From NCBI GenBank assembly GCA_045130455.1, contig JBGUPV010000155.1:22890-86889 (forward strand): 64,000 nucleotides of DNA. Direction: 5' to 3'. This stretch comes from Lachnospiraceae bacterium. GTDB taxonomy: Bacteria > Bacillota > Clostridia > Lachnospirales > Lachnospiraceae. Both the position numbers and the translations under genes were made by a program. Positions within the stretch are counted from its first letter, which is position 1. The number at the start of each line of letters is the position of its first letter. The notes beneath the pieces are model-generated. The model was not told where the DNA came from. It ran no database searches and saw nothing but the letters and a program-made list of their open reading frames with translations. Of this stretch, positions 1 to 64,000 are shown in pieces.

Positions 1-413
1 TTGCCCTCGGTAAGATTCTTGTACGCACCGGGCGTATTGTTGCAGGGCAGGAACAGCTTTGCGTCCTCAACGGAGAGACCGAGAAGTTCCGCGAACACCG
101 CATCGTAGAAAGGCTCCAGTGCCAGCGCACCGTCCACCACCGGAAGATTTGCCGTCGTCAGCGTCTTGCCGCTCGGAAGCACAGCCGTCTTCGGAGCTTC
201 CGTAGGGGTAGCGGTCGGTTCCGGCGCAGGCGTCTCTGTCGCGGTCGGTTCCGGCGCGGGCGTATCGGTCACACCCGGCTCGGACGTAGGCGTCGCCGCT
301 TCCGTCGGCGCCGTCGTCGGATCATTTTTCGTCTCGTTCTTCTTGCCGCAGCCGACTGCAGCAAGGATCACAGCAACCATCAATACCCCGCACAACCATT
401 TTTTCACGTTCAT
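1..413 (-). CDS. lipoprotein with PstS-like periplasmic-binding-protein N-lobe (3' end outside window)
   Basis: Absent from the ORF track because it runs off the window edge. A reverse-strand ATG at 411-413 has AGAGGT 8 nt upstream. Translation: MNVKKWLCGVLMVAVILAAVGCGKK (signal peptide plus lipobox), a Thr/Pro-rich linker, then VVDGALALEPFYDAV...CNNTPGAYKNLTEG, which resembles PstS-family substrate-binding proteins. Confidence 0.55.
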   Translation of the reverse strand, partial: MNVKKWLCGVLMVAVILAAVGCGKKNETKNDPTTAPTEAATPTSEPGVTDTPAPEPTATETPAPEPTATPTEAPKTAVLPSGKTLTTANLPVVDGALALEPFYDAVFAELLGLSVEDAKLFLPCNNTPGAYKNLTEG

Positions 414-463
414 CTTTTCATACCTCTTTTTTGATTTTATAAATTCCCGGGAAACCGGGTTTT

Positions 464-2551
464 TCACTGATCAAAGGAATACCCTTCGTAAATCCGCAGA
501 TGTTTCACGTAAACATACGGATCCGACATTTGAAGATCCTTGTGGCGTTCCAGATCTCGGTAGATCGAGTTGAGAAGCGCCCTCGGAAGCTTCTGATCCA
601 GTTCCTCGGGAAACTCCCCCCAGGCACGGTAAGTCGGCATTTCAACGGTAAATGCGAACGCCGTCCAGTCCCATGTGGTTTCCGGATACAGATACGGCGG
701 ACGCGGATACGCAATATATCCCGACAGCAGCTTGGCCGCGTCTTTCGCCTCCTCCGCCGTGAGCGCGGTCTTCCCATCCTCGGTCATCAAGCCCGCGAAC
801 AGCTCCTCAAGAAGCTCCTCATAGGAAACATCCAACAATTCTTCCTGCGGCACGAACTTTCCGTCCTTCATCCACACACAGACTGTCTTCCAAAAATAAT
901 CCAGCTCACTTTCTCCGACATCATCGGACAGCGACATGGTCACGAAGGAATACCCGTTCGGATAGCAGACCATATTGTTGATCGACACCGCGCGAAGCAC
1001 AAAGTCCGCATCATTTTCCGCATCGAGGATACGCTCCTTGGCCTTTGGCCACTCCTGCTCCGCCCAATCTTTAACAAATGCGAGAAAATCGATGTCCGGA
1101 AGAGCGATCTTCTCCGCCCCGGCGGACTTAACCCGCAAACCGTACTCATAGGAGATCCGGTAGTAGCTCCCTTCGCCGCCCGTGAAGACCGCCACACTTT
1201 GCGCGGCTCCGTCCGCCGAAACCTTTACGTCCCCGAAATGCTTTCCTCTGTAATAACTTCCGTAGACTTCAACTCCGAGCTGGATCTCCTGAAGCGGCAG
1301 GAATTGATAGTTCACCTGCCTCGTGAAAGCCTTGATATCCCGGCACGGATCCGCCACACGCGCGGGAAGGCCGGTATAGCAGACGTTGCCGACGAATATC
1401 TGCTGCGAATCCCCGTAGTAGATAAACGGATCGTCCGCATCGATCCCGGAAAATACTCCTGCGCCGTCATACTCACGGTCAGGATCGTAGTCATCGTATA
1501 CTCCGTGCTGATCCGATCTTCCGCGCATCCAGTATTCATAACGCTCCTGTGCGATCGCATCGTTGATATATGTCTTGTAGTCGAACCCTTCCGGGAACAG
1601 ATCCGACAGGGCGACCTCCTCTCCGTTCGCAAGGTTAAAAAGCAGTTCGACATCCTCGTCGACATAGTACTTAAACTCCTCCTTGATCGGAGGACCGCCG
1701 TCCACCGTCCGATTCCAATAACTGATCGAGTCGTCGATGGACAATGCATCCAGATAACCGTAATACTCATCATCCGAACCGAAGGTGCGCGTTTCCTGCC
1801 AAAAATAATACCCGTACACGCTTACCGAGAGAAACCCATTTGACACGGAAGTTCGCGTCTCCACACAGATTTCCGGCTTCCCGCGTTTTTGGAACAGAGC
1901 GATGATCCCCGCGTCCTCCGGAATAAAATTCGGATCCGACATCGCGGTGACAACCTCATCGATCCGTTGGTTGATCCGATCGCTGACCGTTTGGTCCGTA
2001 AGGCCTGCCACGCGCACGCTCTGGATCATCCCCGGTTTCAGATACCAATTGCTCTGCCAGTCAAGTTTCATCCCGGTCGCAAGATTGATCGCGTTAACGG
2101 AAACCGGAGCGATCCGCATGATCCCGTAGGCGATATCCGTTTTGTCCGAATCACTGAGCGGCGCCCCCGTTCCGAGTTCTCCGGATCTCGCTTTCGGCCG
2201 GATCAGTTCGTGCAGTTCCCGGTTTCGCCGGATCTGCTCCAAAGAGCCGTACTCAACAGCAGGTATCGGCGTAATCGAATCCTTCGGATTCGGCGTGATC
2301 GTCGGGCTCGGACTGTTCGTCGGCGTAATCGTCGGGCTCGGACTGCTCGTCGGCGTCGCTTCCCCGGTCGGCACCGGACTCGGCGTCGTTTCCGAAGCCG
2401 GTGTCACGGTCGCGGCAGTTGTCGGATCATTTTCCGACGGCGTCACCGCGTTGTTCCCCGGCTCCCCGTTCTTCGAGCACGCCGACGCAAGCAGCACCAG
2501 GCAAAGCAGCGGAATACCGAACAGCCGTCGTTTCGTTGTCTTTTCTCTCAC
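464..2551 (-). CDS. lipoprotein, RsiV/PdaC-like (DUF4163/DUF3298-type) module plus conserved C-terminal module; paralog A
   Basis: 695-aa ORF. GTG start at 2549-2551 with GGAGGAAG upstream. Lipobox LLASAC and a T/P/S linker. VRVAGLTDQTVSDRINQRIDEVV and FNLANGEEVALSDLFPEGFDY match DUF4163/DUF3298 signature patterns from memory. The C-terminus KHLRIYEGYSFDQ is shared with the next two genes. Confidence 0.8.
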   Translation of the reverse strand: MREKTTKRRLFGIPLLCLVLLASACSKNGEPGNNAVTPSENDPTTAATVTPASETTPSPVPTGEATPTSSPSPTITPTNSPSPTITPNPKDSITPIPAVEYGSLEQIRRNRELHELIRPKARSGELGTGAPLSDSDKTDIAYGIMRIAPVSVNAINLATGMKLDWQSNWYLKPGMIQSVRVAGLTDQTVSDRINQRIDEVVTAMSDPNFIPEDAGIIALFQKRGKPEICVETRTSVSNGFLSVSVYGYYFWQETRTFGSDDEYYGYLDALSIDDSISYWNRTVDGGPPIKEEFKYYVDEDVELLFNLANGEEVALSDLFPEGFDYKTYINDAIAQERYEYWMRGRSDQHGVYDDYDPDREYDGAGVFSGIDADDPFIYYGDSQQIFVGNVCYTGLPARVADPCRDIKAFTRQVNYQFLPLQEIQLGVEVYGSYYRGKHFGDVKVSADGAAQSVAVFTGGEGSYYRISYEYGLRVKSAGAEKIALPDIDFLAFVKDWAEQEWPKAKERILDAENDADFVLRAVSINNMVCYPNGYSFVTMSLSDDVGESELDYFWKTVCVWMKDGKFVPQEELLDVSYEELLEELFAGLMTEDGKTALTAEEAKDAAKLLSGYIAYPRPPYLYPETTWDWTAFAFTVEMPTYRAWGEFPEELDQKLPRALLNSIYRDLERHKDLQMSDPYVYVKHLRIYEGYSFDQ

Positions 2552-2566
2552 GAAAAACTTCCTCCG

Positions 2567-4771
2567 TTATTCAAAGGTATATCCCTCATACATCAACAGA
2601 TGTTTCATGTACAGATAGGGATCCGACGGGTACAGATACACATGAACATCATAATCACTGATCAGGTTCTTCAAAAGGATCTCGGGGATATGATCCAAAA
2701 CATCCTTCGGAAGCATTCTGTCCACTTTGCTCGCCGAGATATTGTAGACACTCCCCCACGGGAAATCGATCAGACCCCAATCCCAACACGTCTGCACTCC
2801 TTCATCCCAATCGTATTCCATAACATACTGAGACAATGCCTTCGCGGCCTCCCCGGCCTCTTCCGGCGTCATCGCCTTTTTCCCGTCCTCCGTGCACAGA
2901 TCCGCCAGTAGTTCCGTCAACAGTTCCTCCGGCGAGACATCGTAAATGTCATCACGGGAAATGTATTTGCCGTCCTTCACCCACATGTTGAGGAAGAGTC
3001 TGTTCCAGTTATCATCATTTTCCCCTTTCACGTTTTCGCCTAATTCCAGTGAAACACAGGCATATCCGTTCGGAAAATACCGAATTGACGTCGCGACCAC
3101 GGAGCGCGGAGTAAAATTCTCTACATCTTCATACCAGGGGCTGTATGTGAGGAGCTTCTTCTCTCTCGGCCATTCCTTCGTAAGCCATTCACCGATAAAC
3201 GCAAGCATCTCTTCATCGGTATAATACCTTTCAATGACACGCTCCGGCTCACCGGGATACTCCCCGTAAATATGATACCAGCGCGGATACGGATCGTCGC
3301 CCTTATAGACCGTTACTTCCTGTTCTTTTCCACCGTCCGCAGGAATCCGAAGTTGTCCGGCAACCGTTTCCCTCACGGCACAATCAAATAACATTTCGCA
3401 CATGTCAAGCATCCCGAGAGAGCTGAAACGGTATCCCGGTTTCTCGAGGAAAACATCTTTTCCCTGACACAGATCCGGCAACGCCTGGGGAATATCGATC
3501 GAAATCTCATCTCCTAACACCCCGGGAAAATAAAGCCCCGAGCAGTAGCTGTAAAAGGTCTCCGTCCCCTTAAGCCCCGTAAACACTGCTCCGGAATCAT
3601 ATTCCATTGTTTCCCGATACCCATCATGATCCGGGTCGCTTCCTCTGGGCGGGTTTATCTCCCCGCTCTCCTGATAATCATCATCACGGAACCAGAAACT
3701 GTTTTCGCGAAGCTGCCGCTCGATCTCCTCATTCAGATACGCCGGATAATCCTCGCCGGCAGGAAAGAAATCCGAAAGTGTAAGTTCCTCGCCGGTCGCA
3801 AGGTTAAAGTTCAGTCCGACAACTTCCATGATCTCGTGCCAGAATTCCATCTTCATGCTGCCGGGTTCCGATTCTTCTTCCAACTCACTGTAAGCTGCCC
3901 GGAAACCGAACGTGTTGCAGGGCCAGTTCTCATACAGAAGCTTTTCCGCTTCCTCATAGGATGCGACCGTCCGGATCTCAGTCCATTCACGGTAAGCTCT
4001 TATCCGCACGGAAAAAAAGCCGTTGACCCCTCCTTGATCCATCGGTTCGACGGAAACTTCCACCTCAGGCGGTCCCCATTCCTTCACATACGAAAGAATA
4101 CCGGACATATCCGGAAGATAATCGGGGTCCGACAACGCTGCAACGGTTTCATCGATCCTGTCATTGATCTTTGCTGCGACTGCCGGATCCTTAATCCCGG
4201 AAACATGCAGCGTCAGGATCTGTCCGTCAATCTTGAGCCCGTATTCATTGACAAGAGGTTCTTCTCCGGTCCCCAAAACAACTCGCGCTGTCCGGATCGG
4301 ATTGATCCGGGAAATCCCGTGTGAAATGTTTTGCCGATCCTGCTCCGTCAGCGCCGGAGCCGTCCCTGTCTGTGCCGGCTCCCGCTTCGGATTGATGATC
4401 TCATGAAGCTCACGGTTGTGCCGGATCTGCTCCAAAGAACCGTACTCGACAGCAGGTATCGGCGTAATCGAATCCTTCGGATTCGGAGTAATCGTCGGCG
4501 TAACCGTAGCCTGCGGGGTAATCGGCGCCGTAGGAGTCGGGCTCGGGCTGTTCGCAGGTGTTACTTCGACCGTCGGCGTAACCGAATCCTGCGGTACCGG
4601 GCTCGGCGTTGCTTCCGGAGCCGCGGTTACGATCGCAGTGGCTGCGGGTGTATTGTCCGACGGCGTCGCCGACCCGTTCCCCGCACCTTCCTTTGTACAT
4701 GCGGAAAATATCATCGCCGAACAAAGCATTACGCTCATGACCGTCCAAAGAAATGTTTTCTTCTGTCTCAT
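2567..4771 (-). CDS. lipoprotein, RsiV/PdaC-like module; paralog B
   Basis: 734-aa ORF. ATG at 4769-4771 with GGAGGGAG upstream. Lipobox IFSAC and a T/P linker. LHVSGIKDPAVAAKINDRIDETV and FNLATGEELTLSDFFPAGEDY are present. C-terminus KHLLMYEGYTFE. Lies 15 nt downstream of paralog C's stop... (12 nt gap to paralog C, 15 nt gap to paralog A). Confidence 0.8.
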   Translation of the reverse strand: MRQKKTFLWTVMSVMLCSAMIFSACTKEGAGNGSATPSDNTPAATAIVTAAPEATPSPVPQDSVTPTVEVTPANSPSPTPTAPITPQATVTPTITPNPKDSITPIPAVEYGSLEQIRHNRELHEIINPKREPAQTGTAPALTEQDRQNISHGISRINPIRTARVVLGTGEEPLVNEYGLKIDGQILTLHVSGIKDPAVAAKINDRIDETVAALSDPDYLPDMSGILSYVKEWGPPEVEVSVEPMDQGGVNGFFSVRIRAYREWTEIRTVASYEEAEKLLYENWPCNTFGFRAAYSELEEESEPGSMKMEFWHEIMEVVGLNFNLATGEELTLSDFFPAGEDYPAYLNEEIERQLRENSFWFRDDDYQESGEINPPRGSDPDHDGYRETMEYDSGAVFTGLKGTETFYSYCSGLYFPGVLGDEISIDIPQALPDLCQGKDVFLEKPGYRFSSLGMLDMCEMLFDCAVRETVAGQLRIPADGGKEQEVTVYKGDDPYPRWYHIYGEYPGEPERVIERYYTDEEMLAFIGEWLTKEWPREKKLLTYSPWYEDVENFTPRSVVATSIRYFPNGYACVSLELGENVKGENDDNWNRLFLNMWVKDGKYISRDDIYDVSPEELLTELLADLCTEDGKKAMTPEEAGEAAKALSQYVMEYDWDEGVQTCWDWGLIDFPWGSVYNISASKVDRMLPKDVLDHIPEILLKNLISDYDVHVYLYPSDPYLYMKHLLMYEGYTFE

Positions 4772-4783
4772 CCTGACTCCCTC

Positions 4784-6724
4784 CTACTCGAAAGGGTACC
4801 CCTCATACATCCGCAGATGTTTGAATAACGTTTTCCTGTCGAACCCATATGTTGCCGAGCGACCGCTGATCGCATTTTTGAGATCATTGATCAGATACTG
4901 CGGCAGATACGCGGACAATTCTTTCACCATCGGAGCTGCCTCGTCCGGAACGACCCCCCAGCCGCGTCCGAATGTGAACGAAACACTGTCAAATCCGAGG
5001 TCTCCGTATTCGAGAGTCAGGGAAACCACATAGGGCGCGATCACCTTGCCTGCGGCAACGCTGTTCTCCTCCGTCATCCCGTCGAACTTCGAGAACAGCT
5101 CCGAAAACAGTTCCTCATAGGAAACATCCCAAAAATGATCCCGATCATTAATGAAGGCCCCGTCCTTCACCCAGAAATCACTCGAACCCACCGTGGAATA
5201 GAAATCGGACCTGCCGTCCAGAATAACGATCGAAACCTTTCCGTACCCGTTGGGATATACTTCATACCCGGAGGGGATCACCGCGTATTTATCAAACGTA
5301 AAGCCCTCCAATCTTTGCTTCAGAAAGCCCTGTCCGACCCACTGCCGGATCGCAGCTTCCGTTTCCTCGGCGGTTATCTGAGGCTCTTCTTTCGTCAGTT
5401 CTTCATACCAATAATAACTCCACTCATCCGTAAGCGCGGCAGGGATGATCCTCACTTCGGCCGTACCGTCGGCGAGCGGAACATGAATGCTCTCCGCCTT
5501 CTCGTACCGACGGCGATATTCGTCGAACACCTCGCCTGTATACTTCATATCCGAGAATTCGAAATAGCGGTATCCTATCGATTCAGCGGCGATCATCTCG
5601 TCCGTCACATAGATTTCCTCATCCGTCTTCAGGGCATGCACCGGATCCCAGTCCGCCAAAAGGTCAAACTTACCCTGCTGACCGTAGACACTGGTGCAAT
5701 GATACCGTCCGTCAACTGTATTGCCGGCATAGAACGGTTCCGCTCCGGTATATTGATACTCCCTTTCTACTTCTCCGCCGTCATATTCGTCTGCGTCGTC
5801 ATATAAAGACCACGCTCCGGATTTTTCTCCTTCCCAGTCCGTATAAAACCAGTAATCGTTGGCAAAGGGATTGCCCTCCTCATCCGCCTCTTTTATCAAT
5901 CCGTTGACGATCTCGATATAATCCTCACCTTCCCGGAAGAAGTCGGACATTTTGAGTTCTTCCCCCGTGGCAAGGTTGAAATTAAACGGCTCGTACGCAT
6001 GGTAATAGTTGCCTCCGATTATCCACATGATGTAGACATCAAAACTGAGGATTCCTCCGGAACTGCTCACATTATCACATCGCACAATACTTTCCGCAGG
6101 ACCGTACTTCTCCAACAGTTGCACGATTCCCGGAATCTCCGGCAGATAACAGGGATCCCCCATCGCACGGACGATCTCATCCACGCGGTTATGGATCTTA
6201 TCCGCAACCGATTGATCCCGCAATCCGGAAACCCGAAGCGACGAGAGACGGTATTCATCCGCCGGTCTATTGTATACGGTATTGACCTCCTTCAACGTGT
6301 AATCCTCAACTTCAAGGGCGTGCCGGCGACTGATCCCGTATTTTTGGTTCAGTTCGTTGATCGGATCTTTCTCCGGTGCCTTCCCCTTTCCGGTACCGAC
6401 GGCAGAAATGCTCTTCGTCGGTCTCACGATCTCTTTGAGTTCCCGTTTCCGTGCGAGCCATTCCGCAGATCCTACAGCCGGATTGCCCGTCGGCGTCGGA
6501 GTCAAAACGACCGCTCCCGTCGGCGTCAAAACAACCGCTCCCGTCGGTGTCGGTTCCGCCGTCGGTACTGTCGTCGGCGTGGCTGCTTCCGGCGTCGTCT
6601 CGCCGGTCGGAGCGGCCGTCACTGTGGCAGTGGCAGCATTTTCCGAAGACGTCTTCTTCGAACACGCGACTGCCGAAACCGCCGTCAAGGCAAATAACAA
6701 AACAACTGTTGCTTTTCGTACCAT
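4784..6724 (-). CDS. lipoprotein, RsiV/PdaC-like module; paralog C
   Basis: 646-aa ORF. ATG at 6722-6724 with GGGGTGA upstream. Lipobox AVSAVAC and a T/P linker. LRVSGLRDQSVADKIHNRVDEIV and FNFNLATGEELKMSDFFREGEDY are present. C-terminus KHLRMYEGYPFE. Confidence 0.8.
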   Translation of the reverse strand: MVRKATVVLLFALTAVSAVACSKKTSSENAATATVTAAPTGETTPEAATPTTVPTAEPTPTGAVVLTPTGAVVLTPTPTGNPAVGSAEWLARKRELKEIVRPTKSISAVGTGKGKAPEKDPINELNQKYGISRRHALEVEDYTLKEVNTVYNRPADEYRLSSLRVSGLRDQSVADKIHNRVDEIVRAMGDPCYLPEIPGIVQLLEKYGPAESIVRCDNVSSSGGILSFDVYIMWIIGGNYYHAYEPFNFNLATGEELKMSDFFREGEDYIEIVNGLIKEADEEGNPFANDYWFYTDWEGEKSGAWSLYDDADEYDGGEVEREYQYTGAEPFYAGNTVDGRYHCTSVYGQQGKFDLLADWDPVHALKTDEEIYVTDEMIAAESIGYRYFEFSDMKYTGEVFDEYRRRYEKAESIHVPLADGTAEVRIIPAALTDEWSYYWYEELTKEEPQITAEETEAAIRQWVGQGFLKQRLEGFTFDKYAVIPSGYEVYPNGYGKVSIVILDGRSDFYSTVGSSDFWVKDGAFINDRDHFWDVSYEELFSELFSKFDGMTEENSVAAGKVIAPYVVSLTLEYGDLGFDSVSFTFGRGWGVVPDEAAPMVKELSAYLPQYLINDLKNAISGRSATYGFDRKTLFKHLRMYEGYPFE

Positions 6725-6889
6725 AAATTCACCCCGTTATTTCCACCACTTCAGAAAAGCGGAAACACCTTGACGACGCATGATCTCCCCCAAGATCTCC
6801 ATGCCCCGCCAAGGCTCCGTACTGTTCTCCCGGAACTTCATCCCGGGATCGGCCTGATCCATACTCCCCAAGGCCCCACACTAAGCTGC

Positions 6890-8584
6890 TTACTGAATCT
6901 TCTCACCGACAAGTTTCCAAGTTTCCTTGCCGTCCTCGAAACGGATCTCTTCTTTCTGAACCGTGTTACCGTCAGCATCGAATACTTTCTTTGCGGTATA
7001 GACAGTCTTGCCGCGGTATGTTTCCGTCTTATCTTCACCGATCCTGTTTCCGTCCTCGTCGTACGTATACTGCGTCGTTACCACGGTCAAAAGCTTGCCG
7101 TGCTTCTCCTCGTCCGTAAGACTTTCGTCAAAGAACTGGTCGTACGCTTCTTCGCTCACGGAAGTGATCAGGTTTCCCTTTTCGTCGTATGTATGGCGAA
7201 CATCAAACGGTCCGTCGCTTCCGTCTTCGCCGTACTCGCGGATGCAGTTCTTCGCCGCGTCATATTCGTAGGTACACTCAAACCATCCCTGGATATGCGT
7301 AAGCCCATGGATCAGCAATCCGTTTTCGAAGGTGTTCTCCTCCCAGATATCGGTGAATTCATAGTTGCCGTCGGCATTTTTCTCAACCGTGCCGATCTTC
7401 AGGATTTCATCCTCCTCCGAATGAGGATACGCGTCAACGCCCTTGTTGATCAGCGCAAGCGTTTCATCACACGGAACAAACAGCTGCCCATCCCCTTCAC
7501 GCTCAGGATCGGCATCGGAATCGTCCGAATAATAGACTTCCAATACGGAACCGTCCTCGTTGTAAATGTACAGAGTTTTCGACTTCTCAAAAAGACTCCT
7601 TTCCAGGTATTCCCCGCTTCTCTCGATAACTCTTGCGACGATCCGCCCCTGTGCATCGGTTTCGTAGGAATACTTCTCCGAATAGGAATACTCTTTCCCG
7701 TTCGTTCGTGTCTTTGCCTCTTTCGCCGTAAGGTTTCCGACCTCGTCGTAGGTATAGCGAAGTCCTTCGGAAAGAACGTATACGTCTCTGTCCGGATCAT
7801 AGAAGAATCTTGTTTCTTCCGTCGTCCGTCCCTCCGGATCATACTGTGTGGAAGTGACTCCGGTAAGCTTTCCGTCATCGCCGTAGTATTCCGCACGGAG
7901 GATCTCTCTTCCCGCGCTGTCCTTCTTTGTCACGGTATCGTCGTTCAGGTTGACCCGAACATATTTCTCTCCGTCAAATTCTACCACATGTCCGACTTCG
8001 GAAGTATAGGAAAAATAAACCTTTTCCCCGTTCAGGTACTGAATGACGGCTTTCACACCGTTTTCACCCGTGTACGTTTCCGTCTTATCATAACGGTACT
8101 TTTTGTACTCTTCCGGAGACGTGGACTCAAATGCTCCGGTAAAGTTCTCGTCCTGCGGAACGGCAAATGTCTCCGTCTCCTTGTATGTGCACCCGCTCAG
8201 GTTCGCCGCCTGCTCGCTGAGGATATCCTTCCCCTGCTGCTCCGTGTATCTCGGCTCGAGAACCAGTTCAACGTCCGTCGGAAAATTCTCCGGTAACGCG
8301 CTCTTCGTCGGCTCGGCGATCGGCGTCGGCTCCTCGGTCGGCGCAACCGCCTCGGTAGGTGTCGGCTCTGCGGTCGGTTCCGCGGTAGGCGTTACCGCCT
8401 CCGTGGGTGTCGGCTCCGCGGTCGGCGTAACTGCCTCCGTAGGTGCGGCCGTCTCAGTCGGCGTGACCGCTTCCGTCACGGTTACCGCAGGCGTCGTATC
8501 GTTCTTTGTCTTTCCGCTCTCGCATGCCGTAAGGCTGAAAAGACCGATCATCAAAATTGTTAAAGCAACTCTCTTTCCGTTCAT
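6890..8584 (-). CDS. YD/RHS-repeat-like lipoprotein (family member 0)
   Basis: 564-aa ORF. ATG at 8582-8584 with a GGGGGGG RBS. Lipobox FSLTAC. (PTEAVTPTAEPT)n linker. YD-type repeats: YTYDEVGNLTAKE, HTYDEKGNLITSV, YTYDEDGNRIGED, FDADGNTVQKEE. Confidence 0.8.
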   Translation of the reverse strand: MNGKRVALTILMIGLFSLTACESGKTKNDTTPAVTVTEAVTPTETAAPTEAVTPTAEPTPTEAVTPTAEPTAEPTPTEAVAPTEEPTPIAEPTKSALPENFPTDVELVLEPRYTEQQGKDILSEQAANLSGCTYKETETFAVPQDENFTGAFESTSPEEYKKYRYDKTETYTGENGVKAVIQYLNGEKVYFSYTSEVGHVVEFDGEKYVRVNLNDDTVTKKDSAGREILRAEYYGDDGKLTGVTSTQYDPEGRTTEETRFFYDPDRDVYVLSEGLRYTYDEVGNLTAKEAKTRTNGKEYSYSEKYSYETDAQGRIVARVIERSGEYLERSLFEKSKTLYIYNEDGSVLEVYYSDDSDADPEREGDGQLFVPCDETLALINKGVDAYPHSEEDEILKIGTVEKNADGNYEFTDIWEENTFENGLLIHGLTHIQGWFECTYEYDAAKNCIREYGEDGSDGPFDVRHTYDEKGNLITSVSEEAYDQFFDESLTDEEKHGKLLTVVTTQYTYDEDGNRIGEDKTETYRGKTVYTAKKVFDADGNTVQKEEIRFEDGKETWKLVGEKIQ

Positions 8585-8751
8585 GTGTACCCCCCCTGTA
8601 GTGAATTCCGTATTACCACTGTCGGAAGTATAGCACAGAAAAATATTACGTTGGTTACTTTTCTGTTACGTTTTCGGCGTAAAATCTTACATCTTTGTTA
8701 AGACTTGTTACAGAACGATTACAACCCCGGAAAACGAGATATTTCACACCT

Positions 8752-8797
8752 CAAAAAACCGAAAAAGGCCGCCCGGAAACCTGCTCCGGACGGCCTT
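8752..8797 (-). terminator. intrinsic terminator of valS
   Basis: Minus strand reads AAGGCCGTCCGG-AGCAGGTTT-CCGGGCGGCCTT followed by TTTCGGTTTTTTG. This is a 12-bp GC-rich stem with one mismatch, 50 nt after the valS stop. Confidence 0.8.
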
Positions 8798-8846
8798 CGG
8801 AAAATCCTGTTTTGTGACTTTCGATGCTCCGCTCTTACCCGTGCGA

Positions 8847-11507
8847 TCACTGCTTGCCGAGGTGAGCCAGCTGCTCCTCAACCTGCTTCATCATCGCGGT
8901 GTATTTTTCGAGCTTCGCGCGCTCCTCGGCGATCTTCGCCTCGGGTGCCTTGGATACGAAGCGCTCGTTGCTGAGCATGCCGTTGACGCGGGCAAGCTCG
9001 CCGGTGAGACGCTCCTTCTCCTTCTGAAGTCGCTCGATCTCCTTTGCGATATCCACAAGATCCGACAGCGGCATGTAGACGGTCGCGCCTGCAACCACTA
9101 CGGACACAGCGTCGTCATCGATACCGGTCTTGTCGCTCTGAACCGTAACTTCGCTTGCGCTGCCGAGTGCTGCGAAGAAGTCCTTGCTGCCCTCGAAGAT
9201 TTCACGAACATGCTCCGAATCAGAAACAACGAACACCTTCGCCTTGCGCGACGGCGGAACGTTCATGTCGTTTCTGAGTACACGCATCGCGGTAACGGCG
9301 TTCTTGATCAGCTCAACCGCCTCTTCCTCACGGCTCCATACGAAGGCCTTGATGAACTCAGGCCACTCGGAGATCATGATGGAAGTGTTGTCATCGAGAT
9401 GTCCCTGTGCGTCGGCAAGGGTGCGGTAAATCTCCTCGGTGATGAACGGCATGAACGGATGCAACAGCTTCATGGACGTCGTGAGAACCATGCACAAGGT
9501 AAACATCGCAGCCTGCTTCGTCTTAAGCTCCGTGCCGTAGAGACGAGGCTTCACCATCTCGATGTACCAGTCGCAGAACTCGGACCAGATAAAGTCGTAA
9601 ATCTTGCCTGCGGCGATACCGAGCTCGAAGTTCTCAAGGTTCTCCGTAACGTCGGCTACCAGCTGGTTACACTTGGAAATGATCCAGCGGTCCGCGTCCG
9701 TAAGGGCACTCATATCAAGATCGCCGCTCATGTCAACCTGCTCGAGGTTCATCATGATGAAACGGCTCGCGTTCCAAACCTTGTTGGCGAAGTTGCGGCT
9801 TGCCTCAACACGCTCCCAGTAGAAGCGCATGTCGTTGCCGGGCGCGTTGCCGGTGACGAGCGTGAAGCGAAGCGCGTCCGCGCCGTATTTGTCGATCACC
9901 TCGAGAGGATCGATACCGTTTCCTAGGGACTTACTCATTTTCCGACCCTGAGAGTCGCGAACGAGACCGTGGATGAGAACCGTCTTGAACGGAACCTCGC
10001 CCATCTGCTCGATGCCGGAGAACATCATTCGCATTACCCAGAACGGGATGATGTCGTAACCGGTAACCAGCGTGCTCGTCGGGTAGAAATACTCAAGTTC
10101 CTTGGTCTTCTCCGGCCAGCCGAGGGTCGAGAACGGCCACAGAGCCGAGCTGAACCAGGTGTCCAGAGTATCGGGATCCTGGCGCATGGGCTTGCCGCAC
10201 TTCGGGCAAACAGCGCTGTCTTCCTTGGTTACTACCGTCTCGCCGCACGCGTCACAGTAGAACGCCGGGATCCGGTGGCCCCACCACAGCTGGCGGCTGA
10301 TGCACCAGTCGCGGATATTTTCAAGCCAATGGAAATATGTCTTCTCAAAATGCTCCGGAACGAACTGCGTCTCATCCTTCTTTACAGCGTCGATCGCGGG
10401 GCCTGCCAGCGGCTTCATCTTGACGAACCACTGCATCGAAACGCGGGGCTCGATGGTGGTGCCGCAACGGTAGCAGGTGCCTACGTTGTGGGCGTGATCC
10501 TCGATCTCCGTGAGGGCGCCGCACTCCTGCAGATCCTTTACGATTGCCTTGCGGGCCTCGTAGCGGTCCATGCCGGCGTACTTCGGATAGTCGTCCGTGA
10601 TCTTCGCATCGGGCGTCAGAACATTGATCACCGCGAGGTTGTGGCGGAGACCTACCTCAAAGTCATTAGGGTCATGAGCCGGTGTGATCTTGACAACACC
10701 GGTACCGAATTCCATGTCAACGTACTCGTCGCCGATCACCGGGATCTCGCGGCCCACGAGCGGCAGCGTAACGGTCTTGCCGATCAGGTGCTTGTAGCGG
10801 TCATCGTTCGGGTTAACCGCAACGGCGGTATCGCCGAGCATCGTCTCGGGACGCGTGGTTGCCATCTCAATGTAGCCGCTGCCGTCCGTGTACGGATAGC
10901 GCAGATGCCAGAAATGACCTGCCTGATCCTCGTAGTTTACCTCCGCGTCGGAGATCGTCGTCAGGCAGTGAGGGCACCAGTTGATGATGCGGTTTCCGCG
11001 GTAAATGAGCCCCTTGTTGTAGAGGTTTACGAAAACTTCCTTAACGGCTTTGTTGCAGCCCTCATCCATGGTGAAACGCTCGCGGTCCCAGTCGCAGGAC
11101 GAGCCCATTTTCTTCAGCTGGGAAATGATGCGGCCGCCGTACTGGCGCTTCCACTCCCATGCTCTCTCGAGGAAGCCCTCACGTCCGAGGTCCTCCTTCG
11201 TGATGCCTTCCTTTGCCATGGCCTCAACGATCTTCGCCTCGGTGGCGATGGACGCATGGTCTGTGCCGGGAAGCCACAGAGCCTCATAGCCCTGCATACG
11301 CTTGAAGCGGATCAAAATGTCCTGCAGCGTGTTGTCCAAAGCGTGGCCCATGTGCAGCTGTCCGGTGATGTTCGGCGGCGGGATCACGATCGTGTACGGC
11401 TTCTTCTCGGGCCGTACTTCCGCATGAAAATACTTCTTGTCCTGCCACATCTGATACAGGCGGTCTTCAATCTCTTTCGGATTGTAGGTTTTAGCCAGTT
11501 CCTTCAT
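8847..11507 (-). CDS. valS: valine--tRNA ligase
   Basis: Class I aaRS motifs are present ([13 protein letters not shown] and KMSKSLGN), with full-length similarity to ValS including the C-terminal coiled coil. I place the start at the ATG at 11505-11507 ([14 protein letters not shown]), which has AAGGAG upstream. The ORF-track start at 11597 adds 30 Arg/Ser-rich residues that overlap the T-box terminator. Confidence 0.97.
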
Positions 11508-11587
11508 GTGTTGCTCCTTTCTGTGTGGGTGCGCTGTCCCGCAACCTCGCGAACTGCGTTCGCTCGGTGTACGTGCGCTCGGAACCC

Positions 11588-11889
11588 AAATAAACAAAGA
11601 CGCCCCTCGCCGTATAAGGACGAGGGGCTGTTCGTGGTACCACCTTATTTCGCAGCTTGCGCTGCCTCTTTACGCCGCTCCAACAAGCGACTCATCGGTA
11701 ACGGGATTACCCGGAGATTCCTATTCCCGCATCGCCGCGCCAGAAAGCACCGCTGCCGGTTTCAAAATCTCAGCTCCGAAGCTACTTCCGCATCTCCGTC
11801 TCCGAACCGGTCTTGCAGCCTTGAACCGGTCTCTCTGTCGGTCGGTGGAAACGTACTCCTCTTCTTCCATGCCTTTGTGTTATGAATAT
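11588..11889 (-). promoter_or_regulatory. T-box leader (tRNA-sensing riboswitch) of valS, probable Val (GUA) specifier
   Basis: The minus strand carries the AGAGAG GA-motif at the Stem I base (rc of 11831-11840). The conserved T-box AAUAAGGUGGUACCACG is the rc of about 11631-11650. A terminator follows: CCCCUCG-UCCUUAUACGG-CGAGGGG then CGUCUUUGUUUAUUU (11588-11628). The candidate specifier is GAA-GUA-G (GUA is the rc of 11783-11785). Confidence 0.85.
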
Positions 11890-11895
11890 GTGCAT

Positions 11896-11924
11896 ACTTT
11901 ACCGCAGCCCGAGGGCTTTGTCAA
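11896..11924 (-). promoter_or_regulatory. sigma-70-type promoter of the valS leader
   Basis: Minus strand: TTGACA (rc of 11919-11924), a 17-nt spacer, then TAAAGT (rc of 11896-11901). Confidence 0.6.
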
Positions 11925-11948
11925 GGAAAAATTCCGAGGCGTATCCGA

Positions 11949-13433
11949 TCAATAGTATGTGTACTCATACTCCGTCTGTTCCGGCTCCTCACCGTCGCTG
12001 AGCTTTACCTCTTTCACGATGTTCCCGTGATCATCGTAGTCCGTGCTTATCTCGGAGTAGAGCGCACTGAAGAAGTTTCTGGTATTCACTCTTCTGCCGT
12101 TCTCGTCGAAGGTCGTCTTCATCTTTTCCTCAATATCGTCATCGCTTAAGTATTCCTTCCAACTGTACATTTCCAGTCTCCATGTTCCGTCCAGCGCACG
12201 ATATTCCATATCCGACACTTCAAGCCCGTTCCCCCATTCCTCGTTCAAGCAGGTAAGCTGTCGAAAAAGTTCATTGTCCCCGTAACTTTCCGTCGACACC
12301 GAAGGCGTCAGAAAATATAATTCCTCTTTACTTACGGGCGCTTCACTCTCTTCTCCCGTATCGGGATTCCTTTCACAGGAGTACATCCGCTTGCTGAAGA
12401 TTCCTTTTGCCGAGTCCCAGTCGCAGACCGTTTTTTCGCAGTACTTCTCCCCCTCGGCATAGGAACGCATCACCAGGATCTTTCCCAGCGCATCAAACTC
12501 ATTTTCCTTGATCGTCCCGTCCGCGAACGTCAGGATGCTCTTCGAACACACTCGCCCGCCTTTATACTGATATTCAACGGTACACATCTCATAGGGTTCG
12601 CCGTCAATCTCTCCGCAGAACACTTTCATACGGTTCAGCCGGCCGGATTCATCATAATACTTCTCATAGGTCTTTTCCCTGGTCACCGTCACATCATCGT
12701 CATAAATTTGCCAGTATACCCCGTATCCGGTCACCTTCCGCTGCTCGGCATCATACTCAGCCGCAACCACCTCCCGCCGGGATCCCGGCGGCAAAGAATA
12801 ACCGATTGCCCCGACTTCTTTCCGGTAGATGAGATTCCCGTACGCATCATATTCCATCTCGTGGCACCAATAAACATCCCCGTCCGAGTCGGTACCTTTG
12901 TTCAGGATCTCATCCCCGTTTTCGTTGTATCGTATCTCCTGTATCCTTTTGTAATCTTCGTTTGCGTTGCCTTCCCGTACAAAGCGGATACGGTCGGAAT
13001 CCCCGTCGTATTCATAGGACATAACGTACGGAACAACCTTCGAAGGATCCTCTCCGGCCTTCGTGGTAACCGTCGTCAGCGAAGCGACCCTCCCTTTGCT
13101 GTCGTACTCGGTGCGGATCTCCGTTTTCGTTTCCTCCCCGAACAGATGCAAATACCAGGAACTGCTGAAGATTTCCCGGCCGTCCGCATCCAGATCGACC
13201 TCATCCGTCCGGATCTTCGTCCGCACCCCTTTCTCGTAAGCATACGTGTCACAAACATAGCTTCCGGGGTATTTCACCGCCGGATCATTGCCCGGATTTC
13301 CCGGCGTCGACCCGGTGTCCGCCACCGTCCCGTTGTTCGCGTCATTTTCCGACTTCTTTTTGTCTCCCTTGGTGCAGGCCGTCATACACAGACAGACGAT
13401 CAGCACCGGGATCAACCATGCTTTTCCTTTCAT
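11949..13433 (-). CDS. YD/RHS-repeat-like lipoprotein (family member 1)
   Basis: The start is moved to the ATG at 13431-13433 (MKGKAWLIPVLIVCLCMTAC, lipobox), which has GGGGGAG upstream. The track start at 13625 adds an Arg/Ser-rich extension that overlaps the upstream gene. Repeats: EYDAYGNLIYRKE, YDESGRLNRMKVF, DYDDHGNIVKEVK. C-terminus EYEYTYY. Confidence 0.8.
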   Translation of the reverse strand: MKGKAWLIPVLIVCLCMTACTKGDKKKSENDANNGTVADTGSTPGNPGNDPAVKYPGSYVCDTYAYEKGVRTKIRTDEVDLDADGREIFSSSWYLHLFGEETKTEIRTEYDSKGRVASLTTVTTKAGEDPSKVVPYVMSYEYDGDSDRIRFVREGNANEDYKRIQEIRYNENGDEILNKGTDSDGDVYWCHEMEYDAYGNLIYRKEVGAIGYSLPPGSRREVVAAEYDAEQRKVTGYGVYWQIYDDDVTVTREKTYEKYYDESGRLNRMKVFCGEIDGEPYEMCTVEYQYKGGRVCSKSILTFADGTIKENEFDALGKILVMRSYAEGEKYCEKTVCDWDSAKGIFSKRMYSCERNPDTGEESEAPVSKEELYFLTPSVSTESYGDNELFRQLTCLNEEWGNGLEVSDMEYRALDGTWRLEMYSWKEYLSDDDIEEKMKTTFDENGRRVNTRNFFSALYSEISTDYDDHGNIVKEVKLSDGEEPEQTEYEYTYY

Positions 13434-13455
13434 AATTCTCCCCCTGTTTCTTATT

Positions 13456-14760
13456 TCACTCCGTGAAATACTTCGGAAAATACGTATACTCGTATTCCTT
13501 CCACGGCTTTTCCGTTCCGTCTTCCTTGACGCGATATTCTCGCGTCCGATGATCATACTCATCGTACTCACGGATCTCATTTTCCGAATATCCCCGATAT
13601 GTCTGACGGATGATATGCCCCGCATTGTCGAACTCGGCCTCCACGACGGTTTCCATCATATCCTTCTCATTCGGATGCTCGGCACGCTCGTTCGCCCACA
13701 CGTATTTCAGTGTATTCTTCAGAATCGTAAAATGATAATCCTCGTCTGGCTCATTGACGGGATGATTCAACACGATGAAGTACTCTTCTTCATCCTCCAG
13801 CATTTCATCATCATACTGCTTGTAATGCCTCCGTAGGTTTACCTCACGATTCGCCACCGGGTAATCACTGACATCCCAAAAGTATACATTGTACGATACG
13901 ACAACGCCGTTGACGATCTTCTCTTCGGAGATCACTCTTCCCATGCCGTCATATACCGTCCGGTTTCTGACGTTGAACACTCCATTTATATCTCCCGCCG
14001 TGTCGTAGGAAAATTCAAGGATCGTTCCGTCCATACCGTAGGCTGTAGTTGACTGCGACCTCAAAACGCCGTTCGGATCAAACATCCGGGAGATGCCGCG
14101 GTTCGTCCCGCGGTCGAAGGATCGCTCTTCGATCATTGACACGCCACCGTCGTCATCGTAGAATCTCACGACAGTTATATCCTGATCGACATAGGAGTCA
14201 ACCAGGATCTCCGGAATGTCATTATCCTCACTCCATTTCCTGCGGAAAATGACATTGTACATGGAGTCATACTTATTTTCCTCAGCGCTGAACGTTCCGT
14301 CATCGCTCTCTCTCCGCGAATAAAGAACCCTTTGGGAATCGCCGTCGTACACGTAAGTGTACGCTTCGGTAGATTCAACATCGCGGTACCAACCGGAAAC
14401 AATCTCGTAATACATGCGATCCAACTCGTCGAAGAAGCATCTCTCTTCCGTCCCCATATACGGCTCATCGGAGTCATCAGGCGGATACGTCATGCCGGAG
14501 TCGTAAGACAATTGTTTTCTGCGGATCACACGCCCTTTCTGATCCAGATCACATTCTTCTTCTTTGATCAGTACGCGATAGTCCCCCCTGTACAAATACT
14601 CTTTCTTCGTATAACTCGCGACCTCGGTCTGCCGGCGTTCATCTGCAGCGTTCTCCTGCGGACCATCCTTTTTCGACGATCCGGAGCACGCCGAAAGAAG
14701 TGCCGCTGCAAGCAGCGCCACTGTAAGCAAAAGGATCATTTTCCGAATCCGTTGCGTCAT
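13456..14760 (-). CDS. YD/RHS-repeat-like lipoprotein (family member 2)
   Basis: 434 aa. ATG at 14758-14760 with GGAGAGGA upstream. Signal peptide RKMILLLTVALLAAALLSAC. YVYDGDSQRVLYS and MFDPNGVLRSQ are present. C-terminus EYEYTYFPKYFTE. Confidence 0.8.
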   Translation of the reverse strand: MTQRIRKMILLLTVALLAAALLSACSGSSKKDGPQENAADERRQTEVASYTKKEYLYRGDYRVLIKEEECDLDQKGRVIRRKQLSYDSGMTYPPDDSDEPYMGTEERCFFDELDRMYYEIVSGWYRDVESTEAYTYVYDGDSQRVLYSRRESDDGTFSAEENKYDSMYNVIFRRKWSEDNDIPEILVDSYVDQDITVVRFYDDDGGVSMIEERSFDRGTNRGISRMFDPNGVLRSQSTTAYGMDGTILEFSYDTAGDINGVFNVRNRTVYDGMGRVISEEKIVNGVVVSYNVYFWDVSDYPVANREVNLRRHYKQYDDEMLEDEEEYFIVLNHPVNEPDEDYHFTILKNTLKYVWANERAEHPNEKDMMETVVEAEFDNAGHIIRQTYRGYSENEIREYDEYDHRTREYRVKEDGTEKPWKEYEYTYFPKYFTE

Positions 14761-14781
14761 AGTAATCCTCTCCGAAACACA

Positions 14782-16149
14782 TCAATAGTAGGTGTATTCG
14801 TACTCGTAGGAATCCTCTGGAATCCATTTTCCGTCTTCGTCAAACTTAGAAACTTTGACTACATTTTGGTGTTCATCAAACTCTTCGATTTCTGTCTGCC
14901 AACCGTAGTGATACGTCATTCTCTTCATAATATCCCCGTTGGAATCAAAGACCGAGTCAACAGTTGTCTCCCTCTCCCGGATAAGCGCTCCGTCGGAAGC
15001 CCCATCTACCGTTTTTTCAACATACTCATATACCCGAAAACAACCAACATTACCAGAACGCGAATCCGATTCTTGTCCATCCAGATAAAAGCTTTCATAC
15101 TTCGGCACAAGGTTTCCGTCACTATCTTTACTCATCACGGTTCGGATATTCACCTTTCTGTTCGGTACCGAACTGTCCTCGACGCCCCATCGGTATTCAA
15201 ATGCAGTATTGACAACTCCATTGTCATGGAATTCCGTCTCTCTGATCATTCTTCCCTGATCATCGTACAAATACTCTCTGTAGCAATACATTTTCCCATC
15301 ATTGTCTGCACGTAAATACACCTCTTCAATCATCACCCCGGCTGTGTTGTACTTATACCGGGTTTCGGACGTGACTTTGCCTTCATCATCCCTACTCAGC
15401 TCAGCAACACAGTGTCCCTGTTCATCATACTCAAGCACTTCTTCATAGTAAGCGCCGTCAGAAGGATCGGTTACAACAACTCGTATCGGACGTCCGTTCT
15501 CATCATAGTACCACTCCTCTTCGCTTTGAATCTGTTCCGAGTAATCTTCACCTTTTCCATAATCGTAGCTGATCCTCTTTCCATCCTGAAAGTTCGATTC
15601 GTACAAAACCCTGTAATGATCACCATACCTCGAATCAAATTCTTTATGAAAAATCGTATGGCCGAATTGATCGTATTGACACTCACGAATAATCTGAAGC
15701 TCACCCTCCAGGCTTGTATACAGATTAATTTGACACAATTCTCTGTCAGAATCCCCGTCATAGACAGGCAACAAACTGGAATATTCCTCACCTTCCGGAC
15801 CAAAACTCTCTGCCCAATAGAATACTTGTCTGTCAAGATCATCGTACATCCACCGTTTTTCATAACCCGATCCATCGTCATCATACCGAACGTTCTCACG
15901 GATTTTTCTCCCTTTTGAATCCAGATCCACTTCGGTCACACTAATCAGGACTCGCTTTCCGTTCTCGTCAAACTCATAGCTTTTATAATCATAACTGCCG
16001 GGGAGCCGCTTATTCAGCTCCGCAGCGTTCTCCTGCAAATTCTCCTGTGAGCTCCCCTTTTTCGACGATCCGGAGCACGACGAAAGAAGTGCCGCTGCAA
16101 GCAGCGTCACCGCAAGTGAAAGGGTCATTTTCCGAAGGGGGTGCGTCAT
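14782..16149 (-). CDS. YD/RHS-repeat-like lipoprotein (family member 3)
   Basis: ATG at 16147-16149; the track starts one codon earlier on TTG. Signal peptide RKMTLSLAVTLLAAALLSSC. Repeats: YDENGRPIRVV, EYDEQGHCVAELS, LYDDQGRMIRETE, FDSNGDIMKRMT. C-terminus YEYEYTYY. Confidence 0.8.
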   Translation of the reverse strand: MTHPLRKMTLSLAVTLLAAALLSSCSGSSKKGSSQENLQENAAELNKRLPGSYDYKSYEFDENGKRVLISVTEVDLDSKGRKIRENVRYDDDGSGYEKRWMYDDLDRQVFYWAESFGPEGEEYSSLLPVYDGDSDRELCQINLYTSLEGELQIIRECQYDQFGHTIFHKEFDSRYGDHYRVLYESNFQDGKRISYDYGKGEDYSEQIQSEEEWYYDENGRPIRVVVTDPSDGAYYEEVLEYDEQGHCVAELSRDDEGKVTSETRYKYNTAGVMIEEVYLRADNDGKMYCYREYLYDDQGRMIRETEFHDNGVVNTAFEYRWGVEDSSVPNRKVNIRTVMSKDSDGNLVPKYESFYLDGQESDSRSGNVGCFRVYEYVEKTVDGASDGALIRERETTVDSVFDSNGDIMKRMTYHYGWQTEIEEFDEHQNVVKVSKFDEDGKWIPEDSYEYEYTYY

Positions 16150-16164
16150 CAAAACTGCCTCACT

Positions 16165-17562
16165 TTACTCGTACGTATATTCGTAGATCCACTCGCTCCC
16201 CGGGACAATCTCGTTGTTCTCCAACGAATATTCACGTACTACATTGCCCATCGTGTCGTATTCCCTGACATCACATCGGTCGTATCTGTTATAAGCTGTT
16301 TGCTTCACCGGCTTTCCGTCCTTGTCAAACTCCGTGTCAAGCCCCAGTCTCATTTCTTCCGACAGACTCGGTCCCCCGCTCCCGGTTCCCATATTCCAGT
16401 CGATCACCCGCTCCCGCATCCGATACATACTGTTGTAATCATCAATATCCCCGAGATAGTATGTTTCACTGGTAAGCACCTGAACACCATTGTAAAGATC
16501 GTATACCGATTCGCGGTTCACTTTTCGGTTCGGTACCGTCGGGTCATCGATATCCCACTCCACTTGTGTAAGAGAGTTCAGAGTCCCATCCAGGAAGTTC
16601 TCCGTTGACCGGCACAACCGTTCCTGCTCGTCATATTCATCCGAATGGGTCAGACACCAGACTGAATTGACCGCTGTATACCTGCGGTACTCTGCGATCT
16701 TTCCGTTGTTATGATACTCGAACTCCTCCTTCTCGTACGGGTTGTCAGGATCATATGACTGATCGTATGACGCCGTTCCGACACATCTCCCGTCCTCGTC
16801 GTATTCATACAGCTTGCGAACATGGTTGCCGGGCTTCAGATACTCAACTCCGTCATCGGTATAACTGTACACCGGGCAATGCTCGTCTTCCCAGAGCAGT
16901 CTTCCTTCTTCATCATAACAGAATGTCTCCACGACAACCTTCTCTCCGTACTCGTCCGGAGTATCGGCATACTTATATACGCGCCGTTTGGTTCCCTGAA
17001 TGTCAGAATCGACTTGAATTCTATAACCGTCGGTCAGCAGGTCGGTAGCCCGCTCAAAGATTAAGTTCCCGTATGCGTCGTACTGCCGCTCCGTGATCTC
17101 AACATCATCTGACGAGCCGTCCCCATGCTGTTCCTGATACACAATCCTGTCGGAATCCCCGTCATATGCCAGAAGTCCGTACGTTAAGAAGCGTATCTCC
17201 GTATTTTCCACCCATTGAGTTGCTTCCCAGTACACCACGCGCCCCAGCTCATCATACAGCCAGCGCCGCTGCCCTTTTCTTTGTAAATCCGCACCTCGTG
17301 CATATTCCCACCGGATCTTATGACCCTTCTCATCCATTTCGTACGCATCATAATCGGTATGCTCTCTGGTTCCGTCCTCCCGAATATAATACGTGTTAAA
17401 ACTGTACTTTCTCGGTCCCGTGTACTCTTCTTCCGCGGCTTTTCCGGATTTCGCATCCTCGTCCCTGTCCCGCGGTTTCTTCCCGCACGCCGACAACAGT
17501 GCCGCCGTAAGCAGCGCCACTGCAAGCAAAATGATCATTTTCCGTGATCCGTGCCTTCTCAT
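16165..17562 (-). CDS. YD/RHS-repeat-like lipoprotein (family member 4)
   Basis: 465 aa. ATG at 17560-17562 with GGGGAG upstream. Signal peptide RKMIILLAVALLTAALLSAC. Repeats: QYDAYGNLIFERA, CYDEEGRLLWEDE, EYDEDGRCVGTAS, EYDTMGNVVREYS. C-terminus IYEYTYE. Confidence 0.8.
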   Translation of the reverse strand: MRRHGSRKMIILLAVALLTAALLSACGKKPRDRDEDAKSGKAAEEEYTGPRKYSFNTYYIREDGTREHTDYDAYEMDEKGHKIRWEYARGADLQRKGQRRWLYDELGRVVYWEATQWVENTEIRFLTYGLLAYDGDSDRIVYQEQHGDGSSDDVEITERQYDAYGNLIFERATDLLTDGYRIQVDSDIQGTKRRVYKYADTPDEYGEKVVVETFCYDEEGRLLWEDEHCPVYSYTDDGVEYLKPGNHVRKLYEYDEDGRCVGTASYDQSYDPDNPYEKEEFEYHNNGKIAEYRRYTAVNSVWCLTHSDEYDEQERLCRSTENFLDGTLNSLTQVEWDIDDPTVPNRKVNRESVYDLYNGVQVLTSETYYLGDIDDYNSMYRMRERVIDWNMGTGSGGPSLSEEMRLGLDTEFDKDGKPVKQTAYNRYDRCDVREYDTMGNVVREYSLENNEIVPGSEWIYEYTYE

Positions 17563-17575
17563 CCCGATCTCCCCG

Positions 17576-18946
17576 TCAATAGTAGGTGTACCTATATTCC
17601 TCCCGCATGATCTCTCTGTACTCCGACGTCGACATCCGGATTTCCGTAAGATTACCGTGCTCGTCGTACTCCCGCTCTTCGATCCAGTTCGGAGTCTTAT
17701 ACTTCAGACTCGCCCTTGTTCCGTCGAGATGATATTTTACTCTGTAAAAATACGGCCAGGGATCATCCTCCAGTTCGGGGTGAACGATATCCGCGCTGAA
17801 CAACCCTCTCTCCGTGAATTGTTCGAGATTGTCGTCGATCAGCGCTGTTTTCTCTTCCGGATCATACTCGAACGGCGATCTGTCACCGTTCTGATAATCA
17901 CAAAGATATATGCAGCTCGCTTCGCAGTTATAGGTATCTCCGTCCTCGACTCTGCAATAATTCTTTATAACACCTGTCGGAACCCTTGTGTTCATGAGTT
18001 CGTACTCCGACATGGATTCCGCGTCCTCAACAAAAGGATAGTCACCGGCCCACCCAAGCCGCGGATCGAAGATACAGTATTCAAAGAGAACTGCCGCATG
18101 CGGCAGGGAATACAATCCCCCGTCGTAGACATCGATCCGCTCACAATAGTCAAAGTTATCAAAATATTTATACTTGTAACGCTCCGTCAACACCGGCGTC
18201 CACCCGGTTTCCGCGTCACACTGATAATTCCGCTGCTGCTCCATCAGCCCGTCGGCATTATATATTCTTTCACTCTCGAGCGCCCTGGTTGGATACTGCC
18301 CCGAGGACTCCGTGTTATTGTCAACGATCCGATACAGTTCAAGCGATCTCTCGTTCAACTCCGCCGTCGTCTCCAGCCGTCCGTTCCGGTTCAGCTCTTT
18401 TCGGAAAATGAGGTTTCCGTAAGTGTCGTATTTCCGCTCTGTATGCTCCAGAACATAACCGTCCGCATCCACGGTCCTTCGAAGCGTCTCCCGCTTTGTG
18501 TCACCGTCGTAGGCATATACCGTTGCGCGGGGATAGCCCTCGGCGATCCCTTCATCCGTCGTGCGCAGCGTCTCCTTATATACGACCCGGCCCAGATCAT
18601 CGCGCACGTACCACACCTCCTCCGTGCTTCCTATCGGGAGGTCATCGGATACGGTTGCCTCATATCGGCAGGATTTATAGATCGTCTGACCGTTTTTATC
18701 GACCTTGACAACTTCCGTCCGCCGGTCATTAACATTCTCGTCCCTCACCGTACTGACCTTGCACTCGTAGCTCCCGGGATTCCATTCGGTCGGCTCCGAA
18801 AGCACCCTGCGCACCTGCGCGGGGTCACCGCCATTCCCGGAATTCTTCGACGAAGCCGATTTTCGGCCGCAAGAAGAAAGCTGTGCCGCTGCAAGCAGCG
18901 ACACAACAAGTAAAATGACCCATTTTCCCCTGATCTGCCTTCTCAT
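17576..18946 (-). CDS. YD/RHS-repeat-like lipoprotein (family member 5)
   Basis: 456 aa. The ATG at 18944-18946 overlaps the upstream stop (ATGA). Signal peptide GKWVILLVVSLLAAAQLSSC. Repeats: AYDGDTKRETLRR, KYDTYGNLIFRKE, EYDEHGNLTEIRM. C-terminus EEYRYTYY. Confidence 0.8.
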   Translation of the reverse strand: MRRQIRGKWVILLVVSLLAAAQLSSCGRKSASSKNSGNGGDPAQVRRVLSEPTEWNPGSYECKVSTVRDENVNDRRTEVVKVDKNGQTIYKSCRYEATVSDDLPIGSTEEVWYVRDDLGRVVYKETLRTTDEGIAEGYPRATVYAYDGDTKRETLRRTVDADGYVLEHTERKYDTYGNLIFRKELNRNGRLETTAELNERSLELYRIVDNNTESSGQYPTRALESERIYNADGLMEQQRNYQCDAETGWTPVLTERYKYKYFDNFDYCERIDVYDGGLYSLPHAAVLFEYCIFDPRLGWAGDYPFVEDAESMSEYELMNTRVPTGVIKNYCRVEDGDTYNCEASCIYLCDYQNGDRSPFEYDPEEKTALIDDNLEQFTERGLFSADIVHPELEDDPWPYFYRVKYHLDGTRASLKYKTPNWIEEREYDEHGNLTEIRMSTSEYREIMREEYRYTYY

Positions 18947-19869
18947 ACGATTCCATCTTCTTTTGCGTCTTCCGTAGTGCCTTCCCCAGGCTTCGCCGCG
19001 GCTTTCGCGCCCACACTCTTCAGATCCGGTTCCACGATCTCGCCCTTGCCGACGGATTGCCCGTCCTCACGCAGGAACCGGCGCCGCTCCTCCGCATCCT
19101 CGGGCATCGCGCTCTGCAACCCGCGGATGATGCCGGGATAGCTGACGGAGCGCATGGACGGGAACGCGTCGAGCATTCGCTTCTGTTGCCTTGTAAAAAA
19201 CTGGAGCATCCCTCGGAAGAACGTCTCGACCACGACTGTGTCGTACAACGCCGCCATGCGGTCCTTGACCGCCGAAAGTTTCTCGGCGATCTTGCCGATC
19301 TTCTCCTCGAAGTCCGCCGCATGCTTCACGCTCACCACGAGATCGATGAAAAATACAGCGATCAAAGTCCACGCTGTCAGATGCAGCGCCAGCGGCGGCA
19401 TCAGACCGATCAGCCACAGCGTGCGCGGGTTGATGTATCGCAGCAGCACCACCGACATCAGACCGAACGCGAAAAATCCTTCGATACAGATGCGTCCGTT
19501 GAGGTGAAGCAGCATGTCCGTGTAATCCCACCAGCGGGCATTGAACATCTTCTCCATCAGATAGCCGGTCAGGTACTCGACGCCACAACAGATGACCGCG
19601 CTCACAAAGAACAGCAGGATCGGTTTGTCCTTGAGTCCGCTGAGTAAAAACAGATCGATCAGCGCGCCGGCGCCGTAGATCGGAATGTATGGCCCGATCA
19701 TGAAGCCGCGGTTGACGATCCTGTGCTTATCCCACAGCGAGTAGAAGAAGCTCTCCCACACCCATCCGATGAAGCTGTAGATGATAAACATCAAAAAACT
19801 GGTTTCAACAAGTTCCACGGGATCGCACACTCCTTCCGAGCGCCAGGGCAATCCCGCGCAAAGTCTCAT
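18943..19869 (-). CDS. polytopic membrane protein, 'putative ABC-transporter type IV' (CmpB-like) family, with a charged C-terminal tail
   Basis: IYSFIGWVWESFFY...NRGFMIGPYIPIYGAGAL...GVEYLTGYLMEKMFNARWWDYT is typical of that family, from memory. The start is uncertain. The ATG at 19869 overlaps the HD gene by 65 nt. Alternatives are the GTG at 19818 (GGAAGGAG upstream) and the ATG at 19791. Confidence 0.7.
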   Translation of the reverse strand: MRLCAGLPWRSEGVCDPVELVETSFLMFIIYSFIGWVWESFFYSLWDKHRIVNRGFMIGPYIPIYGAGALIDLFLLSGLKDKPILLFFVSAVICCGVEYLTGYLMEKMFNARWWDYTDMLLHLNGRICIEGFFAFGLMSVVLLRYINPRTLWLIGLMPPLALHLTAWTLIAVFFIDLVVSVKHAADFEEKIGKIAEKLSAVKDRMAALYDTVVVETFFRGMLQFFTRQQKRMLDAFPSMRSVSYPGIIRGLQSAMPEDAEERRRFLREDGQSVGKGEIVEPDLKSVGAKAAAKPGEGTTEDAKEDGIV

Positions 19870-20290
19870 ACGTTGCGCACGCTTTATCGACGACGCAAAG
19901 GATCTTTCCCTCCTTCGTCTTCGGTATGCGCAGGTTCAGCGGGAACATATGACAATGGATCATATCCTCCTCGATCCCGGTCAGTTTAAAATCGCGGCGG
20001 GCATTTTTCAACGCCTTCTCCGCATGGAAAAATCCGTGAAGACGATGGCTCGGATCATCCTCATGCCAGTCGTACAGAAAATAATCGTGCAGAAGCGCTC
20101 CGCGCACCAGACTCCTGCGGTTGACCCGCACCGGAAGCCTGTCGGCCAGCGCCAGACATCCCCGCGCCACAAGCATCGAATGGTCATAGACCGTGATGTC
20201 GCCGTGCTGCAGGAACGTCTTCTCCATCTGCATGCCCGGCGAGCGCAAAATGTCCCCGCCGTGCTTCCACAATTCCCTCTTATACTTCAC
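19805..20290 (-). CDS. HD-domain phosphohydrolase (small, about 160 aa)
   Basis: GTG start at 20288-20290 with AGGAGGA 8 nt upstream. H...HD metal-binding pattern: HSMLVA...GALLHDYFLYDWH...HGFFHAEKAL...HMFP. Confidence 0.75.
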   Translation of the reverse strand: MKYKRELWKHGGDILRSPGMQMEKTFLQHGDITVYDHSMLVARGCLALADRLPVRVNRRSLVRGALLHDYFLYDWHEDDPSHRLHGFFHAEKALKNARRDFKLTGIEEDMIHCHMFPLNLRIPKTKEGKILCVVDKACATYETLRGIALALGRSVRSRGTC

Positions 20291-20334
20291 GCAAACGTCC
20301 TCCTGTGTCCGAATTCCCCCACTGTATCCCGGGC

Positions 20335-21171
20335 TTATCTGTCCCGGTATGCCTTCTTCAGCTTATTGACCGTCTCATCGAAGAACCACCAGAATTCCTC
20401 GGTGGCTTCCTCTTCCTTGCCCCGCAGCTCCATCAGATGCAGGTAGTTGATGTAATCCGGCGAATACTCCCGGTTTTCCTCCACAAAATAGAACTGATTC
20501 TCGATGCGGCGGATGACCTCCGTCTCCCGCGAGTACACCGTGAGCTCGTTGTTGAATTCCTCCTCCATACCGCCGAGCTTGAGCGCGTACAGATACTGGC
20601 ACAGACTCTCCTTGTAGCCGCTCTTCTGGTACGCGGTCTGAAAATACTTCGCCGCGTTGCGGAACTGTCCGTTCTGCGCCATCAGGACCGCGATGTTGTG
20701 GTACGCCGCGCCCTGTTCCTCCTCCGAGAGCTGCGCGAAATCCCGGTCGTCCAGGATCGTCTGGTACTCCAGAAGCGCCTCTCTCGTCTTACCGTACCGA
20801 AGGATCGCCGACGCGTGGTGGCGTTTGCGCTCGATCGGAAGCAGCTCGAAATACTCGTCGATCTTGCCGATCAGATGATTGATCTCGTCCTGGCTGTAAT
20901 AGTCGGTGCTGCAGAAGATCGAAACCACGATATCCTTGATCCCCGATTTGCGCTCCATCAGCGTCGAGAGGAAATCGGCCCGTTCCGGCATATTCAGTTC
21001 CACACGGATCCACGGCACCAGCTGGCTCTCCGCGAGGTCCTCCTCCATCGTCTCCACGTTGTGGAAGAGGTAGTAACACAGCTCCTCCATCGTGTAGACA
21101 CACACCCCTGTGGACTGAAAATAAAACGGTATCTTTGCTTTGTCACCGATACAGTATATAAGTCGTCCCAT
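20335..21171 (-). CDS. hypothetical protein with C-terminal TPR-like helical repeats
   Basis: 278 aa. ATG with a GGGAGAA RBS. No recognisable catalytic motif. AAYHNIAVLMAQNGQFRNAAKYFQTAYQKSGYKESLCQYLYALKLGG looks TPR-like. Confidence 0.65.
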   Translation of the reverse strand: MGRLIYCIGDKAKIPFYFQSTGVCVYTMEELCYYLFHNVETMEEDLAESQLVPWIRVELNMPERADFLSTLMERKSGIKDIVVSIFCSTDYYSQDEINHLIGKIDEYFELLPIERKRHHASAILRYGKTREALLEYQTILDDRDFAQLSEEEQGAAYHNIAVLMAQNGQFRNAAKYFQTAYQKSGYKESLCQYLYALKLGGMEEEFNNELTVYSRETEVIRRIENQFYFVEENREYSPDYINYLHLMELRGKEEEATEEFWWFFDETVNKLKKAYRDR

Positions 21172-21189
21172 AGTTCTCCCGTTCCGCCG

Positions 21190-22446
21190 TTACAGCTGAA
21201 TGACCTTCTCCCAGACGCGATAATTGCTCGGGAAGAATTGACCGAACCCGAGGTCCGTCACCGTGCACACCGCCGTGTCACGGTCGAGGAATGTCACCTT
21301 CACGGCCACACGCGTCGTCTTGTTCTCGCGCCGGTGCAGGTTCTTCAGGTTCATGATCGAATATTTGGTCTCCTTGCGAACCGCATTGAAGATCGTAAAA
21401 TAAATCTCGTCCGTATCGTCGAGGATACCGACGGTCTTCGCCTTGGCCTCACGCCATTTTTCGCCGGCACGGATCAGCGGATAGTCCGCCACGCGGTTGT
21501 CCTTGAACATGCGGATGGAGATCGTCGAGCGGACCATGTCCTCCGTGAGGAAGAGATAATCCTCGAAGCGCTCGCTGCCCTCGTACTGTCCGCAGTACGC
21601 CGCGCCCTTCGCGTAGAGGTTCATGCCCTTGAAGACGTGGCGTCCCGAAGTCATCGACTTTAAGATGTCGTCCGGCCATGTGCCCTCGAAGCCCTTGCCC
21701 GTCACGTAGATGGTCGAGATGATCTGCTTCTGGATCACCTTGTCGCGCACGAGACGGAAGCTGTACTGCATGCGGCTCTCCTGCATATTTTCCAGCATTG
21801 TCGCGTCCATCAGGTCGCTCAGGTCCGCGGTAAATGTGGTCACTGCCGCGGGCGAACCCTTGCGGTTCGTCGACATCTGGTAGTAGAAGAGGCCGTTCTC
21901 GTTGTAATCAAAGAGGCTGACGTCGTTGACCCAGTATTCTTTGCGCTGGCACACCGCGTAGTACATGAAGCTCATGACGTACGGGCGGAACACAACCTTG
22001 TCCCTGCGGATGCCGGTTTCCTCGATCGCCTGCTGCACCGCCTCCACCACCCCGGGGTGAAGCGTGCGCATCGTCACGACGACCTTCTCGACCGTATCGC
22101 TGACGTACCTCTGCCGGACGGCCGATAGCGTCTTGCGGACAAACCGCGCCAGAAGCTCCGCCGCCGTATATTCAATCTCAAAGATGACCTCGCTGTCGCC
22201 GCGCAGCACCTTGTTGACGAGATCGTCCACAAAATGACCCGCGCCGCGGTTGTGGAATCGCACGGCCTCCTCGCCGAAGAGCCAGTCCTTCGAATCATTA
22301 CGCACGCAAAGAACGGTGGGGATCACGGTATTCCCACTGCTCGGCGTGATACTGATACTGTCCGGTTCCTCGGTTGCCCGGCCCACTGCGATCTGCGTCA
22401 TCTCGACGCCGAGATCGTATCCGATGAAGATAGCCTTCGGATCCAT
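21190..22446 (-). CDS. degenerate Hsp70/actin-fold (ASKHA-like) protein, function unknown
   Basis: 418 aa with an AGGAGGAG RBS. N-terminal AIFIGYDLGVEMTQIAV aligns with the DnaK IGIDLGTTNS phosphate-1 loop. VSLFDYNENGLFYYQ aligns with DLGGGTFD, and IYVTGKGFEGTWP with LVGGSTRIP. The C-terminal VAVKVTFLDRDTAVCTVTDLG resembles the Hsp70 SBD strand IEVTFDIDANGIL. The glycine-rich phosphate loops are not conserved. Confidence 0.6.
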   Translation of the reverse strand: MDPKAIFIGYDLGVEMTQIAVGRATEEPDSISITPSSGNTVIPTVLCVRNDSKDWLFGEEAVRFHNRGAGHFVDDLVNKVLRGDSEVIFEIEYTAAELLARFVRKTLSAVRQRYVSDTVEKVVVTMRTLHPGVVEAVQQAIEETGIRRDKVVFRPYVMSFMYYAVCQRKEYWVNDVSLFDYNENGLFYYQMSTNRKGSPAAVTTFTADLSDLMDATMLENMQESRMQYSFRLVRDKVIQKQIISTIYVTGKGFEGTWPDDILKSMTSGRHVFKGMNLYAKGAAYCGQYEGSERFEDYLFLTEDMVRSTISIRMFKDNRVADYPLIRAGEKWREAKAKTVGILDDTDEIYFTIFNAVRKETKYSIMNLKNLHRRENKTTRVAVKVTFLDRDTAVCTVTDLGFGQFFPSNYRVWEKVIQL

Positions 22447-22463
22447 CCCGTGCTCCTCCTGGG

Positions 22464-23267
22464 TTAGTTATTGGATCTGCTCCTTGCAAGGATGCGAAGA
22501 ATGCGGATCAAGAGGTTGATCAGGTCCACATAGATCATGCTCGCACTGTCGATGGCGTCGTCCACCGTCTTCGGTCTCTGCTGAGCAACAGCCCAGTCGT
22601 AACCGATGTAGCCGCAGAAGATGCCGATGAAGATAAAGTCAAAGATTCCCGAAGAGAATCCCAGTGCCCACATGACGACCTCGGCAACAAGACCGATCAG
22701 CAGGCAGCCGAACAGCATTTTCCCGATGGAGAGCATGAAGTTCGGAAACGCGTACGAAATACCGATCATCACAAGCGCGACAAATCCCATGATGCAGAAC
22801 GCGTACTGAAGCGTCTCAATGGAGTACATATACAGGAAAGGCGTCAGTATGATTCCCATGGGAATGACGATCAGCGCGTAACCGATCAGGTCGATCACCG
22901 GATTGTCCGACTTCTTGATCATGACCGTTCCCGCGATCACCGATACAAAGTATCCGATGAGCATCGCGATATAGGTCCCCGAATCCCGGTAAACCAGGTT
23001 CGAGATCTTTTCGCCGAAACCGAAGAGCATGATCGCGTTAACCGCGAAACCGGCAAGGATGACCAGTCCGATGATCATGTTGTACTTGCTGACCGAGATC
23101 GTGTCGGCCGTGTTGGACGAGCCGTACCCCGCCAGCTGGTTGAAGTCCACATGCTGCATCGTCGATGCCGCCGACATCGAGGAGACAAACATCTGCTCCT
23201 GCTGCTCGTTCAGCCCGCGCTGTCCGTTGTTGTTCGACGGATCATTGTAGTTTGAATAGTTGTCCAT
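22464..23267 (-). CDS. Bax inhibitor-1/YccA family membrane protein with an N/Q-rich N-terminal extension
   Basis: 267 aa with about 7 hydrophobic helices. The C-terminal motif DSASMIYVDLINLLIRILRIL is typical of BI-1/YccA proteins. Coordinates are taken from the ORF track; my manual count of the start codon differed by 1 nt. Confidence 0.8.
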   Translation of the reverse strand: MDNYSNYNDPSNNNGQRGLNEQQEQMFVSSMSAASTMQHVDFNQLAGYGSSNTADTISVSKYNMIIGLVILAGFAVNAIMLFGFGEKISNLVYRDSGTYIAMLIGYFVSVIAGTVMIKKSDNPVIDLIGYALIVIPMGIILTPFLYMYSIETLQYAFCIMGFVALVMIGISYAFPNFMLSIGKMLFGCLLIGLVAEVVMWALGFSSGIFDFIFIGIFCGYIGYDWAVAQQRPKTVDDAIDSASMIYVDLINLLIRILRILARSRSNN

Positions 23268-23287
23268 GATTATTTCCCCCTGTCACT

Positions 23288-26200
23288 TTACGTATTTTCC
23301 GCAATCGTGTCCTCCTCCGTGTGGAACAGCTGGGAGATGGCAAATTCGTTGCGGATGTATCTGTTCAACAGATCAAGAGCCTTGTCGGCGTCGCGCTCCT
23401 GCTGCGCCTTGATGATCTCATTGATCTGGGCGAACCGGCTTCCGGGATTGCCGATGGTCTTGTCGCCGCCCTGCAGCGAAGCCTTCTCGGTGATCACCGT
23501 ATCGTCCCCTTCGCGGTCAGGCTCGTCGCTGATGACATAGTCCACGGTCTCTCCGGCAAAGAGCACAAGCTCCTTCACGAAGATGCCGTAGCAGATGTCG
23601 CGCATCGGGAACTCCCGGTGGATGCGCTTGCCCGTTCCGCGGTAGGTGTAGTCGAGCGTCACATGATGTTTCGGGTTCGTGCGGTACTCGACGAAGAATT
23701 TGTCCTCGAGACTCTCGGGAAGCGTAAAATACTTCGCGAAATTCAGGAATGCCGGCAATATCTTGCCTCTGGCTTCCATGCGGACCAGCCAGTATTCCGC
23801 GAAATCCTGCTCCTCCTTCGTGAGCGTCTCCTGCTCCGCGTACTGCCGGAGCAGCGCGAGCACACAGACATCGTTGTCCTCGCGGTACACCGTGCGGCGG
23901 ATGATGGCCACCGTGGTCTCGCCCATCGCGATGTCGGCCGTGAGGTATTTGTAAGCCATATATGTGATGTACGCGCGGATCAGCGTCCGATCGCTGCGCG
24001 GTTTGTCATACGCGTGGATCAGCGCGTCGCCGTACGGCAGGTACGACTCCGTGAAGAGGATCTGCGCGAGGAGCCGCTCCTCAAGGCTGTCCGCCGAAAG
24101 TCCTGCGGCATCCGCCTCCTCCCACACGTGGTAGAGCACTTGCGTGCGCGCCTGAAGATGGCGCACAAGATACTCGAGAATGCGCTCGCTGCGGCGCCCG
24201 CGGCAGAAGAGAAAGTACATCAGGTCGTCCAGGATCGGTGTCGACGTCTCGATCTGCTCTCTCGGAAGATCGACGCAGAACCGCTCCAAAAGACGAAGGT
24301 CGACCTCCTCATAGCCGTAGCGCGTCAGAAGCGGCATCACACGGTCGCTTCCCCGAAGGATCATCAGGCCGATGAGACGGCCTCTCTGCTTCGCGGGGAT
24401 CGCCGCAAAATTCAGCCGGCCGACCAGCTCCTCGAGCTGTTCGTCGCGGAAATTGTCGTAGAAATGAAGCACCAGCGTCCGCAACAGTTCCTCACGGAAC
24501 TCATCGCGGAGCTCAAGGGATCGGCAGGCCCTCTTCCGGTACTCGATCGCGTCGGGATCAAACCTGCGCTCCTGCTGTGCTCTGGAAGCCAGTTGAAGCA
24601 GGATCATGGTGTTGTCCGGATACGAGGAATACGCCTCCGCGTAAATGTTCTCGCAGTACATCAGACGGCGCTTCTTGTACGGAATACCGCTCAGGAAACG
24701 GTTGCGGTTCGCATCCATGAAAGCGATCACCGCGTTGTCCGTGTAGATGTCCGCCTGGGCATGCCCGCTCGCTAGCGCGATCACCGTCTCCTCCGCGAGT
24801 TCGGGATGCGCGATGCAGACATAGTGGATGCCCGGCGCGTCGCACTCGATCTCATAGCGGAACGCGATGGTCTGAAGCTTCTCGAGCACCCGGTCGCGGT
24901 AATCCTCGGACGCCAGGCAGTCCTGGTAGAGGATCGCGAGGAAGTCGTCGTTGCGCTTCTCGCGCAGACGGTCCATCGTGTACTCCCGAATCTTCGGAAG
25001 GAAGCCCTCGTAGACTTCCGGATTGCTCTCCTTGTGCCGCACGATGTTGGCGTACAGGAACGAGAGTTTCCGGTCGTTGAGCTTGCTGTTATACGTAAAA
25101 TAAGCGAATACGTTGTCGTCGAGCGTCTCGTCCACATCGGATTTGCCGGTGTAGAGATAGTACTCGTAGAGTTCCGCCACGCGGATCTCCGCCTCGACGC
25201 CGCGCTCAAACCAGACGGCGTATTTCGGGTCGCGGCAGTGCCCGCGGATCAGCATCGCGCAGATGGACGTGAGCGCCTCGCGAAGCTGGAACCGGTCGTA
25301 GATGCCCTGCAGCACCGTATAATACAGCGGCTTGAATTCCTTCACGGTCTCCGCGAGCACGGAGAATTGCACCGCCACTTCCTTCTGCAGGAAACGGTTG
25401 CGGACGGCGTAGGCCACCGTCTGCAGTTCAAAATCGCCGATCTCGTGCAACAGCGTCGGCTCCTCGTTGAGGGTGCGCGCTGCCTCAAGGAACAGAAGCG
25501 GCGAAGGATTGTCGTTGTCGTACAGTCCGCGGAGCTCGTCGAGACGAAGCTTGCGGTTCCGGGAATACCGGTCGTCAAGCTGCATCAGCAGAAGCGCCGG
25601 GATGATCCGCTTGGGAGCGTCGTTGCAGATCCCGTAGAGCTGCTCCAGCGCGGTCACGCGGTTGGCGCTCGAGCGCTCCGCGCGCAGGTAGATGTAAGCC
25701 GCCTTGGCGTCCGCCGAAGACGACATCACTTCATTCTCATCGATCTCGCGGAGCTTCGCGTTCGCGGGACTCTCGCGGCCGCTCAGACGGTCGAGATGAA
25801 TCCGGTACAGTCTCGCCTCCAGCGAGAGGTTGCCTGCCGCCTCCTGAAGTCTCGCCAGAAGGCCTTCCGCCTCGGACACATAGCGTCCGACGGGGATGCG
25901 GTTCATCCGGTAAGCCAGCGCATTTTCCGCCAGCTCCACGATGATCGCGGACTGCGTCTTGCGGCGCACCTGCTCCGCCGTCTGCTCCTGCGTGCGGTGG
26001 CAGTACACCGGCACCTCGATGGTCTGGTTCTGCGCCTCCACCGTCAGCGTCGCGTAATTGATGCCGCGCGACATCTTCTCGGGGATTACGACATAGCGAA
26101 TATCATACACACCGCCGACGAACTGCTCCGTCGTAACGACGCCGTGCTCGACAAGCAAAAAGTCAGCCGTGGAGGACACCTGCAGGTTCACGTATCCGGG

Positions 26201-26860
26201 GTTGTCCATGCGGATCGTCAACCGGTCGGAAAATGCGTTGTCCCTCACGTCGGGATACTCGATCTTCGTCTTGGCCACCGAGATGGCCACAGGCATCTTG
26301 CGCCCCGTCGCCACCAGGAATTCCTCCATGGCGCGCTCCTCGGAGACGCTCTGCGTCAGAAAGTCATACAGGAAAAGGCTCTGCGGCTCATGGAACTGCA
26401 AAAACGGCCGGAACCCCGGATCCGTGTAAAGTTTGAGGGCTTCCTTGCGCTCCTCGCGCGCGAACAGGGCAAACTGCTCCGGTGTCTCGATCTTCACGCT
26501 CCCGAGCGGCAGCGTCGGCGCCGTCACTTCGATGTGGTACGGAAGCTCGACCTCTCCGCAGTCCGTGATGAACGTGAGCATACCGTCAATCTCGGTCAGC
26601 TCCTCGATCGTCTCGGCGTGAACCGTGTATTCTACCGTGTTGGAGACGCCCACAAACTGATTCGTCACCGCCTCCACGACGCGGTTGTCCGAGCACACGA
26701 GCCCCTTCATGGACTTCTCCGCGTCGTTGCTGATGATCACGCGGCCGCTCAGCTTCCGCCCGACCTCCACCGACGCGACGATCCTGTCCTTGCTGAGGCG
26801 GATTCTGGGAAGTTCGTATTCAATTACGCCCCGGGCGATCCCGGCTATCTTGTCTCTCAC
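23288..26860 (-). CDS. 1190-aa hypothetical protein (two N-terminal beta-rich modules, long helical-repeat body)
   Basis: GTG start at 26858-26860 with AGGAGGGG upstream. No Walker A, no signal peptide and no TM segment were seen. I recall large proteins annotated as DUF5717 beside DUF5716 in Clostridia, but I cannot verify membership here. Confidence 0.75.
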   Translation of the reverse strand: MRDKIAGIARGVIEYELPRIRLSKDRIVASVEVGRKLSGRVIISNDAEKSMKGLVCSDNRVVEAVTNQFVGVSNTVEYTVHAETIEELTEIDGMLTFITDCGEVELPYHIEVTAPTLPLGSVKIETPEQFALFAREERKEALKLYTDPGFRPFLQFHEPQSLFLYDFLTQSVSEERAMEEFLVATGRKMPVAISVAKTKIEYPDVRDNAFSDRLTIRMDNPGYVNLQVSSTADFLLVEHGVVTTEQFVGGVYDIRYVVIPEKMSRGINYATLTVEAQNQTIEVPVYCHRTQEQTAEQVRRKTQSAIIVELAENALAYRMNRIPVGRYVSEAEGLLARLQEAAGNLSLEARLYRIHLDRLSGRESPANAKLREIDENEVMSSSADAKAAYIYLRAERSSANRVTALEQLYGICNDAPKRIIPALLLMQLDDRYSRNRKLRLDELRGLYDNDNPSPLLFLEAARTLNEEPTLLHEIGDFELQTVAYAVRNRFLQKEVAVQFSVLAETVKEFKPLYYTVLQGIYDRFQLREALTSICAMLIRGHCRDPKYAVWFERGVEAEIRVAELYEYYLYTGKSDVDETLDDNVFAYFTYNSKLNDRKLSFLYANIVRHKESNPEVYEGFLPKIREYTMDRLREKRNDDFLAILYQDCLASEDYRDRVLEKLQTIAFRYEIECDAPGIHYVCIAHPELAEETVIALASGHAQADIYTDNAVIAFMDANRNRFLSGIPYKKRRLMYCENIYAEAYSSYPDNTMILLQLASRAQQERRFDPDAIEYRKRACRSLELRDEFREELLRTLVLHFYDNFRDEQLEELVGRLNFAAIPAKQRGRLIGLMILRGSDRVMPLLTRYGYEEVDLRLLERFCVDLPREQIETSTPILDDLMYFLFCRGRRSERILEYLVRHLQARTQVLYHVWEEADAAGLSADSLEERLLAQILFTESYLPYGDALIHAYDKPRSDRTLIRAYITYMAYKYLTADIAMGETTVAIIRRTVYREDNDVCVLALLRQYAEQETLTKEEQDFAEYWLVRMEARGKILPAFLNFAKYFTLPESLEDKFFVEYRTNPKHHVTLDYTYRGTGKRIHREFPMRDICYGIFVKELVLFAGETVDYVISDEPDREGDDTVITEKASLQGGDKTIGNPGSRFAQINEIIKAQQERDADKALDLLNRYIRNEFAISQLFHTEEDTIAENT

Positions 26861-26892
26861 GATCCCCTCCTGCCTCTGCGGTACGCAGAGTC

Positions 26893-27486
26893 CTACGGTT
26901 GTATGCTCTCCATCGTATCATCCTCGCGCCTGCGGAAGATCACGCTTCCGTCCAGCGCGACAAAATACTCTCCTGCCAGTCCGCCGCCCTTGTTCAGGAC
27001 GATCACGCCGAAGCATTCCACGCCGTTGATGTTGGTCGTGTACTCGTCGGTCTCGAAGTCATAATCGGACATGCTCTTCGAGAGCTTCAGCTTGCTCGCG
27101 GACTTACTCTTTAAAAACTCCTCCGCCTTCGCAGCGGTAAATTTCTTCGGCGCTTCGGTCGGCGTCGGTGTCGGCGTGTCTGTAGGCCCCTTGGTCGGTG
27201 CCTTGGTCGGCTCCTTCACGGCCGGCGTTTCGGTTATCTTCTGCTTGCCGCCGTCGGTCGGCGTCGCCTTGCCTGTCTGCTTTCCGCCGCTTCCGGTCGG
27301 CTTGGTGACCGACTGCGTCGGCGTCTTGTCGGAGTCTTTCTTGCGCTCATCCAGGCGCTCCAGCCCCCAGCTGACAAGCCCGAAAACAACGGCAACCGCA
27401 AGCACGTACAATATTGCTTTCAACAGGATCACGGAGCCTCTGTTTTTCTTCGCCCGCTTCCTGCTCTTCTTCTTTTTCTGTGCCAC
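26893..27486 (-). CDS. single-pass membrane protein with Lys-rich N-terminus, Thr/Pro linker and small extracytoplasmic domain
   Basis: GTG start at 27484-27486 with GGAGGAGGGG upstream. MAQKKKKSRKRAKKNRG, then TM helix VILLKAILYVLAVAVVFGLVSW, a T/P/K linker and a C-terminal globular part of about 80 aa (…GVECFGVIVLNKGGGLAGEYFVALDGSVIF). Confidence 0.7.
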   Translation of the reverse strand: MAQKKKKSRKRAKKNRGSVILLKAILYVLAVAVVFGLVSWGLERLDERKKDSDKTPTQSVTKPTGSGGKQTGKATPTDGGKQKITETPAVKEPTKAPTKGPTDTPTPTPTEAPKKFTAAKAEEFLKSKSASKLKLSKSMSDYDFETDEYTTNINGVECFGVIVLNKGGGLAGEYFVALDGSVIFRRREDDTMESIQP

Positions 27487-27535
27487 TGATCAACCCCTCC
27501 TCCGGGTTCCCCCCGTGATCACCCTATACGGAATC

Positions 27536-27564
27536 ATTGTATCACAGTGTCCGCCGTTTGTCAC
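27536..27564 (-). promoter_or_regulatory. sigma-70-type promoter (extended -10) at the head of the 27486-to-11949 gene cluster
   Basis: Minus strand: GTGACA (rc of 27559-27564), a 17-nt spacer ending in TGA, then TACAAT (rc of 27536-27541). It sits immediately downstream of the rplT terminator. Confidence 0.6.
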
Positions 27565-27598
27565 GGATTTCTTACCGCGGCGCCGGCCGCCGGAACGA

Positions 27599-27633
27599 CA
27601 AAAAACCGCAGGGCATCCGGGGATGCTCTGCGG
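27599..27633 (-). terminator. intrinsic terminator of infC-rpmI-rplT
   Basis: Minus strand: CCGCAGAGCATCC-CCGG-ATGCCCTGCGG followed by TTTTTTG. Confidence 0.85.
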
Positions 27634-27682
27634 CTTGTCAGCTGCTCATTGCAGCACTCAATTCTTATGTCACTCTGCGCGA

Positions 27683-28039
27683 TTACGCAAGCTTGCCCTT
27701 CGCGGTGTTAACGAGCGAGGTGAAGCCCTCAGCATCGTTGATCGCCATGTCGGAAAGCATCTTACGGTTGATGTTTACATCCGCAAGCTTGAGACCGTAC
27801 ATGAACTTGCTGTACGAGATATCGTTGCTCTTGCATGCTGCGCTGATACGAGCGATCCAAAGCTGACGCATCTGTCTCTTCTTCTCCTTGCGGCCTGCGA
27901 AAGCGGATGCAAGTGCGCGCATAACGGACTGCTTAGCAATACGGTACTGCTTGGATCTTGCTCCTCTGTAGCCCTTTGCCAGCTTCAAAATTCTGTTGTG
28001 TTTCTTCTTGGCGTTCAAGCCGCCCTTAATTCTAGCCAT
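27683..28039 (-). CDS. rplT: 50S ribosomal protein L20
   Basis: MARIKGGLNAKKKHNRILKLAKGYRGARSKQYRIAKQ... is a canonical L20 sequence. AAGGAGG RBS. Confidence 0.98.
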   Translation of the reverse strand: MARIKGGLNAKKKHNRILKLAKGYRGARSKQYRIAKQSVMRALASAFAGRKEKKRQMRQLWIARISAACKSNDISYSKFMYGLKLADVNINRKMLSDMAINDAEGFTSLVNTAKGKLA

Positions 28040-28072
28040 GGTTTATATGTCCTCCTTCGACAAGTATGCGTC

Positions 28073-28270
28073 TTACAGATACGGTAAGATCTTCTTCATG
28101 TTTGCTTCGCTCGTATGATCCGTGATCGTAGCTTTTCTGAGATTTCTCTTCATCTTGGTCGTCTTCTTCGTCAAGATGTGCTGCTTTCCGGCCTTCATTC
28201 TCTTGAGCTTTCCGGTACCTGTCTTGGAAAAACGTTTCGCAGCGGAGCTGCTGGTCTTCATTTTCGGCAT
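28073..28270 (-). CDS. rpmI: 50S ribosomal protein L35
   Basis: [36 protein letters not shown]... is a canonical L35 sequence. AGGAGG RBS. Confidence 0.97.
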
Positions 28271-28288
28271 AGTGAATATCCTCCTGAT

Positions 28289-28846
28289 CTATTCATTTTC
28301 TTTGTTTGCGGCGGCCTTCTTGTCCTGCGTCTTCTTCTCGGACAGGATCATCGTCAGGTTACGACCTTCCAGTTTGGCTGCCTTATCGATCACAGCGCAG
28401 TCCGAGAGCTTTTCGCAAAATGCCATCATGATCTCGAGACCTGCCTGCTGATGCGCCATCTCACGACCGCGGAAGCGCAGTGCGACTTTGACTTTGTTGC
28501 CCTTCTCCAGGAACTTACGAGCCATGCCCGCCTTCGTGTTCATGTCGTTGTCGGCAATCGTCACGGAGAGCTGAACTTCCTTGATCTCCGTTGTCTTCTG
28601 CTTCTTGCGATTCTCCTTGGCTTTGCGCATCGCCTCATAGCGGAACTTGCTGTAGTCAACCGTTCTGCATACGGGCGGCTTGGCGGTAGGAGCTATCAGA
28701 ACCAGATCGAGATTGGCATCATTTGCGATCTTCTGCGCTTCGACAAGCGACATGATTCCGAGAGTCTCACCGTTTTCACCGAGAACGCGAACTTCCTTCG
28801 CGCGGATCTGCTCATTGATCAAATATTCGTTGCTAATAGCTCACAC
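28289..28846 (-). CDS. infC: translation initiation factor IF-3 (ATT start codon)
   Basis: The IF-3 N- and C-domains are recognisable (INEQIRAKEVRVLGENGE...LDLVLIAPTAKPPVCRTVDYSKFRYE...). An in-frame ATT (rc of 28844-28846) lies 8 nt after AGGAGG and gives ISNEYLINEQIR. infC classically uses a non-canonical autoregulated start. Confidence 0.92.
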
Positions 28847-29033
28847 CTCCTCGTGTGTTACTCTTTTGCAATAAAAAAGAGTGGATAACTGACGTATCCA
28901 CTCAAAACAGACCTAACCCATACGGATTTCGGTAAATGTCTTATGTTGACCTCTTCGCGCGATTGCTTGAGGCGAGAGCGGATACTCTGCTTCGTGTGTC
29001 AGGCCCGTGCCGCACGCGGCATCTCCCGACAGC
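28847..29033 (-). promoter_or_regulatory. infC leader with internal attenuator hairpin (L20-leader-like)
   Basis: A 5' UTR of about 185 nt lies between the promoter and infC. It contains GAGTGGATA-CGTCAGT-TATCCACTC followed by TTTTTTATT (rc of 28872-28903). This matches the L20-mediated attenuation architecture known from Bacillus. The family assignment has not been checked against a covariance model. Confidence 0.6.
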
Positions 29034-29039
29034 AAACCG

Positions 29040-29068
29040 ATGATATCACACCCGTTCCCGCTTGTCAA
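29040..29068 (-). promoter_or_regulatory. sigma-70-type promoter of infC operon
   Basis: Minus strand: TTGACA (rc of 29063-29068), a 17-nt spacer, then TATCAT (rc of 29040-29045). Confidence 0.65.
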
Positions 29069-29095
29069 GCATTATTTGCGAAAGAAAACCGCGGC

Positions 29096-29887
29096 TTATC
29101 GCTCCCTGTCGGCAAATGCGTTGCGGGTTCTCTTGATGCAGATCATCTCGAACACCATGAGGATGATCCCCGTGATCCTGTGAAGCATCAGGTTGAATCG
29201 GTAAATGTTCTCGATGCGCAGGTTCATTTTCCGCTCGTCCGCATAGTTGAGGAACTTATCCGTCTCAAGCTTGCGCTCATTGTACTCGCCGACGACCGAC
29301 AATATAAGCGCCAGCGCCACTGCCGCCAGGCACACGATGATCGTCTTTTTCCAGAGACCTTCCCAGCTCTCATAAACCCGGTTCATCCCGCCGGCAGCCT
29401 CCCTCATGGCCTCGCTGTAAAGCAGCCGGAACAGGATCGCCACCGCTGCCGAGATCAGCACGTACTCCATCCCGACCGCCAGGTAGGCTCCCTTGCCGCT
29501 CATATAGCCGAGCGAGAACGTCGACAAGACTATCTCGCCGAACAATCCCAACAGGCCGGCCGCCAGAATTCCCGTGTTCAGCGAATAGAGCCGGATCAGC
29601 ACCGTATAGTACACGAGCAGCATGATGATCGGGATCACCGAGACAAACATCGCTACCGTAACATGATTCTCCAGGAATTCGATCACGTTCGCAAAAAACT
29701 TGATCTTCGGCTCGGAAAAACTGTCCGTATTGTACATGCGGGTCAGATTGTTGAAAATGTGGAACGAGTTGAGCACGAGTACCCACGCCTCAACGATGAT
29801 AAAAGCAAGCAGCGCGTGCTGCAGATGGCGGAGTTTCGTTCCCGCATCGCGGTAATCCGCAGGTGTCATTTCTCCTCTGTTGTTCAT
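29096..29887 (-). CDS. polytopic membrane protein, unknown function (paralog of 29920..30729)
   Basis: 263 aa. ATG with a GGGGGGA RBS. About 6 hydrophobic helices. Shares LYSLNTGILAAG / LHKFNSGTLVAG and SEAMREAAGGMNRVYESWEGLW / TAMSEATRDFSMPASGLWEGL blocks with its neighbour. Confidence 0.7.
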   Translation of the reverse strand: MNNRGEMTPADYRDAGTKLRHLQHALLAFIIVEAWVLVLNSFHIFNNLTRMYNTDSFSEPKIKFFANVIEFLENHVTVAMFVSVIPIIMLLVYYTVLIRLYSLNTGILAAGLLGLFGEIVLSTFSLGYMSGKGAYLAVGMEYVLISAAVAILFRLLYSEAMREAAGGMNRVYESWEGLWKKTIIVCLAAVALALILSVVGEYNERKLETDKFLNYADERKMNLRIENIYRFNLMLHRITGIILMVFEMICIKRTRNAFADRER

Positions 29888-29919
29888 AGTGATTTGTCCC
29901 CCCTTGTTATATCAGCCGG

Positions 29920-30729
29920 TCAATATCGTAACCGGGAATTATCCTCCTTCGGATACAGGATTTCCGCGGTTTCCAGCAGGCAGGTCCGCTCACGCACCTG
30001 CAGGATCAGATCCACGATCGAAGAAACCATGACGATCACCATAAGAAGCACCACCATCGCCCTTGTTTTGTTCAAAACTTCCTCGTAGGAAATATCCGCG
30101 CTCTGAATGTCTTTGACAAACTTATCCAGAAGCAGCTTCAGCAAAAAGACCAACACCGCGGATATCACGCTCACGATGCGCGACAGATCCCTCAATCCTT
30201 CCCAAAGTCCGGAAGCCGGCATCGAAAAATCCCTTGTTGCCTCGGACATTGCCGTGCAGTAAGTCCAACGATACGCCAGACCCAGAGCTAACATGAACAA
30301 ACAGCTGATCAAGGCAGAATCGAGTGTTGCCGAAACATTCGTTCTTACGTCAGTGCTGCCGGCCGAAGCGATCGATGACGCGGTACTGTTTACCTCGGAG
30401 AACACCATGGTTGCCAGGAGGAAAACACCGGCGACCAGAGTGCCGCTGTTGAATTTGTGGAGGTTCATAAGTTCCACGCAATACAGAATCGCCACGCACA
30501 CGCAGAATACCGCCAACAAGATCGTAATGCTGCTGTGATCCGACAGGAATCGAATGCTCTTCTCCGCAGACTCGTTCTCGTACAGGGCAAGTATGCTGAC
30601 CAGCGGTATCAGAATTGCCGATACAAACACGGCGATCATCCAAACGCCGAGTATTGTCCGCATTTTCATAAGTCTCGCACGGACATCCTCGCACTCAAAA
30701 GCCGTCATTTTCCCTTTGTTTTCATTCAT
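29920..30729 (-). CDS. polytopic membrane protein, unknown function (paralog of 29096..29887)
   Basis: 269 aa. ATG with a GGAGGGGG RBS. Same topology and shared motifs as the downstream paralog. Confidence 0.7.
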   Translation of the reverse strand: MNENKGKMTAFECEDVRARLMKMRTILGVWMIAVFVSAILIPLVSILALYENESAEKSIRFLSDHSSITILLAVFCVCVAILYCVELMNLHKFNSGTLVAGVFLLATMVFSEVNSTASSIASAGSTDVRTNVSATLDSALISCLFMLALGLAYRWTYCTAMSEATRDFSMPASGLWEGLRDLSRIVSVISAVLVFLLKLLLDKFVKDIQSADISYEEVLNKTRAMVVLLMVIVMVSSIVDLILQVRERTCLLETAEILYPKEDNSRLRY

Positions 30730-30767
30730 GTATGCCTACCCCCTCCGATTGTACCCCGACCTGATGT

Positions 30768-31115
30768 CTAGCCGAGTCGGGGCGTGATCAACGGCTCATC
30801 CCAGTTGATCGTTCCTCCCAGTTCTGCCGCGAGCGCATCCGCATGCTCACGCAGGGTTTCCGTCTCCAGGTACTGCGCATCGCGCTTCTTTGTGCGGCGT
30901 CCCTTGCCCTCGTAAGCGATCTCGCTGACATACGCATCGTAGCTGATCGCGAAATCCTCCTCGTCGTCATGCGGGAAGAAATTGACGCTGTACTCGTACG
31001 TGATCTGTCCCGCGTCCGAAGTCGCCGTCAGCTTGACGACCGCCGCGTGCCGGTCGCGCTCGTTGAAGGTGCAGGTTGCTTCGTAGTAGCATTCAAAAAC
31101 ATCGATCACTTTCAT
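30768..31115 (-). CDS. small cytoplasmic hypothetical protein (115 aa)
   Basis: The start is moved to the ATG at 31113-31115 (MKVIDVFECYYEATCTF...), 5 nt after the proC stop. The track start at 31160 overlaps proC. Confidence 0.6.
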   Translation of the reverse strand: MKVIDVFECYYEATCTFNERDRHAAVVKLTATSDAGQITYEYSVNFFPHDDEEDFAISYDAYVSEIAYEGKGRRTKKRDAQYLETETLREHADALAAELGGTINWDEPLITPRLG

Positions 31116-31120
31116 CTTAC

Positions 31121-31942
31121 TCACCCGTTCTTCTTTTTGTTCATGATGGCATCGATGCACTCGATGCAGGCCGAGCGGAACCCTGCCTTCTCAAGGGCCG
31201 CAACACCACAGATCGTGGTTCCCGAAGGCGAGCAGACCGCATCCTTCAAAACGCCGGGATGTTCGCCGGTCACCTGCTGCAGTTTCGCGCTGCCGAGGAC
31301 GGTCTGTGCCACGAGCTGGTACGCCGTCGGGCGCGAAATGCCGTATTTGACGGCCGCGTCCGCGAACGCTTCCATGTACACGTCGACAAATGCGGGACCG
31401 CAGCCGCTGATCACTCCGCCGATGCCCATCAGGTGCGTCGGCAGTTCCACGACAACGCCGAGTCCCTCGAAGAGGAGCTTCATCTCCGCAAGCTCCGACG
31501 CCTCCAGGCTGCCGGCTTCCTCGAACAGGAACACGCCCTCGCCGACCATCGCAGGCGTGTTTGGCATCATGCACTGCACACGGACCGGGATCGTCTCCGT
31601 CGCCGGAATCCCGAGGACTTCCGCGATCGCCGTGTCAAATGTCTCCTTCGTCCAGCCGGCCGCGATCGACCACAGAGCCTTGCCCTTCAACTCCTCGCCG
31701 AGCTCGGAGAGAACGCTCTTAATCTGGTACGGCTTGCACGCGATCACCACCGTATCCGACGCGCGGACCGCCTCCGCCGCGCTGGCCATCGGCCGAAAGC
31801 CGATTCTGGCCGCGTTGTTCGCGAGCTTCTGCTGGTGCGGTGCGAACGCGCACATCTCGTCGGCCGCGACAAGGCCTTTCTTCACCCAGCCTTCCGCGAT
31901 GGCAAGAGCCATATTGCCCATTCCCAGGAATCCGATCTTCAT
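31121..31942 (-). CDS. proC: pyrroline-5-carboxylate reductase
   Basis: N-terminal Rossmann motif MKIGFLGMGNMALAI, with the conserved C-terminal block VCSPSGTTICGVAALEKAGFR typical of ProC. Confidence 0.9.
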   Translation of the reverse strand: MKIGFLGMGNMALAIAEGWVKKGLVAADEMCAFAPHQQKLANNAARIGFRPMASAAEAVRASDTVVIACKPYQIKSVLSELGEELKGKALWSIAAGWTKETFDTAIAEVLGIPATETIPVRVQCMMPNTPAMVGEGVFLFEEAGSLEASELAEMKLLFEGLGVVVELPTHLMGIGGVISGCGPAFVDVYMEAFADAAVKYGISRPTAYQLVAQTVLGSAKLQQVTGEHPGVLKDAVCSPSGTTICGVAALEKAGFRSACIECIDAIMNKKKNG

Positions 31943-31999
31943 AGTTTCACCTTTTGCTGCGGAAAATGTTCCGCCACACCTTTCTGTCTGTATTTTCCA

Positions 32000-32024
32000 A
32001 GGCGCCGGAGCAGGTCCGGCGCCT
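32000..32024 (-). other. perfect 10-bp GC-rich hairpin between the NADAR-Macro gene and proC (no U-tract)
   Basis: AGGCGCCGGA-GCAGG-TCCGGCGCCT. On the minus strand it is followed by TGGAAAATAC, so it is not a canonical terminator. It may be a partial terminator or an RNA-stability element. Confidence 0.5.
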
Positions 32025-32033
32025 CGATCAAAC

Positions 32034-35000
32034 TCAGTTCTTTCCGCTCAGGATCTCGCGGTACATGGTAAATGTCCGCTCGTCCGCGCTCACAAAGATT
32101 ACCTTGATATTGTAATCCGGATGTCTGCGCATCCAGTTCTGAACCGTCTTGCTCGCCACCATGGTCGCCGCACGGAGCGGGTATCCGAAATATCCGGTGG
32201 AGATCGGCGGGAACGCGATCGAATGCAGGTCGTAGCGGACCGCGAGATTGAGGCAGTTCTCGTAGCACATCGTGAGGTAGACCGGATCGGTGTCGTCGCC
32301 GGAATACTTCGGTCCCACGGTATGGATGACGAACTGCGCCTTCAGGCGGTAGCCGCGGCTGATCTTTGCCCGGCCGACATCGCATCCCTTGAGTGCAGCG
32401 CACTCGCGCATCAGCTCCGGACCGCCGGCCTTGAGGATCGTATTGTCCACGCCCGGTCCGCCGAGCAATGTATTGTTGGTCGCGTTGACAATGGCATCGC
32501 AATCCATTGCCGCGATATTTCCTCTCTTGATGACGATCTCGCTTCGGATCTCGTCTCGGTATGTCGGTGCCTTGGCCTGTGCAGGCTCCGGCGCGGGTTT
32601 CTGCTCCGGCGTGGGCTCTGCCGCCTTCTTCGGCTGCTCCGTCACGGCTTCCGCAGGCTTGACTGAAGTCTTCTTCACAGTCTCCGCTGCGTCCGGCTGC
32701 TCCGCGGGCTTTGCCGCTGCCTTGGCCGCCTTCTTGGAAGCCGCCGAGCGCGAGAGCATCGATGCTTCCGCCGCCGTCTTCTCTGCGGCTGCCTTTGCTT
32801 CCGCTTCGGCTTTCTCCTTCGCCGCTTTCTCTTTCGCAGCCTTCTCCGCCGCTGCCTTCTCGGCCTTGGCTTTCTCCTTCGCGGCCTTCTCCGCCGCTGC
32901 CCTTGCCTCTGCCTCGACCTTCTCCCTCGCGGCTTTCTCCTTCGCAGCCTTCTCCGCTGCGGTCTTCTCAGCCGCGGCCTTTGCCTCCGCTGCCGCCTTG
33001 GCCTCCGCCGCTTCCGCTGCCGCCTTCGCCGCCTTTGCTTCCGCTGCTGCCTTCGCCTCCGCGAGCTTTGCTTCCGCTGCCGCTGCCTTAGCCTCCGCTG
33101 CCTTTGCTTCCGCCGCAGCCTTTGCTTCCGCTGCCTTCGCTTCCGCCGCAGCCTTTGCTTCCGCTACCTTCGCCGCCGCTGCCGCCTTGGCTTCCTCGGC
33201 CTTGGCTTTCGCTGCTGCAGCCTTTGCCTCCGCAGCCTTTGCCTCCGCAGCCTTTGCTTCCGCTGCTGCCGCTGCTGCCTCCGCTGCTGCCGCCTTGGCT
33301 TCCGCAGCCTCTTTCTCCGCTGTCTTCGTCGCGGCTGCGACTTCCGGACTTTCCGCGGTCTCGGCTGTATTCTCTTCCGTCACGCCCGATCCGGCAGCTT
33401 CCGCTGCCCCGGGCGCCTCACCTGCTTCTTCGTTTTCCGCCGGTTTCGCAACATTTTCCCCGGCAAGTGCTTCGTCCCCGGCAGCCGCTTCATTCTCCGC
33501 TGTGGGACCATCCGTCTTCCCGGCAGGTGCCTCCGCGGCATCCCCGGCCGCCGCCTCTTCCTCACCGCTTTCAGCCGCCGCAGGTTCTTCCGCTGCTACC
33601 TCAGCCGCCATCACCGGCTCATCCACGATCTCGATGGTCGCGGCTGCGACGCCGGATCCTTCAACCGGAATATCCTCATTTTCCGAAGGAAGGGTCTCAT
33701 CATAGCGAACGACGACTTCCTCGTCCTCCTCGGGACCGTCCACGATCTCGAACTCTACCGGCCGGATCGTCTCCGGAACGGACTCCGTCGCATCCGGCGT
33801 GATCTCTGCCTCGCTCACGCCCTCCGACGCGAACTCGCGCATCGACTGCCAGCCGAAGCCGCTCTCGCTGCCCACCGACGACGAGCCGATGTTGGTCGCA
33901 AGCTCCTCGTCGTCGCGCCTCACGCGGAAATCCAGGTCGAGCTCCGGCTCCTCCGGGACAAACGAAACATATGTCTCGGGCGCGGACGTCGTGCCGGGAT
34001 CGGTCGAAGCCGCATATGCCTCGCCGTACCCGAAGTCCTCGCGCGGACGGAACGTAAACGAAATATGCTCCTCCTGCGTATCCTCCGCCTCTTCCTCGTA
34101 CGTCTCCGTGTCGGGAAGGGTATCCTCGAACAGACCGTCCTCGCGGTTGATCTGATCCAGCAAAGCGCTTGGATTGCGCAGCCCGCCCTGGTAGCGGATC
34201 ATGTCAAATAAATCCTGCTTCATCTCAAAGAAGCCGGCCTTCGGAAGCCCCGCGCTCTTACCGCTGCGAAGCATCCACTCCAGTTCCTCAAACGTATAGT
34301 TGGCTACATTGAGGTCCTCGTACGAACGACCGCGGCGAAGGGCGTACAGCACCGCCTCCATCCACGTCGAAACGATCTCCGAAACATACGGCAGCATGCA
34401 CGCTTCCGTGATGCGCATGTTCCAGACGGACTCGCTCTCATCCGCACCGCCGTCGGCGTTCTCGGTTGCGTCCAGCGAGAGGTCGTACGCCGACTCCCCG
34501 CCGATCGAAGCCATCACGCTCCTGCGGATGCGGTCCGTCTCCTCGCTGTCGTTCCGCCGGCCGACCTTGACCGGCTGCGGCGCACGAAGATCCACCGCGT
34601 CAACATATGTCGTAACCGAGGATCCGGCCACGGCGCACCATGCCCGAAGGTCCTCGCGGACACGCATCAGCGTACGGCCGAGAATGTTGCGGCCTTTCCA
34701 CTCCTTCGGATCCGAGCTTCGCGAATCCTCCACGTCCAATCCGACACCCCACACGAGATCGCGCGGCGTGCATTCCGCGAGCAGAGCGTTGCCCGTGTCG
34801 AGCAGCGCCAGCAAAAGCTCCGGATTCTGCTGGAATTTGGCACGGATGCCCCTGCGCAGTATCTGCAGGCGCACGGATTTCCAAAGCGCGTCGTTGTAAC
34901 GCGCCACCTTGTTGCCGAGTTCCTTGATCCGCGGAAGTTCCTTCGTCTCCATGATCTCGTCCGCGATCTCGATGTCGCCGAAGATCATCGCTTTCTGGAA

Positions 35001-35123
35001 CATCATATACTGTTCCACGGAATGGTACACGCGCCCCGCATACATGAAATCTGCGGGATACCAGTTGCTCAGGTACCCGTTCGCATCTTCCGGATCATAG
35101 AACCGGATAACCCCATTGGTCAT
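32034..35123 (-). CDS. NADAR (YbiA/DUF1768) - helical repeat - Macro domain fusion protein
   Basis: The start is placed at the ATG at 35121-35123 (MTNGVIRFYDPEDANGYLSNWY), which has GAGGAGAG directly upstream. NADAR motifs: YHSVEQYMMFQKA, DLVWGVGL, GRNILGRTLMRVR. A central Ala/Glu/Lys repeat of about 230 aa follows. C-terminal Macro motifs: DAIVNATNNTLLGGPGVDNTILKAGG and IAFPPISTGYFGYP. Confidence 0.88.
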   Translation of the reverse strand: MTNGVIRFYDPEDANGYLSNWYPADFMYAGRVYHSVEQYMMFQKAMIFGDIEIADEIMETKELPRIKELGNKVARYNDALWKSVRLQILRRGIRAKFQQNPELLLALLDTGNALLAECTPRDLVWGVGLDVEDSRSSDPKEWKGRNILGRTLMRVREDLRAWCAVAGSSVTTYVDAVDLRAPQPVKVGRRNDSEETDRIRRSVMASIGGESAYDLSLDATENADGGADESESVWNMRITEACMLPYVSEIVSTWMEAVLYALRRGRSYEDLNVANYTFEELEWMLRSGKSAGLPKAGFFEMKQDLFDMIRYQGGLRNPSALLDQINREDGLFEDTLPDTETYEEEAEDTQEEHISFTFRPREDFGYGEAYAASTDPGTTSAPETYVSFVPEEPELDLDFRVRRDDEELATNIGSSSVGSESGFGWQSMREFASEGVSEAEITPDATESVPETIRPVEFEIVDGPEEDEEVVVRYDETLPSENEDIPVEGSGVAAATIEIVDEPVMAAEVAAEEPAAAESGEEEAAAGDAAEAPAGKTDGPTAENEAAAGDEALAGENVAKPAENEEAGEAPGAAEAAGSGVTEENTAETAESPEVAAATKTAEKEAAEAKAAAAEAAAAAAEAKAAEAKAAEAKAAAAKAKAEEAKAAAAAKVAEAKAAAEAKAAEAKAAAEAKAAEAKAAAAEAKLAEAKAAAEAKAAKAAAEAAEAKAAAEAKAAAEKTAAEKAAKEKAAREKVEAEARAAAEKAAKEKAKAEKAAAEKAAKEKAAKEKAEAEAKAAAEKTAAEASMLSRSAASKKAAKAAAKPAEQPDAAETVKKTSVKPAEAVTEQPKKAAEPTPEQKPAPEPAQAKAPTYRDEIRSEIVIKRGNIAAMDCDAIVNATNNTLLGGPGVDNTILKAGGPELMRECAALKGCDVGRAKISRGYRLKAQFVIHTVGPKYSGDDTDPVYLTMCYENCLNLAVRYDLHSIAFPPISTGYFGYPLRAATMVASKTVQNWMRRHPDYNIKVIFVSADERTFTMYREILSGKN
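32770..33330 (-). repeat. in-frame GC-rich coding repeats (about 21-nt units) encoding (AEAKAAA)n / (EKAAK)n
   Basis: Runs such as gcctttgcttccgccgcagcc and gcctttgcttccgctgccttc recur throughout. The minus-frame translation is ...AEAKAAEAKAAEAKAAAAKAKAEEAKAAAAAKVAEAKAAAEAKAAEAKAAAEAKAAEAKAAAAEAKLAEAKAAAEAKAAK.... Boundaries are approximate. Confidence 0.8.
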
Positions 35124-35187
35124 ATTCTCTCCTCTTCCGGTCATGCGGCCGTTTCCCCATGAAATTGCCGACAAGTCCCTTTCTGCT

Positions 35188-35216
35188 ATTGTACCGCAGG
35201 AAGCGCGAGTTATCAA
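35188..35216 (-). promoter_or_regulatory. sigma-70-type promoter of the NADAR-Macro gene
   Basis: Minus strand: TTGATA (rc of 35211-35216), a 17-nt spacer, then TACAAT (rc of 35188-35193). It lies directly after the upstream terminator. Confidence 0.6.
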
Positions 35217-35218
35217 GC

Positions 35219-35249
35219 AAAAAAGAGCCCTCGGCAGTGCCGGGGCCCT
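35219..35249 (-). terminator. intrinsic terminator after the acyl-ACP thioesterase gene
   Basis: Minus strand: GGGCCCCGG-CACTG-CCG(A)GGGCTC, a 9-bp stem with one bulge, followed by TTTTTTG. Confidence 0.65.
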
Positions 35250-35273
35250 TCGGAAAATGAATCAAAAACCGTT

Positions 35274-35981
35274 TTACTGTTCCACCTCGACGATGCAGGC
35301 CGGGCCGTCCGTCATAAGCGCGATGACCGTGCGCTCATTTTCCGCGCTCACGACCGGTGTGATCGACTCGCCGGGACGCACCTGTTTCCTGTATTCGACG
35401 CGCAGCCCGACGATGGAAATGTCCTTCGGCAGATAGCTCATGGCCAGGTGGACAAACTGACCGTTGTTCACATGGCCGTTGTTGTCGAGCATGTATTCCT
35501 GAACCGGAACCGCGGGATATTCCTTCCCGCCCTCCGGGATCGCGATCTTGCGGCCCCTGCTCTCAAAGAGCGGCCCGTCGCCGAGCGGATACTTTGCCGC
35601 GATGTCCTCCGTGACCCGCGTCATCCGCATCTCCGCCGTGTTCATCAGCGCCCACTGCGCATTTGCCTCCGCCAGGATCTCCCCGTCCGCCGTCCTCATG
35701 TACACGGCACGGTTGCCGAGCATGCCGCGGAACGAATACGGGTACGTGCCCACAACGATGCGCTCGCACAGCCGCGGGAGCCGGCGGATCCGCACGTCCC
35801 ATGAGACAAGAAACCATGCCATGTTTCTCGGTCCGAGCTCCTTCGTCCCGACACCGAGCATCTCGCTCTGCTCGATCGCCGCGTCCTGAAAATAATCGAT
35901 CAACGCGGGTATCGTCAGCTTCAGCTCGCGATCAACCCTGCTGTAGCGGATCGTATCCTCATATTCATAGGCAACCACCAT
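35274..35981 (-). CDS. acyl-ACP thioesterase
   Basis: 235 aa with a GGGGGAG RBS. Double hot-dog pattern: YSRVDRELKLTIPALIDYFQDAAIEQSE...WFLVSWDVRIRRLP...NGHVNNGQFVHLA...LRVEYRKQVRPGE. This is typical of the FatA/FatB-like bacterial family. Confidence 0.8.
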   Translation of the reverse strand: MVVAYEYEDTIRYSRVDRELKLTIPALIDYFQDAAIEQSEMLGVGTKELGPRNMAWFLVSWDVRIRRLPRLCERIVVGTYPYSFRGMLGNRAVYMRTADGEILAEANAQWALMNTAEMRMTRVTEDIAAKYPLGDGPLFESRGRKIAIPEGGKEYPAVPVQEYMLDNNGHVNNGQFVHLAMSYLPKDISIVGLRVEYRKQVRPGESITPVVSAENERTVIALMTDGPACIVEVEQ

Positions 35982-36000
35982 AGCTGCTCCCCCTTTTGCA

Positions 36001-36040
36001 CAATCAAAGAACGCTCCCGCGTTGCACCCCGGAAGCGTCC
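36001..36040 (-). terminator. probable terminator after the acyl-CoA ligase gene
   Basis: Minus strand: GGACGCTTCC-(12-nt loop)-GGGAGCGTTC, a 10-bp stem with 2 G-U pairs, followed by TTTGATTG. Confidence 0.45.
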
Positions 36041-36054
36041 TGTCTTTCTCATTC

Positions 36055-37734
36055 TTACGCCTGCGCGTTCGCGCTCTTCATCTCGTCCTCGTGACGGATC
36101 TGCGCACGCTTGATCTTGCCGCCCAACGTCTTCGGAAGCTCATCGACGAACTCCACGATACGCGGGTACTTGTACGGCGCGGTCATCTTTTTTACGTGGT
36201 TCTGAAGCTCCTTGATGAGCTCGTCCGAAGGCGTGTAGCCCTTTGCGAGCACGACGGTCGCCTTGACCACCTGGCCGCGGATCGGGTCGGGCGCCGCGGT
36301 GATGGCGCACTCCACGACCGCCGGATGCGCAACAAGCGCACTCTCGACCTCGAAAGGTCCGATGCGGTAGCCGGAGCATTTGATAACGTCGTCGTGACGG
36401 CCGACGAAGCGGCAGTAACCGTCGTTGTCACGCCATGCAACGTCCTTCAGGTTATAATTTCCGCCGGCAAATGCCTCGTCCGTCTGCTCTTTATTCTTGT
36501 AATATCCGATGAACAATCCGATCGGATGATGATCGATGACATCGCAGATCGTGATCTCGCCCTCCGCACCGGGCTCCACTTCCTTGCCGTCCATCATCAG
36601 CTTGATGTCGTAGATCGGCGAAGGCTTGCCCATGGCGCCGGGGATCGGCTCGAACCACGGATAATCCGCGAAGAGTACCGTACCCTCGGTCTGGCCGAAG
36701 CCGGTGTGGATCTTGCCGCCCGTGAGCGCAAGCCAGCGGTCAAATACGTCCGCGTTCAGCGGCTCGCCGGCCGTCGCGAAATTCTGAATGCTTGAAAGGT
36801 CGTAGCTCGCCACATCCTCCTGGAGCATGAAGCGGTACATCGTCGGCGGCGCGCAGAACGTCGTCAGCTTGTATTTGGCCATCATCTCAAGAAGCTTCGC
36901 GGGCTTGAACTTGATCATGTCGTACGCAAAGATCGTGGCGCCGCAGATCCACTGTCCGTAGATCTTGCCCCATCCGAACTTCGCCCAGCCGGAGTCGGAC
37001 ACGCTCATGTGAAGCTTGCCCTCCTGCACCTGCTGCCAGTATTTTGCGGTCACGATGTGCCCCAGAGGATGGTGGTAGTTGTGCGTTACCATCTTCGGCA
37101 TGCCCGTCGTTCCCGACGTAAAATAAATCTGCATGATGTCGGTGCCCTTCGTGCGGTCGTCGCCCGTGGGCTTCGCCAGCACGTCGGAGCATCTGTCCAT
37201 CTCCGCATTGAAATCGATCCAGCCCTCACGCTGAACGTTGTCAACCACGGCGAGATACTTCACGCCCGGCATCTCGGGTTTTGCCATCTCCATCTGCGAC
37301 ATGACATACTCGTCGTCGACGCAGACAAACATCTTCACATCCGCCGCGTTGGCGCGGTAGACGATATCCTTCTTCGTAAGCTGAAGCGTGCCCGGAATGA
37401 TGATGATACCGAGCTTGATGAGCGCCGTCGCGCATACCCAGTACTCCCAGCGTCTCCGGAGGATCAGCATCACGACGTCGCCGCGCTGCAGTCCCAGGGA
37501 TTTAAAGAAGTTGGCCGCCTTGTTCGAAAGCCGGCTCATCTCCGCGAATGTGAACGACTTCTCGAGGCCTGTGTCGTCGCACCACAGAAGCGCGCGCAGG
37601 TCGGGCTTTTCCTCCGCCCAGCCGTCCACGATGTCCCAGCCGAAGTTGAAATACTCGGGTGCATTTACCGTATAATTCTTCTTGAAATCCTCGTACGAGT
37701 CAAACTCGATGCGAGGGAGATACCGCTCCAACAT
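36055..37734 (-). CDS. AMP-forming acyl-CoA synthetase (medium-chain acyl-CoA ligase-like)
   Basis: 559 aa. AMP-binding signature YFTSGTTGMPKMV. Later blocks TGFGQTE, GDVAWRDNDGYCRFVGRHDDVIKCSGYRIGPFEVE and the C-terminal LPKTLGGKIKR. Confidence 0.9.
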   Translation of the reverse strand: MLERYLPRIEFDSYEDFKKNYTVNAPEYFNFGWDIVDGWAEEKPDLRALLWCDDTGLEKSFTFAEMSRLSNKAANFFKSLGLQRGDVVMLILRRRWEYWVCATALIKLGIIIIPGTLQLTKKDIVYRANAADVKMFVCVDDEYVMSQMEMAKPEMPGVKYLAVVDNVQREGWIDFNAEMDRCSDVLAKPTGDDRTKGTDIMQIYFTSGTTGMPKMVTHNYHHPLGHIVTAKYWQQVQEGKLHMSVSDSGWAKFGWGKIYGQWICGATIFAYDMIKFKPAKLLEMMAKYKLTTFCAPPTMYRFMLQEDVASYDLSSIQNFATAGEPLNADVFDRWLALTGGKIHTGFGQTEGTVLFADYPWFEPIPGAMGKPSPIYDIKLMMDGKEVEPGAEGEITICDVIDHHPIGLFIGYYKNKEQTDEAFAGGNYNLKDVAWRDNDGYCRFVGRHDDVIKCSGYRIGPFEVESALVAHPAVVECAITAAPDPIRGQVVKATVVLAKGYTPSDELIKELQNHVKKMTAPYKYPRIVEFVDELPKTLGGKIKRAQIRHEDEMKSANAQA

Positions 37735-37824
37735 ATGCTTTATCCTTACCTTCGTGTTGTTATTCCGTCATCTGTCCGCCGCCTGCCGAAGCAGTGCGCG
37801 GTCTTCTCTCTTCCGTCCCCGGGC

Positions 37825-38373
37825 TCACTCCGCGATCATCGTCAGGAACGTCGCCGGCACGTCGCCGTTGCAGCGCTGTCCGTGCGGGTACGTGGGATTG
37901 AAATAAATGCTGTCGCCCTCGTTCAGGACGATCTCCTGATCGCCGAAGACCACGATCAGACTTCCCTTGAGAACAAGGTTGAACTCCTCGCCGTCATGCT
38001 GCACCAGCGCCGCCGGCTTGTCCGACGGATCGATGGTCACCAGAAACGGCTGCATGATCTTCTTTGTAAAATGATACGCCAGGTTCTGGAACGTGTACCC
38101 CGGATAGCGGTCCGCGAGCTGTCCCTGTCCCGCGCGGACGACCTGGTAGGTGCGCAGCTTTCCGCTGACGCCCGTCATGATCTCGGAGAAATCCACGTTG
38201 AATTTCTTGGAGATGGAGTAGATCACGCTGATCGGAATGTCCGCCGCACTCTCCTCGTATCCGCGATATGTCTCTACATCGATATGCAGCTCCTTCGCAA
38301 GCTCCTCCTGCGTGTAACCGCAGACTTCCCGAAGCTCCCGGATCCTCGCCGCCAATTCCTTCAATTCGTCCAT
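37825..38373 (-). CDS. XRE-family HTH plus cupin-domain transcriptional regulator
   Basis: The start is moved to the ATG at 38371-38373 (MDELKELAARIRELREVCGYTQEELAKEL), which has GGGAGG upstream. The C-terminal cupin is HDGEEFNLVLKGSLIVVFGDQEIVLNEGDSIYFNPTYPH. Confidence 0.85.
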   Translation of the reverse strand: MDELKELAARIRELREVCGYTQEELAKELHIDVETYRGYEESAADIPISVIYSISKKFNVDFSEIMTGVSGKLRTYQVVRAGQGQLADRYPGYTFQNLAYHFTKKIMQPFLVTIDPSDKPAALVQHDGEEFNLVLKGSLIVVFGDQEIVLNEGDSIYFNPTYPHGQRCNGDVPATFLTMIAE

Positions 38374-38422
38374 ATGATACCTCCCGTTCTGCCGGCCGGT
38401 TGCGCCGACATCGCGTATCCTG

Positions 38423-38468
38423 CAATGCGCAGTATGCACATTGTAGCCCTTCCCCCGCAAAATGTCAA
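38423..38468 (-). promoter_or_regulatory. sigma-70-type promoter of the XRE-cupin regulator with an overlapping inverted repeat (candidate operator)
   Basis: Minus strand: TTGACA (rc of 38463-38468), a 17-nt spacer, then TACAAT (rc of 38440-38445). An imperfect inverted repeat, CAATGCGCA-gta-TGCACATTG (38423-38443, 8 of 9 positions matching), overlaps the -10 and the start-site region. Confidence 0.6.
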
Positions 38469-38509
38469 TCGTTACGGGGAAAACTCGGATTTCCCACCGT
38501 CTCGCGGGA

Positions 38510-40162
38510 TTAATTCTGCAGCATCGCCGAGATTCCCGGGATCAACTGCTTCTTTCTCGACACCAGCTTCGGCACTTCGCAGACATTTTCCGCGGCCTTC
38601 ACACCGAACGCCTCCTCGAGCACGTCCTTCGCGCCGTCGCCCGCGTACAGCACGCGCGAGGTCTCGGTCGTGATGTTCGTCAGCATGAAAAACAGCATGT
38701 TGATGTCGCTCTTGGACGCCATGCCGAGCAAAAACGGCTTCAGGCGCTCCTCGATGCCCGCGAGCTCGTCCGCGCTCATCGAGTTGATCTGCCCGACACC
38801 GAGTGTGATCGCGCCGATCTTGAATTTCTTGTAGTCCTGGTAGAAGATCTCCTCGGGCGAGCGCTCCGTGAGATGACTTCCGGCCGCAAACATCCGGCTC
38901 GCCAGCGCGTCCGTCTCGACGCCGGCGATCCCCGCAAGCGCAAGAGCCGCCCTCCGGTCGATCTCGGTGCACGTCGGCGAGTGGAACGCGAGCGTGTCCG
39001 AGAGGATCGCCGCGCACAGAAGCCCCGCGATATCCTTCGGGATCTCAACGCCCTGCTCCGTGTACATCAGATACACCAGCGTCGCCGTGCAGCCGAGCGG
39101 TTCGTTGCGGAAATACACCGGTTGGAACGTGCACATGCCGCCGATCCGGTGGTGATCGATGATCTCGAGGATGTCGGCCTCCTCAACGCCGTCCACCGCC
39201 TGCGCGGGTTCGTTGTGATCCACTAAGATCACCTGCTTGCGGCTCATATCCATGAGGTTCCGCCGGGAGATCGTCCCGCGGTAGATTCCCTTGTGATCAA
39301 GGATCGGGAAATCCCGGTTCCGGCGTTTTGCCATGACGTCGCGGATGCTGTCGATGTAATCGTCCGTGCGGAACGTGATCAGATTGTCCGTCGTCATGAA
39401 ATATCCGATCGGCATCGCAAGGTCGATCAGACGTGCAACGGTAAATGCGTCGTGCGGCGAGCTGATGATGATACAGCCGTGCTCCTCCGCGAGTCTGCGG
39501 ATCGTCACCGATACCTTCGCGCCCTCGCAGACGACGAGACAGGCCGCACCCATCTCGATCGCGCAGAGCTGCGACTCGTAGCGGTTGCCGAGGATGACCA
39601 GGTCGCCGGGCTTGATGTAATCCTCCATCAGATCCGGATTAGCCGCTGCGATCAGCACCTTGCCCTCGGTGTATCGCAATCCTTCGATCTTACCCGTGAC
39701 GAGCGTTCCGTCGAGCGTATCCAGAATATTTCCGTAAGGCGTTGCCGCCGCCGAGAGAATTCCCGAATCCGAGAGCTCCATCGCCGTCTTCGCGATGTCG
39801 CTGATCGTGATCAGACCGTCCAGATGCCCTTCCGCGTCGGTGATGCACAGTGTCACGACGTGGCTGTCCTGCATCATCAGCCAGGCGCGCTTTAAGGACA
39901 TGTCGCGATCCACGCCCTGCGTTTCACGGATATCGATATCCTTCACCTGCGTTCCGACATACTCGATGTAGTCGGGCGCCGCCACACCGAAGTGTTTCAG
40001 CACGTAAGCCGTCTCCGCGTTGATCTCACCGCAGCAACGCGGCACATGCTTCTTGCCGGTCTGCTTCTCCTTGAGCCACGCGTAGGCGATGGCCGAACAG
40101 ATCGAGTCCGTGTCCGGATTCTTGTGACCGATCACCAGTACTTTTTTCTCATGTGTCGTCAT
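38510..40162 (-). CDS. CBS-domain-containing family II (DHH/DHHA2) inorganic pyrophosphatase
   Basis: 550 aa with an AAGGAG RBS. DHH motifs: GHKNPDTDSICSAIAYA, VDHNE, IIDHHRIG. A CBS pair is inserted between them, and a DHHA2-type C-terminus is present. Confidence 0.85.
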   Translation of the reverse strand: MTTHEKKVLVIGHKNPDTDSICSAIAYAWLKEKQTGKKHVPRCCGEINAETAYVLKHFGVAAPDYIEYVGTQVKDIDIRETQGVDRDMSLKRAWLMMQDSHVVTLCITDAEGHLDGLITISDIAKTAMELSDSGILSAAATPYGNILDTLDGTLVTGKIEGLRYTEGKVLIAAANPDLMEDYIKPGDLVILGNRYESQLCAIEMGAACLVVCEGAKVSVTIRRLAEEHGCIIISSPHDAFTVARLIDLAMPIGYFMTTDNLITFRTDDYIDSIRDVMAKRRNRDFPILDHKGIYRGTISRRNLMDMSRKQVILVDHNEPAQAVDGVEEADILEIIDHHRIGGMCTFQPVYFRNEPLGCTATLVYLMYTEQGVEIPKDIAGLLCAAILSDTLAFHSPTCTEIDRRAALALAGIAGVETDALASRMFAAGSHLTERSPEEIFYQDYKKFKIGAITLGVGQINSMSADELAGIEERLKPFLLGMASKSDINMLFFMLTNITTETSRVLYAGDGAKDVLEEAFGVKAAENVCEVPKLVSRKKQLIPGISAMLQN

Positions 40163-40227
40163 GGGTGCTCAACTCCTTTATCATCCAACCGATATGGGCG
40201 GCAGGCTTGATCGCCATCCCTTACGTA

Positions 40228-40256
40228 AGTATAACAAATCCATAGGGAACGGTCAA
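40228..40256 (-). promoter_or_regulatory. sigma-70-type promoter of the pyrophosphatase gene
   Basis: Minus strand: TTGACC (rc of 40251-40256), a 17-nt spacer, then TATACT (rc of 40228-40233). Confidence 0.55.
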
Positions 40257-40457
40257 CGACGGAGCAGGGGTGTTTCGAGCGGAGCCGGTGTATCCCGTTC
40301 AACATCACCCTCCACTTTTCGAAGTCCTCCGTTTATAAAACCCTATTTCTTTTCTTTTGAAATGTTGTATACTAAACATAGCGGATTATCGCTTTATAAT
40401 ATATCAACCCAATGTCTTTTATTATCGTCTGTGCGGAAGGAGGTTCATGTTTCATAT

Positions 40458-42218
40458 ATGAAATCGCGCTTTTTTTCTTTATTTATGTCGTTTATCTTGT
40501 TTGTCACTTTTACCACACCTTATCTGACGTCCACCAACGCAAATCCATCTGATATAGTTTTTCGGTATAATGATGAAGATTTTATCGATGTAATTGTTAT
40601 TTTGCATGACATCCCAGAAGAAGCTATGTATGAATTGTTCTGCTCGCGTTATCCCGAAGAATATAAGCAATTCGTTTTTGTAAAGGAGAATACGGATCCA
40701 ATTCCAAATGAATTACTCGACGAATCTCTACTTGCATCTGCCTCCGACCATAAAAGACAGATTTACAGCGAGCTCTACCTTGAACAAAATATAACCTTTC
40801 TGCAAAAATACTCATCACAAGAAAACTGCATCTTTTTAAGCAAGTATTCACCCATGATTATCATGCGTATTCCCTTCGCCACTATTCATGAAATGGCTGA
40901 AGATGAAATGGTTTGCCAAATCACCGAATTTGTAGATGAACCCGGAAGCAGCAACAGCTTAAGCCTTGCGAACAACCTAACTCGAGCTAACTATGTGCGC
41001 GACACCTACGGGAACAGTGGTTCCGGTGTTAAAATTGGTATGTACGAAGTTAGTGGAGTTCCTGATGTCACTGATTCATCTCTGACTCAAGCCACTATCC
41101 ATAAACGATTAGGTACGGAACCCACGAACTCTCATGCCACAAAAATAGCGAGGATTATGGTTGGCTCCCCTTCTGGTTTCGCTCCAAATGCGATTCTCTA
41201 TTGTTGTAGCGGTAGTTCAAATGTGGATTTCTACACTGGAATTGAATGGCTAATTGATTCTGGGGTAAACGTGATAAATACCAGTGTCAATCTCGGCGAA
41301 GAAGGTACGTATGGACTGAAATCCCAATGGGTTGACCACATTGCTGTCAAGCACGATGTTCATTTTGTAACAACAGCTGGTAACATACCGACAGGTTCAC
41401 CCCTTTCTATCGAAATAACCGCCCCCGGGATGGCATATAACGCAATTACAGTCGGCGCTTTTGACCCTGGCTCTGCCACATCATGGTCGCAAGCGAATTG
41501 CTTTGATATGGCTTCATGGAGTCGTTATCAAGAATCCGGCTCCGAATACTCTGAAAAGCCAAACATCGCTGCCGATGGCGTAGATTTCTGGGACTCTAAC
41601 GGTACAAGTTTTGCTTCCCCGCAGGTTGCTGCAACAATTGCTCAATTGTGCAGTTATAATCTTGCTCTCCGATACAAGCAGACCTCAGTGGGTGCCATTC
41701 TGATGGCAAGTGCTGCAAGAAAAGCCACTTCGGTCTCTAATGGTTTTGTCGGAGATACTTTCGGGCCATCTCAGTGTGTTCCAGGTGGAAATCAGATAAG
41801 CGAATATGAAGGAGCTGGAGTCCTCGATTCTCGATGGGCTCGTGAGCTTGTCTCATCTTCTAACTACTGGTCTGCTACCGTTTACGACAATGGATTTCCA
41901 TACAATAAAACAGTCTCACTTACATCATCCTCCAATACTACCGTTCGAATTTGTGTTTTTTGGCTCCGCCAAAACAGTCTCTCGAACCACACCTCCGGGA
42001 ACATAACTGTTGACACAATTTCAAACCTTGACCTAAGTGTTTTCAACCCTTACGGAACCTGCGTAGCGACCTCTTCTACAATTCATTCGAATTTTGAGAT
42101 TGTTCAGTTTACACCGACGGTGAGTGGAAATTATACTATACGGATCACAGACATGGGTGGACATACAGGAAAGGATTACATAGGAATTGCACTATGGTCC
42201 GGAACAACTGGATCATAA
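40458..42218 (+). CDS. secreted subtilisin-like (S8) serine protease with N-terminal prodomain and C-terminal beta-sandwich domain; Glu at the catalytic Asp position
   Basis: The start is placed at the ATG at 40458 (MKSRFFSLFMSFILFVTFTTPYLTSTNA, a signal peptide), after GGAAGGAGG. The ORF-track start at 40161 reads through the divergent promoter region. S8 blocks: GSGVKIGMYEVSGVPD (Glu codon 41046-41048 where subtilisin has Asp32), SHATKIARIM (His codon 41133-41135), TTAGN (oxyanion Asn) and NGTSFASPQVAATIAQL (Ser codon 41607-41609). Confidence 0.85.
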   Translation: MKSRFFSLFMSFILFVTFTTPYLTSTNANPSDIVFRYNDEDFIDVIVILHDIPEEAMYELFCSRYPEEYKQFVFVKENTDPIPNELLDESLLASASDHKRQIYSELYLEQNITFLQKYSSQENCIFLSKYSPMIIMRIPFATIHEMAEDEMVCQITEFVDEPGSSNSLSLANNLTRANYVRDTYGNSGSGVKIGMYEVSGVPDVTDSSLTQATIHKRLGTEPTNSHATKIARIMVGSPSGFAPNAILYCCSGSSNVDFYTGIEWLIDSGVNVINTSVNLGEEGTYGLKSQWVDHIAVKHDVHFVTTAGNIPTGSPLSIEITAPGMAYNAITVGAFDPGSATSWSQANCFDMASWSRYQESGSEYSEKPNIAADGVDFWDSNGTSFASPQVAATIAQLCSYNLALRYKQTSVGAILMASAARKATSVSNGFVGDTFGPSQCVPGGNQISEYEGAGVLDSRWARELVSSSNYWSATVYDNGFPYNKTVSLTSSSNTTVRICVFWLRQNSLSNHTSGNITVDTISNLDLSVFNPYGTCVATSSTIHSNFEIVQFTPTVSGNYTIRITDMGGHTGKDYIGIALWSGTTGS

Positions 42219-42256
42219 ATGTGAAACGCTGTTGTATTGATAGGGAGGGTAATCGC

Positions 42257-43441
42257 ATGAATAACCGCTTTTCAACCTTAAGAACAATTCTTGCATTGAC
42301 GTCACTGGTGCTTCTTCTGAGTTCCTGTGGCAACAACCAACAAAAAGTGGAAGATAGTCCGACGCCGTCCGTTACCGCCATTTTGGCAACATCGACACCG
42401 TCGATCGCGGAAAAAAACGCAACGCCGTCAATCACGGAAAATGATCCGACACCATCACCTAATATGCCTGCCAAGGATCCGAACCGCAAATTGGAATCAA
42501 TCCTCATGTCCAGTGGGAATCCTTCCGACATCGTGGCCGTAGAAATCCTGTTCAACGTAGATCCGTGGGAGGAAGCCGATGAAGTCTTCAAAACAGAATA
42601 CCCTTCCCTATACCGTCTTTGGGCAGAAGTAAGGGAAAGCAGCGACCGTGATCCCAAACCGGACCGAACCGCAGAAATTACAGAAGCATTTGAACTGAGA
42701 GCCAAATTGCCTTCCATTTGCTTCGAGCGAAGGATCACCTCGTTTTTATCCAGACATTCGGAGCTCTCTGACAAGGTCATTCCCGATCTGTTCATGCAAT
42801 TTGCAGTTTACGTGTCCCGGGATCGATTAACCGAACTGGTCGCGGATGAAGATGTTTCCGGGATCATCCAATTCGAAGATCCTCACTCGCAGTCTGAACC
42901 GATCATCGTTGCTGTCACGGAAGGCCATCGGGTATATGACGGACCGAAGGTCGAAGAGTTTTCCAACGATGACTTATGTGAAGCGGGCGAGGTCAACTAC
43001 AGAATGTTTTCTATCGAGCAGACTCTCGCTTCCGCAGACGAAGAGGATCTTTTTCGTGTGATCATCAAGCCTCTCCTTCCTTGGTCGATATACGACAAAT
43101 GGCTGGAGGACCATTTTGAATTCGAAGAAAAGACATACTCGGAATGGATGAACGAACTTGCTCCGGAAGATGAAAAACTCGCTGAGATCTTTGACGCCTT
43201 TATCAAATGGAAAAACAATCCTCAGACCTCCGAGGCGGTTCGGATCTATATGGATGAACTCAGCGGCGAAGCCATGTCACATCTTCTCGGAGAATCACTG
43301 ACGGTCACCGCGAAGCACAAATCCTATATTTCGGCAACTGTAAGCAAAGCACAACTATCCGTACTTGCTCCCGGAGCTTTCGCATATGAGATCTACTGGG
43401 CAGATCAGGAAGAATACTATGCCAAGCGGCTCGGAGAGTAA
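42257..43441 (+). CDS. lipoprotein composed of two protease-prodomain-like (I9-like) repeats
   Basis: The start is placed at the ATG at 42257 after GGGAGGG. MNNRFSTLRTILALTSLVLLLSSC is a lipobox signal peptide. The first domain (GNPSDIVAVEILFNVDPWEEADEVFKTEYPSLY...LTELVADEDVSGIIQFEDP) aligns block by block with the protease N-terminus (NPSDIVFRYN..VIVILHDIPEEAMYELFCSRYPEEY...IHEMAEDEMVCQITEFVDEP). A second, more divergent copy follows. Confidence 0.75.
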   Translation: MNNRFSTLRTILALTSLVLLLSSCGNNQQKVEDSPTPSVTAILATSTPSIAEKNATPSITENDPTPSPNMPAKDPNRKLESILMSSGNPSDIVAVEILFNVDPWEEADEVFKTEYPSLYRLWAEVRESSDRDPKPDRTAEITEAFELRAKLPSICFERRITSFLSRHSELSDKVIPDLFMQFAVYVSRDRLTELVADEDVSGIIQFEDPHSQSEPIIVAVTEGHRVYDGPKVEEFSNDDLCEAGEVNYRMFSIEQTLASADEEDLFRVIIKPLLPWSIYDKWLEDHFEFEEKTYSEWMNELAPEDEKLAEIFDAFIKWKNNPQTSEAVRIYMDELSGEAMSHLLGESLTVTAKHKSYISATVSKAQLSVLAPGAFAYEIYWADQEEYYAKRLGE

Positions 43442-43541
43442 TTGTTTCGCGGTTGCTTTTTTCCCCGGCATGGTATATACTCTGGAATGATCCGCGCGAA
43501 TGCGCACCACCCGTCGAGTGGGATCAACAAGGAGTGCCGAT

Positions 43542-43883
43542 ATGCCTTTCTTCCGTGAACTGCCCGCAAAACTGATCCTTCTTCTGCACCTCATCCTCGG
43601 TGTTGTCACCGGCTGGTTCTTCGTGCAGGGTTTCAAGCTGATGCTCGGCCGCGTGTACGTCGGCGGCATCGCACAGAAAGGTTTGTTCTACCGGATCTGG
43701 GGACTTCAGCTCTCCACGTTCATCTTCATTCTCGTGTGGCTCATCGACCTGCGCGTCTGGAAGAAAAAGCGCACGCCGATGCCCCGCTCCCGCGCTACCG
43801 CGAAGGAGATCGGCCTGCTGTTCGCATCGATCCTGCTCTACGGAGTCGGCGCGGCTGCGATCAACATGATCCGTTTTCTTTGA
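43542..43883 (+). CDS. small membrane protein (113 aa, 3 predicted TM helices)
   Basis: ATG at 43542, 8 nt after AAGGAG. MPFFRELPAKLILLLHLILGVVTGWFFV... The track start at 43500 lacks an RBS. Confidence 0.6.
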   Translation: MPFFRELPAKLILLLHLILGVVTGWFFVQGFKLMLGRVYVGGIAQKGLFYRIWGLQLSTFIFILVWLIDLRVWKKKRTPMPRSRATAKEIGLLFASILLYGVGAAAINMIRFL

Positions 43884-43906
43884 TCTTTTTTCCGAAGCAT
43901 AACCGA

Positions 43907-43942
43907 AGCGGCGGACCCGTCAACACGGTCCGCCGCTTTTTC
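43907..43942. terminator. bidirectional intrinsic terminator between convergent genes
   Basis: GCGGCGGACC-cgtcaacac-GGTCCGCCGC followed by TTTTTC on the plus strand, with an A/T-rich flank on the other side. Confidence 0.75.
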
Positions 43943-43972
43943 TCTCTTCATTTTCCTCTTTTTATGAGACGA

Positions 43973-44527
43973 TCACTTGATCGCATCTCTCCAAGTCGCC
44001 GGCTTGAACTCGTGCAGGATCGGAAGAAGTCTCTGATCGACATCGATCTTGAGCACGGAGTTGAAGTTATTGGTCGCGATCATCTGTCCCGCAAAGCCTA
44101 CGATCACGACGATCTCGGGATCCGTAAAATACTTGTGAAGCTTGTCGAAGATCTCGTCCGAGACATCCGTCGGGTTCTTGACGATCGACTGCGCAAGGGA
44201 TACCAGCACCTGCTCCTTGTCATCGTACACAAGGTTGTGCGGATCGAGGCCGAGGCCCTTCACGTCGCTGATGAAAAACAGCGAGCACAGCTGGCACGAA
44301 TTCGTCGTAGAGATCGCGTGTGCATAGAGGACCGCGTCCTTCTCGCCGATCACCTCAACCAGACGGTTCCAGGATGTGTACCAGCCCATGTACGCGTCGT
44401 ACGTCGCCGCGTCGTTCAAAAGACCCTTTTTCATGTTCGTCACGGCGTTTCTTCCCGCCAGCTCGTCGTAGCGCACCTTTTCTGCGCCGGTTACTTCGTT
44501 CTGCTCTGTCAGATGAATTCTTGCCAT
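43973..44527 (-). CDS. carboxymuconolactone decarboxylase (AhpD-like) family protein
   Basis: 184 aa with an AAAGGAG RBS. CxxC motif in HAISTTNSCQLCSLFF, with the helical AhpD-like pattern. Confidence 0.65.
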   Translation of the reverse strand: MARIHLTEQNEVTGAEKVRYDELAGRNAVTNMKKGLLNDAATYDAYMGWYTSWNRLVEVIGEKDAVLYAHAISTTNSCQLCSLFFISDVKGLGLDPHNLVYDDKEQVLVSLAQSIVKNPTDVSDEIFDKLHKYFTDPEIVVIVGFAGQMIATNNFNSVLKIDVDQRLLPILHEFKPATWRDAIK

Positions 44528-44597
44528 TTCTTTGTTCTCCTTTGTATTCGTAATTGATTCAGAAAGTGTTTTCGGAAAATGAGCCTTATTTTCCGAC

Positions 44598-45758
44598 TCA
44601 CAGCGCCAACTTCAGGATGTCCGTGATCGCCTCCGCCGTGAGCGGAAGGTAGTGTCCGACCGTTCCGTTCCGCGTCGCGCGCTTTGCCATGATCTCAAAG
44701 TCACGGTCGTCGATGCCGAGCTCTGTCAGCGTCGTGCGAAGCGACAGTTTGCGGAAGATCCGCTCCAGTTCGCCGGCGAGAATGTACGCCCTCTCCTTCT
44801 CGCTGTAGAGGAAGGTGTCGGCGCCGAACACTCGCGCGGCGAGCAGTGCCGGCCTCCACGGCTTTCGCTCAGCCATGTATTTCGTCCAGGCCACCAGAAC
44901 GACCGCCATGCCCTCGCCGTGCGTGATGTTGTACTGCGCGGAAAGCTCATGCTCGATCCGGTGCGAGCCCCAGTCGGCTCTGCGGCCGGCGTCAAGGAAA
45001 TTGTTGTGCGCGACACTCGCAAGCCACTGTAGCTCGCCGCGCGCATTGATGTCCGTGGGGTCCGCGATCAGGCGATCCCCGTTGACCAGCAGCGCTCGGA
45101 TCGCGCCCTCGATCAGAAAATCGGTCGTGTCCGAGTGAAGCTCGTCCGAAAAATAACGTTCCAGCAGATGCGCCAGCACATCCGCGACACCGACCGCCGT
45201 CTGGTACGCCGGCAGATTGGCCGTGTACCGCGGGTTCATGATCGCGAATTTCGGTATGATGCGGTCATCCTCGAAACCGAGCTTCCACTCGCCGTTCGAG
45301 AGGATCGCCGCGTTCGAAGTTTCCGATCCGCTGGATGCCGTTGTCGCGATGACACCGATCGGCAGTACGCTCGCGGGCGACACGCCCTTCTCGAAGAAGT
45401 CCCAGACGTCGCCGTCGTAGGGAATGCCGATCGCGATCGCCTTCGCGGTGTCGATGGAACTGCCGCCGCCGACCGCGAGCACGAAATCCACATGATCCCG
45501 TCTTCCCTGCGCAACCAGCTTTCGAACCAGCTCAATGCTCGGATTCGGAACGACCTCTCCGCTCTCGGAAAATGCGATCCCCAGCTCCTTCACCGCGTCG
45601 AGCACGGCGTCATGGATACCGAGCGTCTTGACGAACTCTCCGCTGTACACGAGCAGCAGCGATGTCACTTTGTGCTCCCGGAGAAGGTCTGCGAGCTTCC
45701 GCTCGCTTCCCTCCCCGAACACGATCTTGGCAGGATTGTAATATGTAAAACCTATCAT
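44598..45758 (-). CDS. iron-containing (group III) alcohol dehydrogenase
   Basis: The start is moved to the ATG at 45756-45758 (MIGFTYYNPAKIVFGEG). GGGSSIDTAKAIA nucleotide-binding motif, with the His cluster ADVLAHLLERY...HRIEHELS. Confidence 0.88.
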   Translation of the reverse strand: MIGFTYYNPAKIVFGEGSERKLADLLREHKVTSLLLVYSGEFVKTLGIHDAVLDAVKELGIAFSESGEVVPNPSIELVRKLVAQGRRDHVDFVLAVGGGSSIDTAKAIAIGIPYDGDVWDFFEKGVSPASVLPIGVIATTASSGSETSNAAILSNGEWKLGFEDDRIIPKFAIMNPRYTANLPAYQTAVGVADVLAHLLERYFSDELHSDTTDFLIEGAIRALLVNGDRLIADPTDINARGELQWLASVAHNNFLDAGRRADWGSHRIEHELSAQYNITHGEGMAVVLVAWTKYMAERKPWRPALLAARVFGADTFLYSEKERAYILAGELERIFRKLSLRTTLTELGIDDRDFEIMAKRATRNGTVGHYLPLTAEAITDILKLAL

Positions 45759-45841
45759 ATGATGTCTTCCTTTCCTTGAATGGAGTCCGACGGACAATCC
45801 CACCGGGTTTATTTTCCAAAGGTCTCTTGTTTTCTTGCTTA

Positions 45842-46660
45842 TTACTTCAACGGAACTACCGCACCGTCATATTTTCCTTCGATAAACTTCTTAACGTCCT
45901 CGCTCTGAAGTACCTCGACAAGCACCTTGAGTGCCTCGTTGTCCTTCTTCGAAGGAACCGTTGCGATGATGTTGCCGTAGGTCTGGGCCGCAAGGCCGTC
46001 ATTGGCCTCTACCGCCAGCGCCTGGCTTACATGAAGGCCGCCCTCGATCGCGTAGTTGCCGTTGATGACTGCAACGTCAACGTCCGGAAGCGCTGCCACG
46101 AGCTGCTCGGGAGCAAGCTCCTTGAACTGAAGATTCTTCGGGTTCGACTCGATGTCGCCGATCGTTGCGGTGATGCCTGCGCCTTCCTTCAGCGTGAGAA
46201 GACCTTCCTGTGCCAGCAGAAGAAGTGCTCTGGCCTCGTTCGTTACGTTGTTGGGAACCGCTATCGTTGCACCGTCCGGAAGATCCGCAAGGTTCTTCGT
46301 GCGTCCTGCGTAGATGCCGAAGGGCTCATAGTGGATCGCGCCGATGGAGACGAGGTCGCTCTTATTTTCCTTGTTGAACTGCTCAAGATACGGAACATGC
46401 TGGAAATAGTTTGCGTCAAGGCTGCCCTCGATCACGCCCGTGTTCGGTGTGATGGAGTCCTCGAGCTGTACGATCTCAAGCGTGTAGCCTTTCTCCTTCA
46501 GGATAGGCTTTACATACTCGAGGATCTCTGCGTGGGGAACGATGTTTGCACCGACTTTGATGGTCTTGCTGTCGGATTTCTTCTTGTCGTCCTTGCCGCA
46601 TCCGACGAGCGACAGGGCGAAGATGAGGATAAGTGCTGCGATGATTGATTTCTTTTTCAT
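45842..46660 (-). CDS. metQ: methionine ABC transporter substrate-binding lipoprotein (MetQ/NlpA family)
   Basis: MKKKSIIAALILIFALSLVGCGKD is a lipobox signal peptide. IKVGANIVPHAEILEYVKPILKEKGYTLEIV...DANYFQHVPYLEQFN is typical of NlpA/MetQ. Confidence 0.88.
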   Translation of the reverse strand: MKKKSIIAALILIFALSLVGCGKDDKKKSDSKTIKVGANIVPHAEILEYVKPILKEKGYTLEIVQLEDSITPNTGVIEGSLDANYFQHVPYLEQFNKENKSDLVSIGAIHYEPFGIYAGRTKNLADLPDGATIAVPNNVTNEARALLLLAQEGLLTLKEGAGITATIGDIESNPKNLQFKELAPEQLVAALPDVDVAVINGNYAIEGGLHVSQALAVEANDGLAAQTYGNIIATVPSKKDNEALKVLVEVLQSEDVKKFIEGKYDGAVVPLK

Positions 46661-46798
46661 GATGGTAATCTCCTTATGATTTCTACAGTTTTATTTTCCA
46701 CCGAATACTTTTTGTCTTTGCTCTTACCTTTTTGGATAAACCGTAACCCCGGCATTCCGGATATGACCGGGTCTCGGGTTTATTCGTTTACGCTCCGG

Positions 46799-47452
46799 TC
46801 AGGACTTGCGCCGGATCTTGGAGAGAAGTCCTCCCGCTCCCTGGATCACCATGACCATGATCACGAGAAGGATCACGGTCGTCCAGAGAACGTCTTTCTG
46901 ATAGCGGTAGTAACCGTACTGGAGTGCGATGGCGCCCAGGCCGCCGCCTCCGATCACGCCCGCCATCGCCGAGTAGCCGAGGACCGTGGCTACGTTGATG
47001 GCTGCTCCCTGCAGAAGCGAAGGTGCCGCTTCGGGCAGGATGAAATGTATGATGATGTGCAGAGGCGAAGCTCCCATGGAGGTCGCCGCCTCGATGATCC
47101 CCGGCTGAACCTCACACAGCGAGGCTTCCACCATTCGCGCGACGATCGGGATCGCACCGACCGTGAGCGGCACGATCGCCGCCGTCGTCCCGATGGACGA
47201 GCCGGTCACCCAGCGCGTGAAGGGGATCAACAGTACAAGTAAAATGAGGAACGGCAGCGAACGCATGAGGTTCACCAGAACTCCGATGACCAGGTTGACC
47301 GGCCGGTTCTGCAGCAGTCTTCCTTTCGCGGTGGCGTACAGGATCACGCCGAGCGGAAGTCCCACGATGTATGCGTACAGCGATGCGTATGCCGTCATCC
47401 GAAGCGTCTCCCAGACGCCGTTTTTGATGGCTTCGATGATGTAGTCGCTCAT
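46799..47452 (-). CDS. metI: methionine ABC transporter permease
   Basis: 217 aa with 5 TM helices. The ATG overlaps the metN stop (ATGA at 47449-47452). The EAA-like loop EASLCEVQPGIIEAATSMGASPLHII is present. Confidence 0.88.
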   Translation of the reverse strand: MSDYIIEAIKNGVWETLRMTAYASLYAYIVGLPLGVILYATAKGRLLQNRPVNLVIGVLVNLMRSLPFLILLVLLIPFTRWVTGSSIGTTAAIVPLTVGAIPIVARMVEASLCEVQPGIIEAATSMGASPLHIIIHFILPEAAPSLLQGAAINVATVLGYSAMAGVIGGGGLGAIALQYGYYRYQKDVLWTTVILLVIMVMVIQGAGGLLSKIRRKS

Positions 47453-48498
47453 GCTTCATCCACCTCCGATATCGCAAGTCCTTTCTCGCGGAAGTAGTCG
47501 ATCACGATCTTCCGATCGCTTTCCTCCTTCGGAAGCTCCAGGACCATCTGGCCGTATCCGACGCCGCCCACGCTCTTGGTGTTGGCGCTTAGGATGTTGA
47601 CCTTCTGTCCGGTGGTCGCCACGAGATCCGCGATGAACGGTTCCTTGGCCGACAGCCCGTCAAATGCGATGCGGATCAGCCGGCTGTTCTCGTCCGACGG
47701 ATCGTACGGATTGCTCGGGAATACCAGTTTCTTGGCTGCCTTCGACTTCGGCGCCCGGAAGACTTCCTTCACATCCCCGACCTCGGCAAGATTGCCGTCG
47801 TCGATGATCGCGACTCTGTCGCAGATGCGCTCCACCACGGACATCTCGTGCGTGATGATCACGACCGTAAGCTTCTGTTCCCGGTTGATCTTCTGAAGAA
47901 GTTCCAGGATCTCGCCGGTGATCTTCGGATCCAGCGCGCTCGTCGCCTCGTCGCAGAGCAGAACCTTCGGATTCGCCGCAAGTGCTCTGGCGATCGCCAC
48001 CCGCTGCCGCTGTCCTCCGGACAGTCTCGCGGGGTATTCCTTTTCCTTCTCGGAAAGGCCGACGACCTCAAGCATTTTCCGCGCGATCTCCTTTCGCTCC
48101 TTCCGGCCGACCCCCGCGATGCGGAGCGGCTGCTCCACGTTCTTGATCACGGTTCTCTGCTGCAGGAGGTTGAACCCCTGAAAGATCATCGCGATCGAGC
48201 GGCGCACCTTTCGAAGTTCCCTCGCCTTCAGTTCCGCAAGGTCCCTTCCGAAATACCTGACGCTTCCCTCGCTCACTTCCGTGAGACGGTTCAGCGTGCG
48301 CACCAGGGTCGATTTTCCTGCACCGCTCATTCCGATGATTCCAAAGATCTCTCCCTCCCGGATGGAAAAACTCACGTTCCGGAGTGCCGTAAAATCCTTT
48401 CCTTCATTTCGATACGTCTTCGAAACCCGATCCAGTTCAAACACGGTGACCGGTCCGTCATCCTTTATGAAATTGTCCGTCTCATTCACCGTGCTCAT
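47449..48498 (-). CDS. metN: methionine ABC transporter ATP-binding protein with C-terminal NIL domain
   Basis: Walker A GMSGAGKST, signature LSGGQRQRVAIARAL, Walker B VLLCDEATSALD. I prefer the ATG at 48496-48498 (MSTVNE, GAGAGG upstream) over the TTG at 48516. Confidence 0.9.
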   Translation of the reverse strand: MSTVNETDNFIKDDGPVTVFELDRVSKTYRNEGKDFTALRNVSFSIREGEIFGIIGMSGAGKSTLVRTLNRLTEVSEGSVRYFGRDLAELKARELRKVRRSIAMIFQGFNLLQQRTVIKNVEQPLRIAGVGRKERKEIARKMLEVVGLSEKEKEYPARLSGGQRQRVAIARALAANPKVLLCDEATSALDPKITGEILELLQKINREQKLTVVIITHEMSVVERICDRVAIIDDGNLAEVGDVKEVFRAPKSKAAKKLVFPSNPYDPSDENSRLIRIAFDGLSAKEPFIADLVATTGQKVNILSANTKSVGGVGYGQMVLELPKEESDRKIVIDYFREKGLAISEVDEA

Positions 48499-48512
48499 GC
48501 TGTTCGTGCCTC

Positions 48513-49424
48513 TCAATCATATAATCCTTTGCTGATGTATCGGTCGCCGCGGTCCGGAAAGACGGTGACGATGCTGCCGTGATCGATGCGCTCAGCAAGC
48601 CTCAGGGCTGCCGCGAGCGCCGCTCCCGACGAGGAACCGGCCAGAACGCCTTCCCTGCGCGCCAGCTCCTTCACGGTGGCAAATGCCTCCGCGTCCGTCA
48701 CTTTGATGACCTCGTCGACCAACGACATGTCCATTGTCTTGGCAATGAAATCATTGCCGATGCCCTCGATATCGTAGTCCGCGTGCTCGCCTCCGCCGAT
48801 GGTCGAACCGACCGGATCCGCAAGCACTCCGCGAACGGAAGGCTTCTGCTCTTTCAGATAGCGGACGATCCCACTGAACGTTCCGCCGCTGCCGGCGCCT
48901 GCCACAAAGTAGTCGACATCCCCGTCAAGCTGACGCCAGATCTCCGGGCCCGTGGTCTCGTAGTGTGCCTGCGGGTTTGCCGGATTGTCGAACTGCTTTA
49001 AAGAGATCGCTCCCGGGATCGTTGCGATGATCCGCTCCGCTTCCCTCGACGCCCCGAGCATTCCGTCCTCGCGCGGCGTGTTCACGATCTCCGCTCCGAG
49101 AGCCCGAAGGACTTTCTGCTTCTCCTGGGAAAATTTCTCGGGAACCGTGAAGATGACCCGGTAGCCCTGGTTGAGCGCCGCGATCGCGATGCCGATACCG
49201 GTGTTACCGGCCGTGGCGTCCACGATTGTGCTGCCTTCTTTGAGAAGTCCCCGCCGCTTGGCGTCGTCGATCATATACATGCCGACGCGGTCCTTGACGC
49301 TTCCGGCCGGGTTGGCCAGCTCAAGTTTCGCGTACAGTCTGACATTTTCCTTGGTTTCAAAATTCTGAAGACGCAGGATCGGTGTGTTCCCGATCATACT
49401 GCGGATGTCCATGTAAACATCCAT
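48513..49424 (-). CDS. PLP-dependent cysteine synthase family enzyme (CysK / MccA-type)
   Basis: IGNTPILRL...LELANPAGSVKDR (PLP lysine)...ATAGNTGIGIAIAA...GAGSGGTFSG. I prefer the ATG at 49422-49424, 6 nt after GAGGTGA. Cysteine synthase and O-acetylserine-dependent cystathionine beta-synthase cannot be told apart by eye. Confidence 0.85.
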   Translation of the reverse strand: MDVYMDIRSMIGNTPILRLQNFETKENVRLYAKLELANPAGSVKDRVGMYMIDDAKRRGLLKEGSTIVDATAGNTGIGIAIAALNQGYRVIFTVPEKFSQEKQKVLRALGAEIVNTPREDGMLGASREAERIIATIPGAISLKQFDNPANPQAHYETTGPEIWRQLDGDVDYFVAGAGSGGTFSGIVRYLKEQKPSVRGVLADPVGSTIGGGEHADYDIEGIGNDFIAKTMDMSLVDEVIKVTDAEAFATVKELARREGVLAGSSSGAALAAALRLAERIDHGSIVTVFPDRGDRYISKGLYD

Positions 49425-49455
49425 TGTTATCACCTCGCTGTTCTGAATGTAAATG

Positions 49456-50607
49456 TCATCTGCGGGCGGCTTCGATCGCCTGCCGCAGATCCGCGATCAG
49501 ATCGTCCGCATCCTCGATGCCGACCGAAAAACGAATGAGCTCGTCCACGATGCCGGTCTGACGGCGAATGTCCGCAGGGATGGATGCGTGCGTCATGCTT
49601 GCCGGATGGCACACCAGCGACTCCACGCCGCCCAGGCTCTCCGCAAGTGTTATCAATTTAAGGTTTCGGAAAAAAGCGCGATAGTCGAACTCGTCTCTGA
49701 GGACGAAAGAGATCATTGCGCCCGGCCCGTCCGCCTGCTTCTTCTGCACGGCGTACCCGGGATCCGAGGCAAGCCCCGGAAAATACACTCTCTTCACATA
49801 GCCGCTTTCCTGCAGCCACTCTGCGATGCGCTGCGCGTTGGCAACGTGGCGATCCATTCGGACGCCGAGAGTCTTAATTCCGCGGATGACTAAGAAACTG
49901 TCGAACGGGGAGAGAACTCCGCCGATCGCGTTTTGTAAGAAATACAACCGTTCCGCGATCTCTTTGTCTCGAAGTGCTACGAGACCGGAGATCGTGTCGC
50001 TGTGTCCGCCGAGGTACTTCGTGCCGCTGTGGATGACGATGTCTGCTCCGAGTTCGAGCGGCCGCTGCAGGTACGGCGTGAGGAACGTGTTGTCAACGAT
50101 CAGGAGGACGCCGGCCTTCTTCGCGATCTTCGCGGTCGCTGCTATGTCCGTCACGCTAAGAAGCGGATTGGCCGGTGTTTCGATATAGATGGCTTTCGTG
50201 TTCGGATCGATCGCCGCTTCGATCTTCGCCGTGTCGGTCGTATCGGTGATCTCATACCGAAGCCCGAGCGGCTTGAAGACCTTGTCGAGGATCCGGAACG
50301 TCCCGCCGTAAATGTTGTCGGAAATGATGATCTTGTCTCCCGCCGCGAACAGCGAGAGCACCGTGTGGATCGCGGCGAGGCCTGAGGCAAATGCGAGTCC
50401 GTACTCGCCGCCCTCGAGATCCGCGATCAGCTTCTCGAGAGCCGCCCGCGTCGGATTGCCGGTTCTGGAGTACTCCCAGCCGGTGTTGACTCCGAGCTCG
50501 CTCTGTTTATAGGTTGATGTCTGGTAGATCGGAACGTTTACCGCTCCGGTTGTTTTGTCTCCGTCGATGCCTCCGTGGATCAATAAAGAATTCAATGCAA
50601 GACTCAT
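49456..50607 (-). CDS. Cys/Met-metabolism PLP-dependent enzyme (cystathionine gamma-lyase/synthase or beta-lyase family)
   Basis: The start is moved to the ATG at 50605-50607 (MSLALNSLLIHGG...PIYQTSTY). The PLP-lysine block HSGTKYLGGHSD is present. The track start at 50709 would read through the upstream terminator. Confidence 0.88.
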   Translation of the reverse strand: MSLALNSLLIHGGIDGDKTTGAVNVPIYQTSTYKQSELGVNTGWEYSRTGNPTRAALEKLIADLEGGEYGLAFASGLAAIHTVLSLFAAGDKIIISDNIYGGTFRILDKVFKPLGLRYEITDTTDTAKIEAAIDPNTKAIYIETPANPLLSVTDIAATAKIAKKAGVLLIVDNTFLTPYLQRPLELGADIVIHSGTKYLGGHSDTISGLVALRDKEIAERLYFLQNAIGGVLSPFDSFLVIRGIKTLGVRMDRHVANAQRIAEWLQESGYVKRVYFPGLASDPGYAVQKKQADGPGAMISFVLRDEFDYRAFFRNLKLITLAESLGGVESLVCHPASMTHASIPADIRRQTGIVDELIRFSVGIEDADDLIADLRQAIEAARR

Positions 50608-50671
50608 GTCAGTTAACCTCGATTTCTGTGTATTTTCCGCTCTCCCGCGGCGTATCTGCCGAAAAAAGGCA

Positions 50672-50703
50672 TAAGAAAAGGGAGCCTCTTCAAGGAAGCT
50701 CCC
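50672..50703 (-). terminator. leader attenuator (intrinsic terminator) upstream of the Cys/Met operon
   Basis: Minus strand: GGGAGCUUC-CUUGAA-GAGGCUCCC, a 9-bp stem whose G-U pair forms only on the minus-strand RNA. It is followed by UUUUCUUAU and lies about 65 nt before the first structural gene. Confidence 0.75.
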
Positions 50704-50742
50704 GAGCAAATGGCGTATTCGTATCGTCCGTCGGATGTCCTA

Positions 50743-50880
50743 TCACAGACATCGACAGTCTACACTGTTAAGGCGCATCGAAAAGCAGTCGAACGCCCCG
50801 GCCACGGAAAATGCTCGGGATACCATCTGCATTCGACAGCAACACATCGCGTTGTAGTTGTATGTTGCGGACCGCTTCAT
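50743..50880 (-). CDS. candidate 45-codon regulatory leader peptide rich in Cys/Met codons
   Basis: Too short for the ORF track. AAAGGAGG (rc of 50889-50896) lies 8 nt before the ATG (rc of 50878-50880). Translation: MKRSATYNYNAMCCCRMQMVSRAFSVAGAFDCFSMRLNSVDCRCL, then TGA (rc of 50743-50745). It has 6 Cys and 5 Met in 45 residues, with the cluster M-C-C-C-R-M-Q-M at codons 12-19. Confidence 0.5.
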   Translation of the reverse strand: MKRSATYNYNAMCCCRMQMVSRAFSVAGAFDCFSMRLNSVDCRCL

Positions 50881-50933
50881 CGTCAGCGCCTCCTTTCAAG
50901 GTTTGGATCACGTTCGTTTTGCGTGATGTCGAC

Positions 50934-50962
50934 ATATTATCACCATTAACCTACTATGTCAA
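50934..50962 (-). promoter_or_regulatory. sigma-70-type promoter of the Cys/Met operon leader
   Basis: Minus strand: TTGACA (rc of 50957-50962), a 17-nt spacer, then TAATAT (rc of 50934-50939). Confidence 0.65.
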
Positions 50963-51000
50963 TAGGTATTTTGAAAAATTTATCATTTCTTTTTTGAACG

Positions 51001-51027
51001 TAAAAGGGCGGCCTCAAAGCCGCCCTC
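51001..51027 (-). terminator. intrinsic terminator after the alpha/beta hydrolase gene
   Basis: Minus strand: GGGCGGC-TTTGAG-GCCGCCC followed by TTTTACGTTC, 13 nt after the stop at 51040. Confidence 0.75.
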
Positions 51028-51039
51028 ATTTTACGTGTA

Positions 51040-51876
51040 TTACTCGGTCTCGGAAACCGGCGTGTAGCACCGTCCGGTCCGCTCGATCTGCCGAAGGAAC
51101 CGGTCGGTCTCGCCGCAGAGTTCCTCGATCAGATCCGTGTCGATGTTGTGCCCGCAATTCGAGTACATGACGAGCTTGCAGTGCGGAAGGCATTTGGCGG
51201 TGCGCATCATGAGCTCCGGCGTGCTGATGGGATCGTCCGCCCCGCCGAGGATCAGCGTCGGCGTCTGAATGCTCCGCAGCTTCTCGCAGAGCGTCTCCTC
51301 ATTCTTATACTTCATCAGCGGCCGCCCGTAGTCCACCGCCTTCTCCCGCGGGTCCGCCTCCGGAAGGCTGCGAAGCCACTCCGCGCGGCGTTCTCTCCGA
51401 AGCTCTCTCGCCGCGTCGTTGTCGATGGGCGGATCCATCGGCGGCGGTGCGTCGATGATCCCCTGAAGCATCATTTGCCGATACGACATCGTGCCGGCCG
51501 CGAGGCTGTGCGGTCCGGGGACGACCGCAACAAATGCGTCCACTCTCTCCGGGTGACGCAGCATCAGGTGCCACCCGAGTCCCGCCCCGTGCGACGCTCC
51601 GATGTAGCTAAACCGCGCAATGCCGAGCGCGTCCGCGACGCGAACAACGTCGTCCGCGAAGATATCGTACCACGCCTCGCCGTAATCCTCCGTAACGTAC
51701 GACGACGGCGCGAAACCGCGGAGCGTGATGCAATACACATGGTACCCCATCTCCGCCAGTGCCTGCTGCATTCCCTTCGGCGCGAAACCGACCTGCGCCG
51801 ATAGAAGGTACCTCTCACCGCTTCCGTACTCGGCGTAGCTAAGCTCGATCCCTTCCTCCACCTTGATCCTTCCCAT
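51040..51876 (-). CDS. alpha/beta-fold hydrolase
   Basis: The start is moved to the ATG at 51874-51876 (MGRIKVEEGIELSYAEYGSG), which has GAGAGGAAA upstream. Nucleophile elbow GASHGAG. The C-terminal His region is MYSNCGHNI. Confidence 0.82.
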   Translation of the reverse strand: MGRIKVEEGIELSYAEYGSGERYLLSAQVGFAPKGMQQALAEMGYHVYCITLRGFAPSSYVTEDYGEAWYDIFADDVVRVADALGIARFSYIGASHGAGLGWHLMLRHPERVDAFVAVVPGPHSLAAGTMSYRQMMLQGIIDAPPPMDPPIDNDAARELRRERRAEWLRSLPEADPREKAVDYGRPLMKYKNEETLCEKLRSIQTPTLILGGADDPISTPELMMRTAKCLPHCKLVMYSNCGHNIDTDLIEELCGETDRFLRQIERTGRCYTPVSETE

Positions 51877-51902
51877 ATCATTTTCCTCTCTTTCCTTACG
51901 CT

Positions 51903-51940
51903 CATAAAACAACAATGCCCCGCCCCCGGAAGGGCGGAGC
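51903..51940 (-). terminator. possible terminator after the SHOCT-protein gene
   Basis: Minus strand: CCGCCC-TTCCGG-GGGCGG, then GGCATTGTTGTTTTATG. The stem is short and the U-tract is displaced. Confidence 0.35.
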
Positions 51941-51961
51941 ATCGTGAGTAACACTGTCCGT

Positions 51962-54900
51962 TTACAGAAGTTCCAACAGATGCTTCTTGGCTTCGTCGTA
52001 CTCTTCCTCGGTGATGAGGTCATTCTCGTACGCCGTCTTCAACGCCTTCAGCTTCTTCGTGAAATCATCCATCGAGTTGTCCGCCGCGGGCTTCGGCTTC
52101 GCAGTCTCCTGTGCCGCCGCCTTTCTCGCGCGCTCACGCGCTACCTCGGCCGCTCTCATCGCCTGCTGCTGCAGGTACTCAGGAACGATCGGTCCGTCCT
52201 GAACCGGCTCAGGCTCGGGCTCCGCCTCGAAGCTTTCCGGCTCGTACTCAGGCTCTGCCTCGTAACCCTGCTGCGCGTATTCAGGCTCCGACTCCTCGTA
52301 CGCCGCACCGGCGTAGATCGGAATCTTCTGCGCTGCCGTCTCTTCCTGCTCGTAAGCCGGCCCCGCCATGTACGGTGCGCTCGGCTCCTCATACGCAGGT
52401 GCGGTCTCCGCGGTCTCCTCGACCTCTTCGTCCGCGCCGTCGACGCTCGCCTTCAGGTTCGCCCATTTTCCGCGAGCCGCCTCAAGCATCTTCGCAAAAT
52501 CGCCGGCCTGCTCGTTGACTTCTTCCTGCTCCGTCAGCTCGGCATCCGCCGCTTCCTCGGAAGCGCTTGCCGTATAACCTCTCGCCATGTTCAGTGCGGC
52601 GAGAACCGCATCGTTGGCGTTGGAAACCACAACCGGCTCAGGCTCCGTGTCGGCCTCGGTAACCGTAGCCGCCTCGGACATTGCCAAAGCCTCCGCCATC
52701 GCATCCGCGAACGAGGAAACTTCCTTCTCCTCCGTCTCAGCGACATTCTCAGCGGTCTCCTCAACCTGATCGTAAACATCCGCCAGATGACCCGGCGTCT
52801 GAATGTACTTCGCAAAAGGATTTTCCTCAGGCTGCGCTTCCGCTGCCGGCTCCTCGACCGCCGCGGGCTCTTCCTTCGCCTCCTCGGCGCCGTTGAATCC
52901 GCCGCCGTGCGTCAGCGCCCAGAGCACTGCCTGATTTGCATCCGGAACCACCGGTTCCTCGTAGGTCTCGATCGGGGAAGCTGCTTCCTCCGCTGCCTCT
53001 TCCGCGGTGTTCGCAGCCTCTGCTGCCGCTGCCGCCGAAGCCGCCATGAAATCCGCAAAGCTTCCGGTCTCCTCGAAGACTTCCTCCTCGACCGGCTGCT
53101 CCACCGGAGCGAACGGGCGAACCGGCTTCTCCTCCTCCGCTACCGGAGTGAACAGATCCGTGCCGATCTCCGCTGCTTCGGGATCGTAAGGCTTCTCCAC
53201 TTTGTCGAACATCGACTCCATGGTCTCTCTCGTGGAAAATGCGTCCAAACCGACCGCGTCGTCCGCAAGTTCGGCCACTGTCTCGTTCAGCTCTGCCGCA
53301 GGCTCCTCCGCTACGCGGAAAATGTCGTCTGCACCGGAGAACTGATCGCCGATCTCCTGAGCCGCGCTCGCGAACGGATCCGCCGCGGATTCCGCATCGC
53401 CGAAGAAATCATCGATCTGACGTGCTCTCTTTCCGAAGAAGTCATCGGTCTCGGTGACTCTCTCGCTGAACGTCGTCTCTGCCGACTCAGCTGCTCTTCT
53501 TGCTTCTTCCTCCGCTGCCTCAGCCGCTCTTCTTGCCTCTTCCTCAGCTTCCTCGGCTGCTCTGCGGGCCTCCTCTTCGGCTGCCGCTGCTTCCTCAGCC
53601 GCCCTTCTGGCCTCTTCCTCCTCAGCCGCTCTGCGGACTTCCTCTTCGGCTGCCGCTGCTTTCTCGGCTGCTCTTCTGGCCTCTTCCTCCTCGGCTGCTA
53701 TGCGGGCTGCCTCCTCGGCTGCCGCTGCTTCCTCAGCCGCTCTTCTTGCTTCTTCTTCCGCTGCCTCAGCGGCTCTTCTTGCCTCTTCCTCAGCTTCCTC
53801 GGCTGCTCTGCGGGCTTCCTCTTCGGCTGCCGCAGCTTCCTCAGCCGCTCTTCTTGCTTCTTCTTCCGCTGCCTCAGCGGCTCTTCTCGCCTCTTCCTCA
53901 GCTTCCTCGGCCGCCCTGCGGGCTTCCTCTTCCGCAGCTTCCGCAGCTCTTCTTGCTTCCTCTTCGGCCGCCGCAGCTTCCTCAGCCGCTCTGCGTGCTT
54001 CTTCCTCAGCCGCCGCAGCTGCTCTGCGGGCCTCTTCCTCGGCCGCCTCAGCTGCTCTTCTGGCTTCCTCTTCAGCCGCTCTCTGTGCCTCGGCCTCTGC
54101 CGCCGCAGCTTCCTCAGCCGCTCTGCGGGCTTCTTCCTCGGCTGCCGCCGCTGCCTCTTCCGCCGCTCTCTGTGCCTCAGCCTCCGCTGCTGCCGCAGCT
54201 TCCTCAGCCGCTCTCAGAGCTTCCGCCTCGGCGTCCGCAGCCTGCTGCGCATCCGCCTCGACTTCCTCTGCGATATCCTGAACTTCCGCCTCGGCTGCCA
54301 TCTTGGCCTCGCGCATGCGGTCGATCTCTTCCTGAAGCTTTCTTCTCGCTTCCGCCTGTTCCTGCTTACGACGCTCTTCCGAAGCAAGGAAGGACTCTGC
54401 CTGATCCGTTACTTCCTCTGCGGCTTCCGCTGCCTCCGCCTTGACGGCCTCTTCCGTCTCCGCAACCGTCTCGGTCACAACCGCAGCTGCATCCGCAGCA
54501 ACCTCCGCCGTCGTCTCGACAGCTTCCGAAACAACATTTTCCGCAGCGTTCGCGACTTCCGTCACGGCCTCTGCCGCGGTTTCCTCCGCGTTCGTCACTA
54601 CCGGGATCACGATCTCCTCGCCCGGAGCTTCCTCCGGAGTCGAAAGGCCGACGCTCGTGGTCGGAATATAATACTTCTTGTCTTTCTTTTCTCTCGGATT
54701 GGAGAACAGCGCGGTGTTCACGCCGCTGAGACCCTTGTCCTTCTCCTTATCCTTCTTCTTATTCTTCTTTTTGTCTTTCTTCTTATCGTTCTTGTCGCTG
54801 AATATCGTGCGCTCGCTGACGGCAGCACCGGCTTCCTCAACCTTCTCGGCTGCCTTCTCCGTCTCCGCGGCCGCGGTCTTCGCAGCCTCGGCGGCCTTGC

Positions 54901-56068
54901 GTTCCTTCTCGCGGGCAGCCTCCCAGGCCGCGTCGCGCTCCTTGCGCTCCTCCTCTTCCTCGGCGTTGCGCAGGAATGCCTCAAGGTCATTCGGGTTCGT
55001 GCTCTTGGTCTCCGGATGTCTCGTCGTGAGGATCACGTCGGAACCGTTCTGATCCTTCTTCTCATCCTTCGGAGCGCCGCCCTTCTTATCCTTCTTATTT
55101 TTCTTATCTCTCTTGCCGAAAATGCCGGACTCTTTCTTTTCGTCCTTCTTCTCGTCCTTCTTGTCGTCTTTCTTATCGTCCTTCTTCGAAGCATCCGCCT
55201 TCACGGCTTCACGCTGTACAAGGAACGGATCCGCGACCTTCTCGCGCGGCGCCTTTACTTCCGGTGCATCCTTCTTGCCGGCGTCCTTGGCATCCATTGC
55301 GTCCTTGCCGCCCTTATTGTCCTTGTTATCCTTGGCGTTTTTGCCGTCCTTGGCGTCCTTGCCGTCCGTCTTGTTCAGCGCGCCGAGCGGAACCGGTCTG
55401 CCGTTCTTGATCGCGATCGCTTCGCATTCCTCATCCGTGAGCGGGTCGTTCAGACGGCTGCAGCCCCACAGAAGGAGGGTCGGAACTCCCAGTACCAGGA
55501 AAATCTGGAGCGACATGATGATCGCTTCCCACCAGGTCATGCGGACTTCGGTCGGATGAAGGAGCTCACTGGCGATGTTCAGGAGCGTGAGCGCACTCGA
55601 CGCCGTCAGGATCAGACCTGCCATGCGGCTGCGGCTCAGCTCGTAAAACTTGTCTTTCGCATCCATGGTGATCGTCGCGGAAAATACAACGGCGACCAGA
55701 AGTCCCACGATCAGCGAGCACACGATGCCGCCGTACGCCAGCAGGTGCTTCTTGTCCTGATCAAGGCCCAGGATAATACCGAAATTAAAGCACAACAGGA
55801 TCGCACCGATCGCCATCGCGATGGATGCGTAATAGAACAATTGACTGAACTTGTTCGTGATGCCCTGGTATGCCGCATACGCGAACAGACCTCCCGCGAT
55901 CGTAAAGCAGAAGTAGGCAAGAATACGCAGTGTCGCGTACATCTCACCGAACTTGCCCGTGATCAATGACAGGACCAGCGTCGCAACCGTAAGTACCGCG
56001 ATCGCGCCGCCGCCGATCATGGCGAGCAGACAGGTCTTTTCCGTCCTTTTGTCCGGATATGCTTTCAT
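51962..56068 (-). CDS. 1368-aa membrane protein: about 6 TM N-domain, Lys/Asp-rich and Glu/Ala/Arg-repeat low-complexity body, C-terminal SHOCT domain
   Basis: The start is placed at the ATG at 56066-56068 (MKAYPDKRTEKTCLLAMIGGG), which has GGAGGAGGG upstream, 1 nt after the upstream stop. About six hydrophobic helices lie in residues 10-230. KDxK tracts and about 25 EEEARRAAE-type units follow. The C-terminus DDFTKKLKALKTAYENDLITEEEYDEAKKHLLELL matches the SHOCT pattern. Confidence 0.85.
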   Translation of the reverse strand: MKAYPDKRTEKTCLLAMIGGGAIAVLTVATLVLSLITGKFGEMYATLRILAYFCFTIAGGLFAYAAYQGITNKFSQLFYYASIAMAIGAILLCFNFGIILGLDQDKKHLLAYGGIVCSLIVGLLVAVVFSATITMDAKDKFYELSRSRMAGLILTASSALTLLNIASELLHPTEVRMTWWEAIIMSLQIFLVLGVPTLLLWGCSRLNDPLTDEECEAIAIKNGRPVPLGALNKTDGKDAKDGKNAKDNKDNKGGKDAMDAKDAGKKDAPEVKAPREKVADPFLVQREAVKADASKKDDKKDDKKDEKKDEKKESGIFGKRDKKNKKDKKGGAPKDEKKDQNGSDVILTTRHPETKSTNPNDLEAFLRNAEEEEERKERDAAWEAAREKERKAAEAAKTAAAETEKAAEKVEEAGAAVSERTIFSDKNDKKKDKKKNKKKDKEKDKGLSGVNTALFSNPREKKDKKYYIPTTSVGLSTPEEAPGEEIVIPVVTNAEETAAEAVTEVANAAENVVSEAVETTAEVAADAAAVVTETVAETEEAVKAEAAEAAEEVTDQAESFLASEERRKQEQAEARRKLQEEIDRMREAKMAAEAEVQDIAEEVEADAQQAADAEAEALRAAEEAAAAAEAEAQRAAEEAAAAAEEEARRAAEEAAAAEAEAQRAAEEEARRAAEAAEEEARRAAAAAEEEARRAAEEAAAAEEEARRAAEAAEEEARRAAEEAEEEARRAAEAAEEEARRAAEEAAAAEEEARRAAEEAEEEARRAAEAAEEEARRAAEEAAAAEEAARIAAEEEEARRAAEKAAAAEEEVRRAAEEEEARRAAEEAAAAEEEARRAAEEAEEEARRAAEAAEEEARRAAESAETTFSERVTETDDFFGKRARQIDDFFGDAESAADPFASAAQEIGDQFSGADDIFRVAEEPAAELNETVAELADDAVGLDAFSTRETMESMFDKVEKPYDPEAAEIGTDLFTPVAEEEKPVRPFAPVEQPVEEEVFEETGSFADFMAASAAAAAEAANTAEEAAEEAASPIETYEEPVVPDANQAVLWALTHGGGFNGAEEAKEEPAAVEEPAAEAQPEENPFAKYIQTPGHLADVYDQVEETAENVAETEEKEVSSFADAMAEALAMSEAATVTEADTEPEPVVVSNANDAVLAALNMARGYTASASEEAADAELTEQEEVNEQAGDFAKMLEAARGKWANLKASVDGADEEVEETAETAPAYEEPSAPYMAGPAYEQEETAAQKIPIYAGAAYEESEPEYAQQGYEAEPEYEPESFEAEPEPEPVQDGPIVPEYLQQQAMRAAEVARERARKAAAQETAKPKPAADNSMDDFTKKLKALKTAYENDLITEEEYDEAKKHLLELL
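53470..54290 (-). repeat. in-frame coding tandem repeats (33/42-nt units, 108-nt higher-order copies) encoding EEEARRAAE(A/E)A units
   Basis: Near-identical 108-nt blocks start at 53488, 53734 and 53842 (cagc[c/t]gctcttcttgcttcttc[c/t]tccgctgcctcagc...). The last two are exactly 108 nt apart. Confidence 0.85.
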
Positions 56069-56069
56069 C

Positions 56070-56954
56070 CTAATTCCCTCCTCCGGTTTTGGTTTCGGCA
56101 TCCGCATCGGAGCCTTCCGTTTCGACAGCATCTTTGCTGCCGTCTTCCTTTCCGGCCTGATCGCCGGTTCTCTCTTCTATCGGCTTATCGCCGTCCGGAT
56201 CGTCGCTGTCTTTCTTCTCTGCAGCGACAACGTCCTTTTTGTCGTTGTCTTCCTTCTTTGCGGCGGCCTCATCCTTCACGTCGCCGTCTTCCTTCTTCGC
56301 AGCGGCCTCATCCTTCACGTCGCTGCCTTCCTTCTTAACAGCGTCCCCGCCGTCCTTCTGTCCGGCATTTTTCGCGCCGTTCTTCTTCCGCTCGCCCCCG
56401 GGGCCGTCAAGCTTGGCGGCAAGCATCTTCAATCCTTCGATCAGAAAATCCTTCGTCACGATCCCGCCGTTCCATCCGCCGCAGTCCAGCTCCGACAGAT
56501 AAAAGCGGTCTCCCATGTCGATCGCGCCCGCGAGCAGCGAGAGCGATGCCTGCTCGAACTTCGCCACGAACTCTTCCTGCGACAGCGGGATCTCGATCGT
56601 CGACATCGCGCGTGACAACCGGTTCCAGAACTGTCTGGAGGACCGGCTTCCCCCGCTCTTGGGCAGCTCCGTGAAGAGCTCCCAGAGATAGTGCTTGCCT
56701 CTCTCCAGCGGGAAAAGGAACGGCACCTCCCGGTCGAGGGCATCGAGTCCGGGCTCTGTTATATGGAAAATATAGGAAGCATCGTAGCGGTTCCCCTCCT
56801 CCGGAGTCGGCTCCGCAGCGTTGCATTGGATCGCTTCAAATCGATTAAAATCCCAATCCGGATAAAACTTCCGGGCGCTTTCCGTGATTACCTCACAGGA
56901 CCGTTCTTCCAATATAAGAAGACGCATGTCCAACTTTTTTCTCGGAAATGACAT
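56070..56954 (-). CDS. hypothetical cytoplasmic protein with Lys/Asp/Glu-rich C-terminal tail
   Basis: The stop TAG at 56070-56072 abuts the next gene's ATG. The start is uncertain. I prefer the ATG at 56952-56954 (MSFPRKKLD, weak AGGGA RBS). The track start at 57023 is a GTG without an RBS, and the ATG at 56927 is another option. The tail contains the duplicated VKDEAAAKKEDGD / VKDEAAAKKEDND. Confidence 0.6.
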   Translation of the reverse strand: MSFPRKKLDMRLLILEERSCEVITESARKFYPDWDFNRFEAIQCNAAEPTPEEGNRYDASYIFHITEPGLDALDREVPFLFPLERGKHYLWELFTELPKSGGSRSSRQFWNRLSRAMSTIEIPLSQEEFVAKFEQASLSLLAGAIDMGDRFYLSELDCGGWNGGIVTKDFLIEGLKMLAAKLDGPGGERKKNGAKNAGQKDGGDAVKKEGSDVKDEAAAKKEDGDVKDEAAAKKEDNDKKDVVAAEKKDSDDPDGDKPIEERTGDQAGKEDGSKDAVETEGSDADAETKTGGGN

Positions 56955-57054
56955 TCTTATCGTCCCTGTCTGTGAAAAATCTGTCAATGTTCTACGATTG
57001 TAGTACGAAAAATCGGAGAACACAAAGTAGGCATCTTAAGATAACCTATTGATG

Positions 57055-57083
57055 AATATATCACGCATTTTCCCCATAGTCAA
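57055..57083 (-). promoter_or_regulatory. sigma-70-type promoter (extended -10) of the 56954-to-51962 gene pair
   Basis: Minus strand: TTGACT (rc of 57078-57083), a 17-nt spacer ending in TGA, then TATATT (rc of 57055-57060). Confidence 0.6.
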
Positions 57084-57361
57084 TGCGTTTTCAGACGGAA
57101 AATGTGGTTTTTTGCACAAAAAAAATACGTTTTCCGCCGATATCGCAGATTTTGTTCTACTTTTGTAGTCTCTCCTCCATCGGAGTCCATTTTCGACCGG
57201 TTCCCGCACACAGTTTTTTCACGCGCGCACGCACACGGGAGAAGATATGACATTCGCATTTTCATACGAACTGTGGTATCATAAAACGCGTGGCGTCATC
57301 CTCCCGGAACGCCCTGACAGAACGAAAGGATTTCCCCCGCCTTCCGGGGGCAGACATACGT

Positions 57362-59182
57362 ATGACTCAGACCGTGAATCATCATTTTCCGACCGTGATC
57401 CTTCTCGCGATCCTCGCGGTGCTTCTTCTCGCATCCTGCGGAAAGACTCCCGCGCCCGCGCCGGAGGACACGCCCATCTCCATCATCCCGATCACGCCCG
57501 CCGCCGGCGAGCCGACCGTGGCGATCCCCGATGTTAAGATCGAGGACATCGATTTCACGAACGCGGAAGTGTTCGGAACCGCTCCGGTCTACTCCGAGAC
57601 CGGCTCCTTCTATAAAGAAGCGATCACGCTGCAGATTCAAAGTGCCGCGCCGAACGGCGTCATCTACTACACAACGAACGGCCACGAGCCCAAGCCGAAC
57701 GACCTGACCAGCGTCCGCTACGAAGGTCCTCTTTCGCTCGAGCCGACCGAGGGCGATTATCCGCGCGCATACCTGATCAAGGCCAAGACCTACTACACCG
57801 ACGGCACCGTCTCGCCCACAGCCGTCCACACCTTCTTCATAAGCAAAAACATTTTCGAGCGCTACACCGAGTCCACGTCGACCGAGCGCTTCTATATCGT
57901 GAGCATTGCCGGCGAGCCCTCTGATTACACAAAAGGCCCCTCGGGCATCCTCTACGGACAGAATTACGAGTTCCGCGGCGACTTCTCGGAGCGCGCGGCG
58001 CACGTTGAGATTGTGGACACCCACGGCAATCTTCTGATCGACCAGTTCGCCGGAGCGCGCGTCTACGGTGCGTACTCCCGCCGCAACGCGGTCAAATCCC
58101 TGAAACTCTTCGCCCGCAAGTCCTACGATGAAAATGCTGGCAAGTTCAAATTCGATTTCTTCGGAACCGAAAATGCCCTGGGCGAGGAGATCGGCTCCTA
58201 CGACAAGCTCGTGCTCCGCAGCTACGGCAACGACTGGCAGTTCGGTTTCCTTCGCGACGAGCTCAACCAGCGCCTCGCCGCCGAAGCCGGCTTCCCGTTC
58301 ACCGAGGCCGTCGTTCCCGCCGTGGTCTATCTCAACGGCACGTTTTACAACTTCGTGTGGATGCACGAGAGCTACTGCGACGCGTATTTCAAGCAGAAGG
58401 TTCCGTCCGACACTCTCAAGGGCGAGTTCGTCGTCATCGGCGGCACCGAGACGGATAAAAAGACCGACACGGACTCCAACGACGTCAATGAGTGCGCGGA
58501 ATTCAACGCCGCCTACAAAGAGTTCATCGAAATGAACTTCGAGGACGATGAGGACTACGCGAAGCTCACGAAGTTCATGGACGTTGAAAGCTACCTTGAT
58601 TTCTACGCGGTCAACATCTACATCTGCAACTACGACTGGCCGCACAACAACTACAAATGCTTCCGCTACTACCCGGACGAGTCCGGCGAACTCGGCGAGG
58701 GCATCTACGACGGCCGCTGGCGCTTCCTGCCGCACGACATGGACTACTGCTACAACATCTACAACAACCAAGAGTGCCCCGTGGAAACCAACTATCTGAA
58801 GACCGTCATGACCAAGGGCAACCAGCGCTATTCTCCGCTGTTCACCCTGCTGATGGACCGTGACGAGTGCCGCGAGTATTTCGTAAAGAAGATACTTGAG
58901 TTGGCGGACGGCGCATTTTCCGCGGAATCCGTCTACGCGATGATCGATCAGATGACGTCCGAGCAGGGCGACGAGATCGGCTACTACATCGAGGCGATGA
59001 AGCGCACGTACAACAAGAACAACAACGGCTGGGGCAACGATATCTGGACATCCGTCGGCTACTCCCAGGGTTCGCTCGACAACATCCGCACCTTCGCGAC
59101 CTCCCGCAAGAGTTACATTCTCTCGCACATCGAGAGCGAGCTCATGAGCGCCGAGGAGATTGAGGAACTCCTGAGCCGCTGA
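57362..59182 (+). CDS. CotH-family (atypical kinase fold) lipoprotein with an N-terminal chitobiase/hexosaminidase-C-like domain
   Basis: The start is placed at the ATG at 57362 (MTQTVNHHFPTVILLAILAVLLLASC, lipobox). GVIYYTTNGHEPKPNDLTSVRYEGPL is typical of the CHB_HEX_C-type domain. CotH-like blocks: ARVYGAYSRRNAVKSLKLFARKSY, LVLRSYGNDWQFGFLRDEL, VYLNGTFYNFVWMHES, WRFLPHDMDYCY. Confidence 0.8.
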   Translation: MTQTVNHHFPTVILLAILAVLLLASCGKTPAPAPEDTPISIIPITPAAGEPTVAIPDVKIEDIDFTNAEVFGTAPVYSETGSFYKEAITLQIQSAAPNGVIYYTTNGHEPKPNDLTSVRYEGPLSLEPTEGDYPRAYLIKAKTYYTDGTVSPTAVHTFFISKNIFERYTESTSTERFYIVSIAGEPSDYTKGPSGILYGQNYEFRGDFSERAAHVEIVDTHGNLLIDQFAGARVYGAYSRRNAVKSLKLFARKSYDENAGKFKFDFFGTENALGEEIGSYDKLVLRSYGNDWQFGFLRDELNQRLAAEAGFPFTEAVVPAVVYLNGTFYNFVWMHESYCDAYFKQKVPSDTLKGEFVVIGGTETDKKTDTDSNDVNECAEFNAAYKEFIEMNFEDDEDYAKLTKFMDVESYLDFYAVNIYICNYDWPHNNYKCFRYYPDESGELGEGIYDGRWRFLPHDMDYCYNIYNNQECPVETNYLKTVMTKGNQRYSPLFTLLMDRDECREYFVKKILELADGAFSAESVYAMIDQMTSEQGDEIGYYIEAMKRTYNKNNNGWGNDIWTSVGYSQGSLDNIRTFATSRKSYILSHIESELMSAEEIEELLSR

Positions 59183-59241
59183 TCCGGCCGCGCCGCCGGC
59201 CCCCACAAGCTACTCCAAACCTACGAATCGAGGATTACATC

Positions 59242-61029
59242 ATGAAATGGATCCTGCACTACATGGGACGCTATCGAGAGCGCGTCGCAATCGGGATGAC
59301 CGTCAAATTCCTGGGCACGATCGGCGAGCTTTTGCTGCCGTTCCTCCTGGCTTTCATCATCGACGACGTCGTCCCCGGCGGCCAGCTCCGCTGGGTAGTC
59401 GCGTTCGGTATCCTGATGATCTTCACCGCCGTTCTGGTGCGGACACTGAACATCTCGGCGAACCGCAAAGCCACCGCGGTGGCGCGTGACTGCATCCGTG
59501 ACCTGCGCCACGACCTCTTCGCGACGACGATCCATCTGACCGGCTCGCAGTTCGACTACGTGACGCTGCCGTCGCTCATTTCCCGAATGACCTCCGACAC
59601 GTACAACGTGCAGAACTTCATCGGAATGATCCAGCGAATGGGAGTCCGCGCGGTCATCATGCTGCTCGGAAGCATTTTCCTGTCCGCGTTCCTCGATCCG
59701 TTCCTCGCGCTCGTGCTGGTGTGCATGGTGCCGATCATGGCGGGCACCATCCTCTTCATCTCCTTCAAGGGCATCCCGATGTACCGCGCCGTACAGGACC
59801 GTGTGGACCGCATCACCCGCGTTCTTCGGGAAAATATCACGGGCATCCGCGTCGTCAAAGCGCTCTCCCGCGAGGACTATGAGACGAAGCGCTACGGCGA
59901 GGCCAACGACGACCTCACCTCCACGGATCTTCGCACCGGCATCACGATGGCGCTGCCGAACCCGATCCTCAACCTGTGTCTCAACATCGGTCTGACGCTC
60001 GTCATCATCCTCGGCGCGCGCCGCGTCAACAACGGCGTGATGGCCCCCGGCGTCATCCTCGCATTCCTCTCGTATTTCAACATGATCCTTCAGGCGATCA
60101 TGGGTATGAACCGCATCTTCATCCAGTCAACCAAGGCCGGCGCCTCCGCCAACCGTATCGGCGAGGTGCTCGCGCTCGCCTCCGACCAGCCGCCCGTTCT
60201 CACGGAAAATGAGTGCGCCGTCATTCCGGAATCCATGCGCGGCGGGGACGGTGAGCTGCCGTTCGTCGCATTTGACGACGTGTCCTTCTCCTACCCTGTG
60301 CTGGACGCCAGGGAATCCGTGGATGAGAACCGCGAGGACGCGATCCGCAACATTTCGTTCTCGATCGGACGCGGCGAGTCCCTCGGCATCATCGGCGCGA
60401 CCGGCTGCGGCAAATCCACGCTCATCAACCTTCTGATGCGCTTCTACGACACCGACCGCGGCGGCATCTTCTTCGACGGCCGCGACGTGCGCTCCTACGC
60501 GCCCGATGAGCTGCGGCGCCACATGAGCGTCGTATTCCAGAATGACACGATCTTCGCGGACACCCTCGCCGCCAACATCCGCTTCGGCCGAGATGTCTCC
60601 GACGACGCGATGTTCCGCGCCGCGGAGGACGCCAACATCTCGGCGATGATCGAGACACTTCCCGAGCGCTTCGAGTACCGCGCGACGAAGGCCGGCGCGA
60701 ACTTAAGCGGCGGCGAGAAACAGAGGATCCTCATTTCCCGCGCCCTCGCCTCGAATCCGGAACTTCTGATCCTCGACGACTCCTCGAGCGCTCTCGATTA
60801 CAAGACGGACGCTGCCCTCCGGCACGCGATCCGCACCCATTACCCGGACACGACCACGATCACCATCGCGCAGCGCATCAGCTCCGTCATGAGCCTCGAC
60901 CGCATCCTCGTGATGGACAACGGTCAAATGATCGGCTTCGGCACGCACGCGGAGCTTCTCCGCGACTGCGAGGTATACCGCGACATCTATGTGTCGCAGA
61001 CAGGAGGTGATGTCAATGCCTCTGCTTAG
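59242..61029 (+). CDS. ABC exporter, fused permease/ATPase (heterodimer subunit 1)
   Basis: 595 aa with a 6-TM exporter domain. Walker A GATGCGKST, signature LSGGEKQR, Walker B LLILDDSSSALD. Confidence 0.92.
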   Translation: MKWILHYMGRYRERVAIGMTVKFLGTIGELLLPFLLAFIIDDVVPGGQLRWVVAFGILMIFTAVLVRTLNISANRKATAVARDCIRDLRHDLFATTIHLTGSQFDYVTLPSLISRMTSDTYNVQNFIGMIQRMGVRAVIMLLGSIFLSAFLDPFLALVLVCMVPIMAGTILFISFKGIPMYRAVQDRVDRITRVLRENITGIRVVKALSREDYETKRYGEANDDLTSTDLRTGITMALPNPILNLCLNIGLTLVIILGARRVNNGVMAPGVILAFLSYFNMILQAIMGMNRIFIQSTKAGASANRIGEVLALASDQPPVLTENECAVIPESMRGGDGELPFVAFDDVSFSYPVLDARESVDENREDAIRNISFSIGRGESLGIIGATGCGKSTLINLLMRFYDTDRGGIFFDGRDVRSYAPDELRRHMSVVFQNDTIFADTLAANIRFGRDVSDDAMFRAAEDANISAMIETLPERFEYRATKAGANLSGGEKQRILISRALASNPELLILDDSSSALDYKTDAALRHAIRTHYPDTTTITIAQRISSVMSLDRILVMDNGQMIGFGTHAELLRDCEVYRDIYVSQTGGDVNASA

Positions 61030-62785
61030 CACCAAGATCGCCCGTCCGAAGGACACCAAAGGCACGATCCGCAGACTCCTGTCCTACCTCTCGCGCTACC
61101 GCATCCCCATGGGCATCGCGCTGATCCTGTCCTTAAGTTCCAACCTGCTCGCGCTTGCGGGCCCCAAGCTCGCCGGCAAAGCGATCGACGCGATCGGCGA
61201 GAAGCCTGGCATGGCGGATTTTTCGAAGGTCGCCCACTACGCCCGATTGATGATCATCCTCTACATTGCCTCGGCCGTATGCACCTTCGTGCTCTCGGTC
61301 CTGATGATGAAAGTCGGCCGCGCGGTCGGCAAGAGACTCCGCAAGGAAGTGTTTGACAAGCTTATGAAAATGCCTGTCGGATACTTTGACACGCACCAGA
61401 CCGGCGACATCATCAGCCGCGTCTCGTACGACATCGACGTCATCAGCAACTCGCTCTCGACCGATGTTGTGCAGATCCTCGCGAGTATCGTCACGGTCGT
61501 CGGCGCGTTTATCATGATGATCACCGTGTGCCCGCCCCTCGTTCTGGCGGTGCTGATCACGATCCCGCTCTCGATCTTCTACACCCGCTGGATCACAAGA
61601 AAGACCCGGCCGGTGCTGGCCAAACGGTCCGCGATGTACGGCGAGCTGAACGGTTTCTCCGAGGAGATGTTCTCCGGTCAGAAGACCATCCAGGCGTACG
61701 CGCATGAGGAGATCACCCTCGGCGATTTCGATGAGATCAACGAGGCGACGTGCAAGGCATTTTACGACGCCGACTACTTATCCTCGCAGATCGGTCCGTC
61801 GATCAGCTTTATCAACAATCTGTCCCTCGCCCTCACCGCGATGTTCGGATCCATCTTCTACATGAAGAAGATCATCGACCTCGGCCAGATTTCGTCGTTC
61901 GTTCTCTACACGCGCAAATTCTCCGGCCCGATCAACGAGGTCGCCAACATCGCCAACGAGATCCTCTCGGCGCTTGCGGCCGCGGAGCGCGTCTTCAACC
62001 TTCTGAACGAGTGCGACGAGGTCGCGGACCTCAAGGACGCCGTCGAACTCTCGGAGGTGCGCGGCGAGGTCGAGCTCGAGGATGTCAACTTCTCGTACAT
62101 TCCCGAGAAGCCGATCCTGCGCGACATCAACCTTCACGCGGAGGCCGGGAAAATGATCGCCATCGTCGGTCCTACCGGCTCCGGCAAGACGACCATCATC
62201 AACCTGCTGATGCGGTTCTACGAGCCGGTCTCCGGCCAGATCTACGTGGACGATACGCCGCATGAGCATTTTACGATGGAGTCCCTGCGGCGCGCTTACG
62301 CGCTCGTGCTGCAGGACACCTGGGTGTTCCACGGCACGATCTACGACAACATCGCCTACGGCCGCATCGGCGCGACGAAGGACGAAGTCATCGCCGCCGC
62401 GAAGGCCGCGCACATCCACCATTACATCATGTGTCTGCCGCAGGGCTATGACACCGTGATCACGGAGGACGGCGGCAACATATCGAAGGGCCAGAAGCAG
62501 CTCCTTACCATCGCCCGCGCGATGCTCTATGATGCCAAGATGCTCATCCTCGACGAGGCGACCAGCAACGTCGACACCCGCACCGAGCGCCGCATTCAGG
62601 AAGCGATGCGCACCCTGATGAAGGGCAAGACCTGCTTCGTCATCGCACACCGCCTCTCCACCATCCGCAACGCGGACAGCATCCTCGTGATCGGCAACGG
62701 TTCCATCATCGAGAGCGGAACCCACGACGGCCTCATGGAAAAGAAGGGCCGCTACTACGAACTGTATCAAGCACAATTTGAATAA
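61016..62785 (+). CDS. ABC exporter, fused permease/ATPase (heterodimer subunit 2)
   Basis: The ATG at 61016 follows AGGAGG and overlaps the upstream stop by 14 nt. Walker A GPTGSGKTT, a variant signature ISKGQKQL, Walker B MLILDEATSNVD. Confidence 0.92.
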   Translation: MPLLSTKIARPKDTKGTIRRLLSYLSRYRIPMGIALILSLSSNLLALAGPKLAGKAIDAIGEKPGMADFSKVAHYARLMIILYIASAVCTFVLSVLMMKVGRAVGKRLRKEVFDKLMKMPVGYFDTHQTGDIISRVSYDIDVISNSLSTDVVQILASIVTVVGAFIMMITVCPPLVLAVLITIPLSIFYTRWITRKTRPVLAKRSAMYGELNGFSEEMFSGQKTIQAYAHEEITLGDFDEINEATCKAFYDADYLSSQIGPSISFINNLSLALTAMFGSIFYMKKIIDLGQISSFVLYTRKFSGPINEVANIANEILSALAAAERVFNLLNECDEVADLKDAVELSEVRGEVELEDVNFSYIPEKPILRDINLHAEAGKMIAIVGPTGSGKTTIINLLMRFYEPVSGQIYVDDTPHEHFTMESLRRAYALVLQDTWVFHGTIYDNIAYGRIGATKDEVIAAAKAAHIHHYIMCLPQGYDTVITEDGGNISKGQKQLLTIARAMLYDAKMLILDEATSNVDTRTERRIQEAMRTLMKGKTCFVIAHRLSTIRNADSILVIGNGSIIESGTHDGLMEKKGRYYELYQAQFE

Positions 62786-62909
62786 AGGAAAGAGTAACGA
62801 AGTAAAGAACCGTCACTGGCGTGAGCGGATTTGCCGTGAAAGCTTGCTTTCTGACGGCAAAGACGGTCATGACAGGGCGGAGCGGGAACGAAGTTACCGC
62901 CCGCACACA

Positions 62910-62946
62910 CCGCAGAAATGCGGCGTCCTCTGCCGCATTTCTGCGG
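62910..62946 (+). terminator. perfect 15-bp hairpin downstream of the ABC operon (probable terminator, weak U-tract)
   Basis: CCGCAGAAATGCGGC-gtcctct-GCCGCATTTCTGCGG followed by TTGA. Confidence 0.5.
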
Positions 62947-62948
62947 TT

Positions 62949-63039
62949 GACGGTTCACGTGTCAGCTGACGGTTCACATGTCAGCTGACGGTTCACGTGT
63001 CAGCTGACGGTTCACGTGTCAGCTGACGCTTACGTCAGC
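62949..63039. repeat. four 19-bp direct repeats, each containing the perfect 10-bp palindrome GTCAGCTGAC, plus a terminal half-site hairpin
   Basis: The unit GACGGTTCACGTGTCAGCT starts at 62949, 62968 (one A/G change), 62987 and 63006. The palindromes lie at 62961-70, 62980-89, 62999-63008 and 63018-27. The array ends with GCTGACG-ctta-CGTCAGC (63022-63039). Confidence 0.9.
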
Positions 63040-63064
63040 ACTTATCCAAAGAAAGGAATTCCCC

Positions 63065-63403
63065 ATGGTTGAGAGAAAGGATCTATTATCCCTCGGATTT
63101 TACAAGAAAAACCCCTTTGCAGGAAGCCGCGGCAATCTGCGCTACCGCATTGAAAACTTCAAGGAGGAGGACGGCGTCGACGGCAAAGGAAAGCCCAAAT
63201 TCAAGATCGTCGGGTTGCGCGTCACAACCTTCCCCGGACCGTTCAGTTACGACAACACGGACGCCTCCCACAAGGAGACGAAGGATTTTCCGTTCACGAG
63301 CGAAGCTCTCGACGAGATCACGGACTACCTTAACAGTCTGCCCGAACCGGAGCTGATCTCCATCAAAGAGTTTCTCTCGAAGCAGGAAACTGCTTCGGAA
63401 TAG
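63065..63403 (+). CDS. small hypothetical protein (112 aa)
   Basis: The ATG at 63065 is preceded by GAAAGGA. MVERKDLLSLGFYKKNPFAGSRGNLRYRIENFKEEDG... No motif is recognised. A weak hairpin plus T-run lies at about 63428-63471. Confidence 0.6.
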   Translation: MVERKDLLSLGFYKKNPFAGSRGNLRYRIENFKEEDGVDGKGKPKFKIVGLRVTTFPGPFSYDNTDASHKETKDFPFTSEALDEITDYLNSLPEPELISIKEFLSKQETASE

Positions 63404-63544
63404 AAGGCATCGAACAAGAGATACAAAGGGCCGCCCCCCACGGGCCGGCCCTGAATAGTTTTTGACTCTATCTGTTTCTCAAAAGTCACTATGCACTTAC
63501 ACGAAACAATTTATAGTAAATACAGTATTACATCTTTATGATGG

Positions 63545-64000
63545 TTATTCGTCAGGCCCAAGCCGGCACCAACCGCCATCGCGCCGCGAACCACTAAAAT
63601 ACATATACCAAACACCATCCTTCACTGCATAACCAAGCCCATCATACTCAGAATAATTAGTCTGCCCATCTTCCTCCGGAAGTTTAAACAAATCTCCGGT
63701 ATATGTAACAGTTCCCATCTGATATTCTAAAAAATCTCCCTCAACCCCTTCTTTAACCTGCATAAGTGTTCCGTCAACCATAACATAATAAGGCGGAACG
63801 TTCGGACACACTGTCGGTGTGGCTGTCAATTGTGGTTTAGTATTTTTCGCCTCTTGCAAGTTTGCATCATTCTCCTTCTCTTGCGTTCCTACCGCCACCT
63901 GATTGCTTTCTGATGTTTCTTGGGTCGACGATGATCCTCCCATTTCCCTATCACCGCATCCAGATAACAACAGAATTATTAGTAATCCGGCAAATGCTAC
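63545..64000 (-). CDS. lipoprotein, unknown function (5' end outside window)
   Basis: The reading frame stays open to the window edge. Upstream of the track's Met the translation continues ...VAFAGLLIILLLLSGCGDRE, a signal peptide with lipobox LLSGC. The gene is AT-rich compared with the rest of the window. Confidence 0.7.
   Translation of the reverse strand, partial: VAFAGLLIILLLSGCGDREMGGSSSTQETSESNQVAVGTQEKENDANLQEAKNTKPQLTATPTVCPNVPPYYVMVDGTLMQVKEGVEGDFLEYQMGTVTYTGDLFKLPEEDGQTNYSEYDGLGYAVKDGVWYMYFSGSRRDGGWCRLGPDE

Follow-up and report, generated by a model that had tools for sequence, protein, structure and literature searches.

What is the role of five head-to-tail genes for short, anchored YD-repeat proteins that carry neither an Rhs core nor a toxin, and does a sixth such gene nearby belong with them? 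The window that we analysed is a 64,000-nucleotide stretch of DNA from a Lachnospiraceae bacterium, and its six YD-repeat lipoprotein genes are here called A to F; the scores given for them below are those against the profile of the family to which B–F are assigned.

18943–19869, minus strand: gene for a CmpB-like polytopic membrane protein (PF06541, 162 bits), directly upstream of the array
17576–18946, minus strand: F, 456 aa, LSSC lipobox, family profile 305 bits
16165–17562, minus strand: E, 465 aa, LSAC lipobox, family profile 351 bits
14782–16152, minus strand: D, 455/456 aa (ATG at 16149), LSSC lipobox, family profile 338 bits
13456–14760, minus strand: C, 434 aa, LSAC lipobox, family profile 302 bits in two pieces
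11949–13433, minus strand: B, 494 aa, MTAC lipobox, family profile 427 bits
11613–11878, minus strand: T-box leader of valS (RF00230, 104.3 bits against a gathering score of 93)
8847–11507, minus strand: valS, 886 aa counted from MKELAK, separating A from B–F
6890–8584, minus strand: A, 564 aa, LTAC lipobox, family profile only 27 bits

The six open reading frames and lipoboxes reported in the earlier note are present at the positions it gave, B being found there only as its longest open reading frame (11949–13625, 558 aa), which overlaps C; a start at 13433, with the Shine–Dalgarno sequence AGGGGGAG and a signal peptide, gives the 494-aa protein. The array begins with F, whose ATG shares a 4-nt overlap (ATGA) with the stop codon of the CmpB-like gene. 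Intergenic gaps within B–F measure 12–22 nt, the reading frames are all intact, and each copy has its own Shine–Dalgarno sequence and start codon. No strong terminator-like site was detected inside the array; one such site comes after the T-box and a second after valS. A promoter-like site occupies 11924–11896, and the terminator of the T-box leader 11628–11602; this leader marks the downstream end of the B–F transcription unit, and B–F are five intact genes that are probably co-transcribed, as predicted from the sequence.

The content of YD repeats was assessed using YDxxG[NRKHQ] as the clean motif and shuffled sequences as background, revealing 4, 4, 1, 4, 5 and 2 motifs across the six proteins relative to about 0.1 expected; the number is far above chance, and the three YD peptides quoted previously were found in the sequences. 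The repeat models that had been proposed as a check gave a divided result: PF05593 (RHS_repeat) passed its cut-off of 22 bits only in A (24.6 bits), remained below it in D (19.3 bits), E (14.4 bits) and B (10.4 bits) and showed no match in C or F, and TIGR01643 (cut-off 15.8 bits) passed only in A and D (32.6 and 21.9 bits, respectively). PF05593 was matched by 14 of 23 family members at E ≤ 0.01, and comparison of the family profile with solved chains gave E-values of 3.1 × 10−15 for 7q97, 9 × 10−11 for Tse5, 1.2 × 10−8 for Tre23 and about 10−7 for teneurins. These profile matches support a YD/Rhs-repeat identity that appears weak in each protein and clear at the level of the family.

The six genes had been described as one six-member family; our profile search divides them into five plus one. 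The family was defined as colinear, membrane-anchored ‘EYxYTYY' YD proteins, with a profile built from alignment A3, and membership as a full-length match covering at least 80% of that profile; members score at least 127 bits. When 1.84 billion representatives were searched exhaustively, 580 matched at E ≤ 1 × 10−3; of the 250 proteins retrieved, about 30 proved to be full-length colinear members. These proteins are about 415–580 aa long, all of them have an N-terminal lipobox or transmembrane (TM) anchor, and nearly all end in YxYxY. Judged by sequence, B–F (302–427 bits) are full-length members of this rare, uncharacterised, colinear family, whereas A, which reaches its 27 bits in three fragments, is classed as a generic YD-repeat lipoprotein outside it. 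The motifs PGSY, YxYDGD and W-x-x-x-DP-x-x-PG-K-x-V are unique to the B–F family. As had been noted, five of the six proteins have an (E)YTY(Y)-like ending, namely EYEYTYY in B and D, EYEYTYF followed by six residues in C, IYEYTYE in E and EYRYTYY in F; A is without the EY(E)YTY(Y) signature, and the endings of other members include EYEYTYY, EYEYTYR, FEYEYY and VEYKYY. This ending is not diagnostic by itself, as generic YD proteins in L013, L014 and L020 also have EYEYTYY followed by the stop codon.

Regular-expression searches, the C-terminal ends and HMM searches all agree with the earlier statement that an Rhs core and a toxin tip are absent. None of the six proteins contains P-x4-DP-x-G, and the sole DPxG[LVI]-like site among them, DPNGV in C, stands isolated. 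Pfam, NCBIfam and PADLOC gave no match to toxin or immunity families, and no N-terminal plug or delivery domain (PAAR, VgrG-binding or TcB propeller) was found by Pfam. B–F end on the last YD strand and the next gene, 12–22 nt downstream, is another paralog, leaving no room for an immunity gene.

Structure prediction, also proposed as a check, gave YD-type hairpin ladders for both proteins modelled, D and A. The AlphaFold (AF2) model of D (pLDDT 79.2, pTM 0.71) is all-beta with 27 strands, and its whole mature part is a hairpin ladder; the description of the proteins as almost entirely YD repeats thus fits this model, but not the motif counts of one to five clean repeats per protein. Of 25 listed turns, 17 are of the five-residue D-x-x-G type, with Y or F preceding 13 of these 17. 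In the AF2 model of A, hairpin ladders span residues 167–353 and 434–562. Using Foldseek against the PDB, the best 20 matches of D were all Rhs, Tc or teneurin shells (E-values of 6 × 10−10 to 3 × 10−7), followed by single-layer OspA sheets (E about 10−6, TM-score 0.15–0.25), and the best 18 matches of A were all Rhs, Tc or teneurin-type shells. The TM-scores of D to the shells were only 0.10–0.25 with an rmsd of 18–33 Å, its mature part of about 400 aa being compared with shell chains of 664–2,932 residues; given such low scores to both Rhs shells and OspA, an open arc, a twisted ribbon and a small closed form are all compatible with the data.

The N-termini of A–F combine a positively charged n-region with a hydrophobic h-region and a lipobox whose Cys is at residue 20–26. 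N-terminal hydropathy reaches 2.4–3.1 compared with less than 0.9 for the remainder of each of the six proteins, and the hydropathy scan found no second hydrophobic segment in any of them. The earlier suggestion of lipid anchoring therefore stands as a prediction for the six proteins, but does not extend to the wider family, in which some members have a lipobox and about half have an uncleaved TM anchor instead; membrane tethering, rather than lipidation, is thus what is conserved. Between anchor and repeats, B–F have a tether of only about 27 residues, so short that in a monoderm cell they would sit close to the membrane; this speaks against exposure of B–F at the cell surface and weakens the earlier suggestion of variable surface binding modules. 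A alone carries a long PT-rich linker, with residues 19–163 disordered in the AF2 model.

With moderate confidence, we propose that B–F are membrane-tethered extracytoplasmic YD hairpin ladders of a monoderm Clostridia bacterium, probably serving as binding or scaffold sheets. After Sec-dependent export, each protein would receive its lipid at the lipobox Cys, and the flexible tether would keep it on the outside of the cytoplasmic membrane. Their mature part of about 400 residues would form a single antiparallel β-hairpin ladder of about 27 strands, composed of 13–14 degenerate YD (Rhs-type) repeats and ending exactly at the last strand (EYEYTYY). Such a ladder has about one-third of the length of a closed Rhs shell and is devoid of the core protease motif, plug and toxin, and so could not be a toxin capsule; as catalytic and toxin features are absent, the ladder would most likely serve at the membrane–wall interface as a sheet for binding or scaffolding, with no enzymatic role. 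The structural positions (aromatic residues and D-x-x-G turns) would be conserved while exposed strand positions differ among the paralogs. A stands apart as a generic YD-repeat lipoprotein borne on its long PT-rich stalk.

We examined gene order and phylogeny across related genomes. In L008 the order is DUF5717, Bax1-I, DUF5716, a 278-aa gene, HD, CmpB, one family gene and valS, the syntenic valS encoding 886 aa with tRNA-synthetase Pfam domains; in L005–L007 the run from DUF5716_C to the family gene is as in L008, and the sequence then ends. B is 37% identical to P0033 (‘hypothetical protein [Lachnospiraceae bacterium]') and groups with P0033 and P0034 in the tree (100/100 bootstraps), and C–F form an exclusive clade (81/100 bootstraps). 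This establishes B as the ortholog of the single-copy gene located between the CmpB-like gene and T-box-valS in related genomes, and C–F as a clade found only in this lineage, that is, a lineage-specific expansion. A monoderm Firmicute is indicated by the T-box leader and by the name of P0033, the single named MAG relative.

A CmpB-like gene immediately precedes a family gene in every close relative (the window, L001 and L005–L008), and its stop codon overlaps the ATG of F; B–F might thus be dedicated extracytoplasmic partners of the CmpB-like protein, acting as its subunits for capturing substrate, for gating or for stabilisation, in the way that lipid- or TM-anchored binding proteins assist Gram-positive transporters, with the paralogs as alternative specificities. 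The alternation of lipobox and TM anchor within the family would suit such a role, as Gram-positive solute-binding proteins switch between the same two anchors. We nevertheless consider this partnership rather unlikely: distant members lie elsewhere, in L009 beside a PBP_like_2 gene and in L010 after a Dus gene, with no PF06541 gene nearby, and the cluster contains no ATPase gene. Furthermore, PF06541, given as ‘not tested' in PMC11130926, is without demonstrated transport function.

The gene content of the array differs between strains. The related strain L001 has the order CmpB-F-E-C and lacks D, and a 90-nt overlap in L001 can be aligned with the 5′ end of D as well as with that of C. The same part of the genes contains a signal-peptide DNA repeat, present as direct repeats in C–F:

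14651–14760, minus strand: signal-peptide DNA repeat in C
16040–16149, minus strand: signal-peptide DNA repeat in D
17450–17559, minus strand: signal-peptide DNA repeat in E
18869–18925, minus strand: signal-peptide DNA repeat in F

These repeats of 57–110 nt are 75–88% identical, although the paralogous proteins are only 25–34% identical. The crossover of the D indel maps within the conserved stretch of about 90 nt that encodes the signal peptide, demonstrating that copy number changes via homologous recombination between these segments. Orthologs in L001 were 92.5% identical for E (dN/dS 0.35), 91% for C (dN/dS 0.45) and only 54% for F. Ortholog dN/dS values of 0.35–0.48, compared with 0.16 for the CmpB-like gene, indicate purifying selection and, being below 1, show no sign of diversifying selection; synonymous sites are saturated between paralog pairs (pS 0.72–0.85), and the dN/dS figures come from the orthologs.

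This variation could mean that C–F are a strain-variable lipoprotein repertoire, turned over by gene gain and loss and by exchange via the 5′ cassette, and driven by an antagonist such as phage, in the manner of superinfection-exclusion lipoproteins, or by host immunity, a reading that we regard as improbable. The repertoire may, with the same low probability, shield the envelope from an antagonist, for instance by stopping phage DNA at the membrane, the cassette of about 90 nt being the crossover site where genes are gained, lost and exchanged; if true, Gram-positive bacteria would have, built on the Rhs fold, an equivalent of the variable lipoprotein families and of the superinfection-exclusion lipoproteins of prophages. 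The contrast between the conserved 5′ repeat and mature regions of about 30% identity is consistent with such turnover, as are the presence or absence of D with its crossover inside the repeat, the mosaic divergence of F relative to E and C, and the 90%-identity cluster of D, which holds one member among about 15 billion proteins. Moreover, comparison with the viral structure library gave, as the best match in global fold (TM-score 0.43–0.47), a lipoprotein of 398 aa encoded on a Siphoviridae virome contig. However, within one transcription unit every copy has its own Shine–Dalgarno sequence and start codon, searches for invertible promoters and silent cassettes were negative (inverted repeats were only 16–18 nt with 78–81% complementarity) and dN/dS does not exceed 1. 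There were also no PADLOC matches, no homolog turned up by the C-terminal signature among 50,697 phage genomes or in IMG/VR, and PHROG matches were confined to the signal peptide or the PT linker.

It is very unlikely that the repeats are of the MORN/MORN_2 type (YwqK-like), with the resemblance to Rhs being generic to hairpin ladders. MORN-repeat proteins make up most of the viral structure matches after the first (E-values of 10−9 to 10−4), but with TM-scores of 0.12–0.20, as low as those to Rhs; PF07661 (MORN_2) was matched weakly, in C only among the six proteins (E 0.033, 14.8 bits against a cut-off of 29.6) and in 1 of 23 family members (E 0.0028) as opposed to 14 of 23 for PF05593, and both the sequence profiles, with E-values down to 3 × 10−15 for Rhs/teneurin, and the turns, which obey the aromatic-D-x-x-G rule, favour YD repeats. 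That B–F are decayed, non-functional Rhs polymorphic toxins is scarcely credible, for their sequence and fold similarity to Rhs shells and their missing core and toxin are set against five intact frames, about 30 divergent homologs with a fixed colinear architecture ending at the same strand, a conserved syntenic position under purifying selection (dN/dS 0.35–0.48) and N-terminal membrane anchors unlike Rhs N-termini. The fixed colinear length, synteny and selection likewise contradict the earlier note's view of these proteins as truncated versions of Rhs toxins.

As membrane-tethered ladders, B–F can be compared with several known systems. The shells of Rhs, TcB–TcC and teneurins (7q97, 8cp6, 7pq5, 4igl and 6fay) have the same hairpin-ladder repeat of an aromatic residue and D-x-x-G, in matched chains of more than 1,000 residues as against about 400 residues and 27 strands here. 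In contrast to the Rhs/Tc shells, B–F have no PxxxxDPxGL core, autoprotease, plug, encapsulated toxin or immunity gene and no PAAR, VgrG or TcA context, and their N-terminus is a lipoprotein signal peptide or TM anchor. The generic short YD lipoproteins of gut Firmicutes and Bacteroidota, a class that includes A, consist of an anchor and YD repeats with no toxin; their repeats are regular (PF05593, 59–67 bits) and their length variable, whereas B–F are degenerate and of fixed length, and they match the family profile only partially, with at most 91 bits compared with at least 127 bits for members. Examples of generic YD proteins are P0007 from Lachnospiraceae (790 aa), P0009 (351 aa) and P0011 (656 aa).

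Bacillus subtilis WapA is a very large wall-associated YD-repeat protein, with N-terminal domains that bind the wall and a C-terminal tRNase toxin accompanied by a cognate immunity gene. Like B–F it is a YD-repeat protein of the Gram-positive envelope, but its wall binding, toxin and immunity are absent here. In Borrelia OspA and its engineered single-layer variants (2fkj, 2oy7 and 3cka), which form the second class of Foldseek matches for both D and A, the antiparallel hairpin sheet of a lipoprotein likewise stands free; OspA is unrelated to B–F in sequence, bears globular domains at its ends and belongs to the outer surface of a diderm. Mycoplasma (Vlp, Vsa and Vsp) and Borrelia (Vsp and Vlp) have multigene families of variable lipoproteins whose 5′ ends are conserved. 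These families differ from the array in that no phase-variation machinery was found here, every copy is apparently expressed as part of one unit and the fold is unrelated, while the tandem lipoprotein paralogs, the conserved signal-peptide DNA and the strain-variable gene content are common to both.

The six genes for YD-repeat lipoproteins (A–F) are intact and all lie on the minus strand of the window, B–F as a tandem array and A apart from them beyond valS:

6890–8584, minus strand: A, 564 aa
8847–11507, minus strand: valS, between A and B
11613–11878, minus strand: T-box leader of valS (RF00230, 104 bits)
11949–13625, minus strand: longest open reading frame of B; 494 aa from the ATG at 13433
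13456–14760, minus strand: C, 434 aa
14782–16152, minus strand: D, 455 aa counted from the ATG at 16149
16165–17562, minus strand: E, 465 aa
17576–18946, minus strand: F, 456 aa

The longest version of B overlaps C; the Shine-Dalgarno sequence and the signal peptide go with the ATG at 13433. All six proteins open with a lipoprotein-type signal peptide, in which a basic n-region and a hydrophobic h-region lead to the lipobox (LTAC, MTAC, LSAC, LSSC, LSAC and LSSC for A–F, respectively); a second hydrophobic segment occurs in none of them. The lipobox on all six, the quoted YD peptides and an EYEYTYY-like ending on five of the six, as described in the earlier note, were all found; B–F end in EYEYTYY, EYEYTYF (plus six residues), EYEYTYY, IYEYTYE and EYRYTYY, respectively, and A is without this signature.

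The proteins had been described as built almost entirely of YD repeats, the Rhs-type beta-hairpins with a D-x-x-G turn. Clean YDxxG[NRKHQ] motifs number 1–5 per protein versus ~0.1 in shuffled sequences. With the Pfam RHS_repeat model, A was the sole protein above the cut-off (24.6 bits vs 22); D, E and B stayed sub-threshold (19.3, 14.4 and 10.4 bits, respectively), and C and F were not matched. TIGR01643 (cut-off 15.8) was passed by A with 32.6 bits and by D with 21.9 bits. Support at the family level was clear: 14 of the 23 aligned family members matched PF05593 at E≤0.01 (best 5.8 × 10−10), and the profile of the alignment defining the B–F family matched the PDB sequences of 7q97 (3.1 × 10−15), Tse5 (9 × 10−11), Tre23 (1.2 × 10−8) and teneurins (~1 × 10−7); a smaller profile with marginal matches only (4r03, E=0.0077; 3tzg, E=0.22) was superseded by it. 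Judged from sequence, the YD/Rhs-repeat identity is thin protein by protein and clear at the level of the family, which upholds the placement of these proteins; the wording 'almost entirely' holds for the predicted structure of D and fails by motif and HMM counts, the repeats being too degenerate. MORN repeats were weighed as an alternative and judged unlikely.

An AlphaFold2 model of D made from the 23-sequence alignment (mean pLDDT 79.2, pTM 0.71) shows a disordered tether behind the signal peptide (residues 23–47, pLDDT below 50), followed by an antiparallel ladder of 27 strands that takes up the entire mature part; 17 of the 25 listed turns are of the five-residue D-x-x-G type, 13 of them preceded by Y or F. 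The 20 best Foldseek matches to this model in the PDB were all Rhs, Tc-BC, teneurin, TLP and SGS1 shells (E=6 × 10−10 to 3 × 10−7), with engineered OspA single-layer sheets ranking next (~10−6); the predicted fold is a YD hairpin ladder. With TM-scores of 0.10–0.25 and an rmsd of 18–33 Å to the shells, the likeness lies in the local hairpin-ladder architecture rather than in any rigid portion of a shell. The model of A, built on a poorer alignment (pLDDT 62.7), is disordered over residues 19–163, PT-rich linker included, and contains two confident hairpin-ladder blocks (167–353 and 434–562) with Foldseek matches of the same kind.

The earlier note had treated the six proteins as one family, but only B–F belong to it. 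The family profile scored 427, 351, 338, 305 and 302 bits against B, E, D, F and C, respectively, and 27 bits in three fragments against A; pairwise identities were 25–34% among B–F and 23–28% between these and A. A is a generic YD-repeat lipoprotein that has the repeat type, and not the family, in common with B–F. When 1.84 billion cluster representatives were searched exhaustively by HMMER with the B–F profile, 580 matched at E≤10−3 and just seven at E≤10−30. Among 250 proteins retrieved, ~30 were full-length colinear homologs (413–577 aa, each at least 127 bits), and generic YD-repeat proteins gave partial matches of at most 91 bits. The family is marked by the ordered motifs PGSY, D..GR, YDxLGR, YxYDGD, YDxxG, YYDxxGRLxR, YDxxGR, W-x-x-x-DP-x-x-PG-K-x-V, FDxxG, EYDxHGN and EYEYTYY; a lipobox is present in about half of the members and an uncleaved N-terminal transmembrane helix in the others, so that the conserved feature is N-terminal membrane tethering. 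Scanning JGI metagenomes for the back-translated EYEYTYY-stop gave ten sites; no true member of the family was among them, and three encode short generic YD proteins (304–362 aa) with the identical ending:

L013, 6180–7091: JGI metagenome locus, short generic YD protein
L014, 5479–6534: JGI metagenome locus, short generic YD protein
L020, 2607–3692: JGI metagenome locus, short generic YD protein

The signature is therefore a common ending of YD ladders and not specific to the family; it may correspond to the Y-x-Y strand that leads into the D-x-x-G turn of a YD repeat, which would make it a natural last strand of the ladder. In a word-index search with the 23-sequence profile, generic YD-repeat proteins swamped the output and no true members appeared, and a scan of GTDB species-representative genomes found three distant YD loci and no close relative. 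Pfam and NCBIfam hold no model specific to the family, its members are named 'hypothetical protein' in databases (P0033, from a related contig, is 'hypothetical protein [Lachnospiraceae bacterium]'), and the literature searched on YD/RHS repeats with lipoproteins, Firmicutes or Lachnospiraceae, and on PF06541, does not describe such proteins. Short toxin-less YD-repeat lipoproteins are common, unstudied database entries; among them, the B–F family is a distinct, rare variant of fixed architecture that appears confined to a small number of Lachnospiraceae assemblies of gut or rumen type.

Directly upstream of the array, the stop codon of a gene for a CmpB-like polytopic membrane protein (PF06541, 162 bits) overlaps the ATG of F as ATGA. 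A Shine-Dalgarno-like sequence precedes every array gene, no strong terminator-like site was found inside B–F, and clear terminator-like sites lie in the T-box leader (11628–11602, with a promoter-like site at 11924–11896) and downstream of valS; together these features suggest a single transcription unit running from the CmpB-like gene, or from further upstream, through B. The gene order is conserved in a related contig (L008), where DUF5717, Bax1-I, DUF5716_C, a 278-aa gene, HD, CmpB, one family gene and valS follow one another, and three short contigs (L005–L007) share this order from DUF5716_C as far as the family gene, where they end. In the window, this uncharacterized cluster occupies 19805–26860 on the minus strand (DUF5717, 1190 aa; Bax1-I; DUF5716_C; a 278-aa protein without a Pfam match; an HD-domain protein). 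These four contigs have one family gene apiece, encoding P0033 or P0034. The Lachnospiraceae name of P0033 and the T-box leader, taken together, suggest that the host is a monoderm member of the Clostridia. A neighbour-joining tree joined B with P0033 and P0034 in 100 of 100 bootstraps and united C–F as a clade of their own in 81 of 100, indicating that B is the conserved ortholog and that C–F are an expansion known so far only from this lineage. Furthermore, three tandem members (441 aa, 427 aa and a third cut by the contig end) occur in another genome (L010, 8001–11146, GCA_045115895.1; L011), where they follow a Dus gene in unrelated surroundings; tandem expansion of the family has thus arisen more than once.

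In a related strain, one contig of 4.7 kb (L001) has the CmpB-like gene together with orthologs of F, E and C and lacks D. Selection was measured on these orthologs; between the paralogs, synonymous sites are saturated (pS 0.72–0.85) and dN/dS is not computable. Divergence between the strains is mosaic: amino-acid identity, dS and dN/dS were 86%, 0.53 and 0.16 for the CmpB-like gene, 54%, 0.74 and 0.48 for F, 92.5%, 0.11 and 0.35 for E, and 91%, 0.09 and 0.45 for C. F, E and C are under purifying selection, yet with weaker constraint than the CmpB-like gene. In C–F, the coding segment for the signal peptide is a direct repeat at the DNA level (57–110 nt, 75–88% identical), whereas the mature regions cannot be aligned as DNA. 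Positions 11–3649 of L001 align to 19644–16060 of the window and positions 3560–4686 to 14760–13631, and the 90-nt overlap of the two alignments is exactly the signal-peptide repeat, which indicates that D was gained or lost when D and C recombined homologously at their signal-peptide segments. The locus is a clean Firmicute case of copy-number change by recombination between conserved signal-peptide segments.

The other side of valS carries three further tandem lipoprotein paralogs on the minus strand (464–2551, 2567–4771 and 4784–6724; 695, 734 and 646 aa). Each combines a lipobox and a PT-rich linker with the conserved C-terminus ...(M/I)YEGY(P/T/S)F(E/DQ), and none has a Pfam match; identities are 28–36% among the three and 25–32% to a single-copy gene in L008 (701 aa, directly behind valS) and to another in the more distant locus L009 (679 aa). 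Both lipoprotein families flanking valS have thus expanded in the genome of the window. Elsewhere on the minus strand, a 1389-aa open reading frame (51962–56131; GC 0.59–0.63, AT skew down to −0.36) without a Pfam match has an N-terminal polytopic membrane region followed by K/D/E-rich tracts and an extended stretch of low-complexity repeats of the (EEARRAAEEAAAA) type. A further protein of 1060 aa (32034–35216), encoded in a GC-rich, strongly AT-skewed region, combines a NADAR domain at the N-terminus with a Macro domain at the C-terminus; the two domains are tied to ADP-ribose metabolism.

We propose that B–F would be exported by Sec, lipidated and held near the membrane by a tether of ~27 residues, where they would act as non-enzymatic binding or scaffold sheets, a role suggested by the conservation of structural positions and the variation of exposed positions among the paralogs. 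The reading of all six proteins as surface modules needs correction. Tether lengths make A, with a disordered PT-rich stalk of ~140 residues, more likely than B–F to be truly surface-exposed in a thick-walled cell, and the same may apply to the PT-linker lipoproteins that flank it. The main rival explanation takes B–F as specific partners of the CmpB-like membrane protein encoded next to F; the single family member of L009 lies away from any PF06541 gene, so that the association with the CmpB-like gene is confined to the clade of the window. A variable-repertoire or phage-exclusion role is a weaker possibility: the best global structural match to D is a 398-aa protein from a Siphoviridae virome contig (BFVD A0A8S5LL98, Siphoviridae sp. 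ctvod4; E=1.8 × 10−12, TM-score 0.43–0.47), whose sole annotation is a lipoprotein lipid-attachment site, but no switching machinery was seen, PADLOC matched no defence system among the six proteins and four upstream neighbours, and a phage link at the sequence level was rejected, as tblastn of D, A and P0034 against 50,697 phage genomes and a search of IMG/VR for the C-terminal signature gave no match and PHROG matches were restricted to the signal peptide or PT linker. For the proposed sheets, the family offers a tractable model of the role of YD sheets outside encapsulation and of sheet termination and solubility, and a dedicated profile would improve annotation that at present consists of marginal RHS_repeat matches and 'hypothetical protein' names.

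A–F work with Rhs-type repeats and are not Rhs toxins. The earlier note had correctly described them as lacking a core and a toxin: the PxxxxDPxGL motif is in none of them, and Pfam and NCBIfam detected no toxin, plug or delivery domain. B–F each stop on the last strand of the ladder, and the next paralog begins 12–22 nt downstream, which leaves no room for an immunity gene. A reading as decayed Rhs toxins was given low weight, and the description as truncated Rhs proteins needs correction, since B–F form a fixed-architecture family with ~30 colinear homologs. In practical terms the finding will matter only modestly until these proteins can be assigned a function; the attractive question is what one-third of a shell does alone. 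All characterized YD/Rhs-repeat proteins that we know of (Tc toxins, T6SS Rhs effectors, WapA and teneurins) form a closed capsule around a C-terminal domain. In contrast, the mature parts of B–F comprise ~400 residues, compared with 664–2,932 residues in the matched shell chains, and the family would deploy its YD repeats, about one-third of a shell's worth, in a sheet that stands free, is tethered to the membrane and encloses no cargo.

Follow-up and report, generated by a model that had tools for sequence, protein, structure and literature searches.

Ssz1 is a lid-less Hsp70 paralog with a truncated C-terminus that does not go through a normal ATPase cycle. It forms a permanent complex with a helical protein, a segment of which fills its beta domain as a pseudo-substrate. 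TPR proteins are classic partners of Hsp70s. Here we describe a Lachnospiraceae locus that encodes an Hsp70-like protein (DUF5716), a giant protein (DUF5717) and a TPR-like protein. Our literature search found no experiment or publication on DUF5716 or DUF5717. The locus is a cluster of twelve genes (g01 to g12) within a window of 64,000 nucleotides, the whole stretch of DNA that was analyzed. We put at roughly 70% the probability that this cluster is a layered composite and not one system, consisting of a core module, clade-specific add-ons and a cargo of YD-repeat lipoproteins.

Gene layout and transcription signals

Twelve tightly packed ORFs occupy the minus strand from 11949 to 27486, bounded by the rplT terminator and by the valS promoter with its T-box leader; all features located below are on this strand. 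Every ORF was recovered where the original prediction had placed it, except for two starts. The start of g12 moves from 13625 to 13433 (MKGKAWL), and that of g07 is most likely a GTG at 19815 (VELVETSF; relatives have MELIETSF), not 19869. With these corrected, the predicted spacing of 12-44 nt gaps or small overlaps holds, including the ATGA shared by g07 and g08 at 18943-18946. The neighbours rplT (Ribosomal_L20), infC and valS were confirmed by Pfam.

At the upstream boundary, rplT ends in an intrinsic terminator (27598-27634; hairpin of -24.8 kcal/mol plus U6; z = -6.7). A scan recovered the expected sigma-A-type promoter with an extended -10 (27536-27564; GTGACA-17-TG-n-TACAAT; 10/12 matches plus TG). 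It is kept in relatives L003-L009 as CGTGACAAAC...TGTG(A/G)TACAAT, each time directly 3' of the rplT terminator and between divergent flanks. The downstream boundary (11613-11924) comprises the valS promoter at 11924-11896 (TTGACA-17-TAAAGT) and a T-box leader at 11613-11878 (RF00230, 104 bits), the terminator hairpin of which folds with -20.7 kcal/mol. Promoter-like sites inside the cluster (9-10/12 matches) number 21 versus 11.7 expected, which we judged not above chance.

No canonical terminator was seen within the cluster or after g12, where folding gave z = +0.6. A strong hairpin with a U-rich tail does lie within the 5' end of g08 (18880-18907; 12-bp stem followed by UUUCUUCUUG; -20.2 kcal/mol, z = -3.5), which contradicts the earlier claim that no hairpin plus U-tract precedes the valS promoter. 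It is located within 70 nt of the start of g08, right at the boundary between the CmpB-like and YD genes, and is a candidate partial terminator or attenuator.

Co-directional genes, close spacing, a single conserved promoter, the lack of a canonical terminator and the presence of both membrane and surface proteins all speak for the view, put forward in the original prediction, that the twelve genes form one envelope-associated system. Its cytoplasmic part would then serve the membrane proteins and the YD lipoproteins, for instance in folding, export or display. The distribution of the genes among relatives makes this very unlikely, as described in the next two sections.

A core module shared across Lachnospiraceae

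Two independent scans, one of genomes anchored on DUF5716 and one of metagenomes anchored on DUF5717, gave 160 related loci for comparison with the cluster. DUF5717, DUF5716 and the 278-aa TPR-like gene follow each other as a near-invariant unit in 60 of the 62 genome loci with enough flank; the TPR-like gene likewise adjoins the DUF5716 gene in 60/62. The DUF5717 and DUF5716 genes abut in 61/71 genome loci. In the metagenome scan, every locus whose sequence reaches far enough downstream has DUF5716 and then the TPR-like gene. On the same strand, valS lies downstream of the TPR-like gene in 52 of 56 loci, at a distance of 13 nt to 7.8 kb; the 8.7 kb found in the window is the largest distance seen.

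Identity to the relative L003 is 86% for the TPR-like protein, 85% for DUF5716 and 79% for DUF5717, next to 87% for rplT and 94% for valS among the housekeeping neighbours and 44% for BI-1, 48% for g01 and 56% for CmpB among the added genes. This comparison indicates that the core genes are under purifying selection. The three genes constitute an ancient, vertically inherited Lachnospiraceae module. Of the neighbourhood proposed as one system, the giant, Hsp70-like and TPR-like genes stand as a fixed co-directional unit; BI-1 (10/71 genome loci) is not conserved and the YD lipoproteins (2/56 loci) do not travel along. PADLOC defence-protein models gave no match for g02-g08 or g12, and for g01 low-complexity matches only.

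Membrane proteins are recurrent partners of the core trio. The first gene, g01 (26893-27486), encodes the predicted Lys-rich single-pass anchor, an N-in protein with a TM segment at residues 19-37, a Pro/Thr-rich linker and a small C-terminal domain; its Pfam search returned low-complexity matches only. An anchor of this type precedes DUF5717 in 18 loci (29-48% identity). Another partner, C4, combines a coiled coil with a two-helix membrane hairpin (2-TM) in its centre; it is present at 40 loci of the genome scan and at the majority of distant metagenome loci. The metagenome scan places it 3' of the module in most distant clades, human-gut contigs included. Membrane tethering is not universal, as C4 and any recognisable homolog of g01 are both missing from loci L016-L031.

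Other genes are confined to the closest clade, and their predicted identities were borne out by Pfam. The window's genus-level clade gained a BI-1 gene between DUF5717 and DUF5716 and an HD/CmpB pair after the TPR-like gene. The lineage-specific insertion g03 (22464-23267) encodes a BI-1/YccA family membrane protein (Bax1-I, PF01027; 68 bits, cutoff 34.1) with about seven TM segments by hydrophobicity. Its identity between loci is 41-53%, versus 75-86% for the flanking genes; BI-1 also occurs in loci L081, L082 and L084, and it lies within the DUF5717-DUF5716 junction in one clade only. The HD-domain protein g06 (19805-20290; PF01966, 31.5 bits, cutoff 22) scores 22 bits for HDIG, under the cutoff of 27.6, and g07 (18943-19815) encodes a CmpB-like membrane protein (PF06541, 162 bits, cutoff 25.9). 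Of 56 loci, 6 have HD and 6 have CmpB. Given the tight spacing and the single conserved promoter, these added genes probably share the expression of the core in the window's organism. For this reason, they may have a lineage-specific functional link to it, e.g. with BI-1 taking the place of the missing C4 as a membrane partner.

YD-repeat lipoproteins before valS

The last five genes encode the YD-repeat lipoproteins that had been predicted, with a lipobox and YEYTYY-type C-termini. The lipobox (LSSC, LSAC or MTAC) is at about residue 21-26 in all five. In g08 (17576-18946) it reads LSSC and the protein ends in YRYTYY; in g09 (16165-17562) it reads LSAC and the end is YEYTYE; g11 (13456-14760) has LSAC; g12 (11949-13433) has MTAC and ends in YEYTYY. 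The third gene, g10 (14782-16152), has a GC3 of 0.47, the lowest of the cluster. The array of relative L161 is collinear except that it is missing g10, the most recent addition. There, the orthologs of g09 and g11 are 92% and 91% identical and that of g08 is 53% identical, with neighbours at 87-92%. The best counterpart of g12 is a single copy in L006 (37%).

Several lines of evidence separate this array from the core. YD lipoproteins, like HD, CmpB and BI-1, rarely co-occur with the trio and are absent from all distant metagenome loci, and the core is strictly conserved without a lipoprotein partner. The GC3 of the YD genes is 0.47-0.65, versus 0.77-0.82 for the core. Array content varies between near-identical relatives, the slot before valS holds other, unrelated genes or nothing in L003, L004, L007 and L008, and the strong hairpin marks the CmpB/YD boundary. 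The reading of all twelve genes as one envelope system fails because the core and YD modules are almost never syntenic, which the original prediction had itself named as grounds for rejection; synteny largely refutes it. We conclude that the slot ahead of the valS T-box leader is a hotspot of variation, occupied here by five divergent tandem duplicates and subject to turnover even between close relatives, and that the YD lipoproteins are cargo in this slot, outside the conserved system. Because the cargo landed inside the tail of the operon, all twelve genes are probably still transcribed from the single promoter by read-through; such co-transcription is plausible even though they do not form one system. 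A second lipoprotein array, unrelated to this one, lies across valS from the cluster.

The YD family is small: a search of 1.84 billion representatives gave 31 matches at E <= 1e-10. Against RHS_repeat (PF05593), the best of the five proteins reaches 14.4 bits, under the cutoff of 22, and the full-length family relatives P0162-P0164 reach 22.9-25.7 bits, above it. A profile built from the five proteins extends to long RHS_repeat proteins (up to 507 bits of RHS_repeat). This reach and the fast divergence of the tandem paralogs would suit a polymorphic Rhs-type toxin/immunity locus. That explanation is extremely improbable, as the proteins are short (434-494 aa) and carry a lipobox, they share YEYTYY-type ends instead of variable toxin tips, and Pfam and PADLOC searches found no Rhs core, toxin or immunity domains.

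The Hsp70-like core and its described counterparts

The 1190-aa giant protein, g02 (23288-26860), matches both DUF5717 family models (DUF5717_N and DUF5717) at full length, with 762 bits for PF18984 and 246 bits for PF18983 (cutoffs 25). A PDB sequence search found no homolog. Its AlphaFold2 model (pLDDT 85.9) contains four beta-sandwiches and two alpha-solenoids, for which Foldseek returned ASH/SPD-2-type beta-sandwiches and TPR/HAT solenoids, respectively. Based on this model, DUF5717 is predicted to be a cytoplasmic beta-sandwich/alpha-solenoid scaffold.

The protein g04 (21190-22446; DUF5716_C, PF18980, 301.5 bits, cutoff 34.7) had been called Hsp70-like and degenerate, and both calls are upheld. 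Its predicted structure (pLDDT 90.8) has the Hsp70 fold, an actin-like nucleotide-binding domain followed by a beta-sandwich substrate-binding domain. The top 50 Foldseek matches in the PDB are all Hsp70s (E 3.5e-19 to 6e-14), and the DUF5716 profile matches PDB DnaK with E = 0.0016, the HMM aligning both domains. In the model, the 418-aa chain ends in beta strands without a C-terminal alpha-helical lid, and about one helix remains of lobe IIB. Across the family, the phosphate-1 loop DLGTTNS has become DL(C/G)xDxTQ, the phosphate-2 loop DLGGGT has become D(V/I)(G/A/S)LF, and the K70 position is variable. The catalytic and phosphate motif set (DLGTTNS, K70, E171, DLGGGTFD) is absent from the consensus, with only two aspartates kept; one motif alignment used an E. 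coli DnaK sequence, and the profile comparison used PDB DnaK. D11, D175, G250 and G252 are kept, as is the hydrophobic interdomain linker DFLFL. Since both actin-fold aspartates and the adenosine-loop glycines are retained, DUF5716 may bind nucleotide.

The third core protein, g05 (20335-21171), adjoins DUF5716 and is TPR-like as predicted, with one weak TPR_2 match in Pfam (18.4 bits, under the cutoff of 27). Its profile matches TPR proteins exclusively in the PDB, all weakly (E >= 0.013), and conservation is highest in an N-terminal region outside the TPR, which has three conserved cysteines. Independent samples yielded 8 contigs that encode a natural 709-aa DUF5716::g05 fusion (P0109), with the gene order DUF5717 - DUF5716::g05 - C4 - valS. 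The existence of this fusion argues that the two proteins interact.

One could picture the core as a working ATP-driven Hsp70 chaperone, in which DUF5717 and the TPR-like protein replace the J-protein and exchange factor as co-chaperones. The fold, interdomain linker and beta substrate-binding domain are all kept, as are Asp11, Asp175 and the G250/G252 loop, and TPR proteins are established Hsp70 companions. We regard this as unlikely given the family-wide loss of both Gly/Thr phosphate loops and of the K70 equivalent, the near loss of lobe IIB and the missing lid. In addition, the consensus C-terminus RVWEKxIxI is not of the EEVD type, and no protein of the cluster matched HSP70 (PF00012), DnaJ or GrpE in Pfam at E <= 0.1.

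Our best guess, of low certainty and drawn from fold, motif loss and gene context, is that the core forms a membrane-tethered, Hsp70-derived clamp/scaffold complex. DUF5716 would be a non-cycling clamp, the beta domain of which could grip an extended segment of a partner, with DUF5717 and the TPR-like protein as the platform. C4 and/or the g01 anchor would attach the complex to the membrane's inner face. In nearly every carrier the module immediately precedes valS. In the window's lineage the single-pass protein precedes the module and the conserved sigma-A promoter drives it; in most other lineages C4 follows it. Tentatively, the trio and C4 could be an undescribed Lachnospiraceae-wide machine, built on an Hsp70 without ATPase cycle or lid, that acts as a membrane-tethered clamp/scaffold for a housekeeping process and has recruited BI-1/YccA in the window's clade. 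Such a machine would correspond in prokaryotes to 'structural' Hsp70s like Ssz1, possibly serving membrane-protein quality control or the organisation of the envelope or of division.

Several described systems resemble parts of the cluster. With its above-threshold Pfam score and roughly seven TM segments, g03 resembles BI-1/YccA/YetJ proteins, but only one clade has it inside the DUF5717-DUF5716 junction. The lipoproteins share YDxxGR-type repeats and profile-level homology with Rhs/YD-repeat proteins, although they are short and lack an Rhs core, toxin tip and immunity gene. As with Hop, CHIP and Tah1, a small TPR-like protein is genetically coupled to an Hsp70-fold protein, and fused to it in one lineage; here, however, the protein has one or two weak, sub-threshold TPR motifs and DUF5716 has no EEVD tail. 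With DnaK, DUF5716 shares the nucleotide-binding-domain core, the hydrophobic linker and an eight-stranded beta substrate-binding domain, but it has 418 aa versus about 640, lacks the Pfam match, phosphate loops, K70 and alpha lid, has a nearly deleted lobe IIB, and comes without J or GrpE partners. The Ssz1-Zuo1 complex would be a closer analogue than the DnaK ATP cycle. Its structures (PDB 6sr6, 5mb9) are among the Foldseek matches of DUF5716, which has a similar fold and is also lid-less with a truncated C-terminus. Ssz1-Zuo1 is the eukaryotic ribosome-associated complex (RAC), bound to the ribosome, and a J-domain is present in the partner of Ssz1, whereas the present cluster encodes none, its context suggests the membrane, and the partner of DUF5716 would be the 1190-aa beta-sandwich/solenoid protein DUF5717.

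A conserved trio within a composite cluster

Between the rplT terminator and the valS promoter, twelve successive minus-strand ORFs run from 27486 to 11949, confirming the co-directional cluster of the original prediction. The proposed spacing of 12-44 nt or small overlaps, including ATGA at 18943-18946, holds once two starts are corrected: the last gene (g12) begins at 13433 with MKGKAWL, and the CmpB-like gene g07 most likely starts with a GTG at 19815, based on homology to MELIETSF in relatives. Every product label had also been correct. The second gene (g02, 1190 aa) encodes a full-length DUF5717 protein (762 + 246 bits in Pfam) and the fourth (g04) a DUF5716 protein (301 bits), and g03 (Bax1-I, the BI-1/YccA protein), g06 (HD) and g07 (CmpB) all score above Pfam thresholds. 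The identities of the upstream rplT (Ribosomal_L20) and infC, and of ValRS (by Pfam), were confirmed. Long plus-strand ORFs over g02-g08 were taken as antisense artefacts of high GC3. PADLOC gave no defence-system match for g02-g08 or g12 and low-complexity matches only for g01, and NCBIfam returned no meaningful match for nine of the cluster proteins.

A genome scan anchored on DUF5716 recovered ~277 stretches from a one-genome-per-species collection, and an independent metagenome scan anchored on DUF5717 recovered 306; 80 loci from each were inspected. The inspected genome-scan loci all belong to Lachnospiraceae-type organisms, including the cultured Anaerocolumna sedimenticola CBA3638, Anaerocolumna sp. 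AGMB13025 and MB42-C2, and Herbinix hemicellulosilytica T3/55T. DUF5717, DUF5716 and the 278-aa TPR-like protein g05 follow one another in 60 of the 62 genome loci with enough flank, making the predicted co-occurrence of the giant, Hsp70-like and TPR-like proteins strikingly true. DUF5716 is followed by g05 in every metagenome contig with enough downstream DNA. DUF5717 directly adjoins DUF5716 in 61 of 71 loci, and BI-1 lies between them in 10 of 71, only in the closest clade. A valS gene occurs downstream on the same strand in 52 of 56 loci, at 13 nt to 7.8 kb from g05 in relatives; the 8.7 kb in the window is the largest distance seen.

The other genes of the proposed system are not constant companions of this core. 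HD and CmpB each occur in 6/56 loci, the metagenome scan confines BI-1, HD and CmpB to the three closest loci, and YD lipoproteins were found in 2/56 loci (one copy in L006, two in L009). Relative to L003, one of the nearest homologous loci, identity is 86% for g05, 85% for g04 and 79% for g02, comparable to rplT (87%), and 44% for BI-1 and 48% for g01, the Lys-rich single-pass anchor.

In L162-L167 (e.g. L162:4620-6749), DUF5716 and g05 are naturally fused into one 709-aa protein (hhalign probability 100%, E = 3e-74), and the gene order is DUF5717, fusion, C4 (a coiled-coil membrane-hairpin protein), further genes and valS. The fusion sequence is identical on eight contigs from independent samples (biogas and others). 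Gene fusion is classic evidence of physical interaction. Three lines, near-invariant synteny, housekeeping-like conservation and the fusion, point to the trio as one functional unit. The cluster is a composite: an ancient trio (or quartet) has been joined by BI-1, HD and CmpB, which are clade-specific, and by a hypervariable YD array. Of the single envelope system originally proposed for all twelve genes, the union of the giant, Hsp70-like and TPR-like proteins stands, and synteny argues against including BI-1, HD, CmpB and the YD lipoproteins.

The genome scan places C4 after g05 in 40 distant loci, and in the metagenome scan C4 comes next in most distant clades, human-gut contigs included; across L033-L080 and L090-L160 (e.g. 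L046:12186-13415) it follows the trio in most distant lineages. The protein (~400 aa) is coiled-coil; two helices at its centre form a membrane hairpin, and the motif KEMVEVRHRLNxRRxK is invariant. Pfam assigned it to no family, giving sub-threshold membrane-protein noise only, and its profile found nothing significant in the PDB. C4 is encoded nowhere in the window, so it has not merely been relocated. A general rule in which BI-1 replaces C4 was rejected, as L010-L031 have neither. A g01-type anchor lies upstream of DUF5717 in 18 loci.

Transcription and the slot before valS

The rplT terminator (hairpin of -24.8 kcal/mol followed by U6; z = -6.7) is followed by the predicted promoter, GTGACA-17-TACAAT with an extended -10 TG, at 27564-27536 on the minus strand. 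It is phylogenetically footprinted: CGTGACAAAC...TGTG(A/G)TACAAT...CTCTGTATAG is present directly after the rplT terminators in all of L003-L009, and the neighbouring DNA has diverged. Promoter-like sites inside the cluster were set aside, their count in the scan being just ~2x the shuffled expectation. The original prediction saw no hairpin with a U-tract before the valS promoter (11924-11896, minus strand), and overlooked a 12-bp hairpin at 18907-18880 on the minus strand (-20.2 kcal/mol, followed by UUUCUUCUUG). This hairpin sits in the signal-peptide coding part of g08, the first YD gene, exactly at the CmpB/YD boundary. All twelve genes are probably co-transcribed by read-through from the single conserved promoter, and the g08 hairpin would possibly attenuate this read-through.

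No terminator was detected 3' of g12, before the valS promoter and T-box leader (z = +0.6); thus, transcripts would continue into the valS leader. The T-box leader occupies 11613-11878 on the minus strand (RF00230, 104 bits), and only uncharged tRNA-Val would allow read-through transcription from the cluster to pass the terminator of this riboswitch (11628-11602). A palindromic core, GCTGCTTGCAGCGGC, which codes for LLAAA, is common to the signal-peptide regions of three YD genes (14702-14716, 16091-16105 and 18880-18907, minus strand). There it folds into hairpins with U-rich runs behind them, of which just the one in g08 is strong, at -20.2 kcal/mol.

The five YD proteins (g08-g12) are paralogs with 23-26% identity to g08 and up to ~32% between other pairs, each with a lipobox and a common C-terminal YEYTYY motif. 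A profile built from all five picks up genuine RHS_repeat proteins, and they are short lipoprotein relatives of Rhs-repeat proteins rather than toxin systems. The full-length family is tiny, with 31 matches at E <= 1e-10 in an exhaustive search of 1.84 billion representatives. In the nearest relatives, whose DUF5716 is ~85% identical, the slot that separates CmpB from the valS T-box is empty in L004 and L007, holds an unrelated membrane-protein pair in L003 and L008, and carries the YD genes of L006 and L009. In the very close relative L161, CmpB (87% identity) is followed by a g08 ortholog of just 53%, with g09 and g11 orthologs of 92% and 91% and no g10. GC3 is 0.77-0.82 in the core genes and CmpB, 0.76 in valS and 0.47-0.65 in the YD genes, lowest in g10. 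The YD array sits in a hotspot for insertions ahead of the valS leader, and its link with the core is accidental, a product of insertion into this variable slot.

Just downstream of valS (464-8584, minus strand) is another tandem lipoprotein array, unrelated to the YD array. Its four products (564, 646, 734 and 695 aa) have a lipobox and Pro/Thr-rich linkers and match nothing in Pfam, and the GC3 of their genes is 0.59-0.67. Three of the proteins, 28-36% identical, are paralogs whose C-termini read YEGY(S/T/P)F(D/E). Homologs come after valS in L006 and L007. The presence of this second array beside valS indicates that such arrays are general in this genome rather than being partners of the core.

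Other regions of the window also stand out. At 32034-35216 on the minus strand, where the window is richest in GC (0.64) and most AT-skewed (-0.38), lies the gene for a 1060-aa protein that carries a NADAR domain at its N-terminus and a Macro domain (ADP-ribose processing) at its C-terminus. The region 40001-44000 has a GC content of 0.45-0.49 (~0.57 elsewhere in the window), encodes a subtilase on the plus strand (40161-42218) and a protein of 415 aa without a Pfam match, and may be a foreign island. A 1389-aa ORF at 51962-56131 (minus strand), in a strongly GC- and AT-skewed region, shows hydrophobic, membrane-like stretches close to the N-terminus and lacks a Pfam match at 1e-5.

The three core proteins

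DUF5716 clearly derives from Hsp70. The g04 model (pLDDT 90.8) matches only Hsp70s in the PDB by Foldseek (E 3.5e-19 to 6e-14), including DnaK, Hsc70, BiP, Ssz1 and Hsp110, and the family profile reaches DnaK by sequence (E = 0.0016) across the nucleotide-binding domain and the last beta strands of the substrate-binding domain. At 418 aa, g04 ends in beta strands without a lid, and in the model its lobe IIB is shrunk to about one helix, so that with its altered motifs the label "degenerate Hsp70" was accurate. Unlike in DnaK, DLGTTNS has become DL(C/G)xDxTQ, DLGGGT has become D(V/I)(G/A/S)LF, and the K70 position is unconserved; D11, D175, G250 and G252 are retained, as is the hydrophobic interdomain linker (DFLFL). 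Residual nucleotide binding may persist, judging from these residues, and the protein is unlikely to cycle as DnaK does. Neither a J-domain nor a GrpE-like protein was found in the cluster. Given its departures in motifs, lid, PF00012 membership and partners, we class DUF5716 as an Hsp70 variant rather than a member.

The AlphaFold2 model of g02 (pLDDT 85.9) consists of beta-sandwiches (residues 20-124, 193-289, 668-732 and 1054-1130) and alpha-solenoids (295-666 and 737-1052). Foldseek recovers generic scaffolding folds only: the sandwiches are of the ASH/SPD-2 type (ciliary central-apparatus proteins, CEP192, PDB 2qsv) and the solenoids resemble TPR/HAT proteins (Ski3, Prp6, Ctr9, IFT-A). 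No catalytic domain was found in g02, and the DUF5717 profile has zero matches among PDB sequences at E <= 10. The C-terminal tail of DUF5717 (...NEFAISQLF), modelled at low confidence, is conserved, with F1179 invariant, and is one candidate for a segment that would lie in the beta-domain groove of DUF5716.

For g05, Pfam detects a single sub-threshold TPR, and the PDB matches are TPR proteins, all weak. The N-terminal 100 residues are best conserved. In the alignment, the non-TPR N-terminal half contains C32, which is invariant, as well as C7 and C87, each present in at least 90% of the aligned proteins; these cysteines may form a metal or redox site.

Significance and a possible assembly

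Pfam already lists DUF5716 and DUF5717 as DUFs, and both names are in use for NCBI protein annotation; our literature search found no relevant publication on either. Lachnospiraceae are dominant gut and rumen bacteria, and the widespread, Hsp70-derived core module (~277 genome and 306 metagenome stretches) is conserved at about the level of rplT. As the YD link is an insertion accident, the three or four core genes are the target for future work. An Hsp70 lacking the lid and lobe IIB, with degenerate motifs, that keeps fixed synteny with a 1190-aa scaffold and is found in nature fused to a TPR-like partner, would take the known range of Hsp70 derivatives in bacteria past DnaK, HscA and HscC.

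We tentatively suggest that DUF5716 could act as a non-cycling clamp, with an extended stretch of a partner gripped by its beta domain. DUF5717 and g05 might form a platform, and C4 and/or g01 might tether the assembly to the membrane on its cytoplasmic side. The core would then find its closest functional parallel in the Ssz1-Zuo1 complex rather than in DnaK-DnaJ-GrpE.

Follow-up and report, generated by a model that had tools for sequence, protein, structure and literature searches.

We propose that a rumen or gut Lachnospiraceae bacterium encodes a single cytoplasmic polypeptide with two heads for processing ADP-ribose (ADPr) adducts, an N-terminal NADAR domain and a C-terminal Macro domain, and that its cognate transferase is not encoded nearby. 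This is the function suggested in the initial annotation of the DNA, and we hold it with moderate confidence. Both heads belong to one 1029-aa open reading frame (ORF 32034-35123, minus strand) in the window, by which we mean the whole 64-kb stretch of DNA that was analysed. All of the motifs quoted in that annotation are present in the translated ORF.

The ORF runs from an ATG at 35123-35121 to a TGA at 32036-32034, and the frame is open 5' of the ATG as far as a TTG at 35216. We place the start at the ATG and not at the TTG because the orthologous proteins begin at the equivalent methionine and because a ribosome-binding site lies just upstream of the ATG (Table 1). The gene had been credited with its own promoter, and a promoter-like site does stand upstream of this single ORF; a scan of the whole region returned 2 such sites, against 0.6±0.6 in shuffled sequence. 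The GC-rich hairpin and T-run farther upstream, which the terminator scanner did not list, is likely to be a terminator that insulates the gene from upstream transcription. Downstream, proC starts 91 nt from the stop.

Table 1. Features of the NADAR-Macro gene and its flanks (positions in the window).
Feature	Position	Strand	Remarks
GC-rich hairpin + T-run (aagggccccggcactgccgagggctctttttt)	35219..35249	-	read by eye; 3' of the upstream acyl-ACP thioesterase gene
Promoter-like site TTGATA-17 nt-TACAAT	35188..35216	-	10/12 matches, consensus match only; ~65 nt upstream of ATG
Ribosome-binding site GGAAGAGGAGAG	35127..35138	-	ends 4 nt upstream of ATG 35123
NADAR core, YbiA type, aa 1-165	34629..35123	-	E37, K44, E117, D122, W125
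Variable low-confidence insert, aa 166-232	34428..34628	-	between NADAR core and C-terminal extension (CTD); pLDDT 45-73
Conserved helical CTD, aa ~233-332	34128..34427	-	predicted helices, pLDDT 84-92
Acidic disordered region, aa 333-600	33324..34127	-	pLDDT < 50
Ala/Glu/Lys-rich single long helix, aa 601-798	32730..33323	-	AlphaFold2 prediction, pLDDT 76-87
Pro/Lys/Ala/Glu-rich disordered connector, aa 799-857	32553..32729	-	pLDDT 25-49
MacroD-derived Macro domain, aa 858-1029	32037..32552	-	N880, N883, G888-G889-P890-G891, D893, L897, F979
Perfect 9-bp GC hairpin (GGCGCCGGA-cctgc-TCCGGCGCC)	32001..32023	-	read directly; 10 nt past the stop; without a strong T-run

The ORF is a single gene rather than a chimera made in assembly, because 14 species-level Lachnospiraceae MAGs carry the same ORF in a conserved housekeeping synteny (HTH-cupin, AMP-ligase, acyl-ACP thioesterase, the NADAR-Macro gene, and proC). 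NADAR and Macro share one uninterrupted frame in all 14 complete loci, and the 525 linker codons contain 0 stops in the coding frame (the other two forward frames have 9 and 12), so the early concern that two genes had been joined by an assembly error was not borne out. Its inheritance in this housekeeping neighbourhood of rumen/gut Lachnospiraceae is vertical.

The assignment of the N-terminus as a NADAR was confirmed by an HMM search (Pfam PF08719 at aa 8-160, E = 2.9e-44, 151.7 bits against a cutoff of 35.1). Sequence searches of the PDB matched P. nicotianae NADAR (8bau, 6e-20) and E. coli YbiA (2b3w, 1.9e-12), and the model of this domain is confident, with TM-scores of 0.76 (8BAU) and 0.78 (2B3W). 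E37, K44, and E117 align with E43, K50, and E125 of P. nicotianae NADAR, for which the roles of the residues have been described (PMC11543638). Of the 13 residues that contact ADP-ribose, 12 are identical, and those are invariant in 14 orthologues; the sole change is at the pyrophosphate-contacting R79, which is N71 here and R, K, or H in the orthologues. Judging by these alignments, the catalytic residues are intact, and the loss that might have undone the initial reading is not seen in this head. The last strand carries the YbiA-type Glu and not the Asp variant that is typical of DarT1-associated NADARs. Hydrolysis of guanine-ADPr on DNA and RNA, and of cytidine-ADPr, has been published for NADARs (PMC11543638, PMC11125620, PMC11833690, PMC12945103), and guanine-ADPr is hydrolysed by every NADAR tested, including YbiA (PMC11125620). 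The domain is also a match to TIGR02464 ("riboflavin biosynthesis intermediates N-glycosidase") at 141.4 bits against a cutoff of 73.7, and a small-molecule substrate is possible for this head.

The region after the core had been called an unassigned globular region of about 130 aa. A globular part is indeed predicted, but it is about 100 aa (233-332) and follows a low-confidence insert of about 65 aa, in which a 50-aa alignment gap is filled by the window protein alone and partly by one database entry (P0001). Nor is it unassigned: it is a conserved helical C-terminal domain (CTD) specific to a rare NADAR subfamily. P245, E300, and Q303 are invariant, Y254, L293, P294, D307, and R310 are nearly so, and the characteristic motif is GLP..GF.EMKQD..D..R. 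Of 1.84 billion representative proteins, the CTD is confined to only 120 clusters, and it follows a NADAR by about 20 aa in every match that has a NADAR. It had no match in Pfam, the PDB, or the viral structures of BFVD, and a set of 50,697 phage records did not contain it.

The C-terminal head had been described as a textbook Macro domain. It is a Macro domain (Pfam PF01661 at aa 879-989, E = 1.3e-35, 122.3 bits against a cutoff of 22), and the PDB entries that match it best are those of MacroD1 and MacroD2 (the top one is human MacroD1, 2x47, 1.4e-39), but it is not textbook: P890 occupies the position of the catalytic-water glycine (G37 of O. iheyensis MacroD, or OiMacroD), and L897 that of the His of the His/Asp dyad. 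Catalytic residues are thus partly lost in this head, although it retains Asn880, Asn883, Asp893, and the second loop (STGYFGYP). The score of the domain does not reach any of the NCBIfam Macro equivalog cutoffs. Both substitutions are found across the whole fused clade. At the dyad His position, the close clade has Leu, Val, or Met and the distant one has Tyr or Phe; the distant orthologues also have S/T for the Asn92-equivalent, a SIGKG loop, and two fewer loop glycines. As the next-closest homologues have Gly (110/115) and His (113/115) at these positions, the changes are derived ones that belong to the fused clade alone. The nearest stand-alone Macro homologues (56-58% identity) have the canonical GGGGVDGAIH motif. 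The domain descends from MacroD/YmdB-type hydrolases without being a standard one; it very probably still binds ADP-ribose, and as a "second eraser head" it may be inactive.

Between the heads, the acidic region (net charge −55 over aa 330-560) holds short islands (EEHIxFxF, DPGTTSAPETY, IGSSSV, and W..MR) that are conserved in the 7 closest orthologues. The helical spacer that follows had been put at about 230 residues. AlphaFold2 predicts one uninterrupted 198-residue helix (~29 nm if fully helical), and no heptad periodicity was found over aa 596-790; the size must be reduced to 196-198 aa (596/601-798). This segment is 56% Ala, 19% Lys, and 18% Glu with 2.6% large hydrophobics, and it contains 23 K(i)-E(i+4) pairs, versus 7.2±2.1 in shuffles. 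It cannot be called a conserved rigid spacer, as stretches of ~270 and ~60 disordered residues (pLDDT < 50) lie on either side of the helix and orthologues have unrelated sequence in its place ((DEDDS)n, E/A/T-rich, PEKA-rich, or P/A-rich). Orthologue linkers range from 135 to 534 aa and are of unrelated low-complexity composition, with only 20-33% of the linker positions aligned to an identical residue, as compared to 75-85% in the domains. The pTM of the AlphaFold2 model is 0.41. Because both length and sequence vary and the helix is predicted to be flanked by long disorder, we view the linker as a fast-evolving tether and not a conserved ruler; it would be unable to set a fixed distance.

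Fusions of this kind recur. Macro fusions of NADAR-CTD occur in either domain order and involve two Macro subtypes, and NADAR-CTD is also joined to microbial PARG. For the closest NADAR cores, the fusion partners are ARH, KptA/Tpt1, and DUF3990, which belongs to the Pfam ART clan (PMC7955679). The two-headed architecture is therefore less unusual than first thought, as tandem NADAR+Macro proteins are already known from viruses (PMC9503650) and further fusions, of either domain order, occur in bacteria. Among stand-alone NADAR loci, 9 of 30 form a DUF3990-x-NADAR candidate defence module (PDC-M42); stand-alone NADAR-CTD genes had no conserved partner gene. The earlier statement that no ADP-ribosyltransferase is nearby agrees with a Pfam scan of window ORFs of at least 100 aa, which found no ART-clan, sirtuin, or other NAD-consuming domain. 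No target of the protein was identifiable in the window.

We propose that the NADAR core and CTD together form a likely N-glycosidase head, as suggested by the activity of other NADARs, and that it would free nucleobases (guanine N2, possibly cytidine) of ADP-ribose in DNA or RNA. Because two near-invariant active-site positions are changed, the Macro domain would be either a weakened or re-specialised esterase (for ester- or phosphate-linked ADPr, or O-acetyl-ADPr) or, for the most part, a reader of ADP-ribose that keeps the protein attached to modified substrates. The tether of ~525 residues (acidic disorder, a helix of ~200 residues, and Pro/Lys-rich disorder) would keep the heads on one chain with their distance unfixed. 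Most plausibly, the protein would be a standing safeguard that protects against, or repairs, the ADP-ribosylation caused by toxins of phages, of competitors, or of the cell's own systems.

A first alternative differs from this explanation solely in the role of the Macro domain, which would be an anchor on ADP-ribose without hydrolase activity, with the long flexible tether concentrating NADAR-CTD on ADP-ribosylated nucleic acid or protein. We consider this possible, if doubtful. In OiMacroD, G37V (at the position of P890) lowers kcat from 0.48 to 0.13 s−1 (~3.7-fold) and gives the lowest de-MARylation activity, with the same Tm shift and binding kept (PMC5413906). The replacement of the dyad His, the further losses in the distant clade, and the restriction of these changes to the fused clade point the same way. 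However, the two Asn, the Asp, and the second loop are all present in the window protein, and MacroD-type enzymes without a complete His/Asp dyad remain active, by a mechanism that is thought to be substrate-assisted (PMC7050489). Also, the Macro identity of 76-85% among close orthologues fits continued selection, possibly on catalysis.

A second alternative, which we find unlikely, is metabolite damage control unrelated to macromolecular ADP-ribosylation: NADAR would act, like E. coli YbiA, as a hydrolase of reactive intermediates of the riboflavin pathway, and Macro would clear O-acetyl-ADP-ribose or ADP-ribose-1''-phosphate. The TIGR02464 score, the YbiA-type Glu, and the stable housekeeping neighbourhood, which is not a defence island, would fit. 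So would the AMP-forming acyl-CoA synthetase that adjoins the gene, as a lead only; this class of enzymes is regulated by sirtuins, which generate O-acetyl-ADPr. But riboflavin genes were not found near the gene, its relatives are fused to PARG, ARH, KptA, and the ART-clan DUF3990 and not to riboflavin enzymes, and the Macro changes strike exactly the residues used in O-acetyl-ADPr hydrolysis. Furthermore, the tested NADARs, YbiA among them, all hydrolyse guanine-ADPr (PMC11125620).

Third, the protein could be a trans-acting antidote or regulator of one specific ART system elsewhere in the genome (for example DUF3990/PDC-M42-like, DarT-like, or Rhs-borne), and thus an antitoxin or immunity protein instead of a general eraser. 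This seems quite improbable: PDC-M42A and B homologues were not found in the 64-kb window, the conserved neighbours are metabolic genes, and the Asp variant typical of DarT1-associated NADARs is absent. The NADAR core does match PADLOC PDC-M42C (6e-56), but its 187 bits are well below the 287 bits of a genuine member. In favour of such a role, related stand-alone NADARs sit in DUF3990-x-NADAR operons, DarT1-NADAR and YarT-YbiA are established toxin-antitoxin pairs (PMC11543638, PMC11125620), and phages are known to have orphan NADARs that resemble antitoxins (PMC11825919).

Finally, it is very improbable that NADAR-CTD and Macro genes were joined by repeat mis-assembly or that Macro alone is real: NCBI annotates only a 267-aa Macro protein on an orthologue contig (from an internal Met, with no protein-coding gene listed in the 2.1 kb upstream), several short database entries are Macro-only or NADAR-only with frameshifted-looking tails (P0001, P0032), and the exact window protein has no record elsewhere, but the 14 MAG assemblies are independent and have differing linkers, the DNA repeats are imperfect (59-82% matches at long periods), so that repeat collapse is unlikely, and the unannotated 2.1 kb encodes a NADAR (E ~1e-85 to the window protein), which implies that the 267-aa call is a truncation. 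The Macro product may also be translated separately.

Our preferred reading of an ADPr-adduct processor has a close parallel in the tandem NADAR+Macro proteins of DNA viruses, whose two domains are interpreted by the authors who described them as having distinct ADP-ribose linkages for targets (Iyer, Burroughs, Anantharaman & Aravind 2022, PMC9503650). There too, both heads are on one polypeptide, so the fusion itself is already known; in contrast, the window gene is cellular, chromosomal, and vertically inherited, and its protein has the subfamily-specific CTD as well as a ~525-aa hypervariable linker and an altered Macro catalytic loop, the latter two of which are not described in that paper. 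The guanine-ADPr hydrolases P. nicotianae NADAR and E. coli YbiA share the fold, the catalytic Glu/Lys/Glu, and 12 of 13 ADPr contacts (R79 of the former being Asn here), but they stand alone (~160-190 aa), whereas the window protein adds a ~100-aa helical CTD and Macro. The fold extensions that have been described are N-terminal (PMC11125620), and this one is C-terminal.

In the DarT1-NADAR (DarTG1) and YarT-YbiA pairs, NADAR reverses base ADP-ribosylation. The window locus has no adjacent transferase and is neither mobile nor a defence island, and it has Glu where DarT1-linked NADARs have Asp (D171-type). Compared to PDC-M42 (DUF3990, a small protein, and a 158-aa NADAR), the NADAR core is homologous, but components A and B are lacking and CTD, linker, and Macro are extra. 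The Macro domain shares the two Asn residues, the Asp, and the second loop with MacroD-type enzymes (human MacroD1/2, E. coli YmdB, and O. iheyensis MacroD), but it has Pro for the third loop glycine and Leu for the dyad His.

The predicted helix resembles designed (EAAAK)n linkers, Ala-based Marqusee-Baldwin helices, and ER/K helices in its Ala/Glu/Lys composition, its enriched i/i+4 opposite-charge pairs, and its lack of a hydrophobic heptad. Classical ER/K single alpha-helices are mostly charged, whereas this one is 56% Ala and only 39% charged. The helix favours K(i)-E(i+4) over E(i)-K(i+4) pairs, is unconserved among orthologues, and has long disordered flanks, and so would impose no fixed distance between the heads.

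A Pfam profile search of the window protein recovered both domains that the initial annotation had recognized, NADAR and Macro, in one open reading frame, and gave no further match at E ≤ 1. The proposed layout of the protein also holds, and only the segment sizes needed small corrections (see table). Upstream of the ATG, the frame is open as far as a TTG at 35216. The ATG at 35123 is the likely start because a GGAAGAGGAGAG ribosome-binding site lies 4 nt upstream and because orthologous proteins begin at the equivalent methionine. By exact-sequence look-up, with candidate starts that give 1029, 1036, or 1060 amino acids, we found neither an identical protein nor an independent assembly of the same linker repeat. 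We modeled the protein with AlphaFold2 at full length (27-sequence alignment, mean pLDDT 65.9, pTM 0.41), and aa 1-336 separately (pLDDT 85.8, pTM 0.83).

Features of the NADAR-Macro gene and its product, with linker types among orthologues (L-numbers, genomic loci; P-numbers, database proteins)
Feature	Position	Strand	Details
NADAR-Macro ORF	ATG 35123-35121 to TGA 32036-32034	-	1029 aa
Promoter-like site TTGATA-17-TACAAT	35216-35188	-	10/12 consensus matches
GC hairpin and T-run	5' of promoter-like site	-	seen in sequence
Perfect 9-bp hairpin	3' of stop codon	-	seen in sequence
NADAR (PF08719)	aa 8-160		E=2.9e-44; 151.7 bits vs cutoff 35.1; profile positions 2-163 of 163
Macro (PF01661)	aa 879-989		E=1.3e-35; 122.3 bits vs cutoff 22
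Folded NADAR and extension	aa 1-332		high confidence (AlphaFold2)
Acidic disordered region	aa 333-602		pLDDT below 50; net charge -55 over aa 330-560
Single unbroken helix	aa 601-798		pLDDT 76-87 (AlphaFold2)
Pro/Lys/Ala-rich disordered stretch	aa 799-857		pLDDT below 50
Folded Macro domain	aa 858-1029		mixed confidence, pLDDT 60-96
Linker, window protein			acidic region, then Ala/Glu/Lys helix
Linker, L002 and L004			(DEDDS)n; net charges -187 and -155
Linker, L001, L003, L005			Glu/Ala/Thr-rich
Linker, L008			PEKA-rich
Linker, L009-L016 and P0003			Pro/Ala-rich, then conserved ~90-aa charged helix (IIAKAKAEEAAA...AAKYRAEQMKAMAQAAFERA)

It had been allowed that this ORF might be two genes joined by an assembly error in the repeat. 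We reject this explanation despite the short gene calls in public databases. A survey of one genome per GTDB species gave 80 loci, and 14 of these (L001-L005 and L008-L016) have complete single-frame ORFs with NADAR, the extension, and Macro (595-1008 aa). All 14 are from rumen or gut Lachnospiraceae MAGs. Also, the 525 linker codons of the window contain 0 stops in the coding frame, as compared to 9 and 12 in the other two forward frames, and the linker's DNA repeats are only 59-82% alike.

As for the public gene calls, on the contig of locus L008 (L082 2894-5000, JAFZWG010000022.1) NCBI annotation reduces this gene to a "macro domain-containing protein" of 267 aa, whose start is an internal methionine. 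The 2.1 kb 5' of the annotated Macro, which encode NADAR, the extension, and the linker, have no listed protein-coding gene. Four near-identical proteins of the same family (P0182, P0184, P0185, and P0186) are also short Macro-only entries, and the ends of two metagenomic proteins (P0001 and P0032) look frameshifted. We read these entries as annotation or assembly truncations, although an additional internal start, at Met789 in the window protein, may give a separate Macro product. Thus, Macro-only listings hide the NADAR-Macro architecture in at least one public MAG and in four further entries.

In the close clade, the gene order is HTH-cupin regulator, AMP-forming ligase, acyl-ACP thioesterase, NADAR-Macro, and proC; the distant clade has the thioesterase on the opposite side of NADAR-Macro. 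In both clades, the ligase (36055-37734, minus strand) is adjacent or close to NADAR-Macro. Among the seven closest genomes in which it is retained, it is 95-97% identical, as compared to 75-85% for the NADAR and Macro domains and an essentially unalignable linker. A tie between the ligase and NADAR-Macro via sirtuin and O-acetyl-ADP-ribose is possible, but vertical inheritance can account for the shared synteny, so we keep it only as a lead.

The NADAR core (aa 11-160) was modeled with pLDDT 94-98 and has the NADAR fold, which is defined by five core helices with small sheets at their flanks. In a Foldseek search, it matched the P. nicotianae NADAR (8bau, E=8e-9, TMt 0.76) and E. coli YbiA (2b3w, TMt 0.78). 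The P. nicotianae structure has 13 residues that contact ADP-ribose (PMC11543638), and 12 of these are identical in the window protein (E37, K44, K67, G70, V73, Y76, D78, W81, R85, E117, D122, and W125). E37, K44, and E117 correspond to the catalytic E43, K50, and E125 and are invariant across all 14 orthologues, so careful alignment did not reveal the loss of catalytic residues that had been thought possible for this domain. In the window protein only, P. nicotianae R79 is replaced by N71 (adjoining K72); the orthologues have Arg, Lys, or His. The YbiA subfamily is marked by Glu, not Asp or His, at a conserved position in the last strand (PMC11125620, PMC11543638). Because P. nicotianae E125 and the Glu of YbiA are the counterparts of E117 in the alignment, we place the window NADAR in the YbiA subfamily and not in the DarT1-linked Asp type. 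Two residues before E117 there is Leu, not the Asp of the DarT1-associated (BC4488-type) antitoxins, which share an operon with DarT1, and no ART-clan Pfam domain was found in the window. NADARs cleave guanine-ADP-ribose on DNA and RNA and also cytidine-ADP-ribose (PMC11543638, PMC11125620, PMC11833690, PMC12945103).

The Macro domain had been described as a textbook one, which it is not: two near-invariant positions are altered. Its best matches in the PDB are human MacroD1 (1.4e-39) and MacroD2 (3.8e-37), and the domain retains N880, N883, D893, and the second loop (STGYFGYP). N883 and D893 correspond to the MacroD-type Asn (MacroD2 N92, O. iheyensis MacroD [Oi] N30) and Asp (D102, D40). However, the catalytic loop is GGPG instead of GGGG, with P890 in place of the glycine of the catalytic water (Oi G37), and L897 replaces the dyad His (MacroD2 H106, Oi H44). 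So, of the catalytic residues, the Asn and Asp are retained and the loop Gly and dyad His are not. Among the 115 next-closest homologues, 110 have Gly at the P890 position and 113 have His at the L897 position, and the closest stand-alone Macro proteins (56-58% identity) have the canonical GGGGVDGAIH. The fused clade has Pro, Asn, or Lys at the P890 position. More specifically, Pro or Asn stands at the Gly position and Leu or Met at the His position in the window protein and the five proteins most closely related to it, while the distant orthologues have the loop SIGKG and Tyr or Phe for the dyad His. The MacroD-type Asn is Thr in L008 and Ser or Thr in the distant clade. The NCBIfam equivalogs for O-acetyl-ADP-ribose deacetylase and protein-ADP-ribose hydrolase all scored below cutoff (the best was NF001664, with 156.6 bits vs 200). 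Because the best matches are MacroD1/2 and yet the domain has GGPG and L897 and falls below every equivalog cutoff, we consider it, from its sequence, a derived, non-textbook relative of MacroD. It likely binds ADP-ribose; whether it hydrolyzes it is uncertain. In Oi MacroD, G37V lowers kcat from 0.48 to 0.13 s-1 and leaves binding unaffected (PMC5413906), and MacroD enzymes are able to work without the full dyad (PMC7050489).

NADAR is followed by what had been called an unassigned globular region. Alignment, profile search, and AlphaFold2 identify it as a conserved helical C-terminal extension (CTD, aa ~233-332). An alignment of about 30 proteins, each of ~260 aa, extends across NADAR and an additional ~80-95 aa, in which P245, E300, and Q303 are invariant and Y254, L293, P294, D307, and R310 are nearly so; the hallmark motif is GLP..GF.EMKQD..D..R. 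A profile of the CTD matched only 120 clusters (E ≤ 1e-3) in 1.84 billion representative proteins. We checked the architecture of 88 matches: NADAR was present in 57, with the CTD ~20 aa after it in all 57, while 29 (mostly short) had the CTD only and 2 had no domain call. The CTD-only matches may be fragments or stand-alone proteins of ~105 aa. Eight CTD-only proteins (P0077, P0079, P0088, P0090, P0091, P0093, P0101, and P0114) have ~100-110 aa and a CTD that starts near residue 27-31, and these may be stand-alone proteins rather than fragments. Pfam has no model for the CTD, its profile gave only spurious designed-repeat matches to PDB sequences, a fold search of the NADAR and CTD model against PDB and BFVD matched the NADAR core alone, and none of 704 phage records with a NADAR match covered the CTD. 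Therefore, the CTD is a conserved extension that is specific to one NADAR subfamily. It is probably part of the substrate-recognition surface.

The Ala/Glu/Lys segment of the linker (aa 596-790) consists of 56% Ala, 19% Lys, and 18% Glu; large hydrophobics make up only 2.6%. It has 23 K(i)-E(i+4) pairs (vs 7.2±2.1 in shuffles), and its charges recur most strongly every 5.2-5.7 residues, with no peak at 3.5 or 7. A coiled coil is rejected, as these periods are absent and there are almost no large hydrophobics. AlphaFold2 predicts one helix at 601-798; this monomer model fits a single or a self-associating helix. The segment has the sequence properties of a single alpha-helix, namely great helix length, charged residues paired at i and i+4, and the absence of a hydrophobic core with heptad spacing. 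Given the few hydrophobics, the excess of K-E pairs, and the lack of a 3.5 or 7 period, we classify it, on composition and pattern, as a single-helix type. If fully helical, it would be about 29 nm long. However, it is not a conserved rigid spacer. The helix is unable to fix the distance between the two heads because long disordered stretches lie on both sides of it, and orthologues have other low-complexity sequence in its place. Because it is not conserved in orthologues, it does not seem to be functionally tuned. The linkers between CTD and Macro range from 135 to 534 residues in orthologues and have unrelated compositions. When the window protein is compared to its closest relatives, only 20-33% of the linker positions can be aligned as identical, vs 75-85% in the domains. 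Within the close clade there are conserved islands (EEHIxVxF, DPG(T/R)TSAPETY, TSIGS, and LW...R; aa ~340-455, window about 33750-34100), which may serve as linear motifs or form a segment that folds only under some conditions. One more conserved island, AAEAS.L.R, is found where the helix ends (aa ~783-792).

A second repeat-bearing protein is encoded at 51962-56131 (minus strand). This 1389-aa ORF has N-terminal transmembrane helices, Lys/Asp/Glu-rich stretches, and long (AAEEEARRAAE)n repeats, and it has no Pfam match. It shares a compositional signature with the NADAR-Macro linker (high GC and strong AT skew), which suggests that helical expansions of low complexity occur commonly in this lineage or genome. 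Elsewhere in the window, four adjoining large ORFs (464-8584, minus strand; 564-734 aa) have no Pfam or PADLOC match, except for a weak RHS-repeat match in 6890-8584, and may be a surface or polymorphic-toxin cluster. GC content is 0.45-0.50 at 12000-16000 and 40000-44000, vs 0.55-0.60 elsewhere, and these segments may be horizontally acquired; the second contains an S8 peptidase and two ORFs without a family match.

The initial annotation's statement that no ADP-ribosyltransferase is encoded nearby agrees with a Pfam scan of 41 window ORFs (20 of them without any Pfam match), which found no ART-clan, sirtuin, or other NAD-consuming domain. Similarly, when we clustered the neighbors of 30 NADAR-CTD loci (27 stand-alone and 3 Macro-fused), we found lineage synteny only: there was no ART-like gene, and the stand-alone genes had no conserved partner.

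Might such orphan NADARs act on riboflavin intermediates instead? The window NADAR does score above the cutoff of TIGR02464, a domain-level model for the riboflavin-intermediate N-glycosidase (141.4 bits vs 73.7). The fusions argue otherwise. Besides the same-order orthologues at 14 loci, our survey of domain orders found the reverse order, Macro-NADAR-CTD, with an alphavirus-like GVCGAIF Macro (P0039, P0061, L021, L031, and L046), and compact NADAR-Macro proteins of ~300 aa with a canonical Macro (P0204 and P0210). There is also a well-populated Macro-X-NADAR family of 481 aa (P0047-P0060). Its ~150-aa middle domain (…FTPQQMAALRRGNIPQEMEDKWFWFMEEDTLFAHRSWTG…) is unassigned, and its Macro has GVCGAIF, with Cys replacing the dyad Asp. 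Other fusions are PARG-NADAR-CTD (P0095), ARH-NADAR (P0046), NADAR-KptA/Tpt1 (P0063), and DUF3990-NADAR (P0035); this NADAR group also includes DUF6508-NADAR-CTD (P0158/P0082) and NADAR-CTD-RNA polymerase alpha CTD (P0087). Thus, cellular genomes have recurrent fusions of the NADAR-CTD module with other folds of ADP-ribose hydrolases. That NADAR-CTD is joined to two subtypes of Macro, in both orders, and to microbial PARG, with ARH on close cores, argues that orphan NADARs act on ADP-ribose adducts and not on riboflavin intermediates. Most likely, the role of NADAR-Macro, an orphan that is constitutively encoded, is to erase, or to read and erase, ADP-ribose adducts, its presumed substrates.

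A more detailed scenario, which we think has much less chance of being right, is that anaerobic gut bacteria have orphan proteins, multi-erasers or reader-erasers, built from an undescribed small NADAR subfamily whose mark is a conserved helical CTD with an invariant P...E..Q...D signature. The CTD would set a new substrate specificity; changes at two near-invariant catalytic positions would have made the MacroD-derived domain a reader of ADP-ribose or an enzyme that hydrolyzes another linkage; and a fast-evolving tether, hundreds of residues long, would hold the heads together for a standing cytoplasmic surveillance of several kinds of nucleic-acid ADP-ribosylation.

The two-headed architecture had been thought unusual. 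However, tandem NADAR and Macro proteins of viruses have already been described, with the interpretation that they act on different linkages (PMC9503650), so the fusion itself is not new, and bacterial fusions occur in both orders. As far as our searches show, four features are new. These are the subfamily with the conserved CTD, a tether that is very long and free of constraint, the replacement of two near-invariant residues in the Macro active site throughout the clade, and the truncated call of the gene in a public MAG annotation. The Ala/Glu/Lys helix, at ~200 residues, is a natural counterpart of the designed EAAAK linkers. PADLOC also has a candidate defense system with a NADAR, PDC-M42. 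The window NADAR matches its component C (6e-56), but we reject membership of the NADAR-Macro gene because components A (DUF3990) and B are absent from the window (tblastn, PADLOC) and because the score is well under those of genuine members. Such members account for 9 of 30 stand-alone NADAR loci, which have DUF3990, a small protein, and NADAR. In L027 (4857-6519) and 8 other loci, DUF3990, a 138-aa protein, and a ~160-aa NADAR correspond to PDC-M42 A, B, and C (5.7e-123, 5.3e-80, and 1.1e-86 for the L027-type module). As DUF3990 is a member of the Pfam ART clan (PMC7955679), this module looks like an uncharacterized ART-NADAR pair, analogous to DarT1-NADAR.
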